Below are positions 1 to 64,000 of a stretch of DNA of 64,000 nucleotides, one piece after another. Numbering within the stretch: position 1 is the first letter of the stretch; the number at the start of each line of letters is the position of its first letter. The notes below the pieces were generated by a model that saw only the letters and a list, made by a program, of their open reading frames with translations, was not told where the DNA came from and made no database searches. Source of the stretch: Phyllobates terribilis (lineage: Eukaryota); contig NW_027362769.1 in the NCBI RefSeq assembly GCF_046119375.1, positions 52,762,001-52,826,000 on the forward strand. The letters run 5' to 3'. Position numbers and translations under genes: made by a program.

Positions 1-1123
1 TGGTCGTGACATGTAATTGGTCAATACCTCTCACCCTAAGTTGTGCACTATTACAATCGTGATGTAATTTAAAACGATGGGGTATGGTCTTGAGCATGGA
101 CACATCCGAGTGGCCAGCGGCAGCCTCAATGCCCAATACGTGCTCTCTAATTCTCACCTTAAGTTGTCGGGTGGTGAGCCCTACATATATTAGGCCACAT
201 GGACATGTGGCGAAATATATGATCTATCTAGATGTACAGTTGATTTGTTTACGAATTTCGTATGTTTTAGATCTGGAAGAATCAAAGAAAGTTGTAGCAC
301 GCTCTACATTCGGGCAAGCAACACACCGGCCACATGTTGTGCATCCAGACGCAGGACCAACCCTGTCTAGAAATGTCGATTTCGGGTCATCTCTATAGTA
401 ACTGTGTACTAAATTATCACGTAGGTTTTTTGATCTCCTAATTGTTACACTTTGTGTATCAGGCATAAATTTTTAAATTGTAGAATCGGTTTGGAGAATG
501 GGCCATGCTTTTGCCAGACATGCGTTCATACGAGAGAACTGGGCATGGTAGTCCATGATAAAACTAACTTTATTGTTATTTTTATCCTCCCGTTTTTTAT
601 ATAGGAGATCAGAGCATACCGAATATTTTGCATGGTTATACGCTTTTTTCACTGCTCTTTTACTGTATCCCCTTTCATAAAAACTTGCCTTCAAATCCTC
701 CGCCTGTTTTTCAAATTCCGACTTGTCTGAGCATATTCTCCGCAAGCGGAGAAACTGATCCACAGGTACCGATTGGATCATATATTTAGGGTAGGACAAG
801 GAGGCATGCAGAAATGTATTACTGGCAGTACTTTTTCTGAAAATACTGGTTTGTAAAAAGTTATCATCTCTCCTAATGGCAACACCCAGGAAATGTATTT
901 CTTTCGCATCAAACTGGTAAGTAATATGGATGTTCATGTTGTTCCTATTGAGGAGTTCCATGAACTGATGTAATGACTCTGCAGACCCCTGCCAGATCAG
1001 CAATATGTCGTCAATGTACCGCGCCCAAAAAGGGACGTGGTCCATTAACAACTGCCGATCTGACAGGGCAAGGTCCCTCTCCCACAGCCCCAGGAACAAG
1101 TTGTGGGTTGTTATTCCGTCCAT
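1..1123 (-). pseudogene. Degenerate Penelope-like element RT + GIY-YIG endonuclease fragment (runs off window start)
   Basis: ORF 473-1123 has NLFLGLWE...WARYIDDILLIW (PLE RT). 224-466 has the CxxCxxC linker CTTCGRCVAC. Below 223 the minus strand reads IYFATCPCGLIYVGLTTRQLKVRIREH (GIY-YIG). Broken by stops/frameshifts. Confidence 0.9.
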
Positions 1124-1139
1124 CTAATACATTTGTATC

Positions 1140-1878
1140 CTATACCTTTTGTGGGACTGTTTTGACTGCCATCTTCAAGAATGGATATATCCTTATGGAA
1201 TCTATCAATCAAGATACCATATACTGTACTAAGGACTAAAGTTGGCATTGTGTCTCTTTCCTTCTCTTTTGAATTTATTATTGTTTATTATAAGTGGAAG
1301 GTGATTAGAAATAGGGCCATAAATAAGTATGATAGATATCTTCCCTGTTGAACTACAGTTTGATATATTATTGGTAATTATATCTGAAACTATAGTTGAT
1401 GAATTGATGTAAAGATTATATTTTGTATTTTGAACCCCTGGCCACTCTATGTATTAATTATTACAAACTGTCCGTAGGTCTAATGGGTAATTGATACGAT
1501 GGTCCATAGCCAGATCCCGAAAGTATACAATTGGGTCTATTTACCCTTTTGGTCCCAATTGCTTGCCACATGTGCGGGTATGCATGCGCGTCATGGTCTT
1601 CGTGCACTCCCCGGCTCTCGGCATTGTGCGGTGAGAACCTGTGTGAGTCACAGTCACATGACTGTCACGTAGACCTCACGTGATGCCGACAACGTGGAAC
1701 GCTCGCATTACAGTGACACGGCATGCGTCATTAGGTCCATAAGCAATATGATTGGTGGACACACATTTAAAACCTCCACCGGGATACTAGTGCACCGCCC
1801 CCTGACAAAGGTTCGCCGAACCCACCCAGCAAGTGGCATTACTTCAGTCCTCCCTATCTAAGGTATATACGGTATATA
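1140..1878 (+). mobile_element. Penelope-type terminal-repeat remnant, inverted relative to the adjacent RT; probably continues at 3509-3528 and 12101-12430
   Basis: Order is AT-rich tract, CpG-rich tract, ATTGG (1751), TTTAAAA (1766), decayed hammerhead (1802), the same layout as the intact PLE repeat at 25450-24499. Removing the Tc1 and hAT insertions via their TSDs rejoins 1878 to 3511 and 3528 to 12109. Confidence 0.55.
1795..1820 (+). ncRNA. Decayed hammerhead ribozyme remnant
   Basis: CCCC-CTGACAA-A-GG(TTCG)CC-GAA: core with G8>A (CpG-type change), UUCG-capped stem II, stem III and cleavage site missing. Confidence 0.5.
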
Positions 1879-3508
1879 CAGTACAGACCAAAAGTTTGGA
1901 CACACCTTCTCATTTAAAGCTTTTTCTGTATTTTCATGACTATGAAAATTGTACATTCACACTGAAGGCATCAAAACTATGAATTAACACATGTGGAATT
2001 ATATACTTAACAAAAAAGTGTGAAACAACTGAAAATATGTCTTATATTCTAGGTTCTTCAAAGTAGCCACCTTTTGCTTTGATGACTGCTTTGCACACTC
2101 TTGGCATTTTCTTGATGAGTTTCAAGAGGTAATCACCGGAAATGGTTTTCACTTCACAGGTGTGCCCTGTCAGGTTTAATAAGTGGGGTTTCTTGCCTTA
2201 TAAATGGGGTTGGGACCATCAGTTGTGTTGTGCAGAAGTCTGGTGGATACACAGCTGATAGTCCTACTGAATAGACTGTTAGCTGCATTTTTCTTGCCAT
2301 AATACAAATTCTAAGTAAAGAAAAACAAGTGGCCATCATTACTTTAAGAAATGAAGGTCAGTCAGTCCAAAAAATTGAGAAAACTTTGAAAGTGTCCCCA
2401 AGTGCAGTTGCAAAAACCATCAAGCGCTACAAAGAAACTGGCTCACCTGAGGACCGCCCCAGGAAAGGAAGACCAAGAGTCACCTCTGCTTCTGAGGATA
2501 AGTTTATCCGAGTCACCAGCCTCAGAAATCGGAGGTTAACAGCAGCTCAGATTAGAGACCAGGTCAATGCCACACAGAGTTCTAGCAGCAGACACATCTC
2601 TACAACAACTGTTAAGAGGAGACTTTGTGCAGCAGGCCTTCATGGTAAAATAGCTGCTAGGAAACCACTGCTAAGGACAGGCAACAAGCAGAAGAGACTT
2701 GTTTGGGCTAAAGAACACAAGGAATGGACATTAGACCAGTGGAAATCTGTGCTTTGGACTGATGAGTCCAAATTTGAGATCTTTGGTTCCAACCACCGTG
2801 TCTTTGTGCGACACAGAAAAGGTGAACGGATGGACTCTACATGCTTGGTTCCCACCGTGAAGCATGGAGGAGAAGGTGTGATGGTGTGGGGGTGCTTTGC
2901 TGGTGACACTGTTGGGGATTTATTCAAAATTGAAGGCATACTGAACCAGCATAGCTACCACAGCATCGTGCAGCGGCATGCTATTCCATAAGGTTTGCGT
3001 TTAGTTGGACCATCATTTATTTTTCAACAGGACAATGACCCCAAACACACCTCCAGGCTGTGTAAGGGCTATTTGACCAAGAAGGAGAGTGATGGGGTGC
3101 TACGCCAGATGACCTGGCCTCCACAGTCACCAGACCTGAACCCAATCAAGATGGTTTGGGGTGAGCTGAACCGCAGAGTGAAGGCAAAAAGGCCAACAAG
3201 TGCTAAGCATCTCTGGGAACTCCTTCAAGAATGTTGGAAGGCCATTTCCGGTGACTACCTCTTGAAGCTCATCAAGAGAATGCCAAGAGTGTGCAAAGCA
3301 GTCATCAAAACAAAAGGTGGCTACTTTGAAGAACCTAGAATATAAGACATATTTTCAGTTGTTTAACATTTTTTTGTTAAGTATATAATTCCACATGTGT
3401 TAATTCATAGTTTTGATGCCTTCAGTGGGAATGTACAATTTTCATAGTCATGAAAATACAGAAAAAGCTTTAAATGAGAAGGTGTGTCCAAACTTTTGGT
3501 CTGTACTG
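1879..3508 (+). mobile_element. Tc1-like DNA transposon, full length (1630 bp), defective
   Basis: TA|CAGTACAGACCAAAAGTTTGGACACACC...GTCTGTACTG|TA. TIRs of about 265 bp include the 3' end of the ORF. Confidence 0.95.
2283..3345 (+). pseudogene. Tc1 transposase pseudogene
   Basis: HTH + [26 protein letters not shown] (catalytic E>K). In-frame TAA at 2989-2991. The start-codon segment 2283-2310 is inverted. Confidence 0.92.
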
Positions 3509-6088
3509 TATGTACTATGGGTGTTTATTAGTGTTGAGCGAGCACTAAAATGCTCGGGTGCTTGAAGCTCGGGCCGAGCTCGCCGTGATACTCGGGTGCT
3601 CGACCCGAGCAACGAGCCCAATGTTAGTCTATGGGAGACTCGAGCATTTTTGCAGTGGCACCCCCGGCAGTCTTTTAAAAGCCTAACAAGTGCCCAAAAC
3701 GATAGTGACAGTGCTCAAATGACATGGGGACAGCATGGGGATCGCCCCAGGAAGCATTTCTGATCCCCAGGTCACTGCTGTCAACAACGTGGTCAGAGGT
3801 ATTAAGCCACTTTTACGGGCTCACAATAAAACGTTCAAAAACGAAAGTGAAACTTTTTTCCTGTGAAATATGTTAAGGAACATCCTTTCCAGGGAAAAGA
3901 CTTGTGTAGAAGTTAAAATAAATGACCAAAAACAAAAATACTCCTCCACACCTTCGGCTATGTTCACAAGTAGTATTTTTTATGCGTTTTTGCACTTTTG
4001 TATTGCTTTCAACTATGACAAATGCATTCACCGGGAAATGTCATTTTAACATTTTACAACCTTATCTGGCCATGTGCTGTGTGACACATGCATAAAGTGC
4101 TGAAAAGACATGGGAACAGCATGGGGAAGACCCCTGGAAGCATCTCTGACTCCCAGGTCACTGTCTAAAAGTGTGCCCATCATAAGTGATCCTTGCCGCA
4201 TCAGAAGATGCAGACTTGCAACTATCCCCATGCAAGTTCTAGTCCCAGGGCAGTGTTCAATTGTACCACCCCCATTCCTTGCAATGCAAGCGCAAGTATG
4301 CAGCCTGCCACCCACCCACCCCCAGGCGGCAATACCATACTGCTTGCTTGCTTGAACTTGAAATTGGGCCTTTTAGGCATGTGGAGGCGGAATCTGGCCA
4401 CCACGTCATGGCTGTGTTGGCGGCCTGGAATCCATACCCAGTCCCCAGTTGCCCGGCGGCCGGGTGTCCATACTCGGTCCCCAGCCGCCCCGCGGCCGGG
4501 TGTCCACACACGGTCCCCAGCCGCCTGGGGGCAGCCGGGTGTCCATAAACGGTCCCCAGCCGCCCCTATTTCTCCTTGGAACATCCCCCCACACACTTTT
4601 CTTAGCCCGACCTGCTTTAGGCAGCATTGGACGAGCCCACCAGAGAACCAGACTCCTCCGGTGGGCCCTGACTTCTCCATCGGTGGAGTTGAGAGTGCCA
4701 TGGTGAGGAGCATGATGATGATGATAGAAGTTAGCATCTGCTATGTTTTCTTTTAATGCAAGTGTAAGTGTGCAGCCTGCCACCCACCCACCCCCAGACT
4801 GCAATTCCATACTGCTAGCTTGCACTTGAAATGGGGCCTTTTAGTTTGGAGGATGCCGAAGCTGGCCACTACCTCATGGCTGCTTCGGCAGCGAGGTATC
4901 CATACTCAGTTCCCAGCCGCCCCTATTTGTCCTGGTGTGCCTTATACATAAGATTAAGCGCGTATACCAAAACATTACCTGTGCCCTCCCCAGTGCATTT
5001 AGTGGGAAGGAGAGCCTATTCCGCTGTAGTGTGTGCATGCCAAACCCCTGTTCATGGTATATGCGAATATGCCTCCCACCTTGCACCTGTCGTTGCAGAC
5101 TTGCAACTATCCCCATTCAAGTCCTTGTCCCAGGGCAGTGTTCAATTGTACCTCTCCCATTCCTTGCAATGCAAGCGCAAGTATGCAGCCTGCCACCCAC
5201 CCACCCCCAGGCTGGAATACCATACTGCTTGCTTGCTTGCACTTTAAATTGGGCCTTTTAGGCATGTGGAGGCGGAATCTGGCCACCACGCCATGGCTGT
5301 GTCGGCGGCCTGGTATCCATACTCAGTCCCCAGCCGCCTGGTGGCCGGGTGTCCCCGCTTGCTCCCCAGCCTCCAGGGGGTGGCCAGGTGTCCATACTCG
5401 GTCCCCAGCCACCCCTATTTGTCCCGGTAACCTTTCCCACACTTTTCTTAGCCTGGCCTGCTTTAGGGCAGCATTGGCCGAGCCCACCGGACTATCAGAC
5501 TCCTCCGGTGGGCCCTGGCTTCTCCATCAGGGGAGTTGAGAGTGCCAAGGTGAGGAGCATGATGAGGATGATAGAAGTTAGCATCTGCTTTGTTTTGTTG
5601 TAATGCAAGCGCATGTATGTAGTAGCGGCTAGGCCTGAGGTGGTCAGCGTTTTGGCGCATATCCTACCTCCTCCGAGGATTGCTGGATGTTTTCCTGCTA
5701 CTATCCAAGTTCTATGACTCCCTTTAAAACAAAGCTTCAGGTGATAAATGATGGATGAGGTAGTGGCAAAGGAGAAAGAGCAGGAGGAACAGGGACCATT
5801 CACATCAATATCAGGCCAGTCAACCAGATATGTCTTGTAGGATATGTTTCTGTAACAAAAGGAGCGGTTCGGCTACACAGTTATAGGGCATACAGTGAGT
5901 GCAATGCCTACCAAAAATTTCGAGGCACTCCAATGCCCCTTGGAAATGACATGGAGGTCAGAGGGCGTTAACTAAACCTTTTTTTCCATTTATAGCAACT
6001 GGGTCTCCTGTGCACTGTTGGCCTAAGCATTGAATGGAAGGCTTTCCAAAAATTATGAGGAACTGCAATGCCCCTTACAAGAGCCATG

Positions 6089-7108
6089 TGTGGCACCCCA
6101 GGGGTCTGGTCACCACAGTAATAGAGATATTACGTTGGAGAGCAAGTGGGAGGTTTCCTGGTCAGGATCCCTTAAACATGCAACATCCTCCTGCCCCAGT
6201 CCTGGGAGGGGAGAATTCTGCCCTTATAAACTGGATCTGGGGCGGGGTTGAGTGAGTCAGAGAACAGTCCGAGTCAGAGTGAGAGCAAGGGAAAGTAACA
6301 GCAAGGAGCTCTGTAGGAGCTAGGAGCTAAAGACCAGGGGCTGGAAGCTGAGCAGAGCTCGCCCTGGAAAAAGACAATAGGAACCGGACACAGGAGTCCG
6401 AGGCTGTGAGGACTTATATATCCAGCAGCAGAAACCAGCCGGCAGGGGATTTCAGGTCCTCTGGCCATAGAAGCCCGGAGGCTCAGTCACAAGCAAGGGA
6501 CCAGCACCGCCGTCGTGGAGCGGAGGCTAACAGAAGGCCCCAAGTCACCAGCCATATGGGTGAGCACTACACGGTACACTCAGGGACGTGGGCTACTTCT
6601 ACCCGCTTACAGCAAGGTAGCCAGGAAGAGTGCAAACAGACGGGGAGGTCTACAACTCCACCTGGCCAGGGGAACTCCTGCTTGCTCACAGACTGACCAG
6701 GCCTCTTATGCTAGCCAGTACTCCCAGGAAGGTCTACCTTATAATCATCAGTAAAGACCCTGAACTGCACTGCAAAGACTCTGAGTCGTTCCTGCTGCGC
6801 TCATGCACCATCACCGCCATCATCCACACTCACTGCCCTGAGGCTATACTCCTCCCGTGGGGAGTTATCCCATTCTCTGCTGCGCACACAACACCAGCCT
6901 CAGCGGTCTGCCTCGCAGCGGTGGTACTCCCTGACCGCAATCCACGGGTGGCGCAGTCGGACAATTAACCTCAAAACCTAAGAAAGACTGCCACTGGTTT
7001 GACCAGCCTGAGCCACGGGACCGGGTCACCGCCACGGAGACTACAGACCCCAGAGACCCGGCACCGGGTATCCCACACACGTGTACACACGGCCCAGGGG
7101 GCGCGTCA
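6089..7108 (+). mobile_element. Solo LTR (probably Gypsy-type) inserted in the hAT element
   Basis: TGTGGCAC...GCGCGTCA with 4-bp TSD CATG (6085-6088 / 7109-7112). The empty-site sequence GAGCCATGCAGTACAG is present in the neighbouring repeat at about 7238-7253. 3' part resembles the LTR at 14577. Confidence 0.85.
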
Positions 7109-7506
7109 CATGCAGTACAGCATATTACAAACATAAGTCCCATTATTGGGGAGTGGGTGTCCCATAGTATTTGCTTATGCCTTGCAAGCAAAAGCTGCCA
7201 AAAATTAGGACGGAGCAACTTGCAATGCCCCTTACAAGAGCCATGCAGTACAGCTTATTACAAACATAAGTCCCATTATTGGGGAGTGGGAGTCCCATAG
7301 TATTTGCTTATGCCTTGCAAGCAAAAGCTGCCAAAAATAAGGACGGAGGAACTTGCAATGCAGGCACCCTGGTGGTATAGTGGTGGTGGAGGCTGAGGAT
7401 AAGGAGAAGAAGATAAAACAGCCGAAACGAGGAAGCGTATACCCATGTGTGGGTGTGAAGCGGTGCATGTGAATACACCTCCCGAAATAACACAGTGGAT
7501 TTGACT

Positions 7507-10500
7507 TTATGTTACTCTGCTGTCATTTGGTGGTGATGAGAAGTCTGGCCCAATCCAGCCCTTGTTCATTTTGATAAGGGTCAGCTTGTCAGCATTGTCA
7601 ATTGACAGGCGAGTGCGCTTATCAGTTATAATTCCCCCAGCGGCACTAAAAACACGCTCCGATAACACGCTAGCGGCAGGGCAGGCCAGGACCTCCAAGG
7701 CGTACAGAGCGAGTTCATTCCAAGTGTCCAGCTTGGATACCAAATAATTAAAAGGCACAGAGGAATCACGGAGGACGCTGGTATGGTCGGCAAGGTACTC
7801 CCTCACCATCTTTTGAAAGTTTCCACTCCTTGTGAGAGTACCCTCCGCCTCAGGGCCTGTAAGCTGTGCGGGTGTCAGAAAACTGTCCCAGAACGTTGAC
7901 AGTGTTCCCCTGCCTCTGCTGGATTGGAGTTGCATCTCTCTCGCCTGTACGCCTTGGTTGGGCAACGAACTGTGACCTCTGCCGCTAGCGTGTTCAGATG
8001 GGAATTTTTTTAAGAGTTCTGCAGCAAGGGCCTTCTGGTACTGCCCCATTTTTGTAGACCTCTCCACCTCAGGAATAAGAGAGTGAAAGTTCTCCTTGTA
8101 GCGGGGGTCTACAAGTGTCACCAACCAGTAATGACTGTCACCCAACATTTTGACAACGCGAGGGTCACGGTTAAGGCAGCGTAACATAAAGTCAGCCATG
8201 CGTGCCAGACAGGTAACGGGCAAGATTTCCGTGTCCTCACCAAGATGACGACTGACCATGCTCTCCTCCTCCTCCTCTTCCTCCTCCCCCCTGTCCTCAG
8301 GCCACCCACGCTGAACTGACGGTATGACACTTGTACAGGTACTACCGTCTACAACGCATGATAGCAGATCCTGTTCTTCCTCCTCCTCCTCCTCCTCTCC
8401 CTCATTGTCCCCCAATGCACATTGGCATGAGATGAGGCTGGGCTGTGTGTAATCGCCCGCTATGGCTTCTTGATCCATCTCATCATACTCTGGCTACAAT
8501 GCCTCCTCTTTAATTCTATGCAGAGAGCGTTGCAAAAGACAGACAAGTGGGATGCTGACACTAATGATGGCGTCATCGCCACTCACCATCTTGGTGGCCT
8601 CCTGAAAGTTTGTCAGGATGGTACATATGTCAGACATCCAGGTCCACTCCTGAGGTCTTATGTGTGGAGTCTGACCTGAATATCGACGACCTTGTTGCAG
8701 CTGGTACTCCACAACTGCTCTCTTCTGCTCACAAATCCTTTGCAACATGTGGAGGGTAGAGTTCCAACGTGTGGGGACATCACACACCAGTCGGTGTGCC
8801 GGAAGCTGCAAACTCTGCTGCAACACAGCAAGGGCGGCAGAAGCTGTAGCCGACTTGCGAAAATGAGCTGACAGGCGGCATACTTTCACGAGCAGATCTG
8901 GCAACTCGGGGTACAATTTAAGAAACCGCTGAACCACGAGGTTAAGCACATGAGCCAGGCATAGTACGTGTGTGATCTCACCTCGCCTCAGAGCCGCCAC
9001 CAGGTTACGGCCATTGTCACACACGACCATGCCGGGATGTAGGTTCAGCGGTCTCAGCCACAGATCTGCCTGCTCTTTCACAGCTGTCCACAACTCACAA
9101 GCAGTGTGAGGTTTATCACCTAAGCTTATGAGTTTCAGCACAGCCTGTTGCCGCTTGGCGGAGGCTGTACTGCAATGCTTCCAGCTTGTAACTGATGTGG
9201 TGATATCTGAGATGGAGGCTGAACATGAGGAGGAGGATGCGCAGGAGCTGTACACTGTGGGGGCAACTCTGACTGACATAGGGCCCGCAATCCTCGGTGT
9301 GGGGAGGATGTGTTCCGTCCCAAGGTCTGACTGGGTCCCGGCTTCCACTATGTTTACCAAGTGTGCCGTCAGAGAGCTGTACCGTCCCTGGCCACAAGCA
9401 CTTGTCCACGTGTCCGTTGTCAGGTGGACTCTCCCAGTAACTGCGTTGTTGAGGGCACGACAGATGCTTTGGGACACGTGCTTGTGTAGTGCGGGGATGG
9501 CACACCGGGCAAAATAGTGTCGGCTGGGGACCGAGTACCGAGGGACGGCCACCGCCATAAGATTGCGGAAGGATTCCGTCTCCACCAGCCTAAAAGGCAG
9601 CATTTCCAACGCAAGCAGTCGTGAAATGTGCGAATTTAGGACTGTGGCCTGTGGGGCGTTAGCTGCGAATTTCCGCTTTCGTTCAAAGGTCTGGGATATG
9701 GACAATTGAACGCTGCGGTGGGACGTGGACGTGGACGTTGATGCTGTTTCTTGAGAAACTGCCATAACAAGTGAAGACTGAGAGGAGGGGGCATTTTTAC
9801 ATGCAGTATGGACAGGGGATTGCCTTGCACACACAACAGGGGGTTCTATTGCATGCACAACAGTGGAAAAAGCAGTGGTGACACCCGCTGACACTGGTTG
9901 TGGACCCTGGGTTTCGCCCCACAAAGTCGGGTGCTTTGCTGCCATGTGCCTGATCATGCTGGTGGTGGTCAGGCTGGTAGTTTTGTCACCCCTGCTGATG
10001 CTGGCATGGCAGGTGGAACATACGGCCTTTTTGGGGTTATCAGCAGAGTCTTTAAAAAAATTCCAGACTCTGGAAGACCTACCGCTTGTACTGGCAACGT
10101 CCCTCGTGTTGGTGTTACGGGGAACGGTTGCCTGCCTTCTGTCTGCGGCCACCACACTGCTTCTTCCTGCCTGTTGGGGTACTCTGCCTCCCTCCCCCTG
10201 TGTGCTGCTGGCCTCACTCTGCATGTCCTCCTTCCACGTTGGGTCAGTTACTAGATCATCCACCACCTCCTCCTCTTCCACTTGCGCACCACGATCCTCC
10301 TCCTCACTTCCTGGCAATTGTGTCTCGTCATCGTCCACCTCTTGTGACAGATTGCCAACGTCGACTTCCTGTGGCCGTGGCTGTTCAAATATTTGGGCAT
10401 CGCAACATGGGATCTCCTCTTCCACCACTTCAAGCGTATCAGGCGAGGGGCCCAAATATGGAAATGGACCAGTGAACAGCTCTTCAGAGTGTCCAAGTGT

Positions 10501-10860
10501 GGGATCACTTGCTGTCTGACGACACTCGGCATGGTGGGAGGAAGGAGCATCAGGGTGAGGAGGAGTATGCGGTCGAGACTCACGGCTACTAAGAGTTGAC
10601 CGTGTGGAAGACAGACTGGAGGTGGTGGTGCCCAGGTAACTGGAAGTATTATCTGCTATCCAATTAATAACCTGTTCACACTGATCAGTTCTCAATACTG
10701 GTGTTGTTCTGTGCTTCCCTAGTAATTTGGTCAAGAAGTGGGAGCGAGAAGATGTGGCTGTTGGTTGTGGCACATTTTCACCTTGGCCACGGCCCCGTCC
10801 TCTGCGCGAACCATCACCAGAACGTCCACTTCCACGTCCCTTGCCACGCGCCTTGCCCAT
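7507..10860 (-). pseudogene. hAT transposase (BED finger, DDE, C-terminal dimerisation domain), about 1117 codons with one in-frame TAG at 8494-8496
   Basis: ORFs 8494-10860 and 7507-8478 are in the same frame. Motifs: VWNFF..CSTC..SMIRHMAAKH (BED), LTTDTWTS, VVCDNGRN, CLAHVLNL, TRWNST, SERVFS. Confidence 0.93.
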
Positions 10861-12629
10861 TGTAAATGAAGTAAAATAGCTTATACTTGCACTATCAATG
10901 GAAAAAGGGTAATAAAGAGTAGATTAGAACCGTGGAAGAGGAAAACCACAGTTATTGTTTACTGGGGTATACCACACTTTTTTAAATAGAGATATTTGCG
11001 GCTGAACAGTGAGCGACACACTCAAACTGCTTTTTTTTTAGATATCAAAGGCCCAAAACTGGATAGTACAGCGATTTGACCCGTGGAACTGCGAAACCAC
11101 ACTGGGATGTTGGGCCTACACAAGACTATTTTCAACAGATATATTTTTGTGTCACAACAGTCAGGAGACACTACTGTTTTTCTTTACGGAAAAAACTACC
11201 AAAAGCTGAATAATAGAGATTTTTTACCGTGGGATGGCAAAACCACAGTTATTGTTTACTGGGGTATACCACACTTTTTTAAATAGAGATATTTGCGGCT
11301 GAACAGTGAGCGACACACTCAAACTGTTTTTTTTTTTTTAGATACAAATGGCCCAAAATGGATAATACAGAGGTTTGAACCGTGGAAGTGCAAAACAACA
11401 CTTCTGTTTCTCTAGCCCACACCAGACTATTTTCAACAGTTATATTTGTGTCTGAAAAATCAGAGACACGCTTTTTTTTTGGGGGGGGGGGGGCACACCT
11501 AAAGGTTAATAAGACGGGTATTTGTACAGTGTGAAGGAGGAAAAAAAAGGAGGATTTAGATGAAAAAAAAAGGATTTTTCCTGGCCCCCGACACCTGGTG
11601 GTAATTCCAGCAATTTCAGCAACAGGAGCACACAGGACTGTAATGCAGCGTTTGCTGGTATAACCACTGGGTCTCCTATACAGCCTGCCTGCCTGGTATC
11701 TGGGATGGATATTAGTCCTGAAAAGGACTGTTTGTTTGTTCTGGCAGCCTTTACAGACCCTACACTAACTATTTCGCAGTTTATATCTCTCCCTAAATCA
11801 GCAGCGCTGTCCCTACACTGTCTAATCCGGAGCGACTGTGTCCAAGATGGCGGCGCCCGGTTTTAAATACTCGAGGTGACGCTGTGCGGCCAGCCAATCA
11901 CTGTAATGCCCACAACCAACATGGCTGCAGCATTACAGTGACTGGCTGGCAATCCCTGCATGTTCATTGGCTCTGTAAAGAGCGCCAAACATGCAGGGCG
12001 GAGACCCGAGCTCCCGCCCGAGTAACCCGGAAATGCTCGGTGCTCGCCGAACATCCCGAGTAGCGTGATGCTCGGGCGAGTACCGAGCAGTGTCGAGCAT
12101 GTGTTTATTCTATCACTGGAGGGAATAATATAATAGTTAGGACTCTGGAGGTATCAATACTGAGAGAATGACTCTCCATATAACTATCTTGTATGCCAAC
12201 TATTCTGGGTGATGTGCACGTCCTGTCTGTTTTTACACATGTCTTGTGTCACTTGCTCCTATTGTGTGATAACTGTTTTATAATATATATAAATGTTTAA
12301 TAAAGGTTTTCTATTTTTATAATTCAGTCGAAGGGCTTTATTGTTGCTGTTTTTCTTCGTTTGTTAATGTCCTTCATTAGCTATGTCCTCTACTTACGGT
12401 CCTTAGCATATTCCATTTGGGTGTGACTCATCTTCTTAGGATATCATGCTGTATTGTCTGGGGTATATCCTTAACATTCAGATCGCCTGTATAGCACAGG
12501 ATTGCAGCAGCATCCCTGTGCTATACAGGCTGTCACAGCTGCAGAGGGAGAAGTTACTTGGGTCATGCACTGCGCATGACCAAAGTAATTTCCTGCTGTC
12601 TGATGACCCGGATGTTGTCGTGAGCATTT

Positions 12630-12880
12630 TTTTGGCAGAGCAAGTGCTTCCAAGGGGCATAATAACTAATAGGCGCATCTGCCTGTCAACTGAAAATGCT
12701 GACAGGCTGACTCTCATGAAAATTAACAAGGCCTGGATTGGTCAAGACTTTGCAACCCCACTGGATGAGAGCAGCAGAACAAAAATTCAAATAATATGTT
12801 CCTTTTTAAGGGTGTATTCCCATGCACCCCTTCCCACCCAAACAAGGATATACATTTCTTGTTTTGTAATTTTTAGTGTC
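12630..12880 (+). pseudogene. 3' fragment of a second hAT transposase
   Basis: GIITNRRICLSTENADRLTLMKINKAW matches the C-terminus of 7507-8478 (GIITDKRTRLSIDNADKLTLIKMNKGW), in the opposite orientation. Confidence 0.8.
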
Positions 12881-14576
12881 CTCCTCCACTATATCTACAT
12901 GGTCATGATCTCCCTCTTGCTCCTAATTTTTCAATGGTGTGTCTAATGCCCTACTATATATTTTTTAAAGGCATACCTGTAAAATCATCTTACATATATA
13001 CAGTTAGGTCCATATATATTTGGACAGAGACAACATTTTTCTAATTTTGGTTCTAGACATTACCACAATGAATTTTAAACAAAACAATTCAGATGCAGTT
13101 GAAGTTCAGACTTTCAGCTTTCATTTGAGGGTATCCACATTAAAATTGGATGAAGGGTTTAGGAGTTTCAGCTCCTTAACATGTGCCACCCTGTTTTTAA
13201 AGGGACCAAAAGTAATTGGACAGTTTAAATAATTGTAAATAAAATGTTCATTTCTAGTACTTGGTTGAAAACCCTTTGTTGGCAATGACTGCCTGAAGTC
13301 TTGAACTCGTGGACATCACCAAACGCTGTGTTTCCTCCTTTTTGATGCTCTGCCAGGCCTTCACTGCGGTGGTTTTCAGTTGCTGTTTGTTTGTGGGCCT
13401 TTCTGTCTGAAGTTTAGTCTTTAACAAGTGAAATGCATGCTCAATTGGGTTGCGATCAGGTGACTGACTTGGCCATTCAAGAATATTCCACTTCTTTTCT
13501 TTAATAAACTCCTGGGTTGCTTTGGCTTTATGTTTTGGGTCATTGTCCATCTGTAGTATGAAACGACAACCAATCAGTTTGGCTGCATTTGGCTGGATCT
13601 GAGCACACAGTATGGCTCTGAATACATCAGAATTCATTCGGCTGCTTCTGTCCTGTGTCACATCATCTATAAACACTAGTGACCCAGTGCCACTGGCAGC
13701 CATGCATGCCCAAGCCATCACACTGCCTACGCCGTGTTTTACAGATGATGTGGTATGCCTTGGATCATGAGCTGTACCACGACTTCGCCATACTTTTCTC
13801 TTTCCATCATTCTGGTAGAGGTTGATCTTGGTTTCATCTGTCCAAAGAATGTTCTTCCAGAACTGTGCTGACTTTTTTAGATGTTTTTTTAGCAAAGTCC
13901 AGTCTAGCCTTTTTATTCTTGATGCTTATGAGTGGCTTGCACCGTGCAGTGAACCCTCTGTATTTACTTTCATGCCGTCTTCTCTTTATGGTAGATTTGG
14001 ATATTGATACGCCTACCTCCTGGAGAGTGTTATTAGAAACACAGCCCAAAAATCAAGATTAAGGTGTACGTGGGGAGAACCACTCCCCCCAAACACCCCT
14101 CTATACCGACTCATTGGAAACATTTTTTTATAAAGAGAAAGGCAGAGTCTTCACGGCTTAGAAAATAGTACATATTTTATTAAACAAAGTTCATTAAAAA
14201 AGAGATCCCAAAACATCAGGATAAAGTGCAAGGTGAACAATGATATGAACGACCAGACTAGACACAGCCCAAAATATAAGGCGCTATATACTCATTGGAT
14301 ATGTGCAAAGTTGCAAGAATTGGTACCTAAACAGCCATGGAGTTGAGACACTACACCTGTAGCCCCCGTTACTAAACAGGGAATAATCAATCACTTATTA
14401 TTAGAGCCAGAGTGACGTGAAAATATATAGTACCCCTGTGGCTCCGAGAGCTTATTGAGGGTGATGGTCACACCATGGCTGGCAGGCTGACAGTAGGCTG
14501 GCCAAACAGTGGCGTGCCTATGTGGCACAATACAAAGAGTGACCAGACCTGCAGTATATAAAGTGCTACATGCTAT

Positions 14577-15785
14577 TGTAGCACCCTGAGGATTCGGCTG
14601 CTACAGGGGTATTACACCTCAAGCCAGAGGTGTGGTATTCCACTCCCGGGTAAGGATGGAGTGTGGAACTGAGCTCAGTAAGCTGCATGCACTACACACA
14701 TCCCATTTCCGAGGAACAGACCGATGGTACTCCCACTAGAGAAATGTGCAGGTACAACAGTGTCTGTTCCTGGCTGGAGTGGGAGGGGGGTGGAACATCC
14801 CAGTAGTGTAGGGGCAGATAGGGGGAGCAGTCTGGGTAAAGCTAGGAGCTCATTGGGTGCTGGTCACCTGAGCTCACACATAGAGGGAGTGTATAAGGTG
14901 GGAACCATCTTAGATCAGGGTCAGTCTGTGAGACGTCAGTCAGTCTGTCAGTCTTTTGTCAGAGCAGAGCAGAGGAAGAGAGCAGAGGAGAAGAGCAGCT
15001 CCAAGGCCCAGAGAGAGAGAGGAGAAAGAAGGAACTCCAAGAGCCCAAATTAGACCAGAGGGTGAAGAGTTGGCAACAGGGTACCGGATCCCAAGCTGGC
15101 AGAGGCTACAGCACACCTTAGCCAGGAACCGGAGGTCGTGGGCAGGATCGATCTGCCACGATCACCCACTAAATCCACCCGGAAGGCAGACCACGAATAG
15201 GGTCAGGGAACCCAGAGATAAGGGTTTACCACCAAGAGGCCCGAGGGAGCTGGACATAGGTGGATCCCTGGTGGGGAAGGCCAGAGAAGAGGACAGGACA
15301 GAAAGGGAGCTCAGGACCACGCTCCAGAATCACCTGGGGGTTGGCCGAGTCCAGGACCTGGTGGACGCAGCACGGCTCGGGTGGTCACTTAAGGCCGGAG
15401 TGACCAGAACAACTGCAGTAAGTAAACAAACCCTGAACTGCACAGCCCGACTCTGAGTCTCATTTCCATCCCCGCTGCACCACCACAACCCCCATCCTCT
15501 GCAACTGACCCCCTGAGGCTATACCCCTCCCGTTGGGGGTTATACTACCTGAGCTGCACATACATCACCAGCCTCAGCGGACCCTGCTGCAGCGGCGGCC
15601 GTTTTGACCGCAAATCAACGGGTGGCGTAGTCGACACAAAAGAACATCTAGTAACATCATAAGGACTGCCACACACTGAGCTTGACACCCTGGGCACGGA
15701 CCGGGTCACAGCCACTCGGAGACTACAACCCCCATCTGATCCGGCTCCGGGTATCCCCAACAACACTGGCCCAGGGGGCGCGTCA
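14577..15785 (+). mobile_element. Solo LTR (probably Gypsy-type)
   Basis: TGTAGCAC...GCGCGTCA with 4-bp TSD CTAT (14573-14576 / 15786-15789). Confidence 0.85.
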
Positions 15786-15942
15786 CTATCTAATTTAATA
15801 TGGTAAGAGAATACCCTTAAACCCCTTAGTCACTAAATAACGGGAAAGAGGTACCTATAGTTTAAAAGTTATATTAGGGGTGGTATTCTTACCAAAATTG
15901 TAGACTGGGAGCAGGCTGGTCAGGCAGAGGTCACAGGGCATT

Positions 15943-15987
15943 CCCCGACGCGTGTTTCGTGGCGTCTAAGGCCGCTTTCTCAAGGGG
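15943..15987 (-). ncRNA. Type I hammerhead ribozyme, U3-A8 core variant
   Basis: Minus strand reads CCCC-TTGAGAA-A-GCGGC(CTTAGAC)GCCAC-GAAAC-ACGC-GTC-GGGG. Confidence 0.7.
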
Positions 15988-18900
15988 CAGTAGTGGTATC
16001 CACAGTGAAGGACCTTTTTAAATCTTTCGCGCCGGTCACGTGCACTGTCACGTGACCGGTCACATGATCAGAGGGGGGCGGGTGCGGATGTCCCACAGGC
16101 GTGAAAATGGCGCATGCGCCCGCCGAGTCCTACGTCAGACGCCAACCCTGAGCCGTCAAGACCTTCCGCGCACGCGCGGGCACGCCGCAAAGGAATGCGG
16201 AAGTGCCCGACCGCGCGCGGACGCCATATAGACAGCTGGGAGCGCGTCCAACCGCAAGAGAGTCGGCGCATGCGCACCACATCCGGGGACAGCGGCACCT
16301 GCCATTAGGTGTACACAAGTAATGGGGTCCAAATCAACAACCAATCATATACAGAGGAAAAAGTTGAAATAAGCAGATGGATAAGTGGATGATCCAGTAT
16401 ATAGTATATTTAGTCCATCAGTGTTATTTTTCTTTCTCTTTTCCTTTATGATCATTTTTGTCATCCCATCCTCTGTGCGATCTGAGGTATAAGCGTCATA
16501 GAGTTCACTTGAGACAAATAAGAGAAAGGTCCAGTGCAGTGCAGAACGAAAAAATTATTAAATTATCTAGAAAAAAGCTAAAGAAATAAACCAGTTAAAA
16601 AAAATAAAGTAAAAGACATGAGATTAAAAACAAAAAACAAATATAAACCCGCAACCACTTGCGCCCTAACGGACCCAGTAAGGGCAGCTGGAGGGGTCAA
16701 CATGAGATATAGTGTAGTTCAAAAATACATAATATCCTATTACAAAAATGAAGAGAACGATAAGGACTCATTCAGACCATGAGGTGATAATGTACCAAGT
16801 CCTGGAGAGTGTTGTTCACTTGGTTGGCTGTTGTGAAGGGGTTTCTCTTCACCATGGAGATTATTCTGTGATCATCCACCACTGTTGTCTTCCGTGGGCG
16901 CCCAGGTCTTTTTGCATTGATGAGTTCACCAGTGCTTTCTTTCTTTCTCAGGATATACCAAACTGTAGATTTTGCCACTCCTAATATTGTAGCAATTTAT
17001 CGGATGTTTTTTTTCCGTTTTTGAAGCTTAAGGATGGCTTGTTTCACCTGCATGGAGAGCTCTTTGACAGCATGTTTACTTCACAGCAAAACCTTCCAAA
17101 TGCAAGCACCACACCTCATATCAACTCCAGGCCTTTTATCTGCTTAATTGAGAATGACATAATGAAGGGATTGCCCACACCTGTCCATGAAATAGCCTTG
17201 GAGTCAATTGTCCAATTACTTTTGGTCCCTTTAAAAACAGGGTGGCACATGTTAAGGAGCTGAAACTCCTAAACCCTTCATCCAATTTTAATGTGAATAC
17301 CCTCAAATGAAAGCTGAAAGTCTGAACTTCAACTGCATCTGAATTGTTTTGTTTAAAATTCATTGTGGTAATGTCTAGAACCAAAATTAGAAAAATGTTG
17401 TCTCTGTCCAAATATATATGGACCTAACTGTATGTATGCCCCTTCCCGGGTAAATGTTTTTCAGCCCTTGCACAAGGTGCATTGGCTTTACCAGTGTAGC
17501 AGTCCCACTCCTTCCAAATGTTAAAAATTATTTTTCAGAGGCACTCATCTACGTCTCTTCAAGGGTGTATCGCATTGCCTCCGTCTAATTTTTGTTATGC
17601 CTTGAACATAATGCATCGGCTTTACCACTCTGAGTCCCACTCCTTAACAATGTTAAAACAATGTTTTCAGAGGCACTCCTCTATTTCTCTTCCAGGGTGA
17701 ACTGCAATCCCTCCTTTAAATATTTACTAGGACGTGCACTAAGTGCATAGGCTTTAGCAGTGAAGGAATCCCACTGTTTTTAAAATTCTCACTCTGAATT
17801 TTGGGAGGTCAAGCTTAACCGTTGGATCACAGGGAGCGCCACCATTCTGCTCTGACTAGCGTAGGGACAAGACGCGGCTGGAATGAGGGGCAGTGTCAGG
17901 CTCTGAGAGTGTCATTGTAAAACAGCCTCTATGTGGGCAATGTGCCCCAGGCTGCGTGGGTGAACTTTTCAAAACGCCTTGTTACTTCTTTTAAAAGGTG
18001 TAACAAAAGCAGGAATCATTTTTTGGCACATTAGTTTACAGTCTTGCAAGGATTTAATGAAGCTGTTACATGGGCGTTTTGCAAAATTTTTGATATTTTG
18101 GCATCAGAAATCCTATAGTGTTATCAGCACCTTTACTTGTTGTACCCAGGGCTGGACTGGGACTGAAATTCAGCCCTGGCATTTTCAAGAACAAAGGCCC
18201 ACGTCGTGTAACTTCTGTAACCTTGCTCTCTAAATAGTCTAACTACAGGTCAGCAACATACAATGATGAGTGGTTTGTGCTGCGGACCTCCATATCTGAC
18301 AGCCACTGAATTATGGCCAATTTAGAAGAGCCAATAATCATGAAAAGTGTGTTGGTGACAGCACGCCTTCCTGATTATGGACTCATTTAAATAGGTCAGT
18401 AATCACCTGATATAAGAGCAAAATGGTTACTTGTCACATGCGATGATTTTTAGCCAGCTTAAAAATCATGGTTCTTGGTAGCACATTGCTCTTGGTATAC
18501 AGGACATGTGCTCCTGAGAACATGACATTGTACGTGCACACAACATGTTAACAATCGCTGTGTGCACAGAGAAGTGCGGACCACCTGTGTGGAAATGCCG
18601 TATAGGACACTGGCTGACATGTATATAGCAGATCAGTAGCCATGTACATGTGGTAACAATGCAGGGAGACTGCAGCTGCAGCGCGCGCCGTCCTGCTCTC
18701 CTCCTGGCAGGTGTAATGACAGTCAGGTCTCATTCAGACGTCTGTTTCTCCTGTAATGTTCTATCTGTGGTTTTCATGATTTAATTTTCATTATAGTCTA
18801 TGGTGATGTTCATTTGCCCGTATTTTTTTGCAGACCGTGTCTCCCAAAAAAAAAAATCAGTTATTTTCGTTTTTATCAACGTTACAGTAAAAATAACCTC

Positions 18901-19220
18901 TACAAGTCTATGGACCTGTGACGGACAGCACACGGCTAGCACAGTGCACAATCCGTGTGGTCTGTGATTAACATTGTAATGTATAGTAGATGCTTTATAA
19001 TTAACTTATTTTTTTCATATGTGAAAATCACTAATGAAATACTGATGGTAAAAACCAGGGGCTGGCTGGCAAGTTTCAGTCTGGGGGGCAAGCACACATC
19101 ACTGGCCCATGCATAGGGCATCATTAACCAGTTTACCGCGGCCTTGACTTCCTTATAGAAGTAGCAGAGGTAACTTTTAAAAGATGAGACTGGACCTCTT
19201 GTTTTCATGTACCAATGTAA

Positions 19221-19536
19221 GGGTATGTGTACACAACATCTTTTTCAGGTGGATTGCAGCAGGCACCCCCCTGAAAAAGCGCCACAAACCTGCTGCTAAA
19301 AATGAACTTAGTGCACACCAATGTGAAACGCCATTGATGTACACACTCTAACTGCTTCAGTGTTTGGAAACTGAAGCTGTTAAAAGAAGTAGCATGTTCA
19401 GTCACTTACAGCTATAGAAAGTATAGAGAAAAGATGCCGGTGGCACAAACAAACGTGGCTGCTTCAAGAAAAAGATTTCATACGTTTTCCTGAAGCGGCT
19501 CTGCCGCCTGAAATAAAACATTGTGTGCACATACCT
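19221..19536. mobile_element. PIF/Harbinger-type MITE
   Basis: GGGTATGTGTACACA...TGTGTGCACATACCT; flanks TAA/TAG. Confidence 0.6.
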
Positions 19537-19573
19537 TAGATACGAACACTCGGCTGCAGCACTCTGCAAACAC

Positions 19574-19657
19574 GGAATACAAGAATCACTCTAATGAATG
19601 CAAGAATCACTCTAATGAATACAAGAATCACTCCAATGAATGCAAGAATCACTCCAA
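19574..19657. repeat. 21-bp tandem repeat, about 4 copies
   Basis: (GAAT[A/G]CAAGAATCACTC[T/C]AAT)n. Confidence 0.9.
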
Positions 19658-20061
19658 GGGCTCGTGCAGACGGCCATATATTCTCTCATCTGAGAGAATA
19701 GGGCCGATTATGCAAATGATACTCTGATCAAGCTCTGATCGCAGTTTGAGCATGGTATTGAGAGAGAATTGGAGCACACTATGAGGAGAAGATGGAGAAT
19801 AAAATTTCTCCATCCTCTCCATTGTGTCATCCGGATGCAGTCCAATGAATTCCATGCACTCATTGACTTCCATGACCGAGTGTGATCCGAATATCAGATC
19901 AAACTTGGACATGCAGCAATTATTTCCTCAGACTGGCTCTGTCTGAGGGAAAAAATTCAATATGTGCAGGGCCCCATACACTAACATTGGTCCGAGTGAG
20001 ATCCGATGTTTCTGTTTCCCAGATTGCACTTGGTCCGATAATACAGCGTCTGCACAAGCCC
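19658..20061. mobile_element. PIF/Harbinger-type MITE
   Basis: GGGCTCGTGCAGACG...CGTCTGCACAAGCCC; 3-bp CAA on both flanks. Confidence 0.65.
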
Positions 20062-20320
20062 CAAGATGAGGCTGTCATGGACATACATTGAAAAGTGACC
20101 TCCAGCTTGTTCAAATGTCTTCAGCAAACACTGGAGCAATCCGACAGGTCACAAACTGCTGGAGACTGACCAGAACGGTGCGAATAAAAGATAAAGACGG
20201 CGGCTGGTACATTACTAGCACCACTCCAGTGCTGCAATAAAAAAACGCTCACATATACATACAACATAAACACTCAGTCACTTCTTACAATATACACTCA
20301 GTATATACACTAGACACATA

Positions 20321-20541
20321 CAGTACAGACCAAAAGTTTGGACACACCTCATTTAAAGATTTTTCTGTATTTTCATGACTATGAATTAACACATGTGGAA
20401 TTATATACTTAACAAAAAAGTGTGAAACAACTGAAAATATGTCTTATATTCTAGGTTCTTCAAAGTAGCCACCTTTTGCTTTGATGACTGCTTTGCACAC
20501 TCTTGGCATTCTTTTGATGAGCTTCAAGAGGTAGTCACCGG
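20321..20541. mobile_element. Isolated TIR fragment of the Tc1 family found at 1879 and 54754
   Basis: TA|CAGTACAGACCAAAAGTTTGG... with an internal deletion between two ACTATGAA repeats. Confidence 0.9.
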
Positions 20542-20559
20542 GATGAGGCCTTACAGACA

Positions 20560-21235
20560 GAAGCAACATGAACCTAGTTCTGACTTTTTTTCACATTATA
20601 AACTTATTCATGGAAATGAGACCAAACTTGGACGTCTGATTCTTTTTTTCAAACAATTGATTGTCCAATTTCCTATTAGCCAACATGTGGACTCATTCTA
20701 TATATATATTGTTCCCCTAGTGAAAATAACATTATACCCCTGAGGAAGCCATTCAGTGGCGTAACGCGTGGCGCTCTGGCTCTGTATTGTTTTCCCACTA
20801 TCTGCCTGTCTCCCTGTTGGTGCACTTTCTTTGTGGTAGGTATAGTATTTGCTGTATACCTTCTATTTGAATATATATACTGGGCTTAGACAGCAATGTG
20901 CCCACACATGCACCGTTTGAATGGAGTAATCTTATCTTATTATTTTTCTAATGCAACTGCATATATTTTGATACAGTTGTTCTATAAGGTAGCACTTGTA
21001 ATTGCAGACACTCGTCAGATTAATATATTTGTGGGCAGATTTTGGGGAATAATCTGTATTGCCTCTATATTATTATATGTATTACACTTATATTTTGATA
21101 TACTACATACCTTCACGGGTATTTGCTACATGTTTTTAAGTATGTTTTAACTGGAATGTGTTTAGTGTTCCTAATCAAATTTCTTTATAATTTTTCAATC
21201 CTTGCGGTTTGATTTTTATTGCTTATTAAGAATAC
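20560..21235 (+). mobile_element. Penelope-type terminal-repeat remnant
   Basis: CCAAT at about 20664, TATATATA at about 20699, decayed hammerhead at 20737, AT-rich tail. Boundaries approximate. Confidence 0.5.
20737..20773 (+). ncRNA. Decayed hammerhead ribozyme
   Basis: CCC-CTGAGGA-A-GCCA(TTCAG)TGGC-GTAAC-GC-GTG. A13>U and H17>G substitutions make it likely inactive. Confidence 0.6.
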
Positions 21236-21799
21236 TTGCTGCCTAGCATATGTACCCCTTGTTCTCTTCAAAGTTTCCAGTCTCTCTTTGGGAGGTTACT
21301 GGCACAGTATTCCTTTATTAAATATGTGGTGCTAGAATTTTTTTTCTGCCATCGAACTGGACCAGTCTCACTTAAATACAGCGTGGGAGCCAGTGGCGTA
21401 CCGCCAATGGCGGCAGACCACGCGACTGCTATGGGGCCCGTGAGCCGGGGGGCCCCATAGCAGTCCAGGGGTGGACATACCGTCGCTGGTGCAGCTGCGC
21501 CGGGTCCCCACCATGCAGCTGCACCAAGGGGCCCGCAAGGTGCATCTGCTCCCTGCACGCGGCGGTCAGGGAGCGATCCCTGCAGCTCCCCTGCTGTCAG
21601 GAGGAGAATAGCAGCGGAGCTGGAGGGTTTGTCCTCTGCTTCCTCCCTGACCCAGGCGCGCGCAGCTTGATCACGTCATCGTGCAGCGCGCGCCTGGGTC
21701 AGGAAGAAAGCTGCCAGCAACCAGGAGGATGCTGCTGCAGGGGAGCAAGCTGAGGAAAGTTGTTTTTTTTTTTTTTTTTTTTTTTACTGAAATGCTGGG

Positions 21800-22660
21800 G
21801 AGGGGAGATGGGGGGAGAGCAATGGTGGGATGGTGGGGCTGGGGAGAGGAATGATGGGGCTGGGAAGAGCAATAATGGGGCTGATGGGACTGGGGAGAGA
21901 AATATTGGGGCTGGGGAGAGGAATAATGGGGTTGATGGGGCTGGGGAGAGCAATAATGGGGTTGATGGGGCTGGGGAGAGGAGTGATGGGGCTTGGGATA
22001 GGAATAATGGGGCTGGGAAGAGCAATAATGGGGCTGGGGAGAGGAATGATGGGATGGTGGGGCTGGGGAGAGGAATGATGGGGCTGGGAAGAGCAATAAT
22101 GGGGCTGATAGGGCTGGGGAGAGCAATGATGGGGATGGTGGGGAAGGGAAGAGCAATGACGTGTTGCTGGGAAAGAGCAATGACTGGGGTGCTGGGAGAG
22201 AGCAATGATGGAGGTGCTGGGACAGAGCAATGGTGGGGGGCTGGGAGAGAGCAATTATGTGGGGCTGGGAGAGAGCAATAATGGAGGTGCTGGGAAAGAG
22301 TAATGATGGGGGTGCTGGGAGAGAGCAATGATGGGAGTGCTGGGAGAAGCAATGATGGAGGTGCTGGGACAGAGCAATGATGGGTGCTGGGACAGAGCAA
22401 TGATGGGGGGTGGTGGGACAGAGCAATGATGCGGGTGCTGGGAGAGGGCAATGATGGGGGTGCCGGAAGAGAGCAACGATGAGGGTGCTGGGACAGAGCA
22501 ATGACGGGGGTGCTGGGACAGAGCAATGACGGGGGTGCTGGGAGAGAGTAATGATGGGGGTGCAGAGAGAGAGCAATGATGGAGGTGGTGGGAGAGAGCA
22601 ATGATGAGGGGTGCTGGGAGAGAGCAATTAATGGGGTTGCTGGGAGAGAGCAATTATGGG
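21800..22660. repeat. G-rich minisatellite (about 21-22 bp unit)
   Basis: GGGGCTGGGGAGAGCAATAAT and GGGGGTGCTGGGAGAGAGCAATGAT variants. Confidence 0.95.
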
Positions 22661-23127
22661 GGTTTCACTTTGCTTGCACTGTGAAGCCTTGTATGTTTTC
22701 CGTGTGCACATAGCCTTACAGTTAATTGGGGAGAGTCACAGAGACTGAATAATTTATATTATTGGCCGGTGCAGATTATAGTTAATGGGGGGCACAGTGC
22801 TGCTTATCCCTTTATATTTTGACTACTAAGTGGCTAATAGTATATTTAATGGGGGGGGGTTACATATCTGTATTCGAGGACACAGAGCGGGGGAGACACA
22901 TGTATGCATACAATATGTGACCTTGTTATTTTCTAGGCTGGAGATCATCGTGACAAGATGAGTCGTGGCTGGGAGATGTCGACATGAAGGTCTGACCAGA
23001 TGGAGAAGAAGCAGCAGAAACCGACTCTGATCAGATGAGACGTCAGCGGTAAGTGCCTGGATGTAAATATTATTCTGTATCTGCACTGTGTGACTTGAAG
23101 TGATAATGTTATCTGTAAAATCCCTTA

Positions 23128-23377
23128 GGCCACATTCTCACATTTGTGTGAAATGTCCTTGTGCTGCCAGATCTTTTTATCGGCTGGTCCACGGACTCGT
23201 ACAGTTTTATAGATCCATTCACACATCCATGAAAATCACGTATCTGAGAATGACATCTAAGAGGGTCAGAGAATGTCCTTTTCTGATCCGATTTTGAGGA
23301 TTAGAATAGGACATGCTCAATGCGTCAGTAAAACCGGGCAGCACACTGACACTGCACACGGATACAGGAATGTAGCC
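23128..23377. mobile_element. PIF/Harbinger-type MITE
   Basis: TTA|GGCCACATTC...GAATGTAGCC|TTA. Confidence 0.75.
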
Positions 23378-24498
23378 TTATTATGTATAGCACAGTCCCT
23401 TAGTATATAGTGTACTCACTTATTATGTATAGCGCTATCCTTAGTTATATAGTTTCCTCTTTTATTATGTATAGCGCCGTCCCTTATTATGTACCATCCT
23501 CTCTAGCGGCTCACAGTTGGGGGATCATACTGTGTTGGGGTCAGCATACTTTACCCTGGGAGTTGAGGTGGGGTACAATAGGGTCATTATACTGTGCATG
23601 TGGAGGAATTCACCATGGGGGTTTCATACTGTGTTTGGGGGGCCCTTTTATTGGCATCACACTTTATAGGGCAATGAAAGAGAGATCTAGGACGTCATCA
23701 GGAGGAAAATTACTATGTAAGGGATGGAAAGTTGTGAGATCTGATCTTTGGTGACCCCGACAATTATTTTAATTTTTTTTTTGTGGGGGGGTTCCCAATT
23801 AGAGCTTCTGCTATGGGGCCCCATGATTCCTATGTACGCCCCTGGTGGGAGCAATTCAAATGTTTTTTTGGTGGGTACACAGGGGAAGTCGGGAGACAAT
23901 ATACACTGCTCAAAAAAATAAAGTGAACACTCAAATAACACATCCTAGATCTGAATGAATGAAATATTCTCATTGAATACTTTGTTCTGTACAAAGTTGA
24001 ATGTGCTGACAACAAAATCACACAAAAATCATCAATGGAAATCAAATTTATTAACCAATGGAGGCCTGGATTTGGAGTCGCCCCCAAAATTAAAGTGGAA
24101 AAACACATTACAGGCTGATCCAACTTTGATGGAATGTCCTTAAAACAAGTCAAAAAGAGGCTCAGTATTGTGTGTGGCCTCCACGTGCCTATATGACCTC
24201 CCTGCAACGCCTGGGCATGCTTCTGATGAGGTTGCGGCTGGTCTCCTGTGGGATCTCCTCCAGGATGGCACATCAATGTGAGTTGTGGCAAGAAGGTTGC
24301 TGTGTCTGTCAGCGTAGTGTCCAGAGGCTGGAGGCGCTACCAGGAGACAGGCCAGTACACCAGGAGACATGGAGGGGGCTGTAGGAGGGCAGCAATCCAG
24401 CAGCAGGACCGCTACCTCCGCCTTTGTGCAATGAGGAATAGGAGAAGCACTGCCAGAGCCCTGCAAAATGACCTCCAGCAGGCCGCAAATGTTCATGT

Positions 24499-25346
24499 AA
24501 TGACCAAAACAAAAGCAGATCACCAAAGGTGAAATGCCATCTCCAAATCACTAAACCAAAAACCCAAACAAAAATCTAATAGGTATCTAAAAGTAAAACA
24601 AGTAGAGATATATCCTGAAGAAAAATATAAAGAGATACCCAAGACTCATTGGAGATCTATACAAAACATAATCTTTATTCATAGCAACATGTTATTCTAG
24701 ATAAATACATCACATACAGAGGTATTGGGGAAAGAGCAGCTAAAACAATAGGATACAGGGTATATAAACCCAAAATAGTAAGGAGACCGTAGCTAAAGCC
24801 CCAGATAGGTATAAATATCACATAAGCAATGATTACATATAGATAAAATATATCAGAGATGACTAGATTGTTTATGCTGAAATAAAGTGCATAGGACAGT
24901 GATTGAATCAAAATAAAACAACCGCTGAAGGCACTATACCATGCTGGCTCAGGGTAAGTATAAGAATCTGAAGTATCTCAGTCCATCTGAGTAGAGATGA
25001 GAGACCAGGGACTGATATAAATGAACAGCCTAACATTAGTTTAATCATATGACAATATACCGGCCAATGCCGTATAGATAATTACCTTGAGTCATGATAG
25101 AGATCAGGGGCTCGTGATAGCGGTCTGCAAAACGCCTCGACGCGCGTTTCGCCTCAGCTTCGTCAGGAGGCGTGGTTAGAATAAGAGGTGGGTCCTATTT
25201 ATATGAATGAAAAGTGTGTAACTGCCAATTGGCGCGCTATCCCCCGCGATGCCGCGCCCCCAGCGATGACGCGGACCGGCGTGCAGCCCGCGGGATGAGG
25301 AGGAGGAACGACGTCATCCCCCCCATCACCAAGGCAACCACGCACA
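24499..25346 (-). repeat. PLE 3' terminal repeat (pLTR)
   Basis: Matches 29144-29992. By eye the only difference found was GAAATAAAGTG vs GAAAAAAAAGTG. Confidence 0.95.
25133..25172 (-). ncRNA. Minimal type I hammerhead ribozyme (3' repeat copy)
   Basis: CGCCTC-CTGACGA-A-GC(TGAG)GC-GAAAC-GCGC-GTC-GAGGCG: 6-bp stem I, intact core, palindromic loop III, GUC cleavage triplet. Confidence 0.9.
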
Positions 25347-26029
25347 GGCCCCGACGCCGCCGGAGCGCCGCAGCGCGCGAGAGAGAGCGCGTCCACAGAT
25401 AACCAGACAGGAGGGACGGAGTACAAACACAGGTACTCAATGCTCACTAGTGGCGTCATTGCTGCCAGGGGGTGGCCAGTCCCCTGCCACCAATGAAGAC
25501 AGATAGGAGGACAGTGGGGAATAATAATGACGACCTGCCCTGACCTATAACAGTAGAGGGTATAGGACCAATATCTAATAAATCATACCAGATACCATGA
25601 GGTCCTGAGTTATAGTCAGGATTAATAATCCCCCGAATGCTATGCACAGTATGTCAAAATGGGTTTGCATAATTAATGATAAACCAGTGGAAAAAGCCAG
25701 TACAATAAATATAAATACAATAGTTATATAGATGGCTAAATCCATGTACATAAATAGATAGACCACAAGTAGACAGAAATCTTGATAGGAGACCGTCTGG
25801 AAAAATCACTCAAAGGTGTATGATGTTTAGTCCATTATTTAGTAAAACGTCAGAGCCTCGTGTCAGAATAGACAAAAACGATGATGAAGTGATAGTCAAT
25901 AGATGACACAGCACTAGGGATGTCAAAAGGAATAAAATCAATAATGAGTAAATACAACACAACTCATGTGGGAATAAAAGACAGCATTTATAGGAACCCA
26001 TCATTAAAAGTAGCGCAACGAAAAGGTAT

Positions 26030-28504
26030 TTACAGAAAAGACTTGAAGCTAACAGACTCGTTCAAACCAGAGGGCATAACCGTGTCCAATGTGATAATCC
26101 AGCGTGTCTCTTTTTGGAGCAATTTTTGTTTAGTATTGCCTCCCCTAATGCCCATATAGACTCTATCGATGCCACGAGCTGAAAGGCCCTTAGGGTTACA
26201 GCCGTGGGCATCGAAAAAGTGCCTGGGAATAGATTTAAGTTGTTGAGGGTCTGAGCAAGAGGCGGCATTTTTTATATCTCTAATATGTTCCTGAATGCGG
26301 ATTTTGAGGGGTCTTGTGGTCATTCCTATGTAGACTAGATCACACGGACATCGAATATGATAAACGACCGCTTCCGTTTCACATGTGATGTGATGTAAGA
26401 TTTTAAAGTTTTTATTCCTACCGGAGTCTGAAAATTCACCCGTTTTGGTGATATATTTACAGATTGAGCATCTGCCACAGGCGGAACAGCCCCATGGTGG
26501 GCCCTTACTGCCAGGGAAAAATTGTTTTTTTGGAGGGACATAGTGACTTCTGGAGACGATATCTCCGAGGGTCTTAGCTCTACGCCATGTTATAAGTGGT
26601 TGTTTAGTAAGCTGACCGCGTAGATCACGGTCCGTAAGTAAAATAGGCCAATGTTTAGAAAAAATCTTTTTAATATTGATCCAATTAGTATTAAATGTAG
26701 TGATAAATCTAGGTAATATATCAGTGTTTGTTTTCTTTTTAGCATTAGACAGTAGGCTTTGTCTACTAATGGCTTTAGCTCGTAAGAAGCCACGTTTAAT
26801 GTCCTGCTTTGGATAGCCCCTATCCTGAAATCTACGAGATAGATCATATGCTTGATGGCGAAAATTATTGTCGTTAGAACAGATACGTCGTGCCCGTAAA
26901 AATTGCCCTACAGGGATAGAGCTTTTTAGTTTTGGCGGGTGTGAGGAAGAATAGTGTAATAAAGCGTTAGTGGAGGTCTCCTTCCTGAAAATGTCAGTCT
27001 CAATTCTATTATCTTCTGATTTGGTGATAAGTAAGTCTAAAAAGTCAACTGATGTCTGACTATATTTCCAGGTTAAATGAATATTACGAGTATTTTTATT
27101 GAGACTGTGAAGGAATGTCTCCAATTGCGAGATGGAGCCCTGCCAGATAAACAATATATCATCAATATATCTTGACCAGGACATGACGGCTTCATGGCCC
27201 CGTGTGTTAAGGACCGTATCCCTCTCCCACAGCCCCAGGAACAAGTTAGCATATGAGGGCGCACAAGACGCCCCCATTGCTGTGCCCTGGAGCTGCAGGA
27301 AGGGGCGGTCCTTAAACACAAAATAGTTGTGTCTAAGAATAAAATCCAAAAGAGAGAGAATGAATAGTATAAGATCTGGATCAAGATTTGTCATGGTCAG
27401 AAAGAATTGTACAGCCGTCATGCCCTGGTCGTGACGTATCGAGGTATATAAGGACTCCACATCACAAGTAACAAGCCACATATCTTCCTCAAGAGTAATC
27501 CCGTCTAGTCGTTTTAGAACATCAGTGGTATCCCTCACGAAAGATGGGAGAGTCTCCACGCATCTTTGGAGATAAAAATCCACGAATTTACATATAGGTT
27601 CACAAAGACCCCCAATACCCGAGACAATGGGTCTGCCTGGTGGGTGGAGGGGGTCTTTGTGAACCTTGGGCAAAAGATAAAAGGTCGGCACCACTGGATG
27701 TTCCAAAAGTAGTGCCTCTTTCATTTTTGGAAGGATAACCAAGTTATCCACGGCATCATCCAGTAGATGTGAAAGTTCTCTCGCAAAGGTTGTGGTAGGA
27801 ATGTTATCCAGCCTTCTATAATTTTGAACATTATTAAGTTGTCTGAAGGCTTCACGTTCGTATGCTAGGACAGACCATAATACAACGTTCCCGCCCTTGT
27901 CCGCCCTTTTGATGACAATGTCCTTTAGGTTTTTGAGTTCACGGATAGCCTGTCTTTGTGGTCTAGACAGGTTATCCTCAAGGATACCCTCCCTAAGTTG
28001 GAGAAGGTCTTGTTTAACTAACTTGACAAAAATGTCAACCTGAGAGCAGGTAGACAGGGGCGGGAACGCATGTGAACGTCTATACAGATGTGTGGGGAAT
28101 TTCGTAGTATCATCAGCGCTCTGTTCAGCCGCCAAAGACTCGAGATTCTGTAAGGCCCGAATCTCGGCATCCGAAGAGAGCGCTTCTGATCTATGTGGTG
28201 ATGGACTAAAGTACTTCTTAAAGATAAGCTTACGAGCGAATAATTCAAGATCCTTAATGGTGGTAAAGTAATCATAGCCCTCCACCGGTGAAAAAGAGAG
28301 GCCCCTAGACAGCACCTCAATCTGTGGCTTAGATAGAGTGTGTTTAGATAAATTAATTACCTTTAAGTTCTCTTTCCTCTCTTTTGTCTGAAATTGTATG
28401 GATGATTTTTCTTTTGTATATATGGAGTCCTGAGCTGCTGAAGAGTGTTTATGGGCAATGCCTCGCCGGGCAGAGCCCGTTTGTCTAAAGAATGTCCTCC
28501 ACAT
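26030..28504 (-). CDS. Penelope-like RT + GIY-YIG endonuclease polyprotein (824 aa, uninterrupted)
   Basis: VINLS, VIKRADKGGNVV, GRPIVS, CDVESLYTSI, GTAMGA, RYIDD, CSACGRCSIC linker, VVYHIRCPCDLVYIGMTTRPLKIRIQEH. Confidence 0.95.
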   Translation of the reverse strand: MWRTFFRQTGSARRGIAHKHSSAAQDSIYTKEKSSIQFQTKERKENLKVINLSKHTLSKPQIEVLSRGLSFSPVEGYDYFTTIKDLELFARKLIFKKYFSPSPHRSEALSSDAEIRALQNLESLAAEQSADDTTKFPTHLYRRSHAFPPLSTCSQVDIFVKLVKQDLLQLREGILEDNLSRPQRQAIRELKNLKDIVIKRADKGGNVVLWSVLAYEREAFRQLNNVQNYRRLDNIPTTTFARELSHLLDDAVDNLVILPKMKEALLLEHPVVPTFYLLPKVHKDPLHPPGRPIVSGIGGLCEPICKFVDFYLQRCVETLPSFVRDTTDVLKRLDGITLEEDMWLVTCDVESLYTSIRHDQGMTAVQFFLTMTNLDPDLILFILSLLDFILRHNYFVFKDRPFLQLQGTAMGASCAPSYANLFLGLWERDTVLNTRGHEAVMSWSRYIDDILFIWQGSISQLETFLHSLNKNTRNIHLTWKYSQTSVDFLDLLITKSEDNRIETDIFRKETSTNALLHYSSSHPPKLKSSIPVGQFLRARRICSNDNNFRHQAYDLSRRFQDRGYPKQDIKRGFLRAKAISRQSLLSNAKKKTNTDILPRFITTFNTNWINIKKIFSKHWPILLTDRDLRGQLTKQPLITWRRAKTLGDIVSRSHYVPPKKQFFPGSKGPPWGCSACGRCSICKYITKTGEFSDSGRNKNFKILHHITCETEAVVYHIRCPCDLVYIGMTTRPLKIRIQEHIRDIKNAASCSDPQQLKSIPRHFFDAHGCNPKGLSARGIDRVYMGIRGGNTKQKLLQKETRWIITLDTVMPSGLNESVSFKSFL

Positions 28505-29103
28505 TCTTCCTCAGAGGTAGATGAAATGCTTGAGGCCGACTGAGACCTAGTGCGTAATTTATTGTGTCTATTTTTATGATGCCAGTGGTAAATATTCTTG
28601 GATTGATAATCCTCAAGATCCCTCAGATATTTTTTTGTTTTGAAATTCTGGATCTCAGATTCCCATTTGGAAAGTTCTTCCTCCAAAGATAGATCAAAGT
28701 TTTTATACTCATCTATTGGGAGTAGAGATTGAATTTTCTACCACAGGGAATCAATCTCTTTTTCGATAGGTTCTAGCGCCTTTTTATCGGCACCAATAAG
28801 AATTTCTAGTAGAGTGCGTGAACATTTAGTAAGTGTCTCTTCCCACTTACCAGTGAGCACTGAATCTTCAGTGTCCAAAGTGGGAAAGAGTTGGATGCGG
28901 AGCCCTCTGGGTATAATATCTTTACATAGATAAATTTCTAAGGCGGCTTTGTTCCACCATAGTTTAATTCTTTTTTTGAGTAGATCTTTAATTTGCTGCT
29001 TCAAGTCTTTAATGTCACTTGTATCCTTAGAGGTAGTTGACTTCTCACCAAATACCGTCCCGAGTTGAATAACTCGGGCTTTATCTCTCTTTCTAAAGTC
29101 CAT
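28363..29103 (-). pseudogene. PLE upstream ORF (about 246 codons, one internal TAG at 28738-28740)
   Basis: ORF-track pieces 28738-29196 and 28363-28686 are in one frame. ATG at 29103 (MDFRKR). YL..DIIPRGLRIQLFP..KWEETL resembles the PLE N-terminal motif. Different frame from RT, overlapping it by 142 nt. Confidence 0.75.
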
Positions 29104-29143
29104 AAATCCTGTTAAGGAATCTGCAAAAACAATGCAATCAAGT

Positions 29144-29992
29144 AATGACCAAAACAAAAGCAGATCACCAAAGGTGAAATGCCATCTCCAAATCACTAAA
29201 CCAAAAACCCAAACAAAAATCTAATAGGTATCTAAAAGTAAAACAAGTAGAGATATATCCTGAAGAAAAATATAAAGAGATACCCAAGACTCATTGGAGA
29301 TCTATACAAAACATAATCTTTATTCATAGCAACATGTTATTCTAGATAAATACATCACATACAGAGGTATTGGGGAAAGAGCAGCTAAAACAATAGGATA
29401 CAGGGTATATAAACCCAAAATAGTAAGGAGACCGTAGCTAAAGCCCCAGATAGGTATAAATATCACATAAGCAATGATTACATATAGATAAAATATATCA
29501 GAGATGACTAGATTGTTTATGCTGAAAAAAAAGTGCATAGGACAGTGATTGAATCAAAATAAAACAACCGCTGAAGGCACTATACCATGCTGGCTCAGGG
29601 TAAGTATAAGAATCTGAAGTATCTCAGTCCATCTGAGTAGAGATGAGAGACCAGGGACTGATATAAATGAACAGCCTAACATTAGTTTAATCATATGACA
29701 ATATACCGGCCAATGCCGTATAGATAATTACCTTGAGTCATGATAGAGATCAGGGGCTCGTGATAGCGGTCTGCAAAACGCCTCGACGCGCGTTTCGCCT
29801 CAGCTTCGTCAGGAGGCGTGGTTAGAATAAGAGGTGGGTCCTATTTATATGAATGAAAAGTGTGTAACTGCCAATTGGCGCGCTATCCCCCGCGATGCCG
29901 CGCCCCCAGCGATGACGCGGACCGGCGTGCAGCCCGCGGGATGAGGAGGAGGAACGACGTCATCCCCCCCATCACCAAGGCAACCACGCACA
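29144..29992 (-). repeat. PLE 5' terminal repeat (pLTR, truncated in its CpG-rich part)
   Basis: Direct repeat of 24499-25346. Confidence 0.95.
29779..29818 (-). ncRNA. Minimal type I hammerhead ribozyme (5' repeat copy)
   Basis: Identical to 25133-25172. Confidence 0.9.
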
Positions 29993-31206
29993 AATGTTCA
30001 TGTGTCTGCACAAAAGGTTAGAAACCGACTCCATGAGGGTGGTATGAGGGCCCGATGTCCACAGTTGGGAGTAATGCTCACAGCCCAACACAGTGCAGGA
30101 CACTTGGCCTTTGCCTCAGAACACCAGGATTGGCAAAGTTGCCACTGGCGCCCTGTGCTCTTCACAGATGAAAGCAGGTTCACACTGAGCACATGTGACA
30201 GACGTGACAGAGTCTGGAGATGCCGTGGAGAGCGATCTGCAGCCTGCAACATCCTTCAGTATGACCGGTTTGGCAGTGGGTCAGTAATGGTGTGGGGTGA
30301 CATTTCTTTGGAGGGCCGCACAGCCCTCCATGTGCTCGCTAGAGGTAGCCTGACTGCCATTTGGTACCGAGATGAGATCCTCAGACCCCTTGTGAGACTA
30401 TATGCTGGTGCGGTTGGCCCTGGGTTCCTCCTAATGCAGGACAATGCCAGACCTCATGTGGCTGGAGTGTGTCAGCAGTTCCTGCAAGATGAAGGCATTG
30501 AAGCTATGGACTGGCCCACCCGTTCCCCAGACCTGAATCCGATTGAGCACATCTGGGACATCATGTCTCGCTCCATCCACGTACGTCACGTTGCACCACA
30601 GACTGTCCAGGAGTTGGCGGATGCTTTAGTCCAGGTCTCGGAGGAGATCCCACAAGACACCATCCGCAACCTCATCAGCAGCATGCCCAGGCATTGTAGG
30701 GAGGTCATACAGGCACGTGGAGGCCACACACAATACTGAGACTTATTTTGACTTGTTTTAAGGACATTACATCAAAGTTGGATCAGCCTGTAGTGGGTTT
30801 TTCCACTGTAATTTTGGGGGTGACTCCAAATCCAGGCCTCCATTGGTTAATAAATTTGATTTCCATTGATGATTTTTGTGTGATTTTGTTGTCACCACAT
30901 TCAACTTTGTACAGAACAAAGTATTCAATAAGAATATTTCATTCATTCAGATCTAGGATGTGTTATTTGAGTGTTCCCTTTATTTTTTTGAGCAGTGTAC
31001 TTGTTGATGTAATGCAGCACAGGAGCAGATAAAGGTGCTAGCATTCCTTGAGACTCAAAAACTGGTGACAAATTCCTCTTAAAAACCACTTGTTTCAATA
31101 AATATGCGACACAGAGGAGTAAAATGCAAGTTACAGAAATAAAAGGTGGGCATCTTGGGGGGTTTGATTCTGCAGCATAACAGTACATACACACATATAC
31201 TATATA

Positions 31207-33948
31207 CTAGATGGTGGCCCGATTCTAACGCATCGGGTATTCTAGAATAGGTATGCGGCCGACCGGGCGCAAGCAGCAGAGCGGTGTTTACATTTGGCGC
31301 CAAAATCGCAGATTAGTCACGGCCGGCGGTCGCGACTAATCAGCAGAGCGGGGTTTAAATTTGGCGCAAATAATGCTGATTGGTCGTGGCCAGCGAACGC
31401 GACCCATCAGCAGAGCTGGGTTTAAATTTGGCGGCAATAATGCTGATTGGTCGCGACCGCCGGCCGCAAACAATCAGCAGAGCGGTATTTAAATTTGGCG
31501 CCAATAATGGTGATTGGTCACGGCCGCGACCAATCAGCAGAGCGGTGTTTAAATTTGTCAGCAATAATGCTGGTTATTCGTGACCGGTAACCGCGACCAA
31601 TGAGCAGAGCAGTGTTTAAATATGGCGCCAATATCGCTGATTGGTCACGGCCGGTGGTTGCGTCTAATCAGCAGAGCAAGGTTTAAATTTGGCGCCAATA
31701 CTGCTGATTGGTCGCGTCTGCCGTCTGCGACCAATCAGCAGAGCGGGGTTTAAATTTGCCGCACATATCGATGATTGGTCGGGGCCGGCGGCCGCAACCA
31801 ATCAGCGTCGTATTAGTGAGGACCGGGGAGCGGCGCTGCCTGTGCGGGTACTTCCGCTGCGAGCAGCTGGGAGATGAGCGGCTGCTCGCAGCAGAAGCAT
31901 CCCGACCGGCGGCGCCGCTCCTCAGTCCTCCGTTCACACTTGCCGTCGGGAGATCATAGCGCTGTTTAAATTAGGCGCCAATCTCGCTGATTGGTCGCGG
32001 TCGGCTGGCGGCCGCAACCAATCAGCAGAGCGTTGTTTAAATTAGGCGCCAAGCTCGCTGATTGGTCGCGTCTGGCGTCCGCGACCAATCAGCACAACAG
32101 TGTTTAAATGTGGCGGCAAGATCGGTGATTGGTCGCGGCCGCTATTTAAATATGGCGCCCAAATCGGTGATTGGTCGCGGCCGCTGCCCGCGACCAATCA
32201 GCAGAGCGGTGTTTAACTTTAGCGCCAAGATCACTGATTGGTCGCGGGCGGAGAGCGCGACCAATCAGCGAATCGTATTGGTGAGGAGTGGGGAGCGGAA
32301 TCGTATTGGTGAGAACCGGGGAGCGCCACTGCCTGTGCGGATACTTCCGCTGCGAGAAGCCGGGACATGAGCGGGCACTCGCAGCAGAAGTATCCCGACC
32401 CGCAGCGCCGCTCCCCGGTCCTCCCTTGACACGCTAGCCGCTGATGTCCCCACAGTAGAAGCATGGTGTTACAAAGGTCCGGAGATTTGTGCTAAAAATC
32501 GCTGATTGGTCGCTGGCGCTGCCCGCGAGCAATCACCGATTTTGGCGCCACATTTAAATAGCGTCCGCGACCAATCAGTACAGCGCTGTTTAAATGTGGA
32601 GCCAAGATCGGTGATTGGTCGCGGGCAGCGTCCGCGACCAATCAGCACAGTAGTGTTTAACTTTTGCGGCAAGATCAGTGATTGGTCGCGGGCCAAGACC
32701 ACGACCAATCACCGATTTGGGCGCAACATTTAAATAGCGTCCGCGACCAATCAGCACAGCGGTGTTTAAATGTGGCGCCAAGATCGGTGATTGGTCGCGG
32801 CCGATATTTAAATGTGGCGGCCAAATCGGTGATTGGTCGCGGGCAGCGCCAGCGACCAATCAGCGATTTTTAACACAAATGTCCGGACCTTTGTAACACC
32901 ATGCGGATACTGTGGGGACATCAGCGGCTAGCGTGTCAAGGGAGGACCGGGGAGCGGCGCTGCGGGTCGGGATACTTCTGCTGCGAGCGCCCGCTCATGT
33001 CCCGGGTTCTCGCAGCGGAAGTATCCGCGCAGGCAGCGCCGCTGACATCCATGCGGCTAGGGTGTGAAGGGAGGACCGACGAGTGGCGCTGACATCCAAT
33101 TGGTCGTGGCCGCTATTTAAATGTGCCGCACAAATCGGTGATTGGTCGCGGTCTTGGCCCGCGACCAATCACTGATCTTGCCGCAAAAGTTAAACACTAC
33201 TGTGCTGATTGGTCGCGGACGCTGCCCGCGACCAATCACCGATTTTTGGCGCCAAATTTAAATATCGGCCGCGGCCAATCACCGATCTTGGCTCCACATT
33301 TAAACACCGCTGTGCTGATTGGTCGCGGACGCAATTTAAATGTGGAGCCAAAATCGGTGATTGGTCGTACCCGGCGTCGGCGACCAATCAGCACAGCAGT
33401 GTTTAAATGTGGAGCCAAGATCGGTGATTGGTCGCGGCCGATATTTAAATGTGGCGCCCAAATCGGTGATTGGTCACGGGCAGCGTCCGCGACCAATCAG
33501 CACAGCGGTGGTTAACTTTTGCGGTAAGATCAGTGATTGGTCGCGGTCTTCGGACCCAACAAATCATCGAATCGTCTTGGTGAGGATCGGGGAGTGGCGC
33601 TGCCTGTGCGGGTACTTCCGCTGCGAGAACCCGGGACATGAGCGGGCGCTCGCAGCAGAAGTATCCCAATCCGCTGCTACCGGCCGCTCATCTCCCGGCT
33701 GCATCTCCGTCCCGCAGATGGGTCCAGCGGTCGAGGTCCATCTGCTGGTACCGGCCGGGAGATGAGCACCTCGCGCCGGTCATCTCCCGGCTGCATCGCC
33801 GCTGAGCTCCCTCCCGCAGATGAGCCGCTAACGGCCGCCATCTTTTTTCAGAAATCCCGCGGCGCTGATTGGCCCCTGCCGGACCAATGAGCGACGCGGG
33901 ATTTCCAGGACAGACAGACAGACAGAATAAGACGATTATATATATAGA
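31207..33948 (-). mobile_element. Non-autonomous Helitron
   Basis: On the minus strand it begins A|TCTATATATATAAT (33949|33948) and ends with hairpin CCCGATGCGTTAGAATCGGG (31218-31237), 7 nt, then CTAG|T (31210-31207|31206). No TSD; inserted between A and T in TA-rich DNA. Confidence 0.8.
31260..33560. repeat. CpG-rich array of about 60-bp self-complementary units with CCAAT boxes and TTTAAA
   Basis: Unit like CGCGACCAATCAGCAGAGCGGTGTTTAAATTTGGCGCCAATAATGCTGATTGGTCGCG, repeated with variants. Confidence 0.9.
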
Positions 33949-34269
33949 TATATATATATAGATATATATATATATATATATACACGCACACACATTATAC
34001 AAACACGTAAGGTACATACATAGACATGCACATATACAATACATATATATTTACAAACAGTACATATACAGTATACATATACACAAAGTACAGACACATG
34101 GCTTGCACATATACACACATTACATATTGAGCACATACACCTATATACTCACTCTTTTCTGCAGGCAGCTGGATTTCTTCATCATGTGATATTACTTCCT
34201 AGCAGCAGGGGATTTCAGGGCAGTTGCTAGGGCAGTGGTTGCATACACAGGCCTGAGCCCTCCTGTCCT

Positions 34270-34397
34270 GCTCTCAGCCCTGTATCCTCCAGCACTACTG
34301 TAATCCTCTCTCACTCTCAGCCCTGTATCCTCCAGCACTGATCCTCTCTCACTCTAAGCCCTGTATCCTCCAGCACTGATCCTCTCTCACTCTCAGC
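34270..34397. repeat. About 37-bp minisatellite, left part (split by a hAT insertion)
   Basis: CTCTCACTCTCAGCCCTGTATCCTCCAGCACTGATC units. Confidence 0.9.
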
Positions 34398-34495
34398 CAG
34401 GGTCGGACTGGAGTGTCTGGGGTCCAGAGGGGGAATTGACTCTAGGGGCCCACCTACAGGAATATGCACATATCTGTTATCCGCTATCCCTGTAA

Positions 34496-35379
34496 GGCTG
34501 TGTGCCCACGATGCGTTTTTTTAAGCCTTTCCGCAGCGGCAAAAACGCTGCAGAAACGCTTAAAAAACGCATGGGAGAAGGCCTGCCATGTTCCCTAATG
34601 ATAATCCGCATGTGCTGTGCACATACTGCGGAAATTTCCGCTGCGGATTATCATTGCGGAAAAAAACGCAGCACTACTAATTATTTTGCGGAAGTGCTGC
34701 GTTTTCGCCGCCATTGACTTGCATTAGAACGCATGGATTACGCATCACTGTATATGTAGATGCGCATTCCATGCGTTCTAATGTGCGGATGGTACCCAGG
34801 TCTAGAGGACAGGAGACTCTCCTCCAGACCAGGGTACCATAGAACCTGAATAAAATAAAAAATAAATATGATACTTACCTTCTGGCGGCCCCCCGCTGCG
34901 CTCCTCCTCCCTTGCCGGCAAATCGCGATGGACTGAAGGACCTGTGCTGATGTCATAGTCATGTGACGGGTCACGTGACGCTGACGTCGGCAGGTCTTTC
35001 AGTGCAGTGTACCGCGATCTGCCGGCAGTCTACACCGAGTGAAACAAGACTCCGGGGGCCATCAGAAGGTAAGTATAATATTTATTTTTTATTTTTTAAC
35101 ATTCTTTTGGTCACACTATATAAATCCATGCTGTTTGCATGGATTTATATAGTGTGACCAAGTTGTCAAGCACTTTCCAAGTGATGCTAAAATCGCTTGG
35201 AAAGCGCTTGTCAACCCATGCGGAAATGCAAGTGAAGAACGCTTCACATCCGCTTGTCCCTGGCAGGAAAAACGCATGTACAATCCGCATGTACAATCCG
35301 CATCCTTTTTTTCGGCCAGGGAGATGCAGAAACGCTCAGGAAAAAATCCGGAGCATTTCTGCATCGTGGGCGCACAGCC
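34496..35379 (+). mobile_element. PIF/Harbinger-type MITE (same family as 57304-58203, opposite orientation)
   Basis: TAA|GGCTGTGTGCCCACGATGC...GCATCGTGGGCGCACAGCC|TTA. Confidence 0.85.
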
Positions 35380-35920
35380 TTATAGTGAAGCATTGACTGG
35401 CGGCTCCTGCACATCTACTGTGCACATAGTATAACTGGGATGTACAATTACTGTAGTTTGCAGTAAAGGGGTTCTTTGGTTAAAACAAGTTATCATCGAT
35501 CCATGGGCTACACAGGATCGGTGATCACTTATAGACTGCTTGGGTCCGAACATTGGAAAACACACTGATCGGAAGAATGGGGAAGTTTTAGCCCTGACAG
35601 GACACTTATCCACTTATCCCCATTTTAAAATACAGCGGCAGGTGGGACGTCTGACCGCAGCTCCATTCATTCTCTTGGGGGCTTCCAAAAAAGAGCAGCG
35701 CTCGCAGCCACTGAGGGAATGAATGGATCAGTGGTTGAGTCGCACATGAGCTCCAGTCTAATGGGGAGAAAAGCTTCACATTCTGCCGATTATGGGCCAG
35801 CAGTCAGACCCCCACTAATCAATAAGTTATCACTGATCCTGTGGAGAAGTGATTACTTGTTTTCACCATAGACCTTTGTAAGTGTATCTCTGACGCACTG
35901 GTAAAATATTTAATCTCTAA

Positions 35921-36112
35921 GGCCACGGCCCCACTGTCAGTATTTGGTCAGTATTGTTTCTCAGGAGGGTGAGCCAAAACCAGGTGAGGAACAATCAGAG
36001 AAAAGGTATAATAGAAACAAGTCACCAATTCTGCATTTATCACCCACATCTGGTTTTGGCTGCCACTCCTGAGAAAAAATACTGACCAAATACTGATAGT
36101 GGGGCTGTGGCC
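35921..36112 (+). mobile_element. Small PIF/Harbinger-type MITE (same family as 45040-45242)
   Basis: TAA|GGCCACGGCCCCACT...AGTGGGGCTGTGGCC|TAA. Confidence 0.85.
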
Positions 36113-36199
36113 TAATGGAAAAAAATATTTTCCTAGTTAATATCAGCGAGAACAAATGACCGCCATACACAACACAATCCACTATACCAACACCAATAA

Positions 36200-36790
36200 T
36201 ACCACATAGAAAAGGGACAAATATAGCCACACCATGACCAGACCACATATTACCACCACAAAGTGACCGAATAATACCACATACAAGGAACAAATACCGC
36301 CACACCATGACCAGATCACATATTACCACCACAGTGACCGAATAATACCACATACAAGAAACAAATACCGCCACACTATGACCAGATCACATATTACCAC
36401 CACAGTGACCGAATAATACCACATGCAAGCAACAAATACTGCCACACCATGGCCGGACCACATATTACCACCACAAAGTGACCAAATACTACAATACTGA
36501 TCATGAATACAAACCACAATACTAATAACACTGTTATTACCACCAGCAACATTATACACAGGAGCTCTGTATATAGTGTCAGTGTACAGGTAACACCGTG
36601 ATCATCAGTGATATTATACACAGGTGCTCTGTATATAGTGTCAGTGTACAAGTAATACAATGATCACCAGTGACGTTATATAGGAGCTCTGTATATAGTG
36701 TACAGGTAATACAGTGGTCACCAGTGACATACACAGGAGCTCTGTATATACTATATAGTGTAAGTGTACATGTAATACACTGACTCACAA
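36200..36790. repeat. Two adjacent degenerate tandem arrays (about 70-bp and 60-bp units)
   Basis: ACCATGACCAGACCACATATTACCACCACAGTGACCGAATAATACC... and GGAGCTCTGTATATAGTGTCAGTGTACAG... units. Confidence 0.8.
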
Positions 36791-37189
36791 GTGACGTCTC
36801 TAGGTGAAGTCCTTCATCTTTGCTTTTCTTCTTCATCTGGCACAGGCCGCCATCAGTTCTTCCAGCCAGGAATCATCTCTGCATAAAATAACACACAGTT
36901 ATCAATAACTGATCTCTTCTAGAGCACATTCCCACTTTTTCACCCCCGACTTCTACACTACACCAGTTGAAGAAAAAAAGCGACATAGTGCCACCCTGCA
37001 TAGTAACAGGACCCCCTTTCCCCCATTTTGTCTCCTCCCATGGAAAACAGTTTCCTAAAAAGTAAATTATATTACAGAAGTAATAATGTCTCTAATTGGA
37101 CTCTAAAGTAATAATGTTCCCCACTCGCCACCATAAACCAATAAAGTTCCTCAATCTGGCCCCCAAACAGTAATTAAGTCCCTTGTCCA

Positions 37190-37880
37190 GCCTGCCCCCC
37201 CATATATCCATCCTGTCCCACCCCAACTGTATGTATCCATCCTGACACCCCCCCCCATATATCCAGTGTGGCCCCTTCATATATTTATCCTAGCCCACAT
37301 ATATCGAGCCTGCCCCCTCCCATATATCCATCCTAGCCCCCCATGTGTCCAGCCTGCCCCCCCATATAACCGTCCTAGCCCTCCATGTGTCCAGCCTGCC
37401 CCCCCATATATCCATCCTTGCCTCCATGTGTCCAGCCTGCCCCCTCCCATATATCCGTACTGGCCACCATGTGTCCAGCCTGACCCCTCCCATATATCCA
37501 TCCTGGTCTCAATATGTCCAGCCTGCCCCCTCCCATATATCTGTCCTGGCCACCATGTGTCCAGCTTGCCCCCCATATATCCGTCCTAGCCCCCCATGTG
37601 TCCAGCCTGCCCCCCATATATCCGTCCTGGCCTCCATGTGTCCATCCTGCCCCCTCCCATATATCTGTCCTGGTCTCCATATGTCCAGCCTGCCCCCTCC
37701 CATATATCTGTCCTGGCCACCTTGTGTCCAGCCTGCCCCCTCCCATATATCCGTCCTTGTCCCCATATGTCCAGCCTGCCCCCTCCCATATATTCGTCCT
37801 GGCCACCATGTGTCCAGCCTGCCCCCTCCCATATATCCATCCTGGCCTCCATGTGTTCAGCCTGCCCCCCATACATTCAT
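37190..37880. repeat. About 42-bp minisatellite
   Basis: TGTGTCCAGCCTGCCCCCTCCCATATATCCGTCCTGGCCACCA units. Confidence 0.95.
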
Positions 37881-38013
37881 CCCAGCCTCCATATACCCAG
37901 CCAGCCTCCTTCAGCGGCTGAGTTGCGCGCCTCCTTCACAGCAGGCGCATAACGATGACGTCATACGCCGGCCGGCGAAGGGAGATGCTGATGCATAGCT
38001 TCAGCTGCTTCAC

Positions 38014-39257
38014 TGGGACGTGCGCCGCAGGGGTTCAGGTAATGAACGCTGCGTGCGCGCGTCCCTGCATATGACTCGCCCAGGGGGATGGGGACGACTC
38101 TGTACCCGGGCCTTTGCCTGGCCTTGGGGATGTCGCGGTGGTCGGCTCCCGGGCCCGTACCCTGGGGTCAGCTTTTAAAAGGGGATTATTTGTTAACTCT
38201 ATGAAAGTTCGTGAAGCCACCTGTGGTTTCTGGTGAGAATCACCAGCGCTGCGGCTGTCCACTGAGGCCGGTGATAAAGCAGCTCGATGGTATAGCTCCC
38301 CACAGGTGGAGCTAGGCCTCAGGGCAGCGTACGGAGAGGGGGGATGCAGGACAGGCGAGACCTAGCCGGGTCAGAGCAAGAACAGGGACAGACACGATAG
38401 TCACTTCAGTACCTTTTACTGATGGAAATTCAGGCACGTCCCGGAGCACTGTAGGGTGAAGGGTGCATATCAGGATCCTCCCCAATGAGCGGGTGTAGGG
38501 CCTCCTGTTTCTTGCTTCTGCGTAGTAAGTGTCTGACCTGCCTGAAGCTAGGTCTAACTTTATCTCTGTCCTGCACCGGCTGACATTGTGGTAGGGTCTT
38601 CTCTTGGAGTGCACGCTCCCAGCTTACGGGGCCTATATGTCTCCTGGCTCTGTTACGTATCAGCTCTCTGGTGAACCTGGGACCTGTAGTTCTCCAGGGA
38701 TTCCGGTTATGCCTTACTGGGTCGTAGAGATCCCGGTAAGCTCGGACCCGGTGTCCGGTATATTATTCGGGGTGAGCTGGGTAAGCTCCTCTGCCCCCAC
38801 TGCTACTCACTTTCCACTCGCCTTCGGCCACGCTCGGGCCCTCACTAGGCTACTCACACTAATGGCAGCTTGCCGCTCTTCACCGCTCTTACAGGCGTCG
38901 GCACACCTTGGGCTCACTTACTTGAGCTCCTGAGTCTAGACTGGGCTTCAGGACCGCTGGAGGCCTAGCTTGCCTACACAGCAACCCTCGTGCTTCGCTG
39001 CACACACAGCCTTTCACTCTCTGTGCATTCCAGACTATCTGAGCTCGACTCTGTATTCAGGTCTGTACTTGTTGAACTCTACAGAGGAACTGCTTACTGC
39101 CTAGCTCCACCTTCCCTATTTATATCCATAACGGGCTCCCTCTGCTGGTCTGAGGTGGAAGGTGGAGATGTGTGAATGTTTATGGGGGCCTCTTGTGGAG
39201 GATTCCATTAATACACCCTTCTAGGATCTGTGGTACCAAGCGCAGCTGGGCGCCACA
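38014..39257 (-). mobile_element. Probable solo LTR (Gypsy-type)
   Basis: Minus strand reads TGTGGCGCCC...GCACGTCCCA (TG..CA), about 1.24 kb. Start resembles the LTRs at 6089 and 14577. TSD not resolved. Confidence 0.6.
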
Positions 39258-39406
39258 CATACACTGTGCCAGCGCTTTTAAAGGGCCCGTGCCCCTTAAA
39301 ACCGCAGTTTTTTTTTTCCGTTTCTCTTCTCACCCCTCTCCTCCGCAGCAGGGGACAGGGCCCACCGGGGAAATCCCGAATACCCCGCCAGCCCAGTCCG
39401 ACCCTG

Positions 39407-39850
39407 CTCTCAGCCCTGTATCCTCCAGCACTTATCCTCTCTCACTCTCAGCCCTGTATCCTCCAGCACTTATACTCTCTCTCTCAGCCCTGTAACCTCC
39501 AGCACTGATCCTCTCACTCAGCCCTGTATCCGCCAGCACTGATCCCCTCTCACTCTCAGCCCTGTATCCTCCAGCACCGATCCTCGCTCACTCTGAGCCC
39601 TGTATCCTCCAGCACTTATACTCTCTCACTCTCAGCCCTGTAGCCTCCAGCATTAATCCTCTCTCACTCTCAGCCCTGTAGCCTCCAGCACTGATCCTCT
39701 CTCTCTCAGCCCTGTAACCTCCAGCACTGATCCTCTCACTCAGCCCTGTATCCTCCAGCACTGATCCTCTCTCACTCTCAGCCCTGTATCCTCCAGCACC
39801 GATCCTCTCTCACTCTCAGCCCTGTATCCTCCAGCACTGATCCTCTCTCT
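39407..39850. repeat. About 37-bp minisatellite, right part
   Basis: Same unit as 34270-34397. Confidence 0.95.
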
Positions 39851-40271
39851 CTCCTGTCTAGACTGCTGCTTTCATTACTGCAGAGGAGGGAGCTCAGGGC
39901 TGGAATCTTAGTCTTGTTCTCCTCACAGCACTGGCCCCACCCTCCTCCTCTCATTGGTTTCTGTAGCTCCCATGCTTGAGTTCATTGGCTGGGAGCTACA
40001 GACAGCAGCTGTGATCTGGATCTGGTGCAGTCTCCTATTGAGGTATGTAAATTAGCCAGGCTGACCCTGAGCTGGAGCTGGGAGACTGGCAAATGCCTCC
40101 CTGTCCCTCACTGCTGGGACCAGAGAGATCTCTGCTGGTGTTCACAAGGAAAGAGGAGTTCAGGCCCCGCCTCCTTCTCCTGCTCCTGAGCTGTTCAGGT
40201 CCTGTCACCACATCAAAGGGGCTTCAGCAAATGCCAGAACTGCTAGATGGTTAGTCCCTCCCTGGTTGTAA

Positions 40272-42890
40272 GGCTATGTGCGCACGTTCAGTATTTAAAG
40301 AAGTTGTCCGGTACTTTTTTTAAATTGCCCAATGTATTCAGCATGTGGGCAGAAGTATATTTGTAAACACCTTGTGGTGCTGATAATGCCTGTGAGCGGC
40401 GCTATCGGTGGCCCCTTTAATTGCAGAAATTTCTGCAAGGTTTCTGCACCTCCTGGCAGGAAAAATGCAGTGGAAAAAAAACGTGCATTTTTGCTGCAAT
40501 TTGGTGTGTTTTTGAGGCGTTTTTGTACAGCAATGAATGCTTTTTGGAGCTAAATAAAGATTTTGGAAAAAGAAACATGGGACATCGCTTTAACCCTTGG
40601 ATTAACGTCGGACCTGGGGTGAGTATATTGGTTAATTTAAATGATTAAAGAATGTGTCTGTTGTATTTCAAATAAAGTGTTTTATTCTCGGTGTGTGTTT
40701 ATTTAACTCTTTACTTATAGGTTTAGTAATGAGGGTGTCTGGTTGACACCTCTTCATCACTAAGCAAAGGGCTTGGTGTCAGTGACACCTAATCCCATAA
40801 ACCCTAATCCTATTAGCCCTAATTCCCATTCATGTCATTTCTGGGGCAGCTGAGAGCTACTATTTTTAGCCTAGGAAGGGGCCATTATGCCAACATGTTC
40901 CCTGGCTATTAATAACCGCTCACAGCTGTTTGGTTAGCCGCTACGTCCCCACGATCAGCAACTAGCAGCGTTTTGGACACAGCATATTTTAGCTGCATCC
41001 AAAACACTGTGTTCTAATGCCGCACTTGTTTTGTCAGTACATACGGATCTTCCACATGTAATGACATTATAATCAGTCAAAATATGCAGCGGAGACTAGC
41101 GTTTCTGCTACAGAAATTGACATGCTGCAGGTGAGTTTGGGTACGTTCCCATGATTAGGAAATGCTGCGAGTTTGATACTGCGTATTTATGCAGAGTCAA
41201 ACCCGTAGTGGCCAGATGTTACAGCATAGTGGATGGTATTTCTAGAAATCCCATGTCCACTATGCGTGCATCTGAGGCTGCAAACAATGACATACGGCGT
41301 GTCTTTCAGGACCCACTTGAGGAGTCGCTAGTCTCCACAACAGAGATTTGACCACTAGACTGTATTGAATGCGGTAACTCCGCATGGTTCAGTGAACTTA
41401 CCTGCGTTCAATAGAACGCAGCGTTTTGGACGCAGCAAAAATATGCATCCAAAGCACTGCTACGTCCGGATCATGGGCACATAGCCTAAAATTTAAAAAA
41501 AAATGGCGTGGGCTCCCGTGTCATTTTCATAACCAGCAGAGGGAAAGTCAACCACTGGGGGCAGATCTTACTTGATGGGGAAGGGGCCATTAGCCAAAAA
41601 TGTTCCCTGGATATTAATAACAGCCCACAGCTGTTTTCTTAGCCTTTACTGGCTAGATTACAGGGGGACTCTAGAAAAAAATTGACGTAGGGTCCCCCTA
41701 TAAAATCTAACCAGCAAAAGCTAGGCTGACAGCTGTGGACTGATAATATCCAGGGAAGGGGCCATGGATCCTGGCCCCCTCCGAGGCTAATAATATCAGC
41801 TCTCAGCTGCCCCAGAACTGGCGTATCCATAAGATGCACCAAATCTGGCGCTTAGCCTCCGCTTTTCCCACTTGCCCTGATGCAGTGGTAAGTGGGGTAA
41901 TAGGGTTGGGGTTTATGTCAGCCTTGTATTGGCAGCTGACATGAAGCCCAGATTAGTAACAGAGGGCGTCTATAAGACATCCCCATTACTAACCCCGTAG
42001 TAAAGTTTTTGAAATAAAGACATAAAGTCTTTTATTTTAAATACAATTACACACGGTTTTAATCATTTATTTAAGAATAAAATACTCCGTATTCTCACCT
42101 AACGCTATTGTCACCTGTAAGAAACCAAAAATAAAAAACAACCATGTCCCTCACGTGTCCACTGTGATGACATAATCCAGTGTCCAACGACGATCTGGGT
42201 CACCTCTACAGCAGTCCTACCAGCAATCACTGATGTGACTGTTGTAGAGGACAGCACTCTATACACTGATAGGAATGTAAACACTCCTGTCACTGAATAG
42301 CGCTGAGCTGCTGGGACTGAGGTCACTGGACTTCAGTCAGCTGATGATCAGCTGATAAGCTCCAGTTAGCTCATTTACTGCATCAGTGTTGCGTGTGAAA
42401 AATCTCACGCAGCACCGGTGCTGTAAGTGAGGTCACCGAAGCTCGTCAGCTGATTGAACTCCAGTGACCTCTCGTCCCGGCAGCTCAGCGCTATACACTG
42501 CTGGGAGCAATCATGCTCCTGCCAGTGTATAGAGAGCTGCCAGTTGATCGGATTGCCGTGATGACGGTGGTAGGTGAGTATGAAGTGTTTTTTTATTTTA
42601 ATATCGAGTTATATTAACTTTTTTTTTTTTCACACTGCGCACAGACGCCGGCTGAGGAGACTACTTCTCCCCCAGCTGCGCCTACTCCGACTATTGTCAG
42701 TGGGAGAGGCTGTAGGAGGATGAGAAGGGAGAAGTAGTCTCCCGCGGGCAATTCTTTGTGTATTTTTGCTGCATTTTTGACTCATTGACTTGAATTGAGC
42801 CAGTCAAATACACAAATATTTTTATACCTGCGTTTTTGCTGCGGATTTGACTGAGTCAATTGAAGTCAATGGGTGAAAAGCGCCTTCGGG
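40272..42890. mobile_element. Degenerate Harbinger-type non-autonomous element(s); inner MITE at about 40937-41486
   Basis: TAA|GGCTATGTGCGCAC start. Inner element ends GGGCACATAGCC|TAA. Right boundary approximate. Confidence 0.5.
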
Positions 42891-43838
42891 TTTGTGATCC
42901 TGGGGGAGGGGGGGGTGTCAGATTCTTGTGAGATTCTGTATTTTCTGACTTCTACCAGGACCTGTACTCCACTCAGGTTGAGTATCCAGAGTACACTCTA
43001 GAAGAATATCTCGATGACAGCATAAATCTCGTGATCCTCGGAGAGGAAAGTGCTGCAGTCCTAGAGACTCCTATTACTGAAGAAGAGATAGTGGAAGCAG
43101 CCAGAGTTATGGCACGAGGGAAGTCTCCGGGTCTAGATGAACTCACTCTGGGAGTCTAAGATATTTAGACCAACTGGCCCTTCAGCTTCTTAAAGTATAT
43201 AATTGCTCAATGAAACATGGCTTTCTACCCAAATCTTTCTACAATGCCAATATTGTGGTAATACTAAAACCAAATAAGCCTCCAGAAGATTATGCATCAT
43301 ATAGGCCCATATCTCTAACAAATTTAGATGATAAAATTTTGACCAAAATTCTAGTGAATAGACTAAAGCAATTCACAAAATTAGTCACCCAGACCAGTGC
43401 GGATTTATTCCAGGTTGGTCTACAGCCTATAATGTAAAGAGAGCACAGGTAATTGTACAGTTGGGTTGGAAAAGACAGGAAGATTGAGCCTTGGCATCTC
43501 TGGATGCTGCTAAGGCATTTAATTCGGCTGAGTGGGCCTACCTTAAGAAGGCCCTTCGACAATTTGACTTTGGACCGGGCTTCAGAAGGTGGATTGCAGT
43601 CTTGTATCGATCTCCAAAAGCAAAGTTCCTGATTAATGGTTTTATGCCCATGTTGGTTCCCTTGGGGAGAGGGACCAGACAGGGATGCCTTCAGTTACCC
43701 CTTTTGTTTGTCATTGCCATGGAACCACTAGATGTCAGTATCCATAAGACTACAAGGTATCAAAGGATTAAAGTGGGTTCTCATAAGGACTGCTTGGTGT
43801 TATATGCGGATGATTTAATCCTGTTTATGGCAGTCCAA

Positions 43839-44561
43839 CAGTATTTTGCGGATTATAAAACGCACCCCAAATTTTGGTGTGCAAAATAGGAAATTTTTTT
43901 ATTTTTTATTTTTTTATTTTAATAAAATGGTGCGCCTTATAATCATTTTTACCTGGGTGGCAGTGCTGGTGGAGAGGGGGTTACACATACCGGAGATTGG
44001 CGGAAGCGGCTGCTGCAGGAGTCAGGAGATGCTGCAGGTCCCATCCTCAGAAGAAGTGTGGCTGATTCAAGGCGGTGGTGGCGGCGGCGGTAGCGGGGCG
44101 ATGCTGCGGCCCCGTCCTCAGAAGAAGTGTCGCTGATTCAAGGCGGTGGCAGTGGCCTCCGGAGCATGCACAGATTGAGATCTCGAGAGACGAGATCTAG
44201 TCTCCCGAGATCTCAATCTGCGCATGCAAAGGCGGCCATTTTGCCAAAACACAGTGCATGGCTATGTACGGGATAGGGAAGCTCGCCTCCGCTCACCGCC
44301 AACTTCTGAGGATGGGGCTGCAGCATCGCCCTGCTACCGCCTCCACCACCACCGCCTTCAATCGGCGACGCTTCTTCTGAGGACGGGGCCCGCAGCAACG
44401 CCCCCCTGCCGCCGCAGTCGCCATCAACCTCCTTTATCTGGGACCCTGATCTAACGTCGCCCCCCAGGTAAAACACCGTAAGTTTGCATTATAAGACGAA
44501 CCCCCTTTTTCCTCCCAAATTTTTGGGAAAAAAAGTTTATCTTATAATCCGCAAAATACGG
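43839..44561. mobile_element. pogo/Tigger-type MITE
   Basis: CAGTATTTTGCGGATTATAA...TTATAATCCGCAAAATACGG|TA; interrupts L1 just after YADD. Confidence 0.75.
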
Positions 44562-45039
44562 TAAACTGCCTTTGGTAATGGATCTGATTAATGATTTTGG
44601 CCGGTTCTCTGGTCTAAAAATAAACTGGCAACAATCCATGTTGTTACCTCTAAGCACCATGGGATGGAAAGTAGGGAAAGAATTCTGCAGGTTATGAATA
44701 GTATCCCACTTTAAATATTTAGGTATTCCCATAGCAAAAAAATCACACGCAACTCCATGATTTAAATATATCCCCTCTTTTGTCATATCTGCGGGTGAAA
44801 ATTAGATTATAGGGAGCCCTCCCTCTGTTAGCAGCTGGGAGAATCAATGTAATTAAAATGATAGTCCTCCCTAAATTCCTATATGTTCTGCAACCTCCAT
44901 AGTCCCACAAAAGATCTTTGCCATAATAAATTCCCATTTAGCATCCTTCATATGGGTTTCAAACAGACACAAACTGACACTGACCACTCTTCAGAGGCCC
45001 AGGGATGAGGCACGTGAAACATTCCTGGACTTCTTCTAA

Positions 45040-45242
45040 GGCCACGGCCCCACTATCAGTATTTGGTCAGTATTCGGTCAGTATTTTTTCTCTCTAGTGG
45101 GAGCCAAAACCAGGTGAGGAACAATCAGAGAAAAGGTATAATAGAAACAAGTCACCAATTCTGTATTTATCACCCACTCCTGGTTTTGGCTCCCGCTCCT
45201 GAGAAAAAATACTGACCAAATACTGATAGTGGAGTCATGGGC
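45040..45242 (+). mobile_element. Small PIF/Harbinger-type MITE
   Basis: TAA|GGCCACGGCCCCACT...|TAA; homologous to 35921-36112. Confidence 0.85.
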
Positions 45243-48019
45243 TAATACTGCTTAGCAGGCCAACTTCGCTTTCTACAACACTGGATACTAGATAATCATT
45301 TGCCTAAATTTGAATACCACTTTGTGCATGGTTTGAGTCTTCAGAGTCTTGGAGGCACCAGAGCAATAGTCACGCTCATTCTTGCCAATTCACAGACTTG
45401 CAGTTCAAGCGTGGGGAGCAGCCAAAAAGGTTTTCAATTTTAAGGACACAGTAGCCGAGTCTCCCTTATGGCATAACAGTGCTCTTCCCGAATTGCTACA
45501 TTCCCAGGATGCTTAGTTTTGGTCGAACTTAGTGGTCAAGACACTGACACGTGTATATCCAGGGTGTTCTTAATTCCTTTGATCAATGTAAATAACTCTA
45601 TCAAGCCCCAGACATGCTTTCTTTATGTATCTGCAACTAAGGCATGCCCTAAATACCCAGTTACCAGACATTGTAAATTCTCTCATATCCTCATACCCCC
45701 TGATTGGGATTCTAAGGAGCCAGGGACTCAAGGGGTTGATCTCCTTTTTATACACCCAGTTACTAAGCAGGAGATAATCCTCAATGTCATTGTTGGTTGA
45801 GGCCAAATGGAGGACAGTAATACCCTCCCTATCAGAGGAGGATTCACCTTCAATTAATAACAAGCTAGTGGAAATGTATATAGTCCGTCAATGCTACCTG
45901 ACTCCTAGCAGGTTATATAAACGGGTAGATCCAGAACTGCCGATTGCCATAGGTGTGGGGAAGACGCGTCAGATTTTATATACCTGATGTGGTCTTGTTG
46001 CCCTCCTATTGCTGATCTTCGGAAAGAGGTCATAGCTATCCTCATCGAGATCATACAACCCCCTGTACTACTCTGCCCTAAGGTGTGATTATTAGTAATC
46101 CTTGATGAGGAGACCTGGCCTCACTACCCTCGCACTCGTCTCAGGGAAACATTGTTTTTGGCTAGCAAGGCTATCGCCATGAGATGGATGGATAGAAGAC
46201 CCCCATGAATTTCACACTGGATAAATATGGTAAATACTGCAGCTTCCTATGAGAGGGTGATATATAAAAATAGATACCGTCTTGAAAAATTTCCTAAAAT
46301 ATGGAAGGCCTTGGTTTGATGCCCCCCTTGACTCACATTAATCTCCAGGTGATGAGGAGTATTCTCTCATGATAAAGTATGTGATATTTGGTGCCTAACA
46401 TAGGTGTCTTATGGTTTTGGTTAAGATATTAGACACATGGTATGTTAAGAGCAAGGTTAACTTTGTCAGACAGCATTAATGAGAAATGCTTTTTGTTCTA
46501 TGATGTAACCTTGTTATGTTGTATAATCTTCAATAAGACGAGTTAAAAAAACAACAACATGATTTTCTAATGACAAATTCCCCTTAAATGGTTTAATTCT
46601 ACCTGCCACTAGGTGGAGTTTAGGACGCACAGATCAATTGAGTTAAATTACAATGTAATCTTATGTCTATGGAGGGTATTTGGAAATCTCTATAACGGAA
46701 AACAGATGACATATAGACTGGTCACATACACTTTAATCAGAAGACCAGCACTAGTAATCCTGGAGCACAGCAGAATCAGTAAGGTAACATTACAAACTTT
46801 GGCAATAAAGATGAAGAATTGATTCTGTCCTTGGTCCTTGTTGTTGATGGTGTGTCTGTGATAATCATACATTTTATGTCCGTCACTTGCCCCAGCATGT
46901 GATGTCACCATGAGCAAAATGCAAATAGAGAACACATTATATTGTATTGCTGCTATTAACCATTGCCTTGCTGGAAGATACCAGCCTACATAACCAAGAG
47001 CCAGGAAAACAGGGTATCTGTGTCGACCAGCAAGACCTGCTCCACTGTATGGTCACCTATGGTCTGTGCTGTTCACACAGACCTTTGGCTTAGAGAACCC
47101 ACCTCACCAGGTGAGCGCTTAACATAAATTGTGTGTACTCTGTTGGATTTGTTATCATTCAAATTCTTTCTCCCCTTCACACAGCCATAGAGTTAATGAC
47201 AGGCAATTGGTATGGCCAGAATACTGTATATTGCAAGGAAAACTATTGCTTCTCACTGGATATAACCTACTCCACCATCCATTGGTGAATTTATTAATAA
47301 AGTAAATGGGTTTATACATTTAGAAAAAGGAATTTCTAAAAAAAGAAATTAATTAAAAAAAATTATATTTGGGTTCCTTGGATCAGCACCCCTGGACTAG
47401 CATCGAGAATCCTATTGTTGGAAAATATTTTCACCTCTCTACACTACACTAACTTTCCCTTTTTAGGCTTGTAATAAACAGTGACACTTGCTGGGTGGCA
47501 GATAACTTTTGTTACACGTTCAATCAGAGGAATTACGCTTGGTCTTTTTTTGCATATATGGAAATGGCAAAATCAGATGTAAAGAAGATACTCTTTCATC
47601 TTCCTATATAAAAACAGTTCCAGGACTTGTGTTTCGGAAGGAAGGGGATGGGGGTTATCATCTTTTCTGTTCTTGTATGTGATTTTTTCATGGAGATGTT
47701 CCCTGTGATTGTAATTATTTGAAAAATGTTTAAAAAGAATCTGATTAAAAAAAATAAAGTTAATGACAAAATTTTGACTGTCATTAGGGGTAGCTAAATA
47801 CAGCATTGATACTTATACAGAGAATCGTTGCTCATACCAACCAACTTCAACGTTTAATGTCCAAAATGCAGGTTTGCTGCATATTTCATAGTTGTTCAAG
47901 TGAAAATTAGATCCTTCTGAATGGGATTTGTTTCATGAACATGAACTTTTGCAAAGCCTATTCAGATAAATGGAACAGTCGCTAACATTTCTGCAACAAA
48001 TCAGCCAAGAGTGCTTTAA

Positions 48020-48455
48020 AGAAGCACTCCTCTTATCAAAGTTTGTATCCTCTTAATATATTGCAATCATATTATACAGCACTGTGCACTTACAATTGCT
48101 CATTTTGCCCTTCTATCAAGCTAATTATTCTCTTTTCTCTGCTTATGTAGAAACAGGATGTCTCTTGTCCCTGCAGAAATCATTCCCTTCTTCACCAGCT
48201 GCTCCATCCTCCCCTGTCATTGACTTCTGCAGTGACTTCTGACTCGTACATGGAAAATTGACCTCCTGTTTCTACATAGAGCTTAGAAGGATTCAGCTAG
48301 TCAGTTTTTAATCACGTGATGTCAAAGACCTAATGGATAACAGAAGAATTAGCTGGGTAGAAAGGCAAAATGAGCAATTGTAAGTGCACAGTGCTATGTA
48401 ATATGATGACTGCAATATATTAAGAGGATACAAATTTTGATGGAGGAGTGCTTCT
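48020..48455. mobile_element. T2/Kolobok-type MITE
   Basis: TTAA|AGAAGCACTCC...GGAGTGCTTCT|TTAA. Confidence 0.85.
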
Positions 48456-50311
48456 TTAAAGGGGTTCATCCCTCATTATCAGCACAAGAGCACCATCATC
48501 TTCAGTACAAGGGCACCACTACCTTGCCTACTGACTTCCTGCATGATCAACAGTTCGGACCGGCAATATTGTCTCACCGATGGCCTAAATTATGCAAGCC
48601 TAATGCTGCTATATGAGGCAGCTTTGACCTTGCAACATCGGAACAGTGTGCTAGCACTAAACCTGACCAGGATCAGGATAACAGCAAACCTGGCTAGCTT
48701 CAGTGCAGTGCTTACAAGCTCAATGCAAATGAGCTTGTCCACACTATACATGTCTGTTCACTCCTGCCAGTTGGTAGCAGTGGCTGGTAACCTGTGCAAT
48801 GAGCTGTAGACCAACAGCAAAATAGTAATTATCCAAAGAACTGTGCACAATTTTAATGAAAAGTGAATGGGTAAGTTGGTTGTTTTTACAAGCACATTCC
48901 TATTAGATCCATCTTTTAAGGCAGCGGTAGGGAACCTTAGGTTTGCGGACTGTTTAGGGCCCTTGACTTTTTATCTGACCACCGGGCAGATTCCCGGTGA
49001 CTGTAGTGTTTGGGCCAGCAGCTGTATTGTGATGGCCGCTGGCCCATTAATTTCTTCTTGCTCTGTGAGCATGCGCACACAATGTTCACTACTGAATGCT
49101 GAGGCGCATGCAATGAAAAATGACGTCCTGACACCAGTGCCAGCGTCAGGACGCACTTTGTAGAGTTAGCGCACAATTTGTACGGCCCACGAAGGACTGT
49201 ATAAATATTCCAATGGCTCTTGGCAGAAAAAAAAAAAGATTCCCCACCCCTGTCGTGGCAGGTAAAAATACAGTAGCCCGTCTGTGTCTGCCTCTGACTA
49301 ACTAGTACCTCCCTCCTCCTCTCTCGCTACACATATCTTACCTCAGTGATCTGAAAATCTGTCTTCTCTGAGGGTGAAAGGAGAAAGAAGTAAATTTCTC
49401 TTCGCTGGATCCAGTATCTTAAAGGGAACCTGTCATATTGAAAATATCTGATCTGCAGGGAGGATGTAATGGAACAATAAGAGCTGATCAGATCGATGTA
49501 CACCGTATTCCAAATTATTATGCAAATTGGATTTAAGTGTCATAAAGATGTATTTTTGGGTTTTTCAAATAAATTCATGGATGGTATTGTGTCAGGGCTC
49601 TTTGGATCACTAAAATCTCAAACACCTGTGATAATTAATTTGCCAAGTTCCACGTTATTAAGCAGGCCACAGGTTTCAAGCAATATGGGAAAGAAAAGGG
49701 ATCTCTCTGCTGCCGAAAAGCATCAAATAGTGCAAATTCACCGGAGCAGCTGGTGAAATACCATTATAAAGCAGAAAACAGGTATTTGAAGTTCTTGGTG
49801 CCTCTGGGAGTCCTGCAAACCTCAAGGTGTAGGATCCTCCAGAAGCTTGTAGTTGTGCATAAACCTACTATTTGGCCGCCTCCAAACAGTACTCACAAAC
49901 AGAAATGGTTGCAGTTGGCCCAGACATACATGAAGACTAATTTTTAAACAGTCTTGTTTACTGATGAGTGACGTGCAACCCTGGATGGTCCAAACGGATG
50001 GAGTAATAGATGTTTGGTGGATGGCCACCATGTCCCAACCAGGCTGGAACATCAGCAAGGAGGTGGTGGAGACATGGTTTGGGTCGGAATCATGGAGAGA
50101 GATCTGGTAGGCCCCTTTAGTGTCCCTGAAGGTGTGAAAATGACCCCGGCAAAGTACATAGTGTTTCGGAATTACCACTTTCTTCCATGGTACAAAAAGA
50201 ATAACTGAGCCTGTCGTAACAAAATCATTTTAATGCACCATCTCAAGCTGCAAAGCATACCTTTTAGTCATTGGCTGCTATGGGCATGAAAGGAGAGAAA
50301 CCCATGGTGTA

Positions 50312-50557
50312 CATAAACGTGAGGGAAAAGGGGAAAACAAGAGAGTCAGCTCACCAGATCCATGTTGTAAAGAAGCTGTGTAAATCTTCTCCCAGGACCA
50401 GGTGCAGTTAGCAGACAGCAGAAAACAAAAAATCTCCAGCGAAGAATCAAGTAAAACTTCAGTATTTATTAGATCATCATAAAATAGTAGCAGTTCCTCC
50501 ACTGGTTTCCAACCAACGCGTTTCGGCTACGCCGTACTCATGGTTTTGTTTTCCTGC
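50312..50557 (-). mobile_element. 246-bp hammerhead-bearing retro-insertion (PLE-type mini-element)
   Basis: 14-bp TSD AAAC[C/T]CATGGTGTA at 50298-50311 and 50558-50571. Hammerhead near its 5' end and AATAAA internally. No coding potential evident. Confidence 0.8.
50511..50545 (-). ncRNA. Minimal type I hammerhead ribozyme, A3-U8 core variant
   Basis: Minus strand reads AACC-ATGAGTA-C-GGC(GTA)GCC-GAAAC-GC-GTT-GGTT. Confidence 0.75.
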
Positions 50558-50927
50558 AAACTCATGGTGTAGCCACCAGTGCTGTGGAGTCAGTCATGGA
50601 GTCTGTGTCTATTTTGGTTGAGTCGGTATAAAATGGACCAACTCAGACTCCTAAAATATATAATAAATTGGGTATAGAAGTTCAGTGTAGTATGCGCGGA
50701 ATATTTTTTCATAAGAATTTGGGAAAGTTATGAAATGTCCTATAAATGTCTGTTCTGTTCCTGATCTAAGGCTTTTAGTTGAGATGAATCTGTGCTGCAC
50801 TTTATGTACAGTGGGGGAAATAAGTATTTGATCCCTTGCTGTTTTTGTAAGTTTGCCCACTGACAAAGACATGAACAGTCTAGAATTTTAAGGGTAGGTT
50901 AATTTTAACACTGAGAGATAGAATATA

Positions 50928-52577
50928 CAGTTATATGAAAAAGTTTGGGCACCCCTATGAATCTTAAGCTTAATGTTTTATAAAAATTTGTGTTTTTGCA
51001 ACAGCTATTTCAGTTTGATATATGTAATAACTGTTGGACACAGTAATGTTTCTGCCTTGAAATGAGGTTTATTGTGCTAACAGAAAATGTGCAATCTGCA
51101 TTCAAACAAAATTTGACAGGTGCATAAGTACGGGCACCCTTATCATTTTCTTGTTTTAAATACTCCTACCTACTTTTTACTGACTTACTAAAGCACTTTT
51201 TTTGGTTTTGTAACCTCATTGAGCTTTGAACTTCATAGCCAGGTGTATGCAATCATGAGAAAAGCTACTTAAAGTGGCCACTTGCAAGTTGTTCTCCTGT
51301 TTGAATCTCCTCTGAAGAGTGGCATCATGGGCTCCTCAAAACAACTGTCAAATGATCTGAAAACAAAGATTATTCAACATAGTTGTTCAGGCGAAGGATA
51401 CAAAAAGCTGTCTCAGAGATTTAACCTGTCAGTTTCCACTGTGAGGAACATAGTAAGGAAATGGAAGAACACAGGGACAGTTCTTGTTAAGGCCAGAAGT
51501 GGCAGGCCAAGAAAAACATCTGAAAGGCAGAGAAGAAGAATGGTGAGATCAGTCAAGGACAATCCTCAGACCACCTCCAGAGAGCTGCAGCATCAACTTG
51601 CTGCAGATGGTGTCACTGTGCATCGGTCAACTATACAACGCACTTTGCACAAGGAGAAGCTGTATGGGAGAGTGATGCGAAAGAAGCCGTTTCTGCAAGC
51701 ACGCCACAAACAGAATCGGCTGAGGTATGCAAAAGCACATTTGGAGAAGCCAATTTCTTTTTGGAAGAAGGTCCTGTGGACTGATGAAACCAAGATTGAG
51801 TTGTTTGGTCATACAAAAAGGCGTTATGCATGGCGGCAAAAAAACACAGCATTCCAAGAAAAACACTTGCTACCCACAGTAAAATTTGGTGGAGGTTCCA
51901 TCATGCTTTGGGGCTGTGTGGCCAATGGCGGAACCGGGAATCTTGTTAAAGTTAAGGGACGCATGGATTCCACTCAGTATCAGCAGATTCTTGACAATAA
52001 TGTTCAAGAATCAGTGACAAAGTTGAAGTTACGCAGGGGATGGATCTTTCAGCAAGACAATGATCCAAAACACCGCTCCAAATCTACTCAGGCATTCATG
52101 CAGAGGAACAATTACAATGTTCTGGAATGGCCATCCCAGTCCCCAGACCTGAATATCATTGAACATCTGTGGGATCATTTGAAGAGGGCTGTCCATGCTC
52201 GGCGACCATCAAACTTAACTGAACTGGAATTGTTTTGTAAAGAGGAATGGTCAAAAATACCTTCATCCAGGATCCAGGAAATCATTCAAAGCTACAGGAA
52301 GCGACTAGAGGCTGTTCGTTTTGCAAAAGGAGGATCTACTAAATATTAATGTCACTTTTCTGGTGAGGTGCCCATACTTATGCACCTGTCAAATTTTGTT
52401 TGAATGCAGATTGCACATTTTCTGTTAGTACAATAAATCTCATTTCAAGGCAGAAACATTACTGTGTCCAACAGTTATTACATATATCAAACTGAAATAG
52501 CTGTTGCAAAAACACCAATTATTATAAAACATTAAGCTTAAGATTAATAGGGGTGCCCAAACTTTTTCATATAACTG
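50928..52577 (+). mobile_element. Apparently intact autonomous Tc1 (IR/DR-type) transposon, 1650 bp
   Basis: TA TSDs; TIRs of about 211 bp with 6 mismatches counted by eye; intact ORF. Confidence 0.95.
51327..52349 (+). CDS. Tc1 transposase, 340 aa, DD34E
   Basis: ATG at 51327 (MGSSKQLS). Paired-like [22 protein letters not shown], exactly 34 residues to SPDLNIIE. No stops. Confidence 0.95.
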   Translation: MGSSKQLSNDLKTKIIQHSCSGEGYKKLSQRFNLSVSTVRNIVRKWKNTGTVLVKARSGRPRKTSERQRRRMVRSVKDNPQTTSRELQHQLAADGVTVHRSTIQRTLHKEKLYGRVMRKKPFLQARHKQNRLRYAKAHLEKPISFWKKVLWTDETKIELFGHTKRRYAWRQKNTAFQEKHLLPTVKFGGGSIMLWGCVANGGTGNLVKVKGRMDSTQYQQILDNNVQESVTKLKLRRGWIFQQDNDPKHRSKSTQAFMQRNNYNVLEWPSQSPDLNIIEHLWDHLKRAVHARRPSNLTELELFCKEEWSKIPSSRIQEIIQSYRKRLEAVRFAKGGSTKY

Positions 52578-52676
52578 TATATAAAAAAATCAAGAAAATC
52601 ACATTGTATAAATTAGATTTTTTTTTTGCATTTTGCAGTGAAATAAGTATTTGATCCCTCTAGCAAACAACACTTA

Positions 52677-54383
52677 CCGTATTTTTCGGACTATAAGACG
52701 CACTTTTTTCCTCCAAAATTTTGGAGGAAAGTGGGGTGTGCGTCTTATAGTCCGAATACTATATTATTGTATGGCCACATGGTGGTGGGTGTGGGGGAGC
52801 GGCAGCGGGGGGGATCAGCGGCGCACAGGAGGCAGCAGCCGCTTGCTGCAGCCTAGCTGTGCCCGCTACTAAAGAAAATGAATATTCCCTGCTCCCCACG
52901 CCCATAGGCGTGCAGAGCAATGAATATTCATTTCTCTCAATAGCCGGCACACTGGAGCCGCAGCGCGGCTCCTGCTGCGCTCTGCGGTCAGTGTGCCCGC
53001 TATTAAAGCTCATGAATATTCGCTACAACCCACTCCCATGGGTTGTAGTGAATATTCATGATCTTTAATAGCAGGGACACTGACCACAGAGTGGCAGCAG
53101 GAGCCGCGCTGCGGTACAGTGTGCCGGCTATTGAACAGACTGAATGGTCACTGCTCCCCACGCACAGAGTCCCGGCGTGGGGAGCAGTGACTATTCCAGC
53201 ACAGCGTCTCACACTGTGTGAGGACGCATAGCAGGGACGCCATGCGCCGCTCACACAGTGAGAGTGTCAGCAGCAGAGCGGGATGGCGTTGGAGGAGAGA
53301 GGAGGTGAGTATGATTGTACTTTTTTTTTGTAGGCAGCGTGATGGGGACTCAGAGGGTGTCATAAATACCAGGATGGGGGCTCAGAGGGTGCCAGACATA
53401 CCAGGATGGGGCCTCAGAGGGTGCCATACATACCAGGATGGGGGCTCAGAAGGTGCCATACATACCAGGATGGGGGCACAGAGGGTGCCATACATACCAG
53501 GATGGGGGCTCAAAGGGTGCCATACATACCAGGATGGGGGCTCAGAGGGTGCCATACATACCAGGATGGGGCTCAAAGGGTGCCATGCATACCAGGATGG
53601 GGGCTCAGAGGAGTGCCATGAATACCAGGATGGGGGCTCAGAAGGTGCCATGCATACCAGGATGGGGGCTCAGAGGGTGCCATGCATACCAGGATGGGGG
53701 CTCAGAGGGTGCCATGCATACCTGGATGGTGGCTCAGAAGGTGCCATGCATACCTGGATGGGGGCTCAGAAGGTGCCATGCATACCAGGATTGGGACTCA
53801 GAACCAGGATGGGGGCTCAGAAGGTGCCATGCATACCAGGATGGGGGCTCAGAGAGTGCCATGCATACCCGGATGGGGGCTCTGAAGGTGCCATGCGTAC
53901 CAGGATGGGGGCTCAGAGGGTGCCATGCATACGTGGATGGGGGCTCAGAAGGTGCCATACATACCTGGATGGGGGCTCAGAACCAGGATGGGGGCTCAAG
54001 GGGTGCCATGCATACCAGGAGGGGGCTCAATGGGTGCCATGCATACCAGGATGGGGGCTCAAGGGGTGCCATGCATACCAGGATGGGGGATAAAAGGGGT
54101 GCCATGCATACTAGGATGGGGGATAAAGGGGTGCCATGCATACCAGGATGGGGGATAAAGGGGTGCCATGCATACCAGGATGGGATGGGGGCCACTTATA
54201 CCAGGATGGAGGATATTAACAGAATTGGGGGACATTACCTAAATACCAGTGTCCGCAGACCCCCTTCCCCCATAACAGGGCATCATGACCACATTTTTTG
54301 CTTACATTTTTTTTCCTATTTTCCTCCTTTAAAACCTAGGTGCGTCTTATGGTCCAGTGCGTCTTATAGTCCGAAAAATACGG
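52677..54383. mobile_element. pogo/Tigger-type non-autonomous element
   Basis: TA|CCGTATTTTTCGGACTATAAGACGCAC...GCGTCTTATAGTCCGAAAAATACGG|TA. Confidence 0.88.
53340..54200. repeat. About 30-bp minisatellite
   Basis: CCATGCATACCAGGATGGGGGCTCAGAAGGTG units. Confidence 0.95.
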
Positions 54384-54753
54384 TAATACATGGTGGCAAA
54401 ACCCTTGTTGGCAAGAACAGCAGTCAGACGTTTTTTGTAGTTGATTATGAGGGTTGCGCACATGTCAGGAGGAATTTTGGTCCACTCCTCTTTGCAGATT
54501 ATCTCTAAATCATTCAGATTTTGAGGCTGTCGCTTGGCAACTCGAAGCTTCAACTCCCTCCATAAGTTTTCTATGGGATTAAGGTCTGGAGACTGGCTAT
54601 GCCACTCCATGACCTTACTGTGCTTCTTTTTGAGCCACTCCTTTGTTGTCTTGGCTGTATGTTTTGGGTCATTGTCTTGCTGGAAGACCCAGCCACGACC
54701 GATCTTCAATACCTAGACATAGATACATACACACACACACACACACACATATA

Positions 54754-56310
54754 CAGACAGACCAAAAGTTTGGACACACCTTCTCATTTAAAGATTTTTC
54801 TGTATTTTCATGACTATGAAAATTGTACATTCACACTGAAGGCATCAAAACTATGAATTAACACATGTGGAATTATATATTTAACAAAAAAGTGTGAAAC
54901 AACTGAAAATATGTCTTATATTCTAGGTTCTTCAAAGTAGCCACCTTTTGCTTTGATGACTGCTTTGCACACTCTTGGCATTCTCTTTATGAGCTTCAAG
55001 AGGTAGTCACCGGAAATGGTCTTCCAACAATCTTGAAGGAGTTCCCAGAGATGCTTAGCACTTGTTGGCCCTTTTGCCTTCACTCGGCGGTCCAGCTCAC
55101 CCCAAACCATCTCGATTGGGTTCAGGTCTGGTGACTGTGGAGGCCAGGTCATCTGGCGTAGCACCCCATCACTCTCCCTCTTGGTCAAATAGCCCTTACA
55201 CAGCCTGGAGGTGTGTTTGGGGTCATTGTCCTGTTGAAAAATAAATGATGGTCCAACTAAACGCAAACCGGATGGAATAGCATGCTGCTGCAAGATGCTG
55301 TGGTAGCCATGCTGGTTAAGTATGCCTTCAATTTTGAACAATACCCCAACAGTGTCACTATCAAAGCACCCCCACACTATCACACCACCTCCTCCATGCT
55401 TCACGGTGGGAACCAGGCATGTAGAGTCCATCCGTTCACCTTTTCTGCGTCGCACAAAGACACGGTGGTTGGAACCAAAGATCTCAAATTTGAACTCATC
55501 AGACCAAAGCACAGATTTCCACTGGTCTAATGTCCATTCCTTGTGTTCTTTAGCCCAAACAAGTCTCTTCTGCTTGTTGCCTGTCCTTAGCAGTGGTTTC
55601 CTAGCAGCTATTTTACCATGAAGGCCTGCTGCACAAAGTCTCCTCTTAATTGTTGTTGTAGAGATGTGTCTGCTGCTAGAACTCTGTGTGGCATTGACCT
55701 GGTCTCTAATCTGAGCTGCTGTTAACCTGCGATTTCTGAGGCTGGTGACTCGGATAAACTTATCATCAGAAGCAGAGATGACTCATGGTCTTCCTTTCCT
55801 GGGGCGGTCCTCATGTGAGCCAGTTTCTTTGTAGCGCTTGATGGTTTTTGCAACTGCACTTGGGGACACTTTCAAAGTTTTCCCAATTTTTCGCACTGAC
55901 TGACTTTCATTTCTTAAAGTAATGATGGCCACTCGTTTTTCTTTGCTTAGCTGCTTTTTTTCTTGCCATAATACAAATTCTAACAGTCTATTCAGTAGGA
56001 CTATCAGCTGTGTATCCACCAGACTTCTGCACAACACAACTGATGGTCCCAAACCCATTTATAAGGCAAGAAATCCCACTTATTAAACCTGACAGGGCAC
56101 ACCTGTGAAGTGAAAACCATTTCCGGTGACTACCTCTTGAAGCTCATCAAGAGAATGCCAAGAGTGTGCAAAGCAGTCATCAAAGCAAAAGGTGGCTCCT
56201 TTGAAGAACCTAGCATATAAGACATATTTTCAGTTGTTTCACACTTTTTTGTTAAGTATATAATTCCACATGTGTTAATTCATAGTTTTGATGCCTTCAG
56301 TGTGAATGTA
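54754..56310 (-). mobile_element. Tc1-like transposon, same family as 1879-3508, defective
   Basis: C-terminal ORF 54916-55512 has an intact SPDLNPIEM. +1 A in the run after the ATG, a TGA after GRP, and about 70 bp of the outer TIR missing. Confidence 0.92.
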
Positions 56311-57049
56311 GCCCAGATTGACCTCATTATAATCCGCCTATGGATCAAATACTTATTTCCCCCACTGTACATGCTCTGTGAAGCAGTGCTGTGGAGTCTG
56401 AATCATGGAGTCGAGAGTCAGGGAAATTGAGGAGTCAGAGACTTGGCTTATTGACTCCACAGCCCTGGTAGCCACCATCCTCCCCTGACTTCAACCCTAT
56501 TGAGAACCTTTGGAGTATCCTCAAGCAAAAGATCAATGAGGGTGGGAGTCAGTTCACAGCAGCTCTGGGAAGCTATATGGACATCCTGCAAATACATTCA
56601 AGCAGAACCTATCCAAAAACTCACAAAATGGATACAAGAATTGAGACCGTGAGCTCAAAGAAAGGGCCCTATGTTAACATGTAACTTGGTCTGTTATGAT
56701 GTTTTTGATTGGAAAAGTTTTTGATTTCAGTAAATGTGACCTCTTAATGCTGCAAATTCAACAAATTATAATTTTCAGTTTTTTACAACCCATAAAATAT
56801 TAGGAAACTCTGTTGTGCATAATAATTTGGAACAATGCATTTTGAGGTTTTTTTAGTTTTGAAAAAAATACTGTTATCATTCAGAGATTTGTTCAATAAA
56901 ACTTGATTTATACTCTTAACGTTTGATTATTAGAACATTATACTGACTCATTTGCATCGACTATTTAAGAAAATCAGAGAAAAATAGCATTTGCATAATA
57001 ATTTGGAATGCGGTGTACATTTTTTGAGGAAAAGTTTCAGCAAACCTTG

Positions 57050-58655
57050 TGTCACGGGAATACCACAACAGAGTGGCATCAGATGCTCACAGCATCTGGT
57101 GAAAGATATACCTACGGTAGTTAGAACGACTTCACCGTCCTATTAGCAGTTCTGGCATTATTTGCTCTGGTGCTGCAAGGGTTAAACTCCTTAGCTGGAC
57201 TCCTGGAGTTCTTGGTCTTTGGTTGTATCTGTTCAGAATTTGTTACTCCCAGGAGGTATAAGAACCCTCCTCCTTGCTTTTGACCTTGCCAGTGATGGCT
57301 TTAGGCTATGTGCCCACGATGCAGAAATGCTCCGGATTTTTTCCTGAGCGTTTCTGCATCTCCCTGGCAGAAAAAATGCATGCGGATTGTACATGCGGAT
57401 TGTACATGCGGATTGTACATGCGTTTTTCCTGCCAGGGACATGCGGATGTGAAGCGTTCTTCACATGCATTTCCGCATGAGGGTTGACAAGTGCTTTCCA
57501 AGCGATTTTAGCATCACTTGGAAAGTGCTTGACAACTTGGTCACACTATATAAATCCATGCAAACAGCATGGATTTTATATAGTGTGACCGAAAGAATGT
57601 TAAAAAATAAATCTATACTTACCTTCCGATGGCCCCCGGAGTCTTTATTCGATGCGTCTCGGCTTGCCGGCAGCTCGCAGTACACTGAAAGGACCTGTCG
57701 ACGTCAGCGGTCGCGTGACCCGTCACATGACTAAATGACTCAGCGCAGGTCTTTGAGTCCACCGCGATCTGCCGGCAAGCCAAGACAAGGACACCGGGGG
57801 CCATCAGAAGGTAAGTATAATATTTGTTTTTTATTTTATTCTTTTTTTTTACAGGTTTTATGGTACCTGGGTCCGGAGGAGAGTCTCCTCTTCTCCAGAC
57901 CCGGGTACCATCCGCACATTGAAACGCATGTAATCCGCATGTACAGATCGAGTGATGCGGATTCCATGCGTTCCAATGCAAGTCAATGGCGGTGAAAACG
58001 CAGCGCTTCCGCAAAATAATTGGTAGTGCTGCGTTTTTTTTCCGCAATGATAACCCGCAGCGGAAATTTCCGCAGCATGTGCACAGAACATGGGGATTAT
58101 CATTGGGGAACATGGCAGACCTTCTACAAAGTGTTTTTTAAGCGTTTCTGCAGCGGAATTGCGCTGCGGAAACGCTTAAAAAACGCATCGTGGGCACACA
58201 GCTTTACAACTACCTGGTTTGGGGTTGGAGGAGTGAGCAGAGTTTGGAGCAGGCGTTTGGAGGTGTATCAGGAGAAATCTGCGTGAAGTTAGTTTGGACG
58301 TTTGTCTCCTTATCCTTCTTCCCATTTAGTTTGCCTCCCATTCTCCTTCCCTATAATCCACTCATTTGCTTGTGAGTATTTTTGTATGATTGTGGTTTTC
58401 TTTTATGCCTGTCTGTTTCCCCTCTGTGTCTTTATGTTAGAGCAAGACTAGCAATTTTGCTATTCCACTCACTAGCCAGGGTGATACTCAGGGTAAGACG
58501 GGGATAGGAACGTGATCGTAGCACAGGGTGAAAGAACCCGTCTAGGGACGCTAGGGGAGCTCGCGATGGCGCAGGGGTGCCCCTTCCCTAGTGGTAGAGC
58601 TCCCTTTCCCATCTGTCTTGCTGTGCGCCATCTTGCTTCCATCAGAAGCATGACA
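57050..58655 (+). mobile_element. Probable solo LTR with a nested MITE
   Basis: TGTCACGG...CATGACA termini; imperfect flank match CCTTG/TTTTG; interrupts the T2-type MITE. Confidence 0.6.
57304..58203 (-). mobile_element. PIF/Harbinger-type MITE
   Basis: TTA|GGCTATGTGCCCACGATGC...GCATCGTGGGCACACAGCT|TTA; reverse homologue of 34496-35379. Confidence 0.85.
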
Positions 58656-58676
58656 TTTTGCATTTTATCCATTTAA

Positions 58677-59283
58677 AGGGAACCTGTCACCATAAAAAAA
58701 CGTATTAACCTGCAGGTTAATAGCGTTACTAACCAGCCTGGCACCCACACTTAACCGAACGCTGTGGGGAGAAAATGAATTTCATTACCCCCCCCCCTGC
58801 AGCGTTCCAGTATCAGTCACGGGGTGCGGCTCCGCCGCTGGTTCAGTCACCACTCTGAGAATACAGAGCAGCGGCTGTAACCGCTCCCCCAGCCCTAACA
58901 CTGGATCTGCTGTGACTGAAACCGAACGCTGCCAGGAGGAATAAAGTTCATTTTCTCCCAGCAGCGTTCGGTTAAGTGTGTGCGTCGGGCAGGTTAGTAA
59001 CGCTATTAACCAGCAGATTAACCCCCATATCTGCAGGTTAATATCATTTTTTCTGGTGCTTGTATGCATACAACTCCAGTCACCGATCCCTGTATGACTG
59101 TACATGCAGAGATAACTGTCAGTTACTGAGTAGCACCGCCCACTGGACTCACATACAAATGCTAAGCATTTCAAGGAATAAATTACAAGTTATACTGAAG
59201 CTTTTCTCACAAACCTATATATCATTCTGCTCTATACCATCTGTCCACAGATCGCATTGCAACTACAATCTGACAGGTTCCCT
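58677..59283. mobile_element. T2/Kolobok-type MITE
   Basis: TTAA|AGGGAACCTGTCA...TGACAGGTTCCCT|TTAA. Confidence 0.88.
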
Positions 59284-59425
59284 TTAAGTTCACTTGTACT
59301 ACTGATCTATGAGAAACAAATAAAACAACATACCTACTGTATGTAAATGTATAAAATTCTTGTTCTGAATGCTGATCCAATTGATAGACACTCGGAATCA
59401 GGATGGAAAAATGTGTCCTTTAGAG

Positions 59426-59611
59426 CAGTGTTCCCCAACTCCAGTCCTCAAGGCCCACCAACAGCTCAGGTTTTCAGGATCTCCTTAGCATTGCACAGGT
59501 GATGGAATTATTGCCTGTGCAGGTGATGGAATTATCACCTGTGCAATACTAAGGAAATCCTGAAAACATGACCTGTTGGTGGGCCTTGAGGACTGGAGTT
59601 GGGGAACCCTG
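59426..59611. mobile_element. Palindromic hAT MITE (186 bp)
   Basis: Long hairpin arms CAGTGTTCCCCAACTCCAGTCCTCAAGGCCCACCAACAG; 8-bp TSD CTTTAGAG. Confidence 0.92.
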
Positions 59612-60321
59612 CTTTAGAGTAAACTTGATCATGTATTATGGTTGTACCTGTTCCCCATTACCTTTATCCTTTCCCGTCCTTCGGCTGAACCTGTCGAGCA
59701 TGTGTCCTTTTTCAACCCTACTATGCAACTGTCAGTTACACCTTGAAATCGAAGCGGCAATCTGAATGCTGCTGTGGCTAACTGCACCACATTGCTTTAG
59801 CACTGCCTTTGATATTACGCCCCTCTTAATTCTATGCTGTTAAGTATAGTAACTATAAAATCAACAATTACTATCTTGGATATTCATGTACATTAGAACA
59901 CTGACTTCCAGTCTTTGTTTCTTCTTTTATTTTTGCTCTTCCAAGATTTCCCATTTCTTATCATTTACCTATAATGTCATCATATAAACATTTTGTTACC
60001 ACATGTGAAATAAGTGATGATTAATTAAATTCTACAACTGTGAGTGAGAAATGCTGAAAATGATGTGAACTGCTTCTTGAAAGCATTTCTGTGATGCTCA
60101 TTTCTAGTAATACTTGATGAAAGTCAAGACCCCCTGTCAAATAATATTGTAAGAGGTAATCAAACTAGAATACTGAGTAGCTGGGGATGGATGGGAAGGT
60201 CATTAAAAGCACTTTAAGTCTTTTGTTAAACTCCTGCAGGGTTCAAAAAGTATTTTCTTATAGTAGAGTTCAAGGCTCCACAACATCGATCCTTTCACGT
60301 CACACTTTATCCAGTCTCCTG

Positions 60322-60468
<147 letters not shown>

Positions 60469-61631
60469 CTATGGGAAATGGGCAAACAATTGCAGGTTTC
60501 CTGCTGCTTGTGCTGTGTGGAACTTGTGCACATCCTAAGTCAAGGTAAAACATTTAACTGGAGACAGGAGAACCGAATTAGTCCTGTACTCACTGAAGCA
60601 GACGAGACGGCCCTGGTCATCAGCCTCACTTGTTATATTACAAAAAAAGAATACAGCAGCACTCTGGAAGCACCGAGATGTATGCATTATTAGGTTAGTA
60701 TTAACCTTAACCGTTCAACAGTGTGTGAAAAATACTGGTTGGCTTGTGTAGAAATAAAAGCAGAAAAATGGAAATATACATAAAAGAAAATGTACATCTA
60801 GTCTTCTAGCAGATGATGTTCACATCATCTCTTATATTTATCTGCAATGAATGTTGAACCTATAGTCACCTGTATTCTTGAAGGGGTTTTCCCACAAACA
60901 AAGTAAATTTTAATCAATAGATCTAGGAATAAAAATAAATTCCACAACTGGATGTGTTAAAAAAAAAAAAGACGGATTTTGGCAAGACCTTACCTGTAAA
61001 ATCCTTTTCAGCGAAGGAAAGAAGGGAGACACAGATCCATTACTAGTGGGTAGGCGGAGCCCCACAGGATAGTTCACCTCAGATTAGAAAAAGTGACGAC
61101 CGGCCCCTCCAGCTTAGGCTCCTCCTACTCCCATATTCCTCAGTCCGTACACAAGCTAAGAAAGAGCAGATAACACCAGCGGAACAACACAACTCCTTCC
61201 AAAAATTCAGAAATGCGAGAGAACAGGTTATGCATATAACAGAAAAAACACACAGTCCTAGGCACTACTCACTGGACCTGACAACTGCGATGAGCTGGCA
61301 ATGCTGGAACAGAGCCCTAGCGCGCCGACCCCAGCCCAGATGACCGCCATCAGAGAGGAGTCGCGCCGCATCTGGAAAAACAATAATGCACTTCTGCCCT
61401 GGGAGGGTGCTGTGTCTCCCTTCCTTCGCTGAAAAGGATTTTACAGGTAAGGTCTTACCAAAATCCGTCTTTCAGCAGCAGAAGGGAAGGAAGGGAGACA
61501 CAGATCCATTACTAGTGGGACGTCCCAAAGCAGTCCAGAACTCAAGGGTGGGAAACAGTGGCAGAATCGCCAACACCCCAACAACTTAGGCAAGTGCGCA
61601 ACAAGCGCCAAAAACGAGATAAAGGGATAAC

Positions 61632-62700
61632 CTAAACCACCGCCGCCTGCAGGACCCTGCGTCCCAAGGCCGCATCGGCGGAAGCACTCACGTCCACTTT
61701 ATAAAATTTTGTAAAAGTGTGAATGGAGCGCCAGGTAGCCGCCCGGCAGAGCTGCGCTGCCAAGGCCCCCTGACGAAAAGCCCACGACGAACCAACAGCT
61801 CTCGTGGAATGAGCTCGAACCTTAACCGGACAAGGCTCGCCCTTGAGCCGGTACGCCTCCAAGATAGCCGAACGTATCCACCGAGCTATAGTGTCCTTGG
61901 AAACCCGCTGACCACGCCGACGACCAGCAGGAATCACAAAAAGAGAGTCCGACTTCCGAAACCCTTGCGTGATTGTAAGATAGAACTTCAATGCCCGCAC
62001 CAAATCCAACGAGTGCAAGGCCCGCTCCTTTGGACTCTTCGGTTTCGGACAGAGGGAGGGCAACACGATGTCCTGATTGACGTGGAAACGCGACACCACT
62101 TTAGGCATAAAATCGCAACGGGTACGAAGCACCATGCGATCTGAGTGGAAATCCAGAAAAGGGGGCGAGCAAGACAGTGCCGCCAACTCAGAAACCCTTC
62201 TCAAAGAGGTGACCGCCACCAGGAAGGCCACCTTCCAAGAAAGCAAGTAAAGCGTAGCTGAATCCATAGGCTCAAACGGCCCATGCTGAAGAGCCTCCAA
62301 GACTAGATTGAGCCGCCAAGGAGCCACAAACGCCCTCCGAGGTGGAAACTGACGTTCAACCCCGCGAAAAAACGAACGCACATCCCTGCGCGAGGCAATA
62401 CCCTTTCGAAAAAGCACGGATAGTGCAGATACCTGACCCCGCAAGGTACCAACCGCCAGACCCTTGGACAAACCACATTGCAGAAAAGCCAAGAAGTTGG
62501 GAATGGAAAAAACCCTCGGGTTCCTTGACGATCCAGAACACCATGAATAGAAGGCCTCCCAAGTTCTGTGATAAATCCTAGTCGTAGCTGGACCTCTGGC
62601 CGCCCGCAAGGTGGCAATGACCTCGGCTGAAAACCCACGACGGGTCAAGATCACGGTCTCAAGTGCCACGCCGTTAAACGAAGTGACTTCAGGTCCGGAT
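61632..62700 (-). CDS. DIRS tyrosine recombinase (C-terminal catalytic region; true start uncertain)
   Basis: SLRRVSEL (R), AHSTRAV (HxxR), ATWRS..TFTKFY (W, Y). Confidence 0.85.
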
Positions 62701-63995
62701 GGCGAATGGGCCCTTGGGTTAACAGGTCCGGGCGAAGAGGCAGTGGAAACGGAGGCGCCGCCAGAAGAGACACCAGCGTTGAATACCACGCCCTCCACGG
62801 CCAATCCGGCGCCACCAAAATCGCCGAAATTCGTTTGAGTTTGATCCGCCGGATCACCAGAGGAAGTAAGGATACCGGCGGAAACACGTAGATCAGCTCG
62901 AACTGGTCCCACGGGGCCACTAGAGCATCTACCGCCACAGCCTTCGAGTCCCTGTACCTGGACATGAACGTCGGAATCCTGGCGTTCAGCGTGGATGCCA
63001 TCAAGTCCACTTGGGGAGTCCCCCAGTGGGAGCACAGCAGTGCAAAAACTTCCGGATGAAGACTCCATTCTCCGGGATCCACCTGCTCGCGACTGAGGAA
63101 GTCTGCCGTGATATTCAGCACTCCTGGGATGTGAATCGCGGAGATGGCTGGAACCCTGGACTCGGCCCATACCAGGATCCGAGAGACCTCCATCATGAGT
63201 CTGGAACTCCTCGACCCGCCCTGATGGTTGATATACCAGCAGACCGCTCAAAGGGACCGTCCAATGTCGGAGGCAGAGAAATATCGCTCTGAACTCCAGG
63301 ATGTTGATCGGCAGAGACGACTCATCTGACGACCAGACCCCCTGAACCCAGAGATCGTTCCAAACCCCACCCCCCCAGCCAGTCAGGCCGGCATCGGTGG
63401 TAATGACCGACCACCATGGGAGGAGGAAGGATTTCCCCAGGGATAAAGCCTCCGGATGTAACCACCATCCAAGAGACTCTCGCACCCTGCGGGAGATACC
63501 GACACAGCGATCCAGCGAAGCCGGCGATCGATCCTAATGGGTCAGAATAAGATCTTGGAGACCCCGGGAATGAAATTGTGCAAACGGTACCGCTTCCATT
63601 GCCGCCACCATCAGACCCAGAAGGCGCATACACTTCCGAAGGGACATCGCCATCGCCGACATCATAGCCTGGACGTGGTGACGAAGGTTCGCTTGTTTGT
63701 TCGGAGGCAGGGACACCACTGCCCGTACCGTGTCGAAATGCATCCCCAAGAACAGGATTGACTGCGACGGCTCCAATGACAACTTCTTCCAATTGACCAG
63801 CCACCCGAAGTCCTCCAGGTGCTGAAGGGAGAGATAGCGAGCTGTCACCGCCTCCTCCGCTGTGGGCGACACAATTAACAGGTCGTCCAGGTAGGGGAGA
63901 ATCGTAACTCCTTGCCTTCGAAGGAGCGCCATGAGCGGCGCCAGAATCTTTGTAAAAACCCTGGACGCCAAGGCCAACCCGAATGGTAGGGCCAC
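62651..63995 (-). pseudogene. DIRS pol (RT - RNase H - methyltransferase-like), disrupted
   Basis: LPFGL..YLDDLL (63534-63995). In-frame TAG at 63534-63536, then ITTDAGLTGWG and INILEFRAI. A deletion near 63240 removes the expected SDN motif and shifts frame. HIPGVLNITADFLSR and DLMAS..FPP..APDWP in 62651-63196. Confidence 0.9.
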
Positions 63996-64000
63996 AAACT

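Follow-up and report, generated by a model that had tools for sequence, protein, structure and literature searches.

The terminal repeats (pLTRs) of Penelope-like elements (PLEs) carry hammerhead ribozymes, and the locus analysed here raises the question where transcription of such elements begins relative to the ribozyme and which RNA is copied. To our knowledge, among PLE promoters only the TATA-less one of Drosophila has been mapped. The window, that is, the whole stretch of 64,000 nucleotides from Phyllobates terribilis (contig NW_027362769.1, positions 52,762,001 to 52,826,000), holds one near-complete element (A) and four decayed terminal repeats from other families (B to E). Coordinates are listed in Table 1.

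Table 1. Features of the window, with strand, basis of the call and landmarks.
Feature	Position	Strand	Basis	Landmarks
Element A, near-complete, putatively Neptune-like Penelope element	24499..29990	-	repeat, sequence and translation evidence	target-site duplication 29991-30003 and 24486-24498
5' pLTR of A	29144..29990	-	direct repeat and sequence	
TATA box TATAAATA, 5' pLTR of A	29842..29849	-		CCAAT 29874-29878
Intact minimal type I hammerhead, 5' pLTR of A	29778..29819	-	Rfam and strict scan	predicted start A29819; predicted cut after 29785
Predicted 5'-UTR intron of A	29261..29731	-	motif scan only	AATAAA 29324
Broken coding region of A	26033..29103	-	translation and Pfam	
3' pLTR of A	24499..25344	-	direct repeat and sequence	
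TATA box TATAAATA, 3' pLTR of A	25196..25203	-		CCAAT 25228-25232
Intact minimal type I hammerhead, 3' pLTR of A	25132..25173	-	Rfam and strict scan	predicted start A25173; predicted cut after 25139
Element B, solo pLTR fragment of another family	15787..16801	-	relatives adjoin PLE ORF	TTTAAAAA 16015-16022; hammerhead 15943-15987
Element C, inverted 5' pLTR of a minus-strand element	1105..1878	+		ORF fragment 8-1102; ATTGG 1751; TTTAAAA 1766; hammerhead remnant 1795-1821
Element D, truncated pLTR	20662..21275	+		CCAAT 20665; TATATATA 20699-20708; hammerhead-like motif 20737-20771
Element E, stub (mini-element)	50311..50560	-		family match 50311-50545; hammerhead 50511-50545; target-site duplication 50561-50570 and 50301-50310

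Terminal repeats of the window

Element A is inserted in a Tc1-like transposon and flanked by a 13-bp target-site duplication; the empty form of the transposon was seen in contigs joining 24483 to 29989. Its pLTRs are direct repeats of 846 bp with a spacing of 4645-4646. The first base of the 5' pLTR precedes the predicted start site by 171 nt, which leaves the promoter in place. Both pLTRs have 30 nt between TATAAATA and stem I, and both contain the complete hammerhead motif, comprising the CUGANGA, GAAA and UH core, stems I and II and a palindromic stem III (stem I measures 7 bp in the 5' copy). Against Rfam RF00163 the motif scores 29.3 bits, short of the gathering score of 34. Stem II covaries among relatives and, when two copies of the ribozyme were cofolded, their palindromes paired. 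Cleavage at the predicted site of the 3' pLTR would release a leader of 35 nt.

The predicted intron of element A has the donor AG/GTAAT and a pyrimidine-rich acceptor; no spliced copies of family A were found with a sampling pattern that contained the splice donor and thus excluded them. The coding region consists of an upstream frame with a premature stop, followed by a stop-to-stop frame of 826 aa. This frame matches the reverse transcriptase profile PF00078 (E 2.4e-07), carries a CX2-5CXXC linker motif at residue 675 and, in its translation, shows YIDD, DKG and CPCDLVYIG with His residues further downstream; no Pfam match to the GIY-YIG profile was obtained in it. Judged from its sequence, element A is an EN+ PLE, in which reverse transcriptase is followed by a C-terminal GIY-YIG-type nuclease. 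A zinc-finger-like CX2-5CXXC linker between both domains marks PLEs of the Neptune/Nematis type (PMC8557442), and the designation Neptune-like is suggested by this linker and the clade's known presence in amphibians. Hallmarks of PLEs are further seen in the direct-repeat pLTRs and target-site duplication of element A and the inverted pLTR of element C. A non-LTR retrozyme, made up of non-coding tandem units that each bear a hammerhead, was rejected as an assignment: copies adjoining PLE ORF sequence occur in every window family and in the genomic families F0, F1 and F4, and the window contains no tandem array of units. Contigs of four runs, whose RNA origin is only guessed, gave thin coverage, with no site where many molecules begin or end.

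A preliminary description of the window had placed a TATA-like box about 30 nt upstream of the hammerhead in four different terminal repeats. The boxes and stem I were found again in all four, with stem I of the 3' pLTR of A shifted from 25172 to 25173 and TATAAATA correctly placed at 25203. Each box lies upstream of its hammerhead, at distances that range within the window from 29 to 38 nt: 29 nt in element C, 35 nt in element B (16022 to 15987) and 38 or 36 nt in element D (from 20699 or 20701 to 20737). CCAAT or ATTGG boxes, also reported upstream, are present in three of the four repeats (25232/29878, 1751 and 20665) and absent from the 15900-16330 region of element B, where the described tracts (two copies each of CACGTG and GCGCATGCGC) do occur.

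The hammerheads of the four repeats are intact only in element A. Element B has a U3:A8 variant with private substitutions in stems II and III; element C has lost about 21 nt internally, spanning GAAA, stem III and the cut site; and element D, like its aligned relatives, has GUAA in place of GAAA and G at position 17, from which its ribozyme is likely inactive. The motif is incomplete in copies C and D, with variant cores in B and E, the latter being A3:U8. Element E is flanked by a target-site duplication of about 10 bp and has no TATA box in its window copy. It had been described as beginning 12 nt before its hammerhead; the family match begins instead at the stem I edge (50545), and the 15 nt at 50546-50560 match nothing in the family.

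Putative promoter motifs across the genome

Spacing was surveyed in 91 subfamilies, sampled genome-wide by the ribozyme core alone and represented by one sequence each, using a generic TATA matrix. A TATA-like 8-mer at -41 to -32 from core base C3 was present in 44 of 91, against a background mean of 5.7 and maximum of 13 (p 1.6e-28). The genome-wide check proposed earlier thus showed the spacing to be non-random. With a strict threshold, 19 subfamilies remained (0.8 expected). Chance AT-richness was ruled out by shuffling of -60 to -10 (mean 4.6, maximum 10), and flanking target DNA by the occurrence of the box in copies at different loci. CCAAT or ATTGG at -75 to -43 was found in 27 of 91, compared with 1-9 in ten control windows. 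Of the 47 motif-free representatives several are visibly truncated, though this was not demonstrated for all. The TATA distance had a standard deviation of 2.6 nt from C3, 3.0 from the stem I start and 3.3 from the cut site, none of these anchors being clearly tighter. Within one lineage of 15 subfamilies (mean identity 66%), the TATA letters and an A at -4 vary little or not at all. The view that one promoter-ribozyme cassette recurs across dissimilar repeats was borne out, being shared by families with proteins only ~30-45% identical.

We consider it probable that the CCAAT and TATA motifs, which keep a fixed spacing to the hammerhead that follows, act as an upstream polymerase II promoter in the pLTRs of Neptune-like PLEs, that the 5' edge of stem I is where capped RNA starts, and that the element's enzyme copies this RNA mostly uncut. 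The layout would be LTR-like, with the promoter upstream and the ribozyme as first transcribed element. It seems highly improbable that the TATA box belongs to a U6-type polymerase III promoter or a bidirectional one instead of driving sense polymerase II transcription. U6-type promoters do have a TATA box about 30 nt upstream, and antisense TATA scores are high (36 subfamilies versus 44 sense at the loose threshold, 6 versus 19 at the strict one). A two-way TATA was also proposed for a rotifer pLTR (PMC3846280). Against this, TATAAA outnumbers TTTATA by 15 to 3; the CCAAT boxes, the predicted intron and T-runs just downstream suit polymerase II, and the extra G described below suits an m7G cap. 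The box may yet be used in both directions.

Truncation junctions at the predicted start and cut site

Junctions at which copies end on the 5' side were collected in F0, F1, F4 and window family A, with sampling downstream of the cut site by exact patterns that favour young copies on first contigs. Heuristic calling and de-duplication left 151 events, of which 79 fell within start -1 to +5, seven nucleotides at TATA+30 that correspond to the 5' edge of stem I (F1 26/49, F4 42/78, F0 7/15 and family A 4/9). The peak lies in F1 and F0 at a pyrimidine-purine (YA) step 30 nt downstream of TATA, with exactly 30 nt between the TATA start and the A at -4. F4, in which a (TA)n run leaves no single TATA position, has a peak spread over -4 to 0, with -3 as common as -4. 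Family A had none of its nine events exactly at the predicted start (-7) and four at -5 to -2, none of them with G. Where the preceding base could not be explained by an inverted arm, an extra G stood before 9 of 10 exact-start junctions, compared with 21 of 66 elsewhere (32%; Fisher p 7e-4), and before both junctions in loci fetched after this prediction was noted; in 15 of 25 exact-start events the neighbouring base could derive from the inverted arm. An untemplated 5' G has been read as a copied cap in work on L1 (PMC9341517).

Transcription likely begins at the front edge of the hammerhead motif, and the RNA that is reverse transcribed is likely mostly capped and uncut. The pile-up at TATA+30 and the extra G lend indirect support to the earlier placement of the start on the 5' arm of stem I. 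Three steps here are inferences: that copies end where the RNA began, that a copied cap gave rise to the G, and that transcription is by polymerase II.

A structural origin of the pile-up is unlikely; in this case cDNA would fold back on its own copy of stem I, or a nuclease would trim to the base of the hairpin, G would be an ordinary terminal addition by reverse transcriptase and the AT-rich box would be no working promoter. Such an origin would fit the many junction copies that are head-to-head inversions with microhomology, the G before about a third of other junctions and the family A junctions off the predicted base. Yet the peak persists in non-inverted copies (F1 10/21, F4 18/33), lies in F0 at -4, inside a longer stem I rather than at its edge, and coincides with TATA+30, while both TATA and CCAAT show conservation and an excess at their positions. 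With a promoter-driven start, each stub or head-to-head fold-back would represent the front end of the RNA in full, with priming at the tail.

The description had further proposed that self-cleavage removes a short capped leader or trims tandem read-through to unit length; removal of the leader gains partial support. Cut-site junctions are indeed enriched (12 of the 54 events downstream of the start; p 6e-6), and in one copy, L329, sequence ending at the cut site is joined to the start site. That cleavage in this manner makes the working template, possibly as a circle, is nevertheless very unlikely in our judgement. The model was proposed in PMC4209133, and conservation of the core with swaps of C3:G8 to U3:A8 and A3:U8 would indicate selected catalysis. 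On the other side, 12 of 151 junctions at the cut compare with 79 at the start; family D spread despite its probably dead core; and for the anole element the cut site was neither the beginning nor the end of any read (PMC11167929). In vitro, this Poseidon element mainly used uncut RNA for insertion (PMC11167929). Many copies also run unbroken through promoter, ribozyme and tail; since promoter and ribozyme are kept upstream of the start, such copies need uncut read-through templates, which speaks against trimming to unit length. Cleaved RNA is disfavoured as the main template route; most RNAs that were copied seem not to have been trimmed by cleavage. On the promoter model, copies that retain the promoter would derive from read-through RNA that passed the downstream pLTR uncut, and ribozyme cleavage would affect a minority of transcripts, freeing a capped leader of 35-38 nt.

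PLE hammerheads act as dimers, in which the 5' arm of one copy grips the cut strand of the other; such dimers are reportedly the subject of Luense et al. 2017. Because of this dimer action, a read-through 3' copy would cut the 5' copy. The start site could then be a built-in ribozyme switch, the 3' copy cutting and decapping the 5' copy while itself being spared, a possibility that we regard as doubtful. In the 15-subfamily lineage the predicted start falls within an extended stem I, with the outer arm upstream; the capped copy would keep only a 3-bp stem I arm, and the outer arm, covarying with its partner, would occur only in RNA read through from the upstream pLTR. The promoter-bearing 3' end would stay intact for reverse transcription, and decapping would end translation of that RNA. 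The alignment gives the outer helix weak support: RNAalifold on the 15 sequences recovered stem II and a stem I of 3 bp, leaving out the outer helix, which was 72.7% paired versus 67.8% after shuffling (18 of 500 shuffles as high), and its covariation score was reached by 51 of 500 shuffles, with about 4 of 15 rows seemingly shifted by one column. Outside this lineage, family A included, the helix was absent (own below cross in 15 of 34, p 0.99).

Known systems and significance

Minimal type I hammerheads in metazoan PLE pLTRs were described by Cervera and De la Pena 2014 (PMC4209133). Those studied here resemble them in ribozyme class, palindromic stem III, an extra base after A9 and the U3:A8 variant, and the elements in being abundant in amphibians, mostly as solo truncated copies. 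That paper never mentions TATA, and its available text contains no mapping of starts or junctions; it proposes cleavage and circles as template, whereas the present junctions point mainly to uncut capped RNA. The promoter of Penelope in Drosophila virilis is internal, lacks TATA and has Inr/DPE (Schostak et al. 2008, PMC2377424); a 75-nt intron begins 46 nt after the start (PMC2377424), and at the 3' end of this intron the hammerhead begins (PMC4209133). Taken together, these accounts would put its start ~120 nt before the ribozyme, and not at the ribozyme edge as here.

Pen2a_Av of Adineta vaga (PMC3846280) likewise has a putative TATA and Inr in its pLTR, an inverted 5' pLTR, a tail and a target-site duplication; in the accessible part of that report the TATA is a single predicted motif, unlinked to a hammerhead and without spacing across families or junctions. 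The Anolis carolinensis Poseidon element PAc (PMC11167929) shares the hammerhead in the pLTR and uncut RNA as main substrate, with both strands cut and extended; it differs in clade and in its ORF, which starts inside the ribozyme, and its promoter and start are unmapped as far as that account extends. The plant LTR retrozyme NbRZ1 (PMC12029980) also has a polymerase II promoter, with a mapped start, upstream of a terminal-repeat hammerhead. This ribozyme, unlike those described here, is of type III, cuts efficiently and removes the cap in vivo, and the retrozyme depends on Gypsy; TATA is unmentioned in the portion available.

The pattern of TATA-hammerhead spacing and start was not found in the main texts of published work; pLTR promoter annotations could exist in paper supplements. 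It bears on the role of PLE hammerheads and on which RNA these elements copy, and makes predictions at single-base level, namely a start at the -4 A and a capped fragment of 35-38 nt. It indicates which 5' end ribozyme assays should use, a point that may be relevant to reports of low in vitro activity. If the proposed start is correct, vertebrate Neptune-like elements would rely on a promoter placed upstream as in an LTR, with transcription beginning at the first bases of the ribozyme. Each of the thousands of solo hammerhead stubs would then be a full copy of the front end of a capped RNA, and genomic junctions would give a free 5'-RACE for start and cut.

Putative promoter motifs and ribozymes in the window

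The motif positions of the preliminary description were borne out on re-checking the sequence. Measured from the start of the TATA-like box in the window copies of the Penelope-like element (PLE) terminal repeats (pLTRs), stem I lies 30, 30, 35, 29 and 36-38 nt downstream and the hammerhead core base C3 37, 37, 39, 36 and 39-41 nt downstream. Intact hammerheads were found only in element A (see table), at both of its sites. The 10.6-Gb assembly, apparently amphibian by its repeat content, supplied 15 aligned loci for each family of elements B to E, the other PLE copies of the window. Over these related loci, the hammerhead of element B is a U3:A8 variant and that of element E an A3:U8 variant; that of element C is intact in the family and deleted in the window copy, and family D carries GUAA and G17 throughout its aligned copies. 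Element C is truncated by a Tc1-like element at 1872.

In family E (window 50535-50541, minus strand; L067-L080), almost every aligned copy has A3:U8 where the standard core has C3:G8; this core-pair swap is absent from the variants given in the accessible part of PMC4209133. Family D (window 20737-20771; L052-L065) has multiplied with GUAA and G17 and with CCAAT and TATA retained; its ribozyme core is probably dead. G17 was also seen at two further loci, L145 and L147.

Within each window family, the position of the TATA-like box is constant across copies at separate loci; in family E the box lies at about -36 in longer copies, the window stub being without it. Because copies of all five families adjoin PLE coding sequence (~34-45% identity to the element A protein), the sequences indicate that the promoter-ribozyme cassette is of old shared ancestry and not an independent invention.

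Element A is inserted in a Tc1-like element, and its coding region is disrupted by one premature stop and a frame change. Its long frame contains RT, DKG, a CX2-5CXXC linker and a GIY-YIG-type end, a predicted layout that fits the Neptune/Nematis type as described in PMC8557442. Among the other repeats, the DIRS-type frames appeared RNase H/methyltransferase-like and tyrosine-recombinase-like; a Pfam search of the 633-aa frame gave no match.

Repeats annotated in the window
Feature	Position	Strand	Details
Element A, near-complete Penelope-like element	29990-24499	minus	846-bp direct repeats, 13-bp target-site duplication
DIRS-type retrotransposon-like overlapping long ORFs	61400-63533	minus	frames judged by eye
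hAT-like transposase with BED zinc finger (PF02892)	7507-10923	minus	one interrupting stop codon
Array of ~67-bp units rich in CCAAT/ATTGG palindromes	31190-33700	both orientations	
Tc1-like element	1872-3515		
Tc1-like element	51273-52349		
Tc1-like element	54757-56310		
Tc1-like element	50923-52582 (enclosing 51273-52349)		358-aa open frame, terminal inverted repeats matching 97%

Genome-wide TATA-to-hammerhead spacing

Three exact ribozyme-core patterns were searched in the genome, giving 289, 1925 and 2967 matches, with 0 for reversed controls. The 150 matches examined comprised the first 30 per list and 60 with distinct stem II among the matches listed, these 60 being selected blind to upstream DNA. 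Following removal of two loci with G17, the remaining 148 were grouped into 91 subfamilies at 75% downstream identity, the first member serving as representative. TATA-like boxes were scored with a matrix.

A TATA-like 8-mer started 41-32 nt before C3 in 44 of the 91 representatives (background windows: mean 5.7, maximum 13; shuffled control: mean 4.6, maximum 10). At the strictest threshold the count was 19 versus 0.8, literal TATAWA occurred at the expected place in 28 versus 1.7, and CCAAT/ATTGG lay immediately upstream of the TATA window in 27 versus 1-9. With coarser grouping, the box was present in 14/46 versus roughly 3. Antisense scores were raised too (36, 16 and 6 at three thresholds), so the direction of the box is only partly encoded. 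A PLE ORF match was obtained for 37/90 loci with 1.5-kb flanks. The spacing measurement proposed in the preliminary description upholds its claim of a cassette recurring across repeats; the feature is real and conserved, and it belongs to a class of elements already known.

Junctions at the predicted RNA start

Copies were sampled by patterns downstream of the cut site in four families, which avoided selection for whole ribozymes. Matches numbered 1633 for F1 (100 listed taken), 140 for F4 (first 100), 41 for F0 and 32 for window family A; flank filtering left 97, 100, 33 and 29 copies for scoring. In 166 copies the 5' junction lay either downstream of C3 or at most 150 nt before it, the remainder extending further upstream; these gave 151 de-duplicated events, both arms of a single head-to-head insertion being scored as two. 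Within the 7 nt from -1 to +5 of TATA+30 fell 79/151 events, with ~5 expected if uniform. Restricting the count to non-inverted copies left the excess in place for F1, F4 and A; for F0 it was lost (1/5). The most frequent junction base in F1 and F0 was the A at -4, 30 nt downstream of the TATA start and invariant across 15 subfamilies of the F0 lineage. F4 junctions were spread over -4 to 0, and family A is a weak case (0/9 events at the predicted -7, four at -5 to -2). At the 3' side, F1 copies ended preferentially at two points separated by ~30-40 nt, as is usual for PLE tails.

A G preceded 21/25 events exactly at the predicted start, where the family base is C or T. In 15 of these 25 the neighbour base possibly came from the inverted arm; in the remaining 10, G was present in 9, versus 21/66 at other junctions (Fisher p 7e-4). 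The extra G was predicted before the last loci were examined, and those gave 2/2. For L1, an untemplated 5' G has been interpreted as copied cap (PMC9341517, in part). Mainly because of this excess, the peak is read as a Pol II start; it is good indirect evidence for the earlier proposal that RNA starts at the ribozyme 5' arm.

Probable self-cleavage and proposed replication

Twelve events began ≤1 base from the cut, out of 54 lying 3' of the start window (p 6e-6). Five of the twelve, from F1, fall in a TG run that leaves their position ambiguous by a base or two. At locus L329, ribozyme sequence ending at the cut is fused to another copy whose 5' end is the start; that the first tandem copy ends exactly at the cut suggests template switching to the 5' fragment freed by cleavage. 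L329:290-370 (minus strand) and L322 both have, ahead of the insertion, short tandem repeats of the ribozyme front end. Given these cut-site events and L329, set against the start peak, cutting probably occurs in vivo and the RNA copied into DNA would be mostly uncut. In vitro work on an anole element, as far as the accessible text of PMC11167929 goes, agrees with uncut RNA as the main copied form. AATAAA follows the cut by ~10-25 nt in several families (F1, L182 family; F4, L083 family; several singletons), a layout resembling the LTR R region; in element A it lies within a predicted intron (29324), not shortly after the cut.

For subfamilies of the F0 lineage, the computed pairing between post-cut sequence and the 21 nt preceding the start is stronger within a subfamily than across relatives (15/15; mean -15.3 versus -9.9 kcal/mol; shuffled control -9.4 kcal/mol). 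RNA from -4 has a computed stem I of ~3 bp (about -2 kcal/mol), versus -12 to -25 for read-through RNA. Strand pairing in the double hammerhead is one basis for a hypothetical switch, in which a read-through 3' copy with the outer stem I arm would cut and decap the 5' copy and itself be spared. Double-hammerhead geometry (PMC4209133, in part) is the other. Since alignment-based tests of the outer helix were weak, no own-over-relative pairing was found outside this lineage (15/34) and a transcript beginning at element A's predicted start would contain all 7 bp of its stem I, this dimer asymmetry is a hypothesis for the F0 lineage alone.

Hammerheads in pLTRs (PMC4209133), a start site within the pLTR (PMC2377424; review PMC6765202) and a putative TATA in one rotifer pLTR (PMC3846280) were already known from the portions available. 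No published report of fixed TATA-to-hammerhead spacing or cap-marked junctions in PLEs was found in a literature search covering mainly open-access main texts, nor was either found in the accessible parts of bioRxiv 10.64898/2026.07.22.740005, PMC7229834 and PMC12029980.

We infer that an upstream CCAAT/TATA promoter would initiate RNA at the front of stem I and that the PLE protein would prime reverse transcription at the tail. Reverse transcription reaching the capped end would yield stubs such as element E, priming on both DNA strands would yield fold-back copies, and read-through RNA passing a downstream pLTR uncut would yield promoter-regaining copies, as at the 5' end of element A. The ribozyme would cleave a minority of RNAs. 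Of the earlier self-cleavage claim, cutting itself is favoured by the enriched cut-site junctions; the present analysis corrects the role proposed for cleavage, the copied RNA being, on this evidence, mostly uncut.

Follow-up and report, generated by a model that had tools for sequence, protein, structure and literature searches.

Two conserved overlapping reading frames and a candidate -1 frameshift heptamer in a Neptune-type Penelope-like element family of Phyllobates terribilis

The data suggest that a Neptune-type Penelope-like element (PLE) family makes its reverse transcriptase-endonuclease (RT-EN) by programmed -1 frameshifting at a U_UUU_UUA heptamer, a reading of conserved sequence features that we consider likely, and that the copy described here is a recent endonuclease-bearing (EN+) insertion with two overlapping frames, ORF1 and ORF2. 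This two-ORF frameshift layout is more notable than the dimer hammerhead ribozymes on which the original prediction had centred. All coordinates are those of the window, the whole 64,000-nt stretch that was analysed (Phyllobates terribilis GCF_046119375.1, NW_027362769.1:52,762,001-52,826,000, forward strand).

The element occupies 24499..29992 (5.5 kb), with its genes on the minus strand, and sits inside a Tc1 whose inverted repeats (23902-24261 and 30640-30999) are 95% complementary (Table 1). Its identity as a PLE was borne out: the pseudo-LTRs (pLTRs) derived from a partial tandem, the variable target-site duplication (TSD), the tail and the hammerhead motif inside the pLTR are all those of EN+ PLEs. 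The terminal repeats had been described as about 848 bp long with a single visible difference; the length stands, but the pair differs at two places, one substitution and one 1-bp indel (99.8% identity). Two fixed 3' ends lie 59 nt apart (the PLE tail), and the 3' pLTR terminates at the more frequent one: five of seven flank-joined 3' ends are at the site of the window copy and two at the alternative site. The TSD is clean, as claimed (11 bp, or 13 bp when two shared bases are counted), and the target sequence is present once, as an empty site, in 5/5 other Tc1 copies examined. To call the insertion very young is fair but relative: it is 1.0-1.5% diverged from the five closest loci and carries 12 private changes in 3797 bp against the seven close loci compared.

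Table 1. Features of the element and its insertion site (window coordinates)
Feature	Position	Strand	Basis or detail
Host Tc1-type DNA transposon	23902..30999	+	DDE_3 match; 360-nt inverted repeats
TSD, left copy, 11 bp	24488..24498	+	13 bp from 24486 with microhomology
3' pseudo-LTR, 848 bp	24499..25346	-	direct-repeat comparison
Minimal type I hammerhead, 3' copy	25133..25172	-	predicted cut 25139/25138
ORF2, -1 frame relative to ORF1	26030..28510	-	826 codons stop to stop; AUG at 28504
ORF1, 246 codons	28363..29103	-	helical N-terminal PLE domain and basic tail; TAG at 28740-28738
GC-rich hairpin, 7 nt 3' of heptamer	28453..28478	-	window's subfamily only, not general
Family's U_UUU_UUA heptamer site, ORF1 frame	28486..28492	-	alignment; T>C at 28490 in window copy only
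Predicted 611-nt phase-1 intron	29121..29731	-	conservation
5' pseudo-LTR, 849 bp	29144..29992	-	direct-repeat comparison; 5'-truncated tandem copy of element's end
Predicted 10-nt coding end of exon 1	29732..29741	-	conservation; ATG and 7 nt, then splice donor
Minimal type I hammerhead, 5' copy	29779..29818	-	predicted cut 29785/29784
TATA-like box	29842..29849 (copy at 25196-25203)	-	pLTR conservation
TSD, right copy, 11 bp	29993..30003	+	repeat of left copy

The uninterrupted 824-aa frame of the original prediction is real: from ATG to stop (28504-26030, minus strand), ORF2 matches RVT_1 and encodes, in this order, an RT, a CxxCxxC linker and a GIY-YIG endonuclease, with intact ADKGG, YIDD, CxxCxxC and GIY-YIG-type motifs. 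An RT with DKG/YIDD plus, at the C terminus, a GIY-YIG EN with CCHH is the EN+ PLE arrangement; Pfam gave no GIY-YIG match in ORF2, and the EN was assigned from motifs compared with published alignment rows. The CX2-5CxxC linker of Neptune is found at ORF2 residue 673, although it is shared with Nematis and Naiad and is not diagnostic alone. The RT and EN segments resemble, by eye only, the Neptune1_Ac and DreriNep1 rows in two accounts of Neptune-clade EN+ PLEs (PMC8557442; PMC3846280); as against the elements described there, the N-terminal domain of the present EN-containing family forms a separate ORF in another frame. The trees, built from loci with a long RT frame, include neither a named reference nor an outgroup.

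As the whole coding content, however, the 824-aa frame is incomplete: it is only the second of two ORFs, and the upstream ORF1 (29103-28363) had been missed. In single-ORF PLEs, the homologue of ORF1 is found in the first 200 residues. ORF1 is under purifying selection and would gain 9 codons from the predicted exon 1 and leader. Its structure model (pLDDT 67.6) contains three long helices and a disordered tail; the model has no PDB match at E <= 0.001, and the sequence no Pfam match. The canonical single-ORF description of EN+ PLEs thus does not hold for this family, whose two overlapping ORFs are conserved across lineages, but does hold for sister families, which have a single ORF of 1006-1082 codons (~1030 aa).

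ORF1 and ORF2 overlap by ~145 nt, with ORF2 in the -1 frame, and this layout is kept in copies of 80-99% identity, so that a private frameshift mutation is rejected as the origin of the two frames. The heptamer is present in all 19 other rows of the close alignment (two are arms of one insertion and five are near-identical) and, in frame, in 86/92 loci whose ORF1 match spans the site, these loci being partly duplicated. The near set comprises 23 lineages, from which L044 and L048 were left out (other DNA is joined after the site); L023 and L062, with no start match, were left out of the codon alignment, and L092 was counted as split despite a later insertion. Only 7/90 conserved columns of that alignment (19 lineages, 56-100% ORF1 identity) use a single codon, and four of the seven fall at the junction. 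The codon 5' of the heptamer (R, H, P or S) ends in T in 21/21 lineages, picked among heptamer-bearing loci. The invariance of TTT itself carries little weight, as most Phe codons here are TTT (87:12), and coding in both frames (F-L in ORF1, F-F-R in ORF2) could hold these letters constant too. Across 21 lineages, scored for stems only, no conserved stimulatory stem was found 3' of the heptamer (mean z -0.87): the hairpin at +8 in the window's subfamily is strong (z -2.2), and in many lineages it is weak or absent. An X_XXY_YYZ heptamer in the ORF1 frame, within the overlap and conserved beyond coding need, is found in the family but not in the window copy.

More distant relatives extend the pattern. 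Among 60 distant loci, the RT frame is in -1 relative to ORF1 in 41, in frame 0 in 12 and in +1 in one, six having no RT match. Ten of the 41 copies in -1 were dropped for a short overlap or a short RT frame, leaving an open-overlap set of 31 copies in 13 lineages. In 11/13 of these lineages the ORF1 frame contains U6A, U6G, A6C or A7 at a distance of 32-49 codons upstream of the RT N1 motif, against a non-zero background of 4/13 and 2/13 lineages in the control frames.

The alternative that best survives, though we judge it unlikely, is that ORF2 is translated separately from its own AUG, whether by reinitiation, through leaky scanning or once the hammerhead has removed the cap, with the U-run as a by-product of two-frame coding; the window copy could then still make RT-EN. 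In its favour, an AUG-UGG of the ORF2 frame, with a purine at -3, precedes the heptamer by 4-7 codons in 21/21 lineages of the window's clade, one of which has E->A in ORF1 yet keeps the A of the AUG. The GAA and TGT codons at this position are invariant, while only 2/42 upstream two-fold columns are; the TGT before G is nevertheless explicable by CpG avoidance (T:C 80:26). Also in favour, the heptamer change of the window copy is silent in ORF2. However, three distant lineages of the same layout, and 5/7 copies of a fourth, have no Met at all in the RT frame before N1, dual coding does not predict differing heptamer types at a matching position, and in one single copy the AUG is directly followed by a stop although the 824-codon ORF2 is open elsewhere. 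In addition, the ORF1 stop lies ~140 nt 3' of the AUG, which is far for reinitiation.

The heptamer is followed by G in all near lineages and is therefore also readable as a 3' splice site (U6-AG), through which an alternative intron would fuse part of ORF1 to ORF2. We consider this very improbable. Introns do occur in PLEs, gene predictors link these frames through introns (P0008), and a donor-like G|GTGAG is found at ORF1 codon 18 in 17/19 lineages; but this donor is in phase 1, whereas the acceptor needs phase 2 to enter ORF2, and the sole invariant phase-2 GT falls within a Trp-Trp pair at codon 49 without donor consensus. Moreover, the tract upstream of the acceptor is purine-rich, and such an AG is missing from the A6C and A7 lineages. 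Frameshifting at the heptamer remains the preferred reading of the junction.

Upstream of ORF1, pLTR conservation points to a predicted TATA box, a start at the hammerhead, a 10-nt coding exon and a 611-nt intron. YATAWA stands at -43..-33 from the hammerhead core in 22/31 non-redundant pLTRs (0-2 in nine other windows of comparison), which would place the start site at ~29819, the first base of hammerhead helix I; the exon 1 motif is present in 30/31 and in none of eight control spacings or windows. A YAG lies 17 nt upstream of the ORF1 Met in 18/20 lineages, and the predicted splice yields an open in-frame start in 10/10 loci with both sites. The predicted intron contains the position matching the element's 3' end. 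Four low-share runs, presumed to be RNA, yielded short contigs only, none of which showed a joint at the ORF junction or at the predicted intron or reached 28490; they speak neither for nor against expression, splicing or cleavage.

The two hammerheads are identical with an intact core, and their predicted cuts are where the original prediction put them. They are minimal rather than perfect: Rfam RF00163 scores them at 29.3 bits, under the gathering score of 34, helix II is 2 bp only and the predicted lowest-energy fold of the RNA is not a hammerhead. The proposal that they are built for dimer action agrees with the palindromic helix III and the unpaired base before helix II, as in PMC4209133; the dimer idea has been published before. 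The type I core, the palindromic loop III, the unpaired base between positions 9 and 10.1, the G10.1-C11.1 pair and the two RT start sites giving the tail are shared with the minimal hammerheads of that paper and with the anole PAc (PMC11167929), but, unlike in these, helix II has only 2 bp here. The ribozyme is also predicted to sit at the transcript's extreme 5' end, after the cap and before the start codon, while in Poseidon PAc it overlaps the ORF start (PMC11167929). Both copies would share one read-through RNA provided that the predicted start is right. An absence of cleavage in vitro would be a weak refutation because the hammerhead of the anole PLE needs protein in order to cleave, and in vitro insertion can do without this ribozyme (PMC11167929). 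The hammerhead part of the element is known biology.

The window copy is a minor and probably crippled member of its family. It had been presented as intact and a candidate for activity, which is not supported for this assembly because ORF1 is stopped by the TAG at 28740-28738 and the heptamer is altered at 28490. All 19 other rows of the close alignment carry a sense codon at the position of this stop, and read-through is therefore rejected. The heptamer variant occurs nowhere else in the assembly (1 vs 7 exact copies), and the seven loci of at least 94% identity, which represent six insertions, include none that is complete and open in both frames. That the element is instead a single-ORF, fully intact and currently active copy, of interest mainly for a cis-dimer hammerhead, is the least credible alternative: ORF2 is open with intact motifs, the repeats are near-identical, the TSD is clean, the predicted dimer hammerhead fold (-34.7 kcal/mol) is better than two monomer minima (-32.0) and one contig of another sample (depth 4) lacks the ORF1 stop yet has a neighbouring variant of the window copy, but the homology and selection of ORF1, the two lesions in the assembly and a competing non-catalytic dimer fold of lower energy (-41.7 kcal/mol) all stand against it.

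We thus propose that Pol II would start ~30 nt below the TATA box, at the hammerhead, and that the 611-nt intron would be spliced out. Most ribosomes would yield ORF1p only, i.e. the helical domain and its conserved basic tail, and a minority would slip at codon ~206 to give a ~1030-aa ORF1-RT-EN fusion, as long as the single ORF of the sister families; slippage would set a Gag/Pol-like excess of structural protein. The unspliced RNA would serve as template for target-primed reverse transcription from one of two fixed internal sites, and cleavage by the hammerheads would require a dimer or the help of protein. The window copy, with its ORF1 stopped and its heptamer changed in the assembly, would make no fusion.

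The retroviral gag-pol junction is the nearest parallel in heptamer sequence, reading phase, short overlap, order of a structural and an enzyme ORF, and ORF1-only tail after the site. Retroviral -1 heptamers include U_UUU_UUA in HIV-1 and A_AAA_AAC in MMTV/HTLV. Unlike in retroviruses, there is here no LTR, protease, integrase or capsid, ORF1 is without Pfam or PDB match, and the stimulator is weak or lineage-specific. PLEs with a frameshift-separated ORF1 probably belong to the EN-deficient Athena/Terminon group, with telomeric insertion; unlike these, the present element has an EN and an interstitial insertion with a TSD in a Tc1. Part of the idea of a frameshifted PLE ORF1 has been published, which limits the surprise: the Fig. 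1 legend of PMC8557442 has ORF1 of some PLEs "separated by a frameshift with a pseudoknot". The likeness extends to an ORF1 upstream of RT, the frameshift link and a coiled-coil-like ORF1, but no conserved downstream structure was found here. Our literature searches, judged by title or the opening of the abstract, returned no description of slippery-site ribosomal frameshifting in PLEs, and only PMC8557442 and PMC5408684 matched on Neptune/Athena ORF1 frameshifts; earlier Repbase or Athena/Terminon accounts may exist.

To our knowledge, the only vertebrate PLE purified so far is a Poseidon with one ORF. If ORF1p is made in excess and RT-EN by frameshifting across this large group, annotations in which the ~820-aa frame stands for the entire protein are truncated, many copies have been wrongly judged "frameshifted, hence dead" and the fusion is the protein to use in biochemistry. 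It is tempting to go further, although we find it doubtful, and to suppose that in amphibian Neptune-type PLEs -1 frameshifting is the ancestral and prevailing route to RT-EN, that at least four heptamer types have replaced one another, that single ORFs are a later product of losing the frameshift and that the hammerhead between cap and start codon is a switch removing RNA from translation. Split and single-ORF sister families coexist in one genome, alongside several heptamer types, and recoding in vertebrate cells could be tested on this natural set. In one copy, an extra T in the run makes a natural 1029-codon fusion. Among 156 homologous proteins, those labelled coming from several frog families, 22 terminate 24-61 residues beyond an FL[G/D/E] motif and 28 run in frame into N1.

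Sequence conservation supports well a predicted family-level layout in which ORF1 and ORF2 (RT-EN) are joined by a putative -1 frameshift at a U_UUU_UUA (U6A) heptamer. The element and its ribozyme are of a known kind and the layout is at most partly described already: passages of PMC11167929, PMC4209133, PMC8557442, PMC6431247, PMC3846280, PMC5408684, PMC5718144 and bioRxiv 10.64898/2026.07.22.740005 describe EN+ PLEs as single-ORF elements, and the legend text alone of Fig. 1 in PMC8557442 allows an ORF1 set apart by a frameshift with a pseudoknot. The conservation is as follows: (i), ORF1 overlaps ORF2, which lies in the -1 frame relative to it, and 86 of 92 loci, duplicates included, have the heptamer in frame with ORF1. 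(ii), in lineages with ORF1 identities of 56-100%, the heptamer is usually followed by the ORF1 stop after 42-46 codons, and the -1 frame spans 798-825 codons in intact copies. (iii), the codon preceding the heptamer always ends in T, though four residues are encoded. The six exceptions are the window copy (counted twice) and four single-copy variants; at one exception, locus L084, an extra T in the U-run makes ORF1 and ORF2 a single, naturally fused frame of 1029 codons. The tandem neighbour of L084 retains a 270-codon ORF1 frame.

Against circularity, the genome assembly was also searched with two distant homologues. Among 60 distant loci, the RT frame was -1 in 41, 0 in 12 and +1 in one, and an RT match was absent in six. 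U6A, U6G, A6C or A7 occurred in the ORF1 frame, 32-49 codons 5' of the RT N-terminal motif N1, in 11 of 13 open-overlap lineages (4 and 2 of the same 13 in the two other frames). One multi-copy distant family (L164-L172) has an ORF1 ending after an SKN motif, with the first RT match in frame 0 behind a stop.

A live rival is that ORF2 is separately initiated at its own AUG: an in-frame AUG-UGG, 4-7 codons 5' of the heptamer, is kept in 21/21 lineages of the window clade, more than ORF1 coding alone predicts. The RT frame has no Met before N1 in three distant lineages, nor in most copies of a fourth. A stable hairpin 3' of the heptamer is present in the window subfamily; no general one was found across lineages. 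The U-run and AG at the junction could also be a splice acceptor, although no phase-compatible conserved donor was found.

ORF1 has its homologue in the N-terminal 200 residues of single-ORF PLEs and is under purifying selection, with codon usage varying at 83 of its 90 conserved columns. Its modelled structure combines a disordered tail with three long helices; no Pfam or PDB match was found for it. In codons 12-19 (loci L001-L097; about 29070-29047 in the window), the Q12, G14 and F17 codons are invariant and G18/E19 read GGT GAG in 17/19 lineages, a constraint at the nucleotide level that may reflect a splice donor or a protein-binding RNA element.

From coordinates, the predicted fusion would have about 1024 residues, or 1033 when exon 1 is included, matching the single ORFs of sister families (1006-1082 codons). 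In RT trees one branch separates split from single-ORF families. When distant lineages are added, the single-ORF clade nests within split lineages (a quick, midpoint-rooted tree with no outgroup and flagged long branches), which suggests that the split state may be ancestral. Among 156 homologous proteins, 22 stop shortly after FL[G/D/E] and 28 continue in frame to N1; a second homologue set, inspected by eye as protein sequences alone, carries near its end an xKN motif, the expected translation of A_AAA_AAC.

Features of the window, in forward-strand coordinates
Feature	Position	Strand	Remarks
PLE element	24499-29992	-	inserted in, and interrupting, a Tc1 transposon
PLE pseudo-LTR repeats	24499-25346 and 29144-29992	-	
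ORF1	29103-28363	-	246 codons, 5' of the 824-aa frame; missed by the original prediction
Predicted intron of window copy	29731-29121	-	611 nt
Tc1 host inverted repeats	23902-24261 and 30640-30999		the Tc1 transposon has a DDE_3 match
hAT transposase	7507-10923	-	one frame interrupted by a single stop (809 + 328 codons); zf-BED and hAT dimerisation domains
Tc1/mariner transposase	51273-52349	+	358-codon open frame, HTH and DDE domains
Tc1/mariner transposase frame	54916-55782	-	
Tc1/mariner transposase frame	13254-13925	-	
Open frame	61632-63533	-	633 codons, no Pfam match

The window copy had been taken for a very young and intact element. Its 824-aa frame is indeed uninterrupted and carries RT and GIY-YIG-type motifs as well as the CxxCxxC linker, and the clean target-site duplication stands at 11 bp (13 bp counting microhomology), the site being single in five other Tc1 copies. 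The repeats are near-identical as claimed, but with two differences, a substitution and an indel, rather than a single change. The copy is young: it lies 1.0-1.5% from its closest kin, and 12 changes over 3797 bp are private to it. As assembled, however, it is not intact. ORF1 is interrupted by a TAG at 28740-28738, where the other 19 rows of the alignment carry a sense codon, and its junction sequence is T TCT TTA instead of their T TTT TTA. The junction 30-mer variant occurs once in the assembly, its U6A form in seven exact copies. One contig of another sample (depth 4, 28490 uncovered) lacks the stop and has the neighbouring 28743 variant. The stop could therefore be confined to one allele, or it could be an error of the assembly. 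ORF1, heptamer and ORF2 are all open at 16 of 62 loci examined, and these 16 include no member of the seven closest loci. The host genome measures 10.6 Gb; labelled relatives come from frogs and a newt, which points to a frog as host. In a single-ORF sister family (L101-L130), some 50 copies share N-terminal 244 residues that are identical or nearly so; their 1035-codon frames are mostly open and many of the copies sit on small contigs. Very recent amplification (or segmental duplication) is far more plausible for this family than for the window subfamily.

As stated in the original prediction, the two hammerheads do not differ from each other, and the proposed cuts (25139/25138 and 29785/29784) are correctly placed. 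Their Rfam RF00163 score is 29.3 bits, against a gathering score of 34; across lineages the core and palindromic helix III are kept and helix II is variable. The window element shares the palindrome and the unpaired base before helix II with the minimal PLE hammerheads described in a passage of PMC4209133, which reports poor cleavage, dimers included. Computed folds give -34.7 kcal/mol for the dimer, -32.0 for two monomer minima and -41.7 for a non-catalytic dimer; this last fold arises from the repetition of the helix I 3' arm in helix II. Elsewhere, the anole hammerhead is reported to require protein for cleavage and to be dispensable for insertion in vitro (in a passage of PMC11167929), and one of nine Xenopus retrozyme dimers cleaved (in a passage of bioRxiv 10.64898/2026.07.22.740005).

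A YATAWA box 33-43 nt 5' of the hammerhead core (22 of 31 non-redundant pseudo-LTRs; 0-2 in control windows) puts the predicted transcription start at about 29819, where helix I begins. If this start is right, the ribozyme would cut off a 35-nt capped leader at a point 43 nt 5' of the start codon; such a leader-removal role is speculation. On the 3' side of the ribozyme, 30/31 pseudo-LTRs carry an ATG with a splice donor 7 nt after it (0 in eight controls), a YAG acceptor lies 17 nt 5' of the ORF1 Met in 18/20 lineages, and the predicted splice yields an open in-frame start in all ten loci holding both sites. The two fixed 3' ends of the element, 59 nt apart, fall within this predicted intron, in agreement with the 5' introns of Penelope and Chlamys (a passage of PMC8557442); it also fits reverse transcription that starts at internal sites of unspliced RNA, as described for the anole element (a passage of PMC11167929). 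Several loci (L003/L006, L011/L025, L013 and L019) show 5' inversions with head-to-head arms, typical of PLE insertions, and distant two-ORF PLEs form long head-to-tail arrays that repeat roughly every 4.6-4.7 kb (G000:C2:845042481-845163160 and C9:379924639-379954328).

Follow-up and report, generated by a model that had tools for sequence, protein, structure and literature searches.

A 246-nt insert lies on the minus strand at positions 50312-50557 of the window, the whole 64-kb stretch of DNA analysed here, inside a decayed Tc1 transposase. It contains an AATAAA, which may be a poly(A) signal, and no coding frame, in agreement with the preliminary description of this DNA. A 14-nt target-site duplication (TSD) flanks the insert, with 13 of 14 positions identical (93%). 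We fetched 11 Tc1 relatives, and in all seven that show the site motif the target is present once, as an empty site. The duplication is therefore real, and the "clean" TSD claimed earlier has the length and origin proposed for it, with one mismatch. The output of our automatic TSD finder had a high background, with null scores reaching 14, and clear cases alone were used. The features of the locus are listed below; F1 is the family of the insert, F2 a sister family, and E1 and E2 are end points of its arms.

49508-50310, plus strand: host, a decayed Tc1-type transposon, which resumes at 56468 past a second nested insertion
50298-50311: TSD copy on the 3' side of the element, with the one mismatch
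50558-50571: TSD copy on the 5' side of the element, 14 nt, single in Tc1 relatives
50312-50545, minus strand: direct arm, read as pLTR and tail of a PLE from hammerhead stem I to E2; 234 nt, 86-94% identical to other F1 direct arms with gaps ignored
50544-50557, plus strand: inverted arm, 12 nt plus 2 nt in common with the direct arm; reverse complement of E1
50418-50429, minus strand: E1, the end point of inverted arms and of copies that have no tail
50312-50417, minus strand: tail, running between E1 and E2 and containing a conserved GTGAG at 50354-50350
50465-50470, minus strand: AATAAA, kept in F1 and at the same position in F2
50511-50545, minus strand: putative type I minimal hammerhead, from stem I to the predicted cut region
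50545-50542 with 50514-50511, minus strand: stem I, 4 bp
50541, minus strand: A3 of the hammerhead core
50536, minus strand: U8 of the hammerhead core
50534, minus strand: position 9a, a private C, an extra base between A9 and stem II
50533-50525, minus strand: stem II, 3 bp
50524-50521, minus strand: GAAA of the core, followed by the palindrome

The second nested insertion (window 50577-56467) is 5.9 kb long, has inverted ends and an 8-bp duplication, and splits the same Tc1 19 nt from the end of the PLE. It appears to be hAT-like.

Read on the minus strand, the hammerhead core AUGAGUA (50541-50535) is followed by GAAA, a palindromic CGCG and a GUU triplet, which places the predicted cut between 50515 and 50514. 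Everything expected of a minimal type I core is present (U4, G5, A6, A9, G12, A13, A14, the A15.1-U16.1 pair, H17 and a Watson-Crick 3-8 pair), and the motif is the sole match to a relaxed hammerhead pattern within the window. The compact A3-U8 hammerhead first proposed, with its 3-bp stem II, palindrome and GUU, thus holds as a parse, with one unmentioned base at 9a. Rfam gave no hammerhead match here, neither at the gathering score nor at E<=10, and the folding energy of the motif is not above that of shuffles (z of -0.2 to -1.5 and +0.8), as expected because the core would need a dimer. Position 9a is C in the window copy, whereas 32 of the 33 motif contexts from the family, a set not fully de-duplicated, have A there. 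In the predicted ensemble, this C pairs with G12 (P=0.98, versus 0.0 in another F1 copy, L015). We considered the private C as an inactivating change and rejected the idea, since Fig. S3 of PMC4209133, in its accessible form, includes natural PLE hammerheads with C at 9a; the base remains a caution.

Family and kinship of the insert

A search of the 10.6-Gb genome with the insert, in which 40 of 55 candidates were scored, yielded 48 matches at 70-100% identity. Two pattern scans of the whole genome, with 19 and 12 matches, added no loci to those already seen, and F1 is therefore small. It comprises 24 loci at about 78% or more identity, two of them with common flanks. At one of these, L009, a pLTR 86% identical to the window copy is colinear with a 3' UTR and a stop-to-stop frame of 192 aa. 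A protein atlas assigns the frame to GIY-YIG with a score of 0.97, and 44% of the top cluster carries Pfam GIY-YIG. The frame shares 52% identity with the final part of the RT-bearing F2 ORF; Pfam and PDB sequence searches did not recognise it. L009 thus has a minimal-hammerhead pLTR directly downstream of a GIY-YIG frame, as in EN+ PLEs. L005, L016 and L010 have an upstream UTR in common, so that, with L009, upstream element sequence is found in 4 of the 24 loci.

The RT of F1 itself presumably existed. RT-bearing copies (L088, L090 and L096) have pLTRs 73-77% identical, none turned up with a pLTR 80% or more identical, and a DNA search with the L009 endonuclease region (11 of 11 candidates scored) gave no close second copy. 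The F2 ORF matches RVT_1 at E=1.4e-5, under the curated cut-off. Between RT and endonuclease, five of the six relatives listed carry a CX2-5CxxC linker motif; L009 has F for the first C. This linker, common to Neptune and Nematis in the accessible text of PMC8557442, points to one of those two clades. Neptune and Poseidon are described as the vertebrate PLE clades in the open part of bioRxiv 10.64898/2026.07.22.740005, and the window element is likely of the Neptune type.

Two more decayed PLE ORFs lie elsewhere in the window (26159-29076 and 14-1102, both on the minus strand). They are 28-35% identical to the F2 protein, and the relaxed pattern found no hammerhead at either.

The architecture of the insert recurs among its relatives. 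The 12 nt ahead of stem I repeat the family's inner end point, E1, in reverse complement; the window copy has its own direct copy of E1 at about 50429-50418. That the insert begins 12 nt before stem I was correctly seen in the preliminary description; these nucleotides are an inverted piece of E1 and not upstream element sequence. An exact 13-mer of the inverted arm occurs in 9 of 11 F1 loci tested, and 0.12 chance matches to the arm would be expected in the window at one mismatch. Inverted arms are present in 11 of the 24 F1 loci, the window copy included, with the outer end at or within about 30 nt of E1 as judged by eye. The long ones of L006, L007, L015 and L092 open with the same letters as the inverted arm in the window. 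Sister families with RT and GIY-YIG frames also make the inverted arm and the E1/E2 structure. The full-length F2 locus L172 reads, in order, inverted arm ending at E1, pLTR-tail, ORF and pLTR-tail. The family F3 supplies a structural twin, L276, with a 12-nt TSD, a 13-nt inverted E1 arm and a direct arm running from +6 (numbering below) to E2. E1 would then be a second priming site.

The tail from E1 to E2 is homologous to a stretch that, in F2, leads into the ORF of full-length elements. It therefore resembles the EN+ PLE tail, which is the start of a downstream unit, and is longer than described. The GTGAG at 50354-50350 is a possible splice donor. The tails of F1, F2 and F3 all keep GTGAG followed by a pyrimidine run, with E2 40-50 nt past GTGAG, and the tail may end within a 5' UTR intron. 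When three contig-level runs were compared with the F2 element, the matches were scattered and showed no splice joint, a result with no bearing either way. Two of these runs (X2 and X3), which we guess to be RNA, hold an F2-like tail piece (L172:7075-7214) within 3-6-kb contigs at a depth of about 180-200, which may reflect a PLE tail carried by an abundant transcript of the host.

We conclude, with a probability of roughly 85%, that the insert is a solo pLTR with its tail, the terminal repeat of an old EN+ PLE present in few copies, and that it was probably written by the element's enzyme priming at two fixed inner positions on a transcript that had not been cut. Taken alone, it is a dead PLE end of an ordinary kind. 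Its earlier billing as a candidate for an undescribed element does not stand, since a PLE terminal repeat is a known kind of element; what is new, as far as our searches reach, is the A3-U8 core variant. The alternative offered alongside it, an extremely 5'-truncated PLE, was right about the PLE end and wrong about random truncation: the direct arm starts at stem I, like most.

Start points of copies and the predicted cut site

We mapped 5' ends by gapped alignment, with anchors downstream of the ribozyme, in the two younger coding families F2 and F3. Positions are numbered with A3 at +7; on this scale, a cut product would start at +40 in F2 and at +34 in F3. The mapped arms leave aside 32 further F2-scan matches (of 132), most of the duplicated cluster on C9 and 444 of 484 F3 candidates. 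The C9 cluster (G000:C9:215.1-218.7 Mb) is a large segmental repeat array, with about 35 F2 matches that have common flanks and a spacing near 80-170 kb.

In F1, the direct arm of the window copy starts at +3, and arms of the lineage pile up at about 0 to 6. The cut-site class of F1 is thin, with about six arms at +32 to +42, of which two begin 2 nt before the cut. F2 provided 89 de-duplicated arms, 42 long and 47 short. Of the short arms, 17 start at -2 to 9, 4 at 10 to 38 (0 at 34 to 38), 24 at 39 to 53 and 2 further upstream. Because this pool mixes queries, some of which favour long arms, tests were restricted to short insertions. F3 provided 45 arms, 21 long and 24 short; among the latter, 13 start at -13 to 12, 0 at 13 to 31, 8 at 32 to 39, 2 later and 1 at -48.

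The 5' ends are not random: they form two piles, one at the start of stem I and one at the predicted cut site. With windows that were chosen post hoc, after inspection of the data, 12 of 31 short F2 insertions start at 39 to 43 versus 0 at 29 to 38 (p=5e-5), and in F2 and F3 together 20 insertions begin between 2 nt before and 5 nt after the cut, versus 1 in the 10 nt upstream (p=5.5e-5). The interval +32 to +38 holds 6 of 19 starts in F3 and 0 of 31 in F2 (p=0.002, windows again post hoc), and the second pile therefore shifts with the length of the ribozyme. In F2 this pile has a sharp upstream boundary at the cut: three arms start exactly at +40, and by eye four of five calls at +39 are microhomology with the TSD or the partner arm. 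Three F3 arms begin 1-2 nt before the cut, which microhomology explains in part, not entirely. F2 loci with two arms are never mixed: in 16 of 16, the two arms belong to one class (7 and 9; permutation p=3e-5).

The second pile is likely a trace of hammerhead cleavage that took place in vivo ahead of reverse transcription. The competing account, for this pile alone, is that RT stalls at the folded ribozyme, or that junctions favour short palindromes, and no cleavage takes place. We consider it a minority possibility, though a serious one. Many ends fall within the 3' strand of stem I (+42 to +45 in F2, +36 to +39 in F3), each of the two F2 piles has CATG palindromes close by, and a few ends are 1-2 nt upstream of the cut. 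Neither stalling nor palindromes sit easily with the sharp F2 edge at +40, with a stem I of just 4-6 pairs, with the same pile among insertions joined to host DNA, or with the complete concordance of arm classes at two-arm loci.

The first pile bears on the insert itself. The window copy fits a complete copy of the first 234 nt of an RNA, run to the RNA 5' end. The start of its direct arm at stem I is thus in keeping with the TSS-to-end copy put forward at the outset, and the 12 nt cited for it belong to the inverted arm. At L067:1485-1535, a 16-nt unit (stem I and the start of the core) occurs three times at the 5' junction, which suggests repeated slippage at the RNA 5' end.

A sequence of events can be proposed that would produce both piles and both arms. 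Transcription would begin at stem I, with the hammerhead at the very start of the transcript; the Penelope pLTR holds an internal promoter, according to the accessible text of PMC2377424. The endonuclease would nick both target strands 14 nt apart. One nick would prime reverse transcription at E2, near the 5' end of a full-length RNA, and run-off at stem I would leave a solo pLTR. The other would prime at E1 on the opposite strand and stop after about 13 nt, giving the inverted arm, and the two cDNAs would be joined via 2 nt of microhomology. Two RT start sites, with both strands extended in vitro, are described for an anole PLE in the open sections of PMC11167929, and an inverted truncated copy and a tail are named as PLE hallmarks in those of PMC8557442. 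The A3-U8 hammerhead would cut as a dimer via its ACGCGU palindrome. Part of the RNAs were likely cut in vivo, because the second insertion class starts at the cut site; the window copy would belong to the uncut class, with an aborted second arm. On balance, we lean toward this account for the PLE group as a whole: an A3-U8 hammerhead at the start of the transcript cuts in vivo, cut and uncut RNAs are both copied, and priming of one RNA, or of a co-cleaved dimer, at E1 and E2 gives head-to-head insertions.

Short-RNA and retrozyme readings of the insert

The preliminary description preferred a retrozyme or a distinct short family for the insert. We find no tandem arrays, a GIY-YIG frame upstream in L009, no clade of short copies, and coding families that give the same products.

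In the version with a short non-autonomous family, a solo pLTR would yield a 234-nt RNA from its inner promoter, to be copied in trans by PLE proteins as SINEs are. Much about F1 looks this way at first sight. Upstream element sequence is missing from 19 of 23 independent insertions, most starts fall in a 55-nt stretch around the ribozyme, coding sequence survives at 1 of 24 loci and RT at none, and the Penelope pLTR promoter (PMC2377424, accessible text) would supply the transcript. The pLTR tree speaks against a separate lineage. It was built from 31 of 39 aligned arms (eight short or partial ones omitted; 257 columns; half of the inner branches open), and it rejects one clade of 18 short F1 arms (AU p=0.00016). 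The short arms have no clade of their own and sit on star-like branches, and the window copy groups with the UTR-bearing L016 (92/82). Moreover, the coding families F2 and F3 give the same short products, in F2 at a similar rate: long copies make up 6 of 25 independent F2 loci (from a tail-query sample) versus 4 of 23 in F1, and therefore no separate short lineage is needed for F1. Shared 5' ends are indeed found across the family, as had been predicted; they do not speak for a retrozyme, since they also occur in the sister families that code for protein. A solo copy may now and then have been mobilised again. As an explanation of the family, we judge trans-mobilised short RNA improbable.

Far less probable still is a non-LTR retrozyme of the newt satellite 2 kind, with tandem hammerhead repeats that give circular RNA monomers: the 246-nt size, the long TSD and the hammerhead suit it, and animal retrozymes are reported as pLTR-derived (bioRxiv 10.64898/2026.07.22.740005, open part), but a full head-to-tail repeat occurs in 0 of 24 F1 loci (L008 has one partial 83-nt same-strand repeat), the ribozyme is of the minimal PLE type (4-bp stem I, 3-bp stem II, 9a) and not a canonical one with loop 1-loop 2 contacts, the ends are fixed at E1/E2 and not circularly permuted, and an inverted arm is present. 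The tandem multimers once suggested are therefore lacking in F1, and no tandem repeat was found in the window at 48-53 kb. The 14-nt TSD exceeds the 4 bp taken as a retrozyme criterion; PLEs share this trait, so it is not diagnostic. A retrozyme-like form does exist in this genome, unrelated to the insert: L023 has two canonical-looking C3-G8 hammerheads 331 nt apart (424 and 755, plus strand) in a repeated unit, for which TRF gave no report.

The A3-U8 core and known systems

On the features tested, the window element belongs to EN+ PLEs. With the Neptune clade, as described in the accessible text of PMC8557442, it shares the pLTR with a hammerhead, the C-terminal GIY-YIG, the CX2-5CxxC linker, the inverted truncated copy, the tail and heavy 5' truncation. 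The tail differs in length, at about 105-120 nt in the window family versus 30-40 nt there. The A3-U8 core also sets the element apart, and its clade is assigned from the linker motif and not from an RT tree.

The ribozyme closely resembles the minimal PLE hammerheads of Cervera and de la Pena (2014; PMC4209133, accessible text), found in pLTRs and carrying an extra base after A9. Both are type I with a short stem I, an extra base between 9 and 10.1, a G10.1-C11.1 pair and a palindromic 15.2-16.2, and both occur mostly as solo copies, with opposite-strand pairs 100-700 bp apart. The difference lies in the 3-8 pair, which is C3-G8 or U3-A8 there and A3-U8 here. No AUGA core appears among the alignment rows of Fig. 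S3 of that paper in their extracted form, and U3-A8 is the sole 3-8 variant named in the accessible portion of section 8 of Perreault 2011 (PMC3088659).

Among 60 motif contexts of the fetched loci, the 3-8 pair is A-U in 57, C-G in 2 and an A-C mismatch in 1; these contexts are not fully de-duplicated, come from loci gathered with an A3-U8 query, and were found with a pattern that fixed the other core bases. The A3-U8 contexts span at least five sequence families. Across families stem I changes with compensation (AACC/GGUU, UCCC/GGGA, UUCC/GGAA, AAUC/GAUU), and N7 and N17 vary. Searches of the openly readable literature found no report of A3-U8 cores or of 5' ends at the cut site; outside that scope lie subscription papers, Repbase, Dfam and the work of Lunse et al. 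2017 on PLE hammerhead dimers (RNA Biol), which may already list A3-U8. As far as our searches reach, an A3-U8 core in several families and its cut-site footprint are new. Such cores escape searches that demand CUGANGA, and PLE hammerheads are thus possibly undercounted.

The anole Poseidon (Frangieh 2024, PMC11167929, accessible text) also has two inner RT start sites, with both target strands cut and extended, and a protein-assisted hammerhead near the pLTR-ORF junction. Its ribozyme overlaps the start codon, whereas that of F2 lies about 300 nt before the ORF. In the same text, the cut site coincides with neither the start nor the end of any RNA-seq read; here, genomic 5' ends map to it. 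Non-LTR retrozymes and newt satellite 2 (PMC7229834, accessible text; the 2026 preprint) resemble the insert in being short, non-coding and related to pLTRs, with a hammerhead and a long TSD. The insert family differs in having no array, a minimal ribozyme, fixed PLE ends, an inverted arm and interleaved coding copies.

What PLE hammerheads do is described as unclear in the accessible text of PMC8557442, and their cleavage in vitro is weak according to that of PMC4209133. If our account is true, the pile at the cut site in two families is in vivo evidence from DNA alone, repeatable wherever young PLEs occur, and the genome holds a base-resolution record of PLE ribozyme activity. The concordance of the two arms would also constrain the origin of the inverted structures typical of PLEs. 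The significance sits in the relatives of the insert, less in the insert alone. Near-identical F3 would be a live test system and offers the best bench material. This family (L089:5043-5345, plus strand; L265-L304) is very young, with at least 41 matches 100% identical over 103 nt among 484 candidates. It carries an A3-U8 hammerhead together with RT and GIY-YIG frames, the longest stop-to-stop frame seen being 485 aa.
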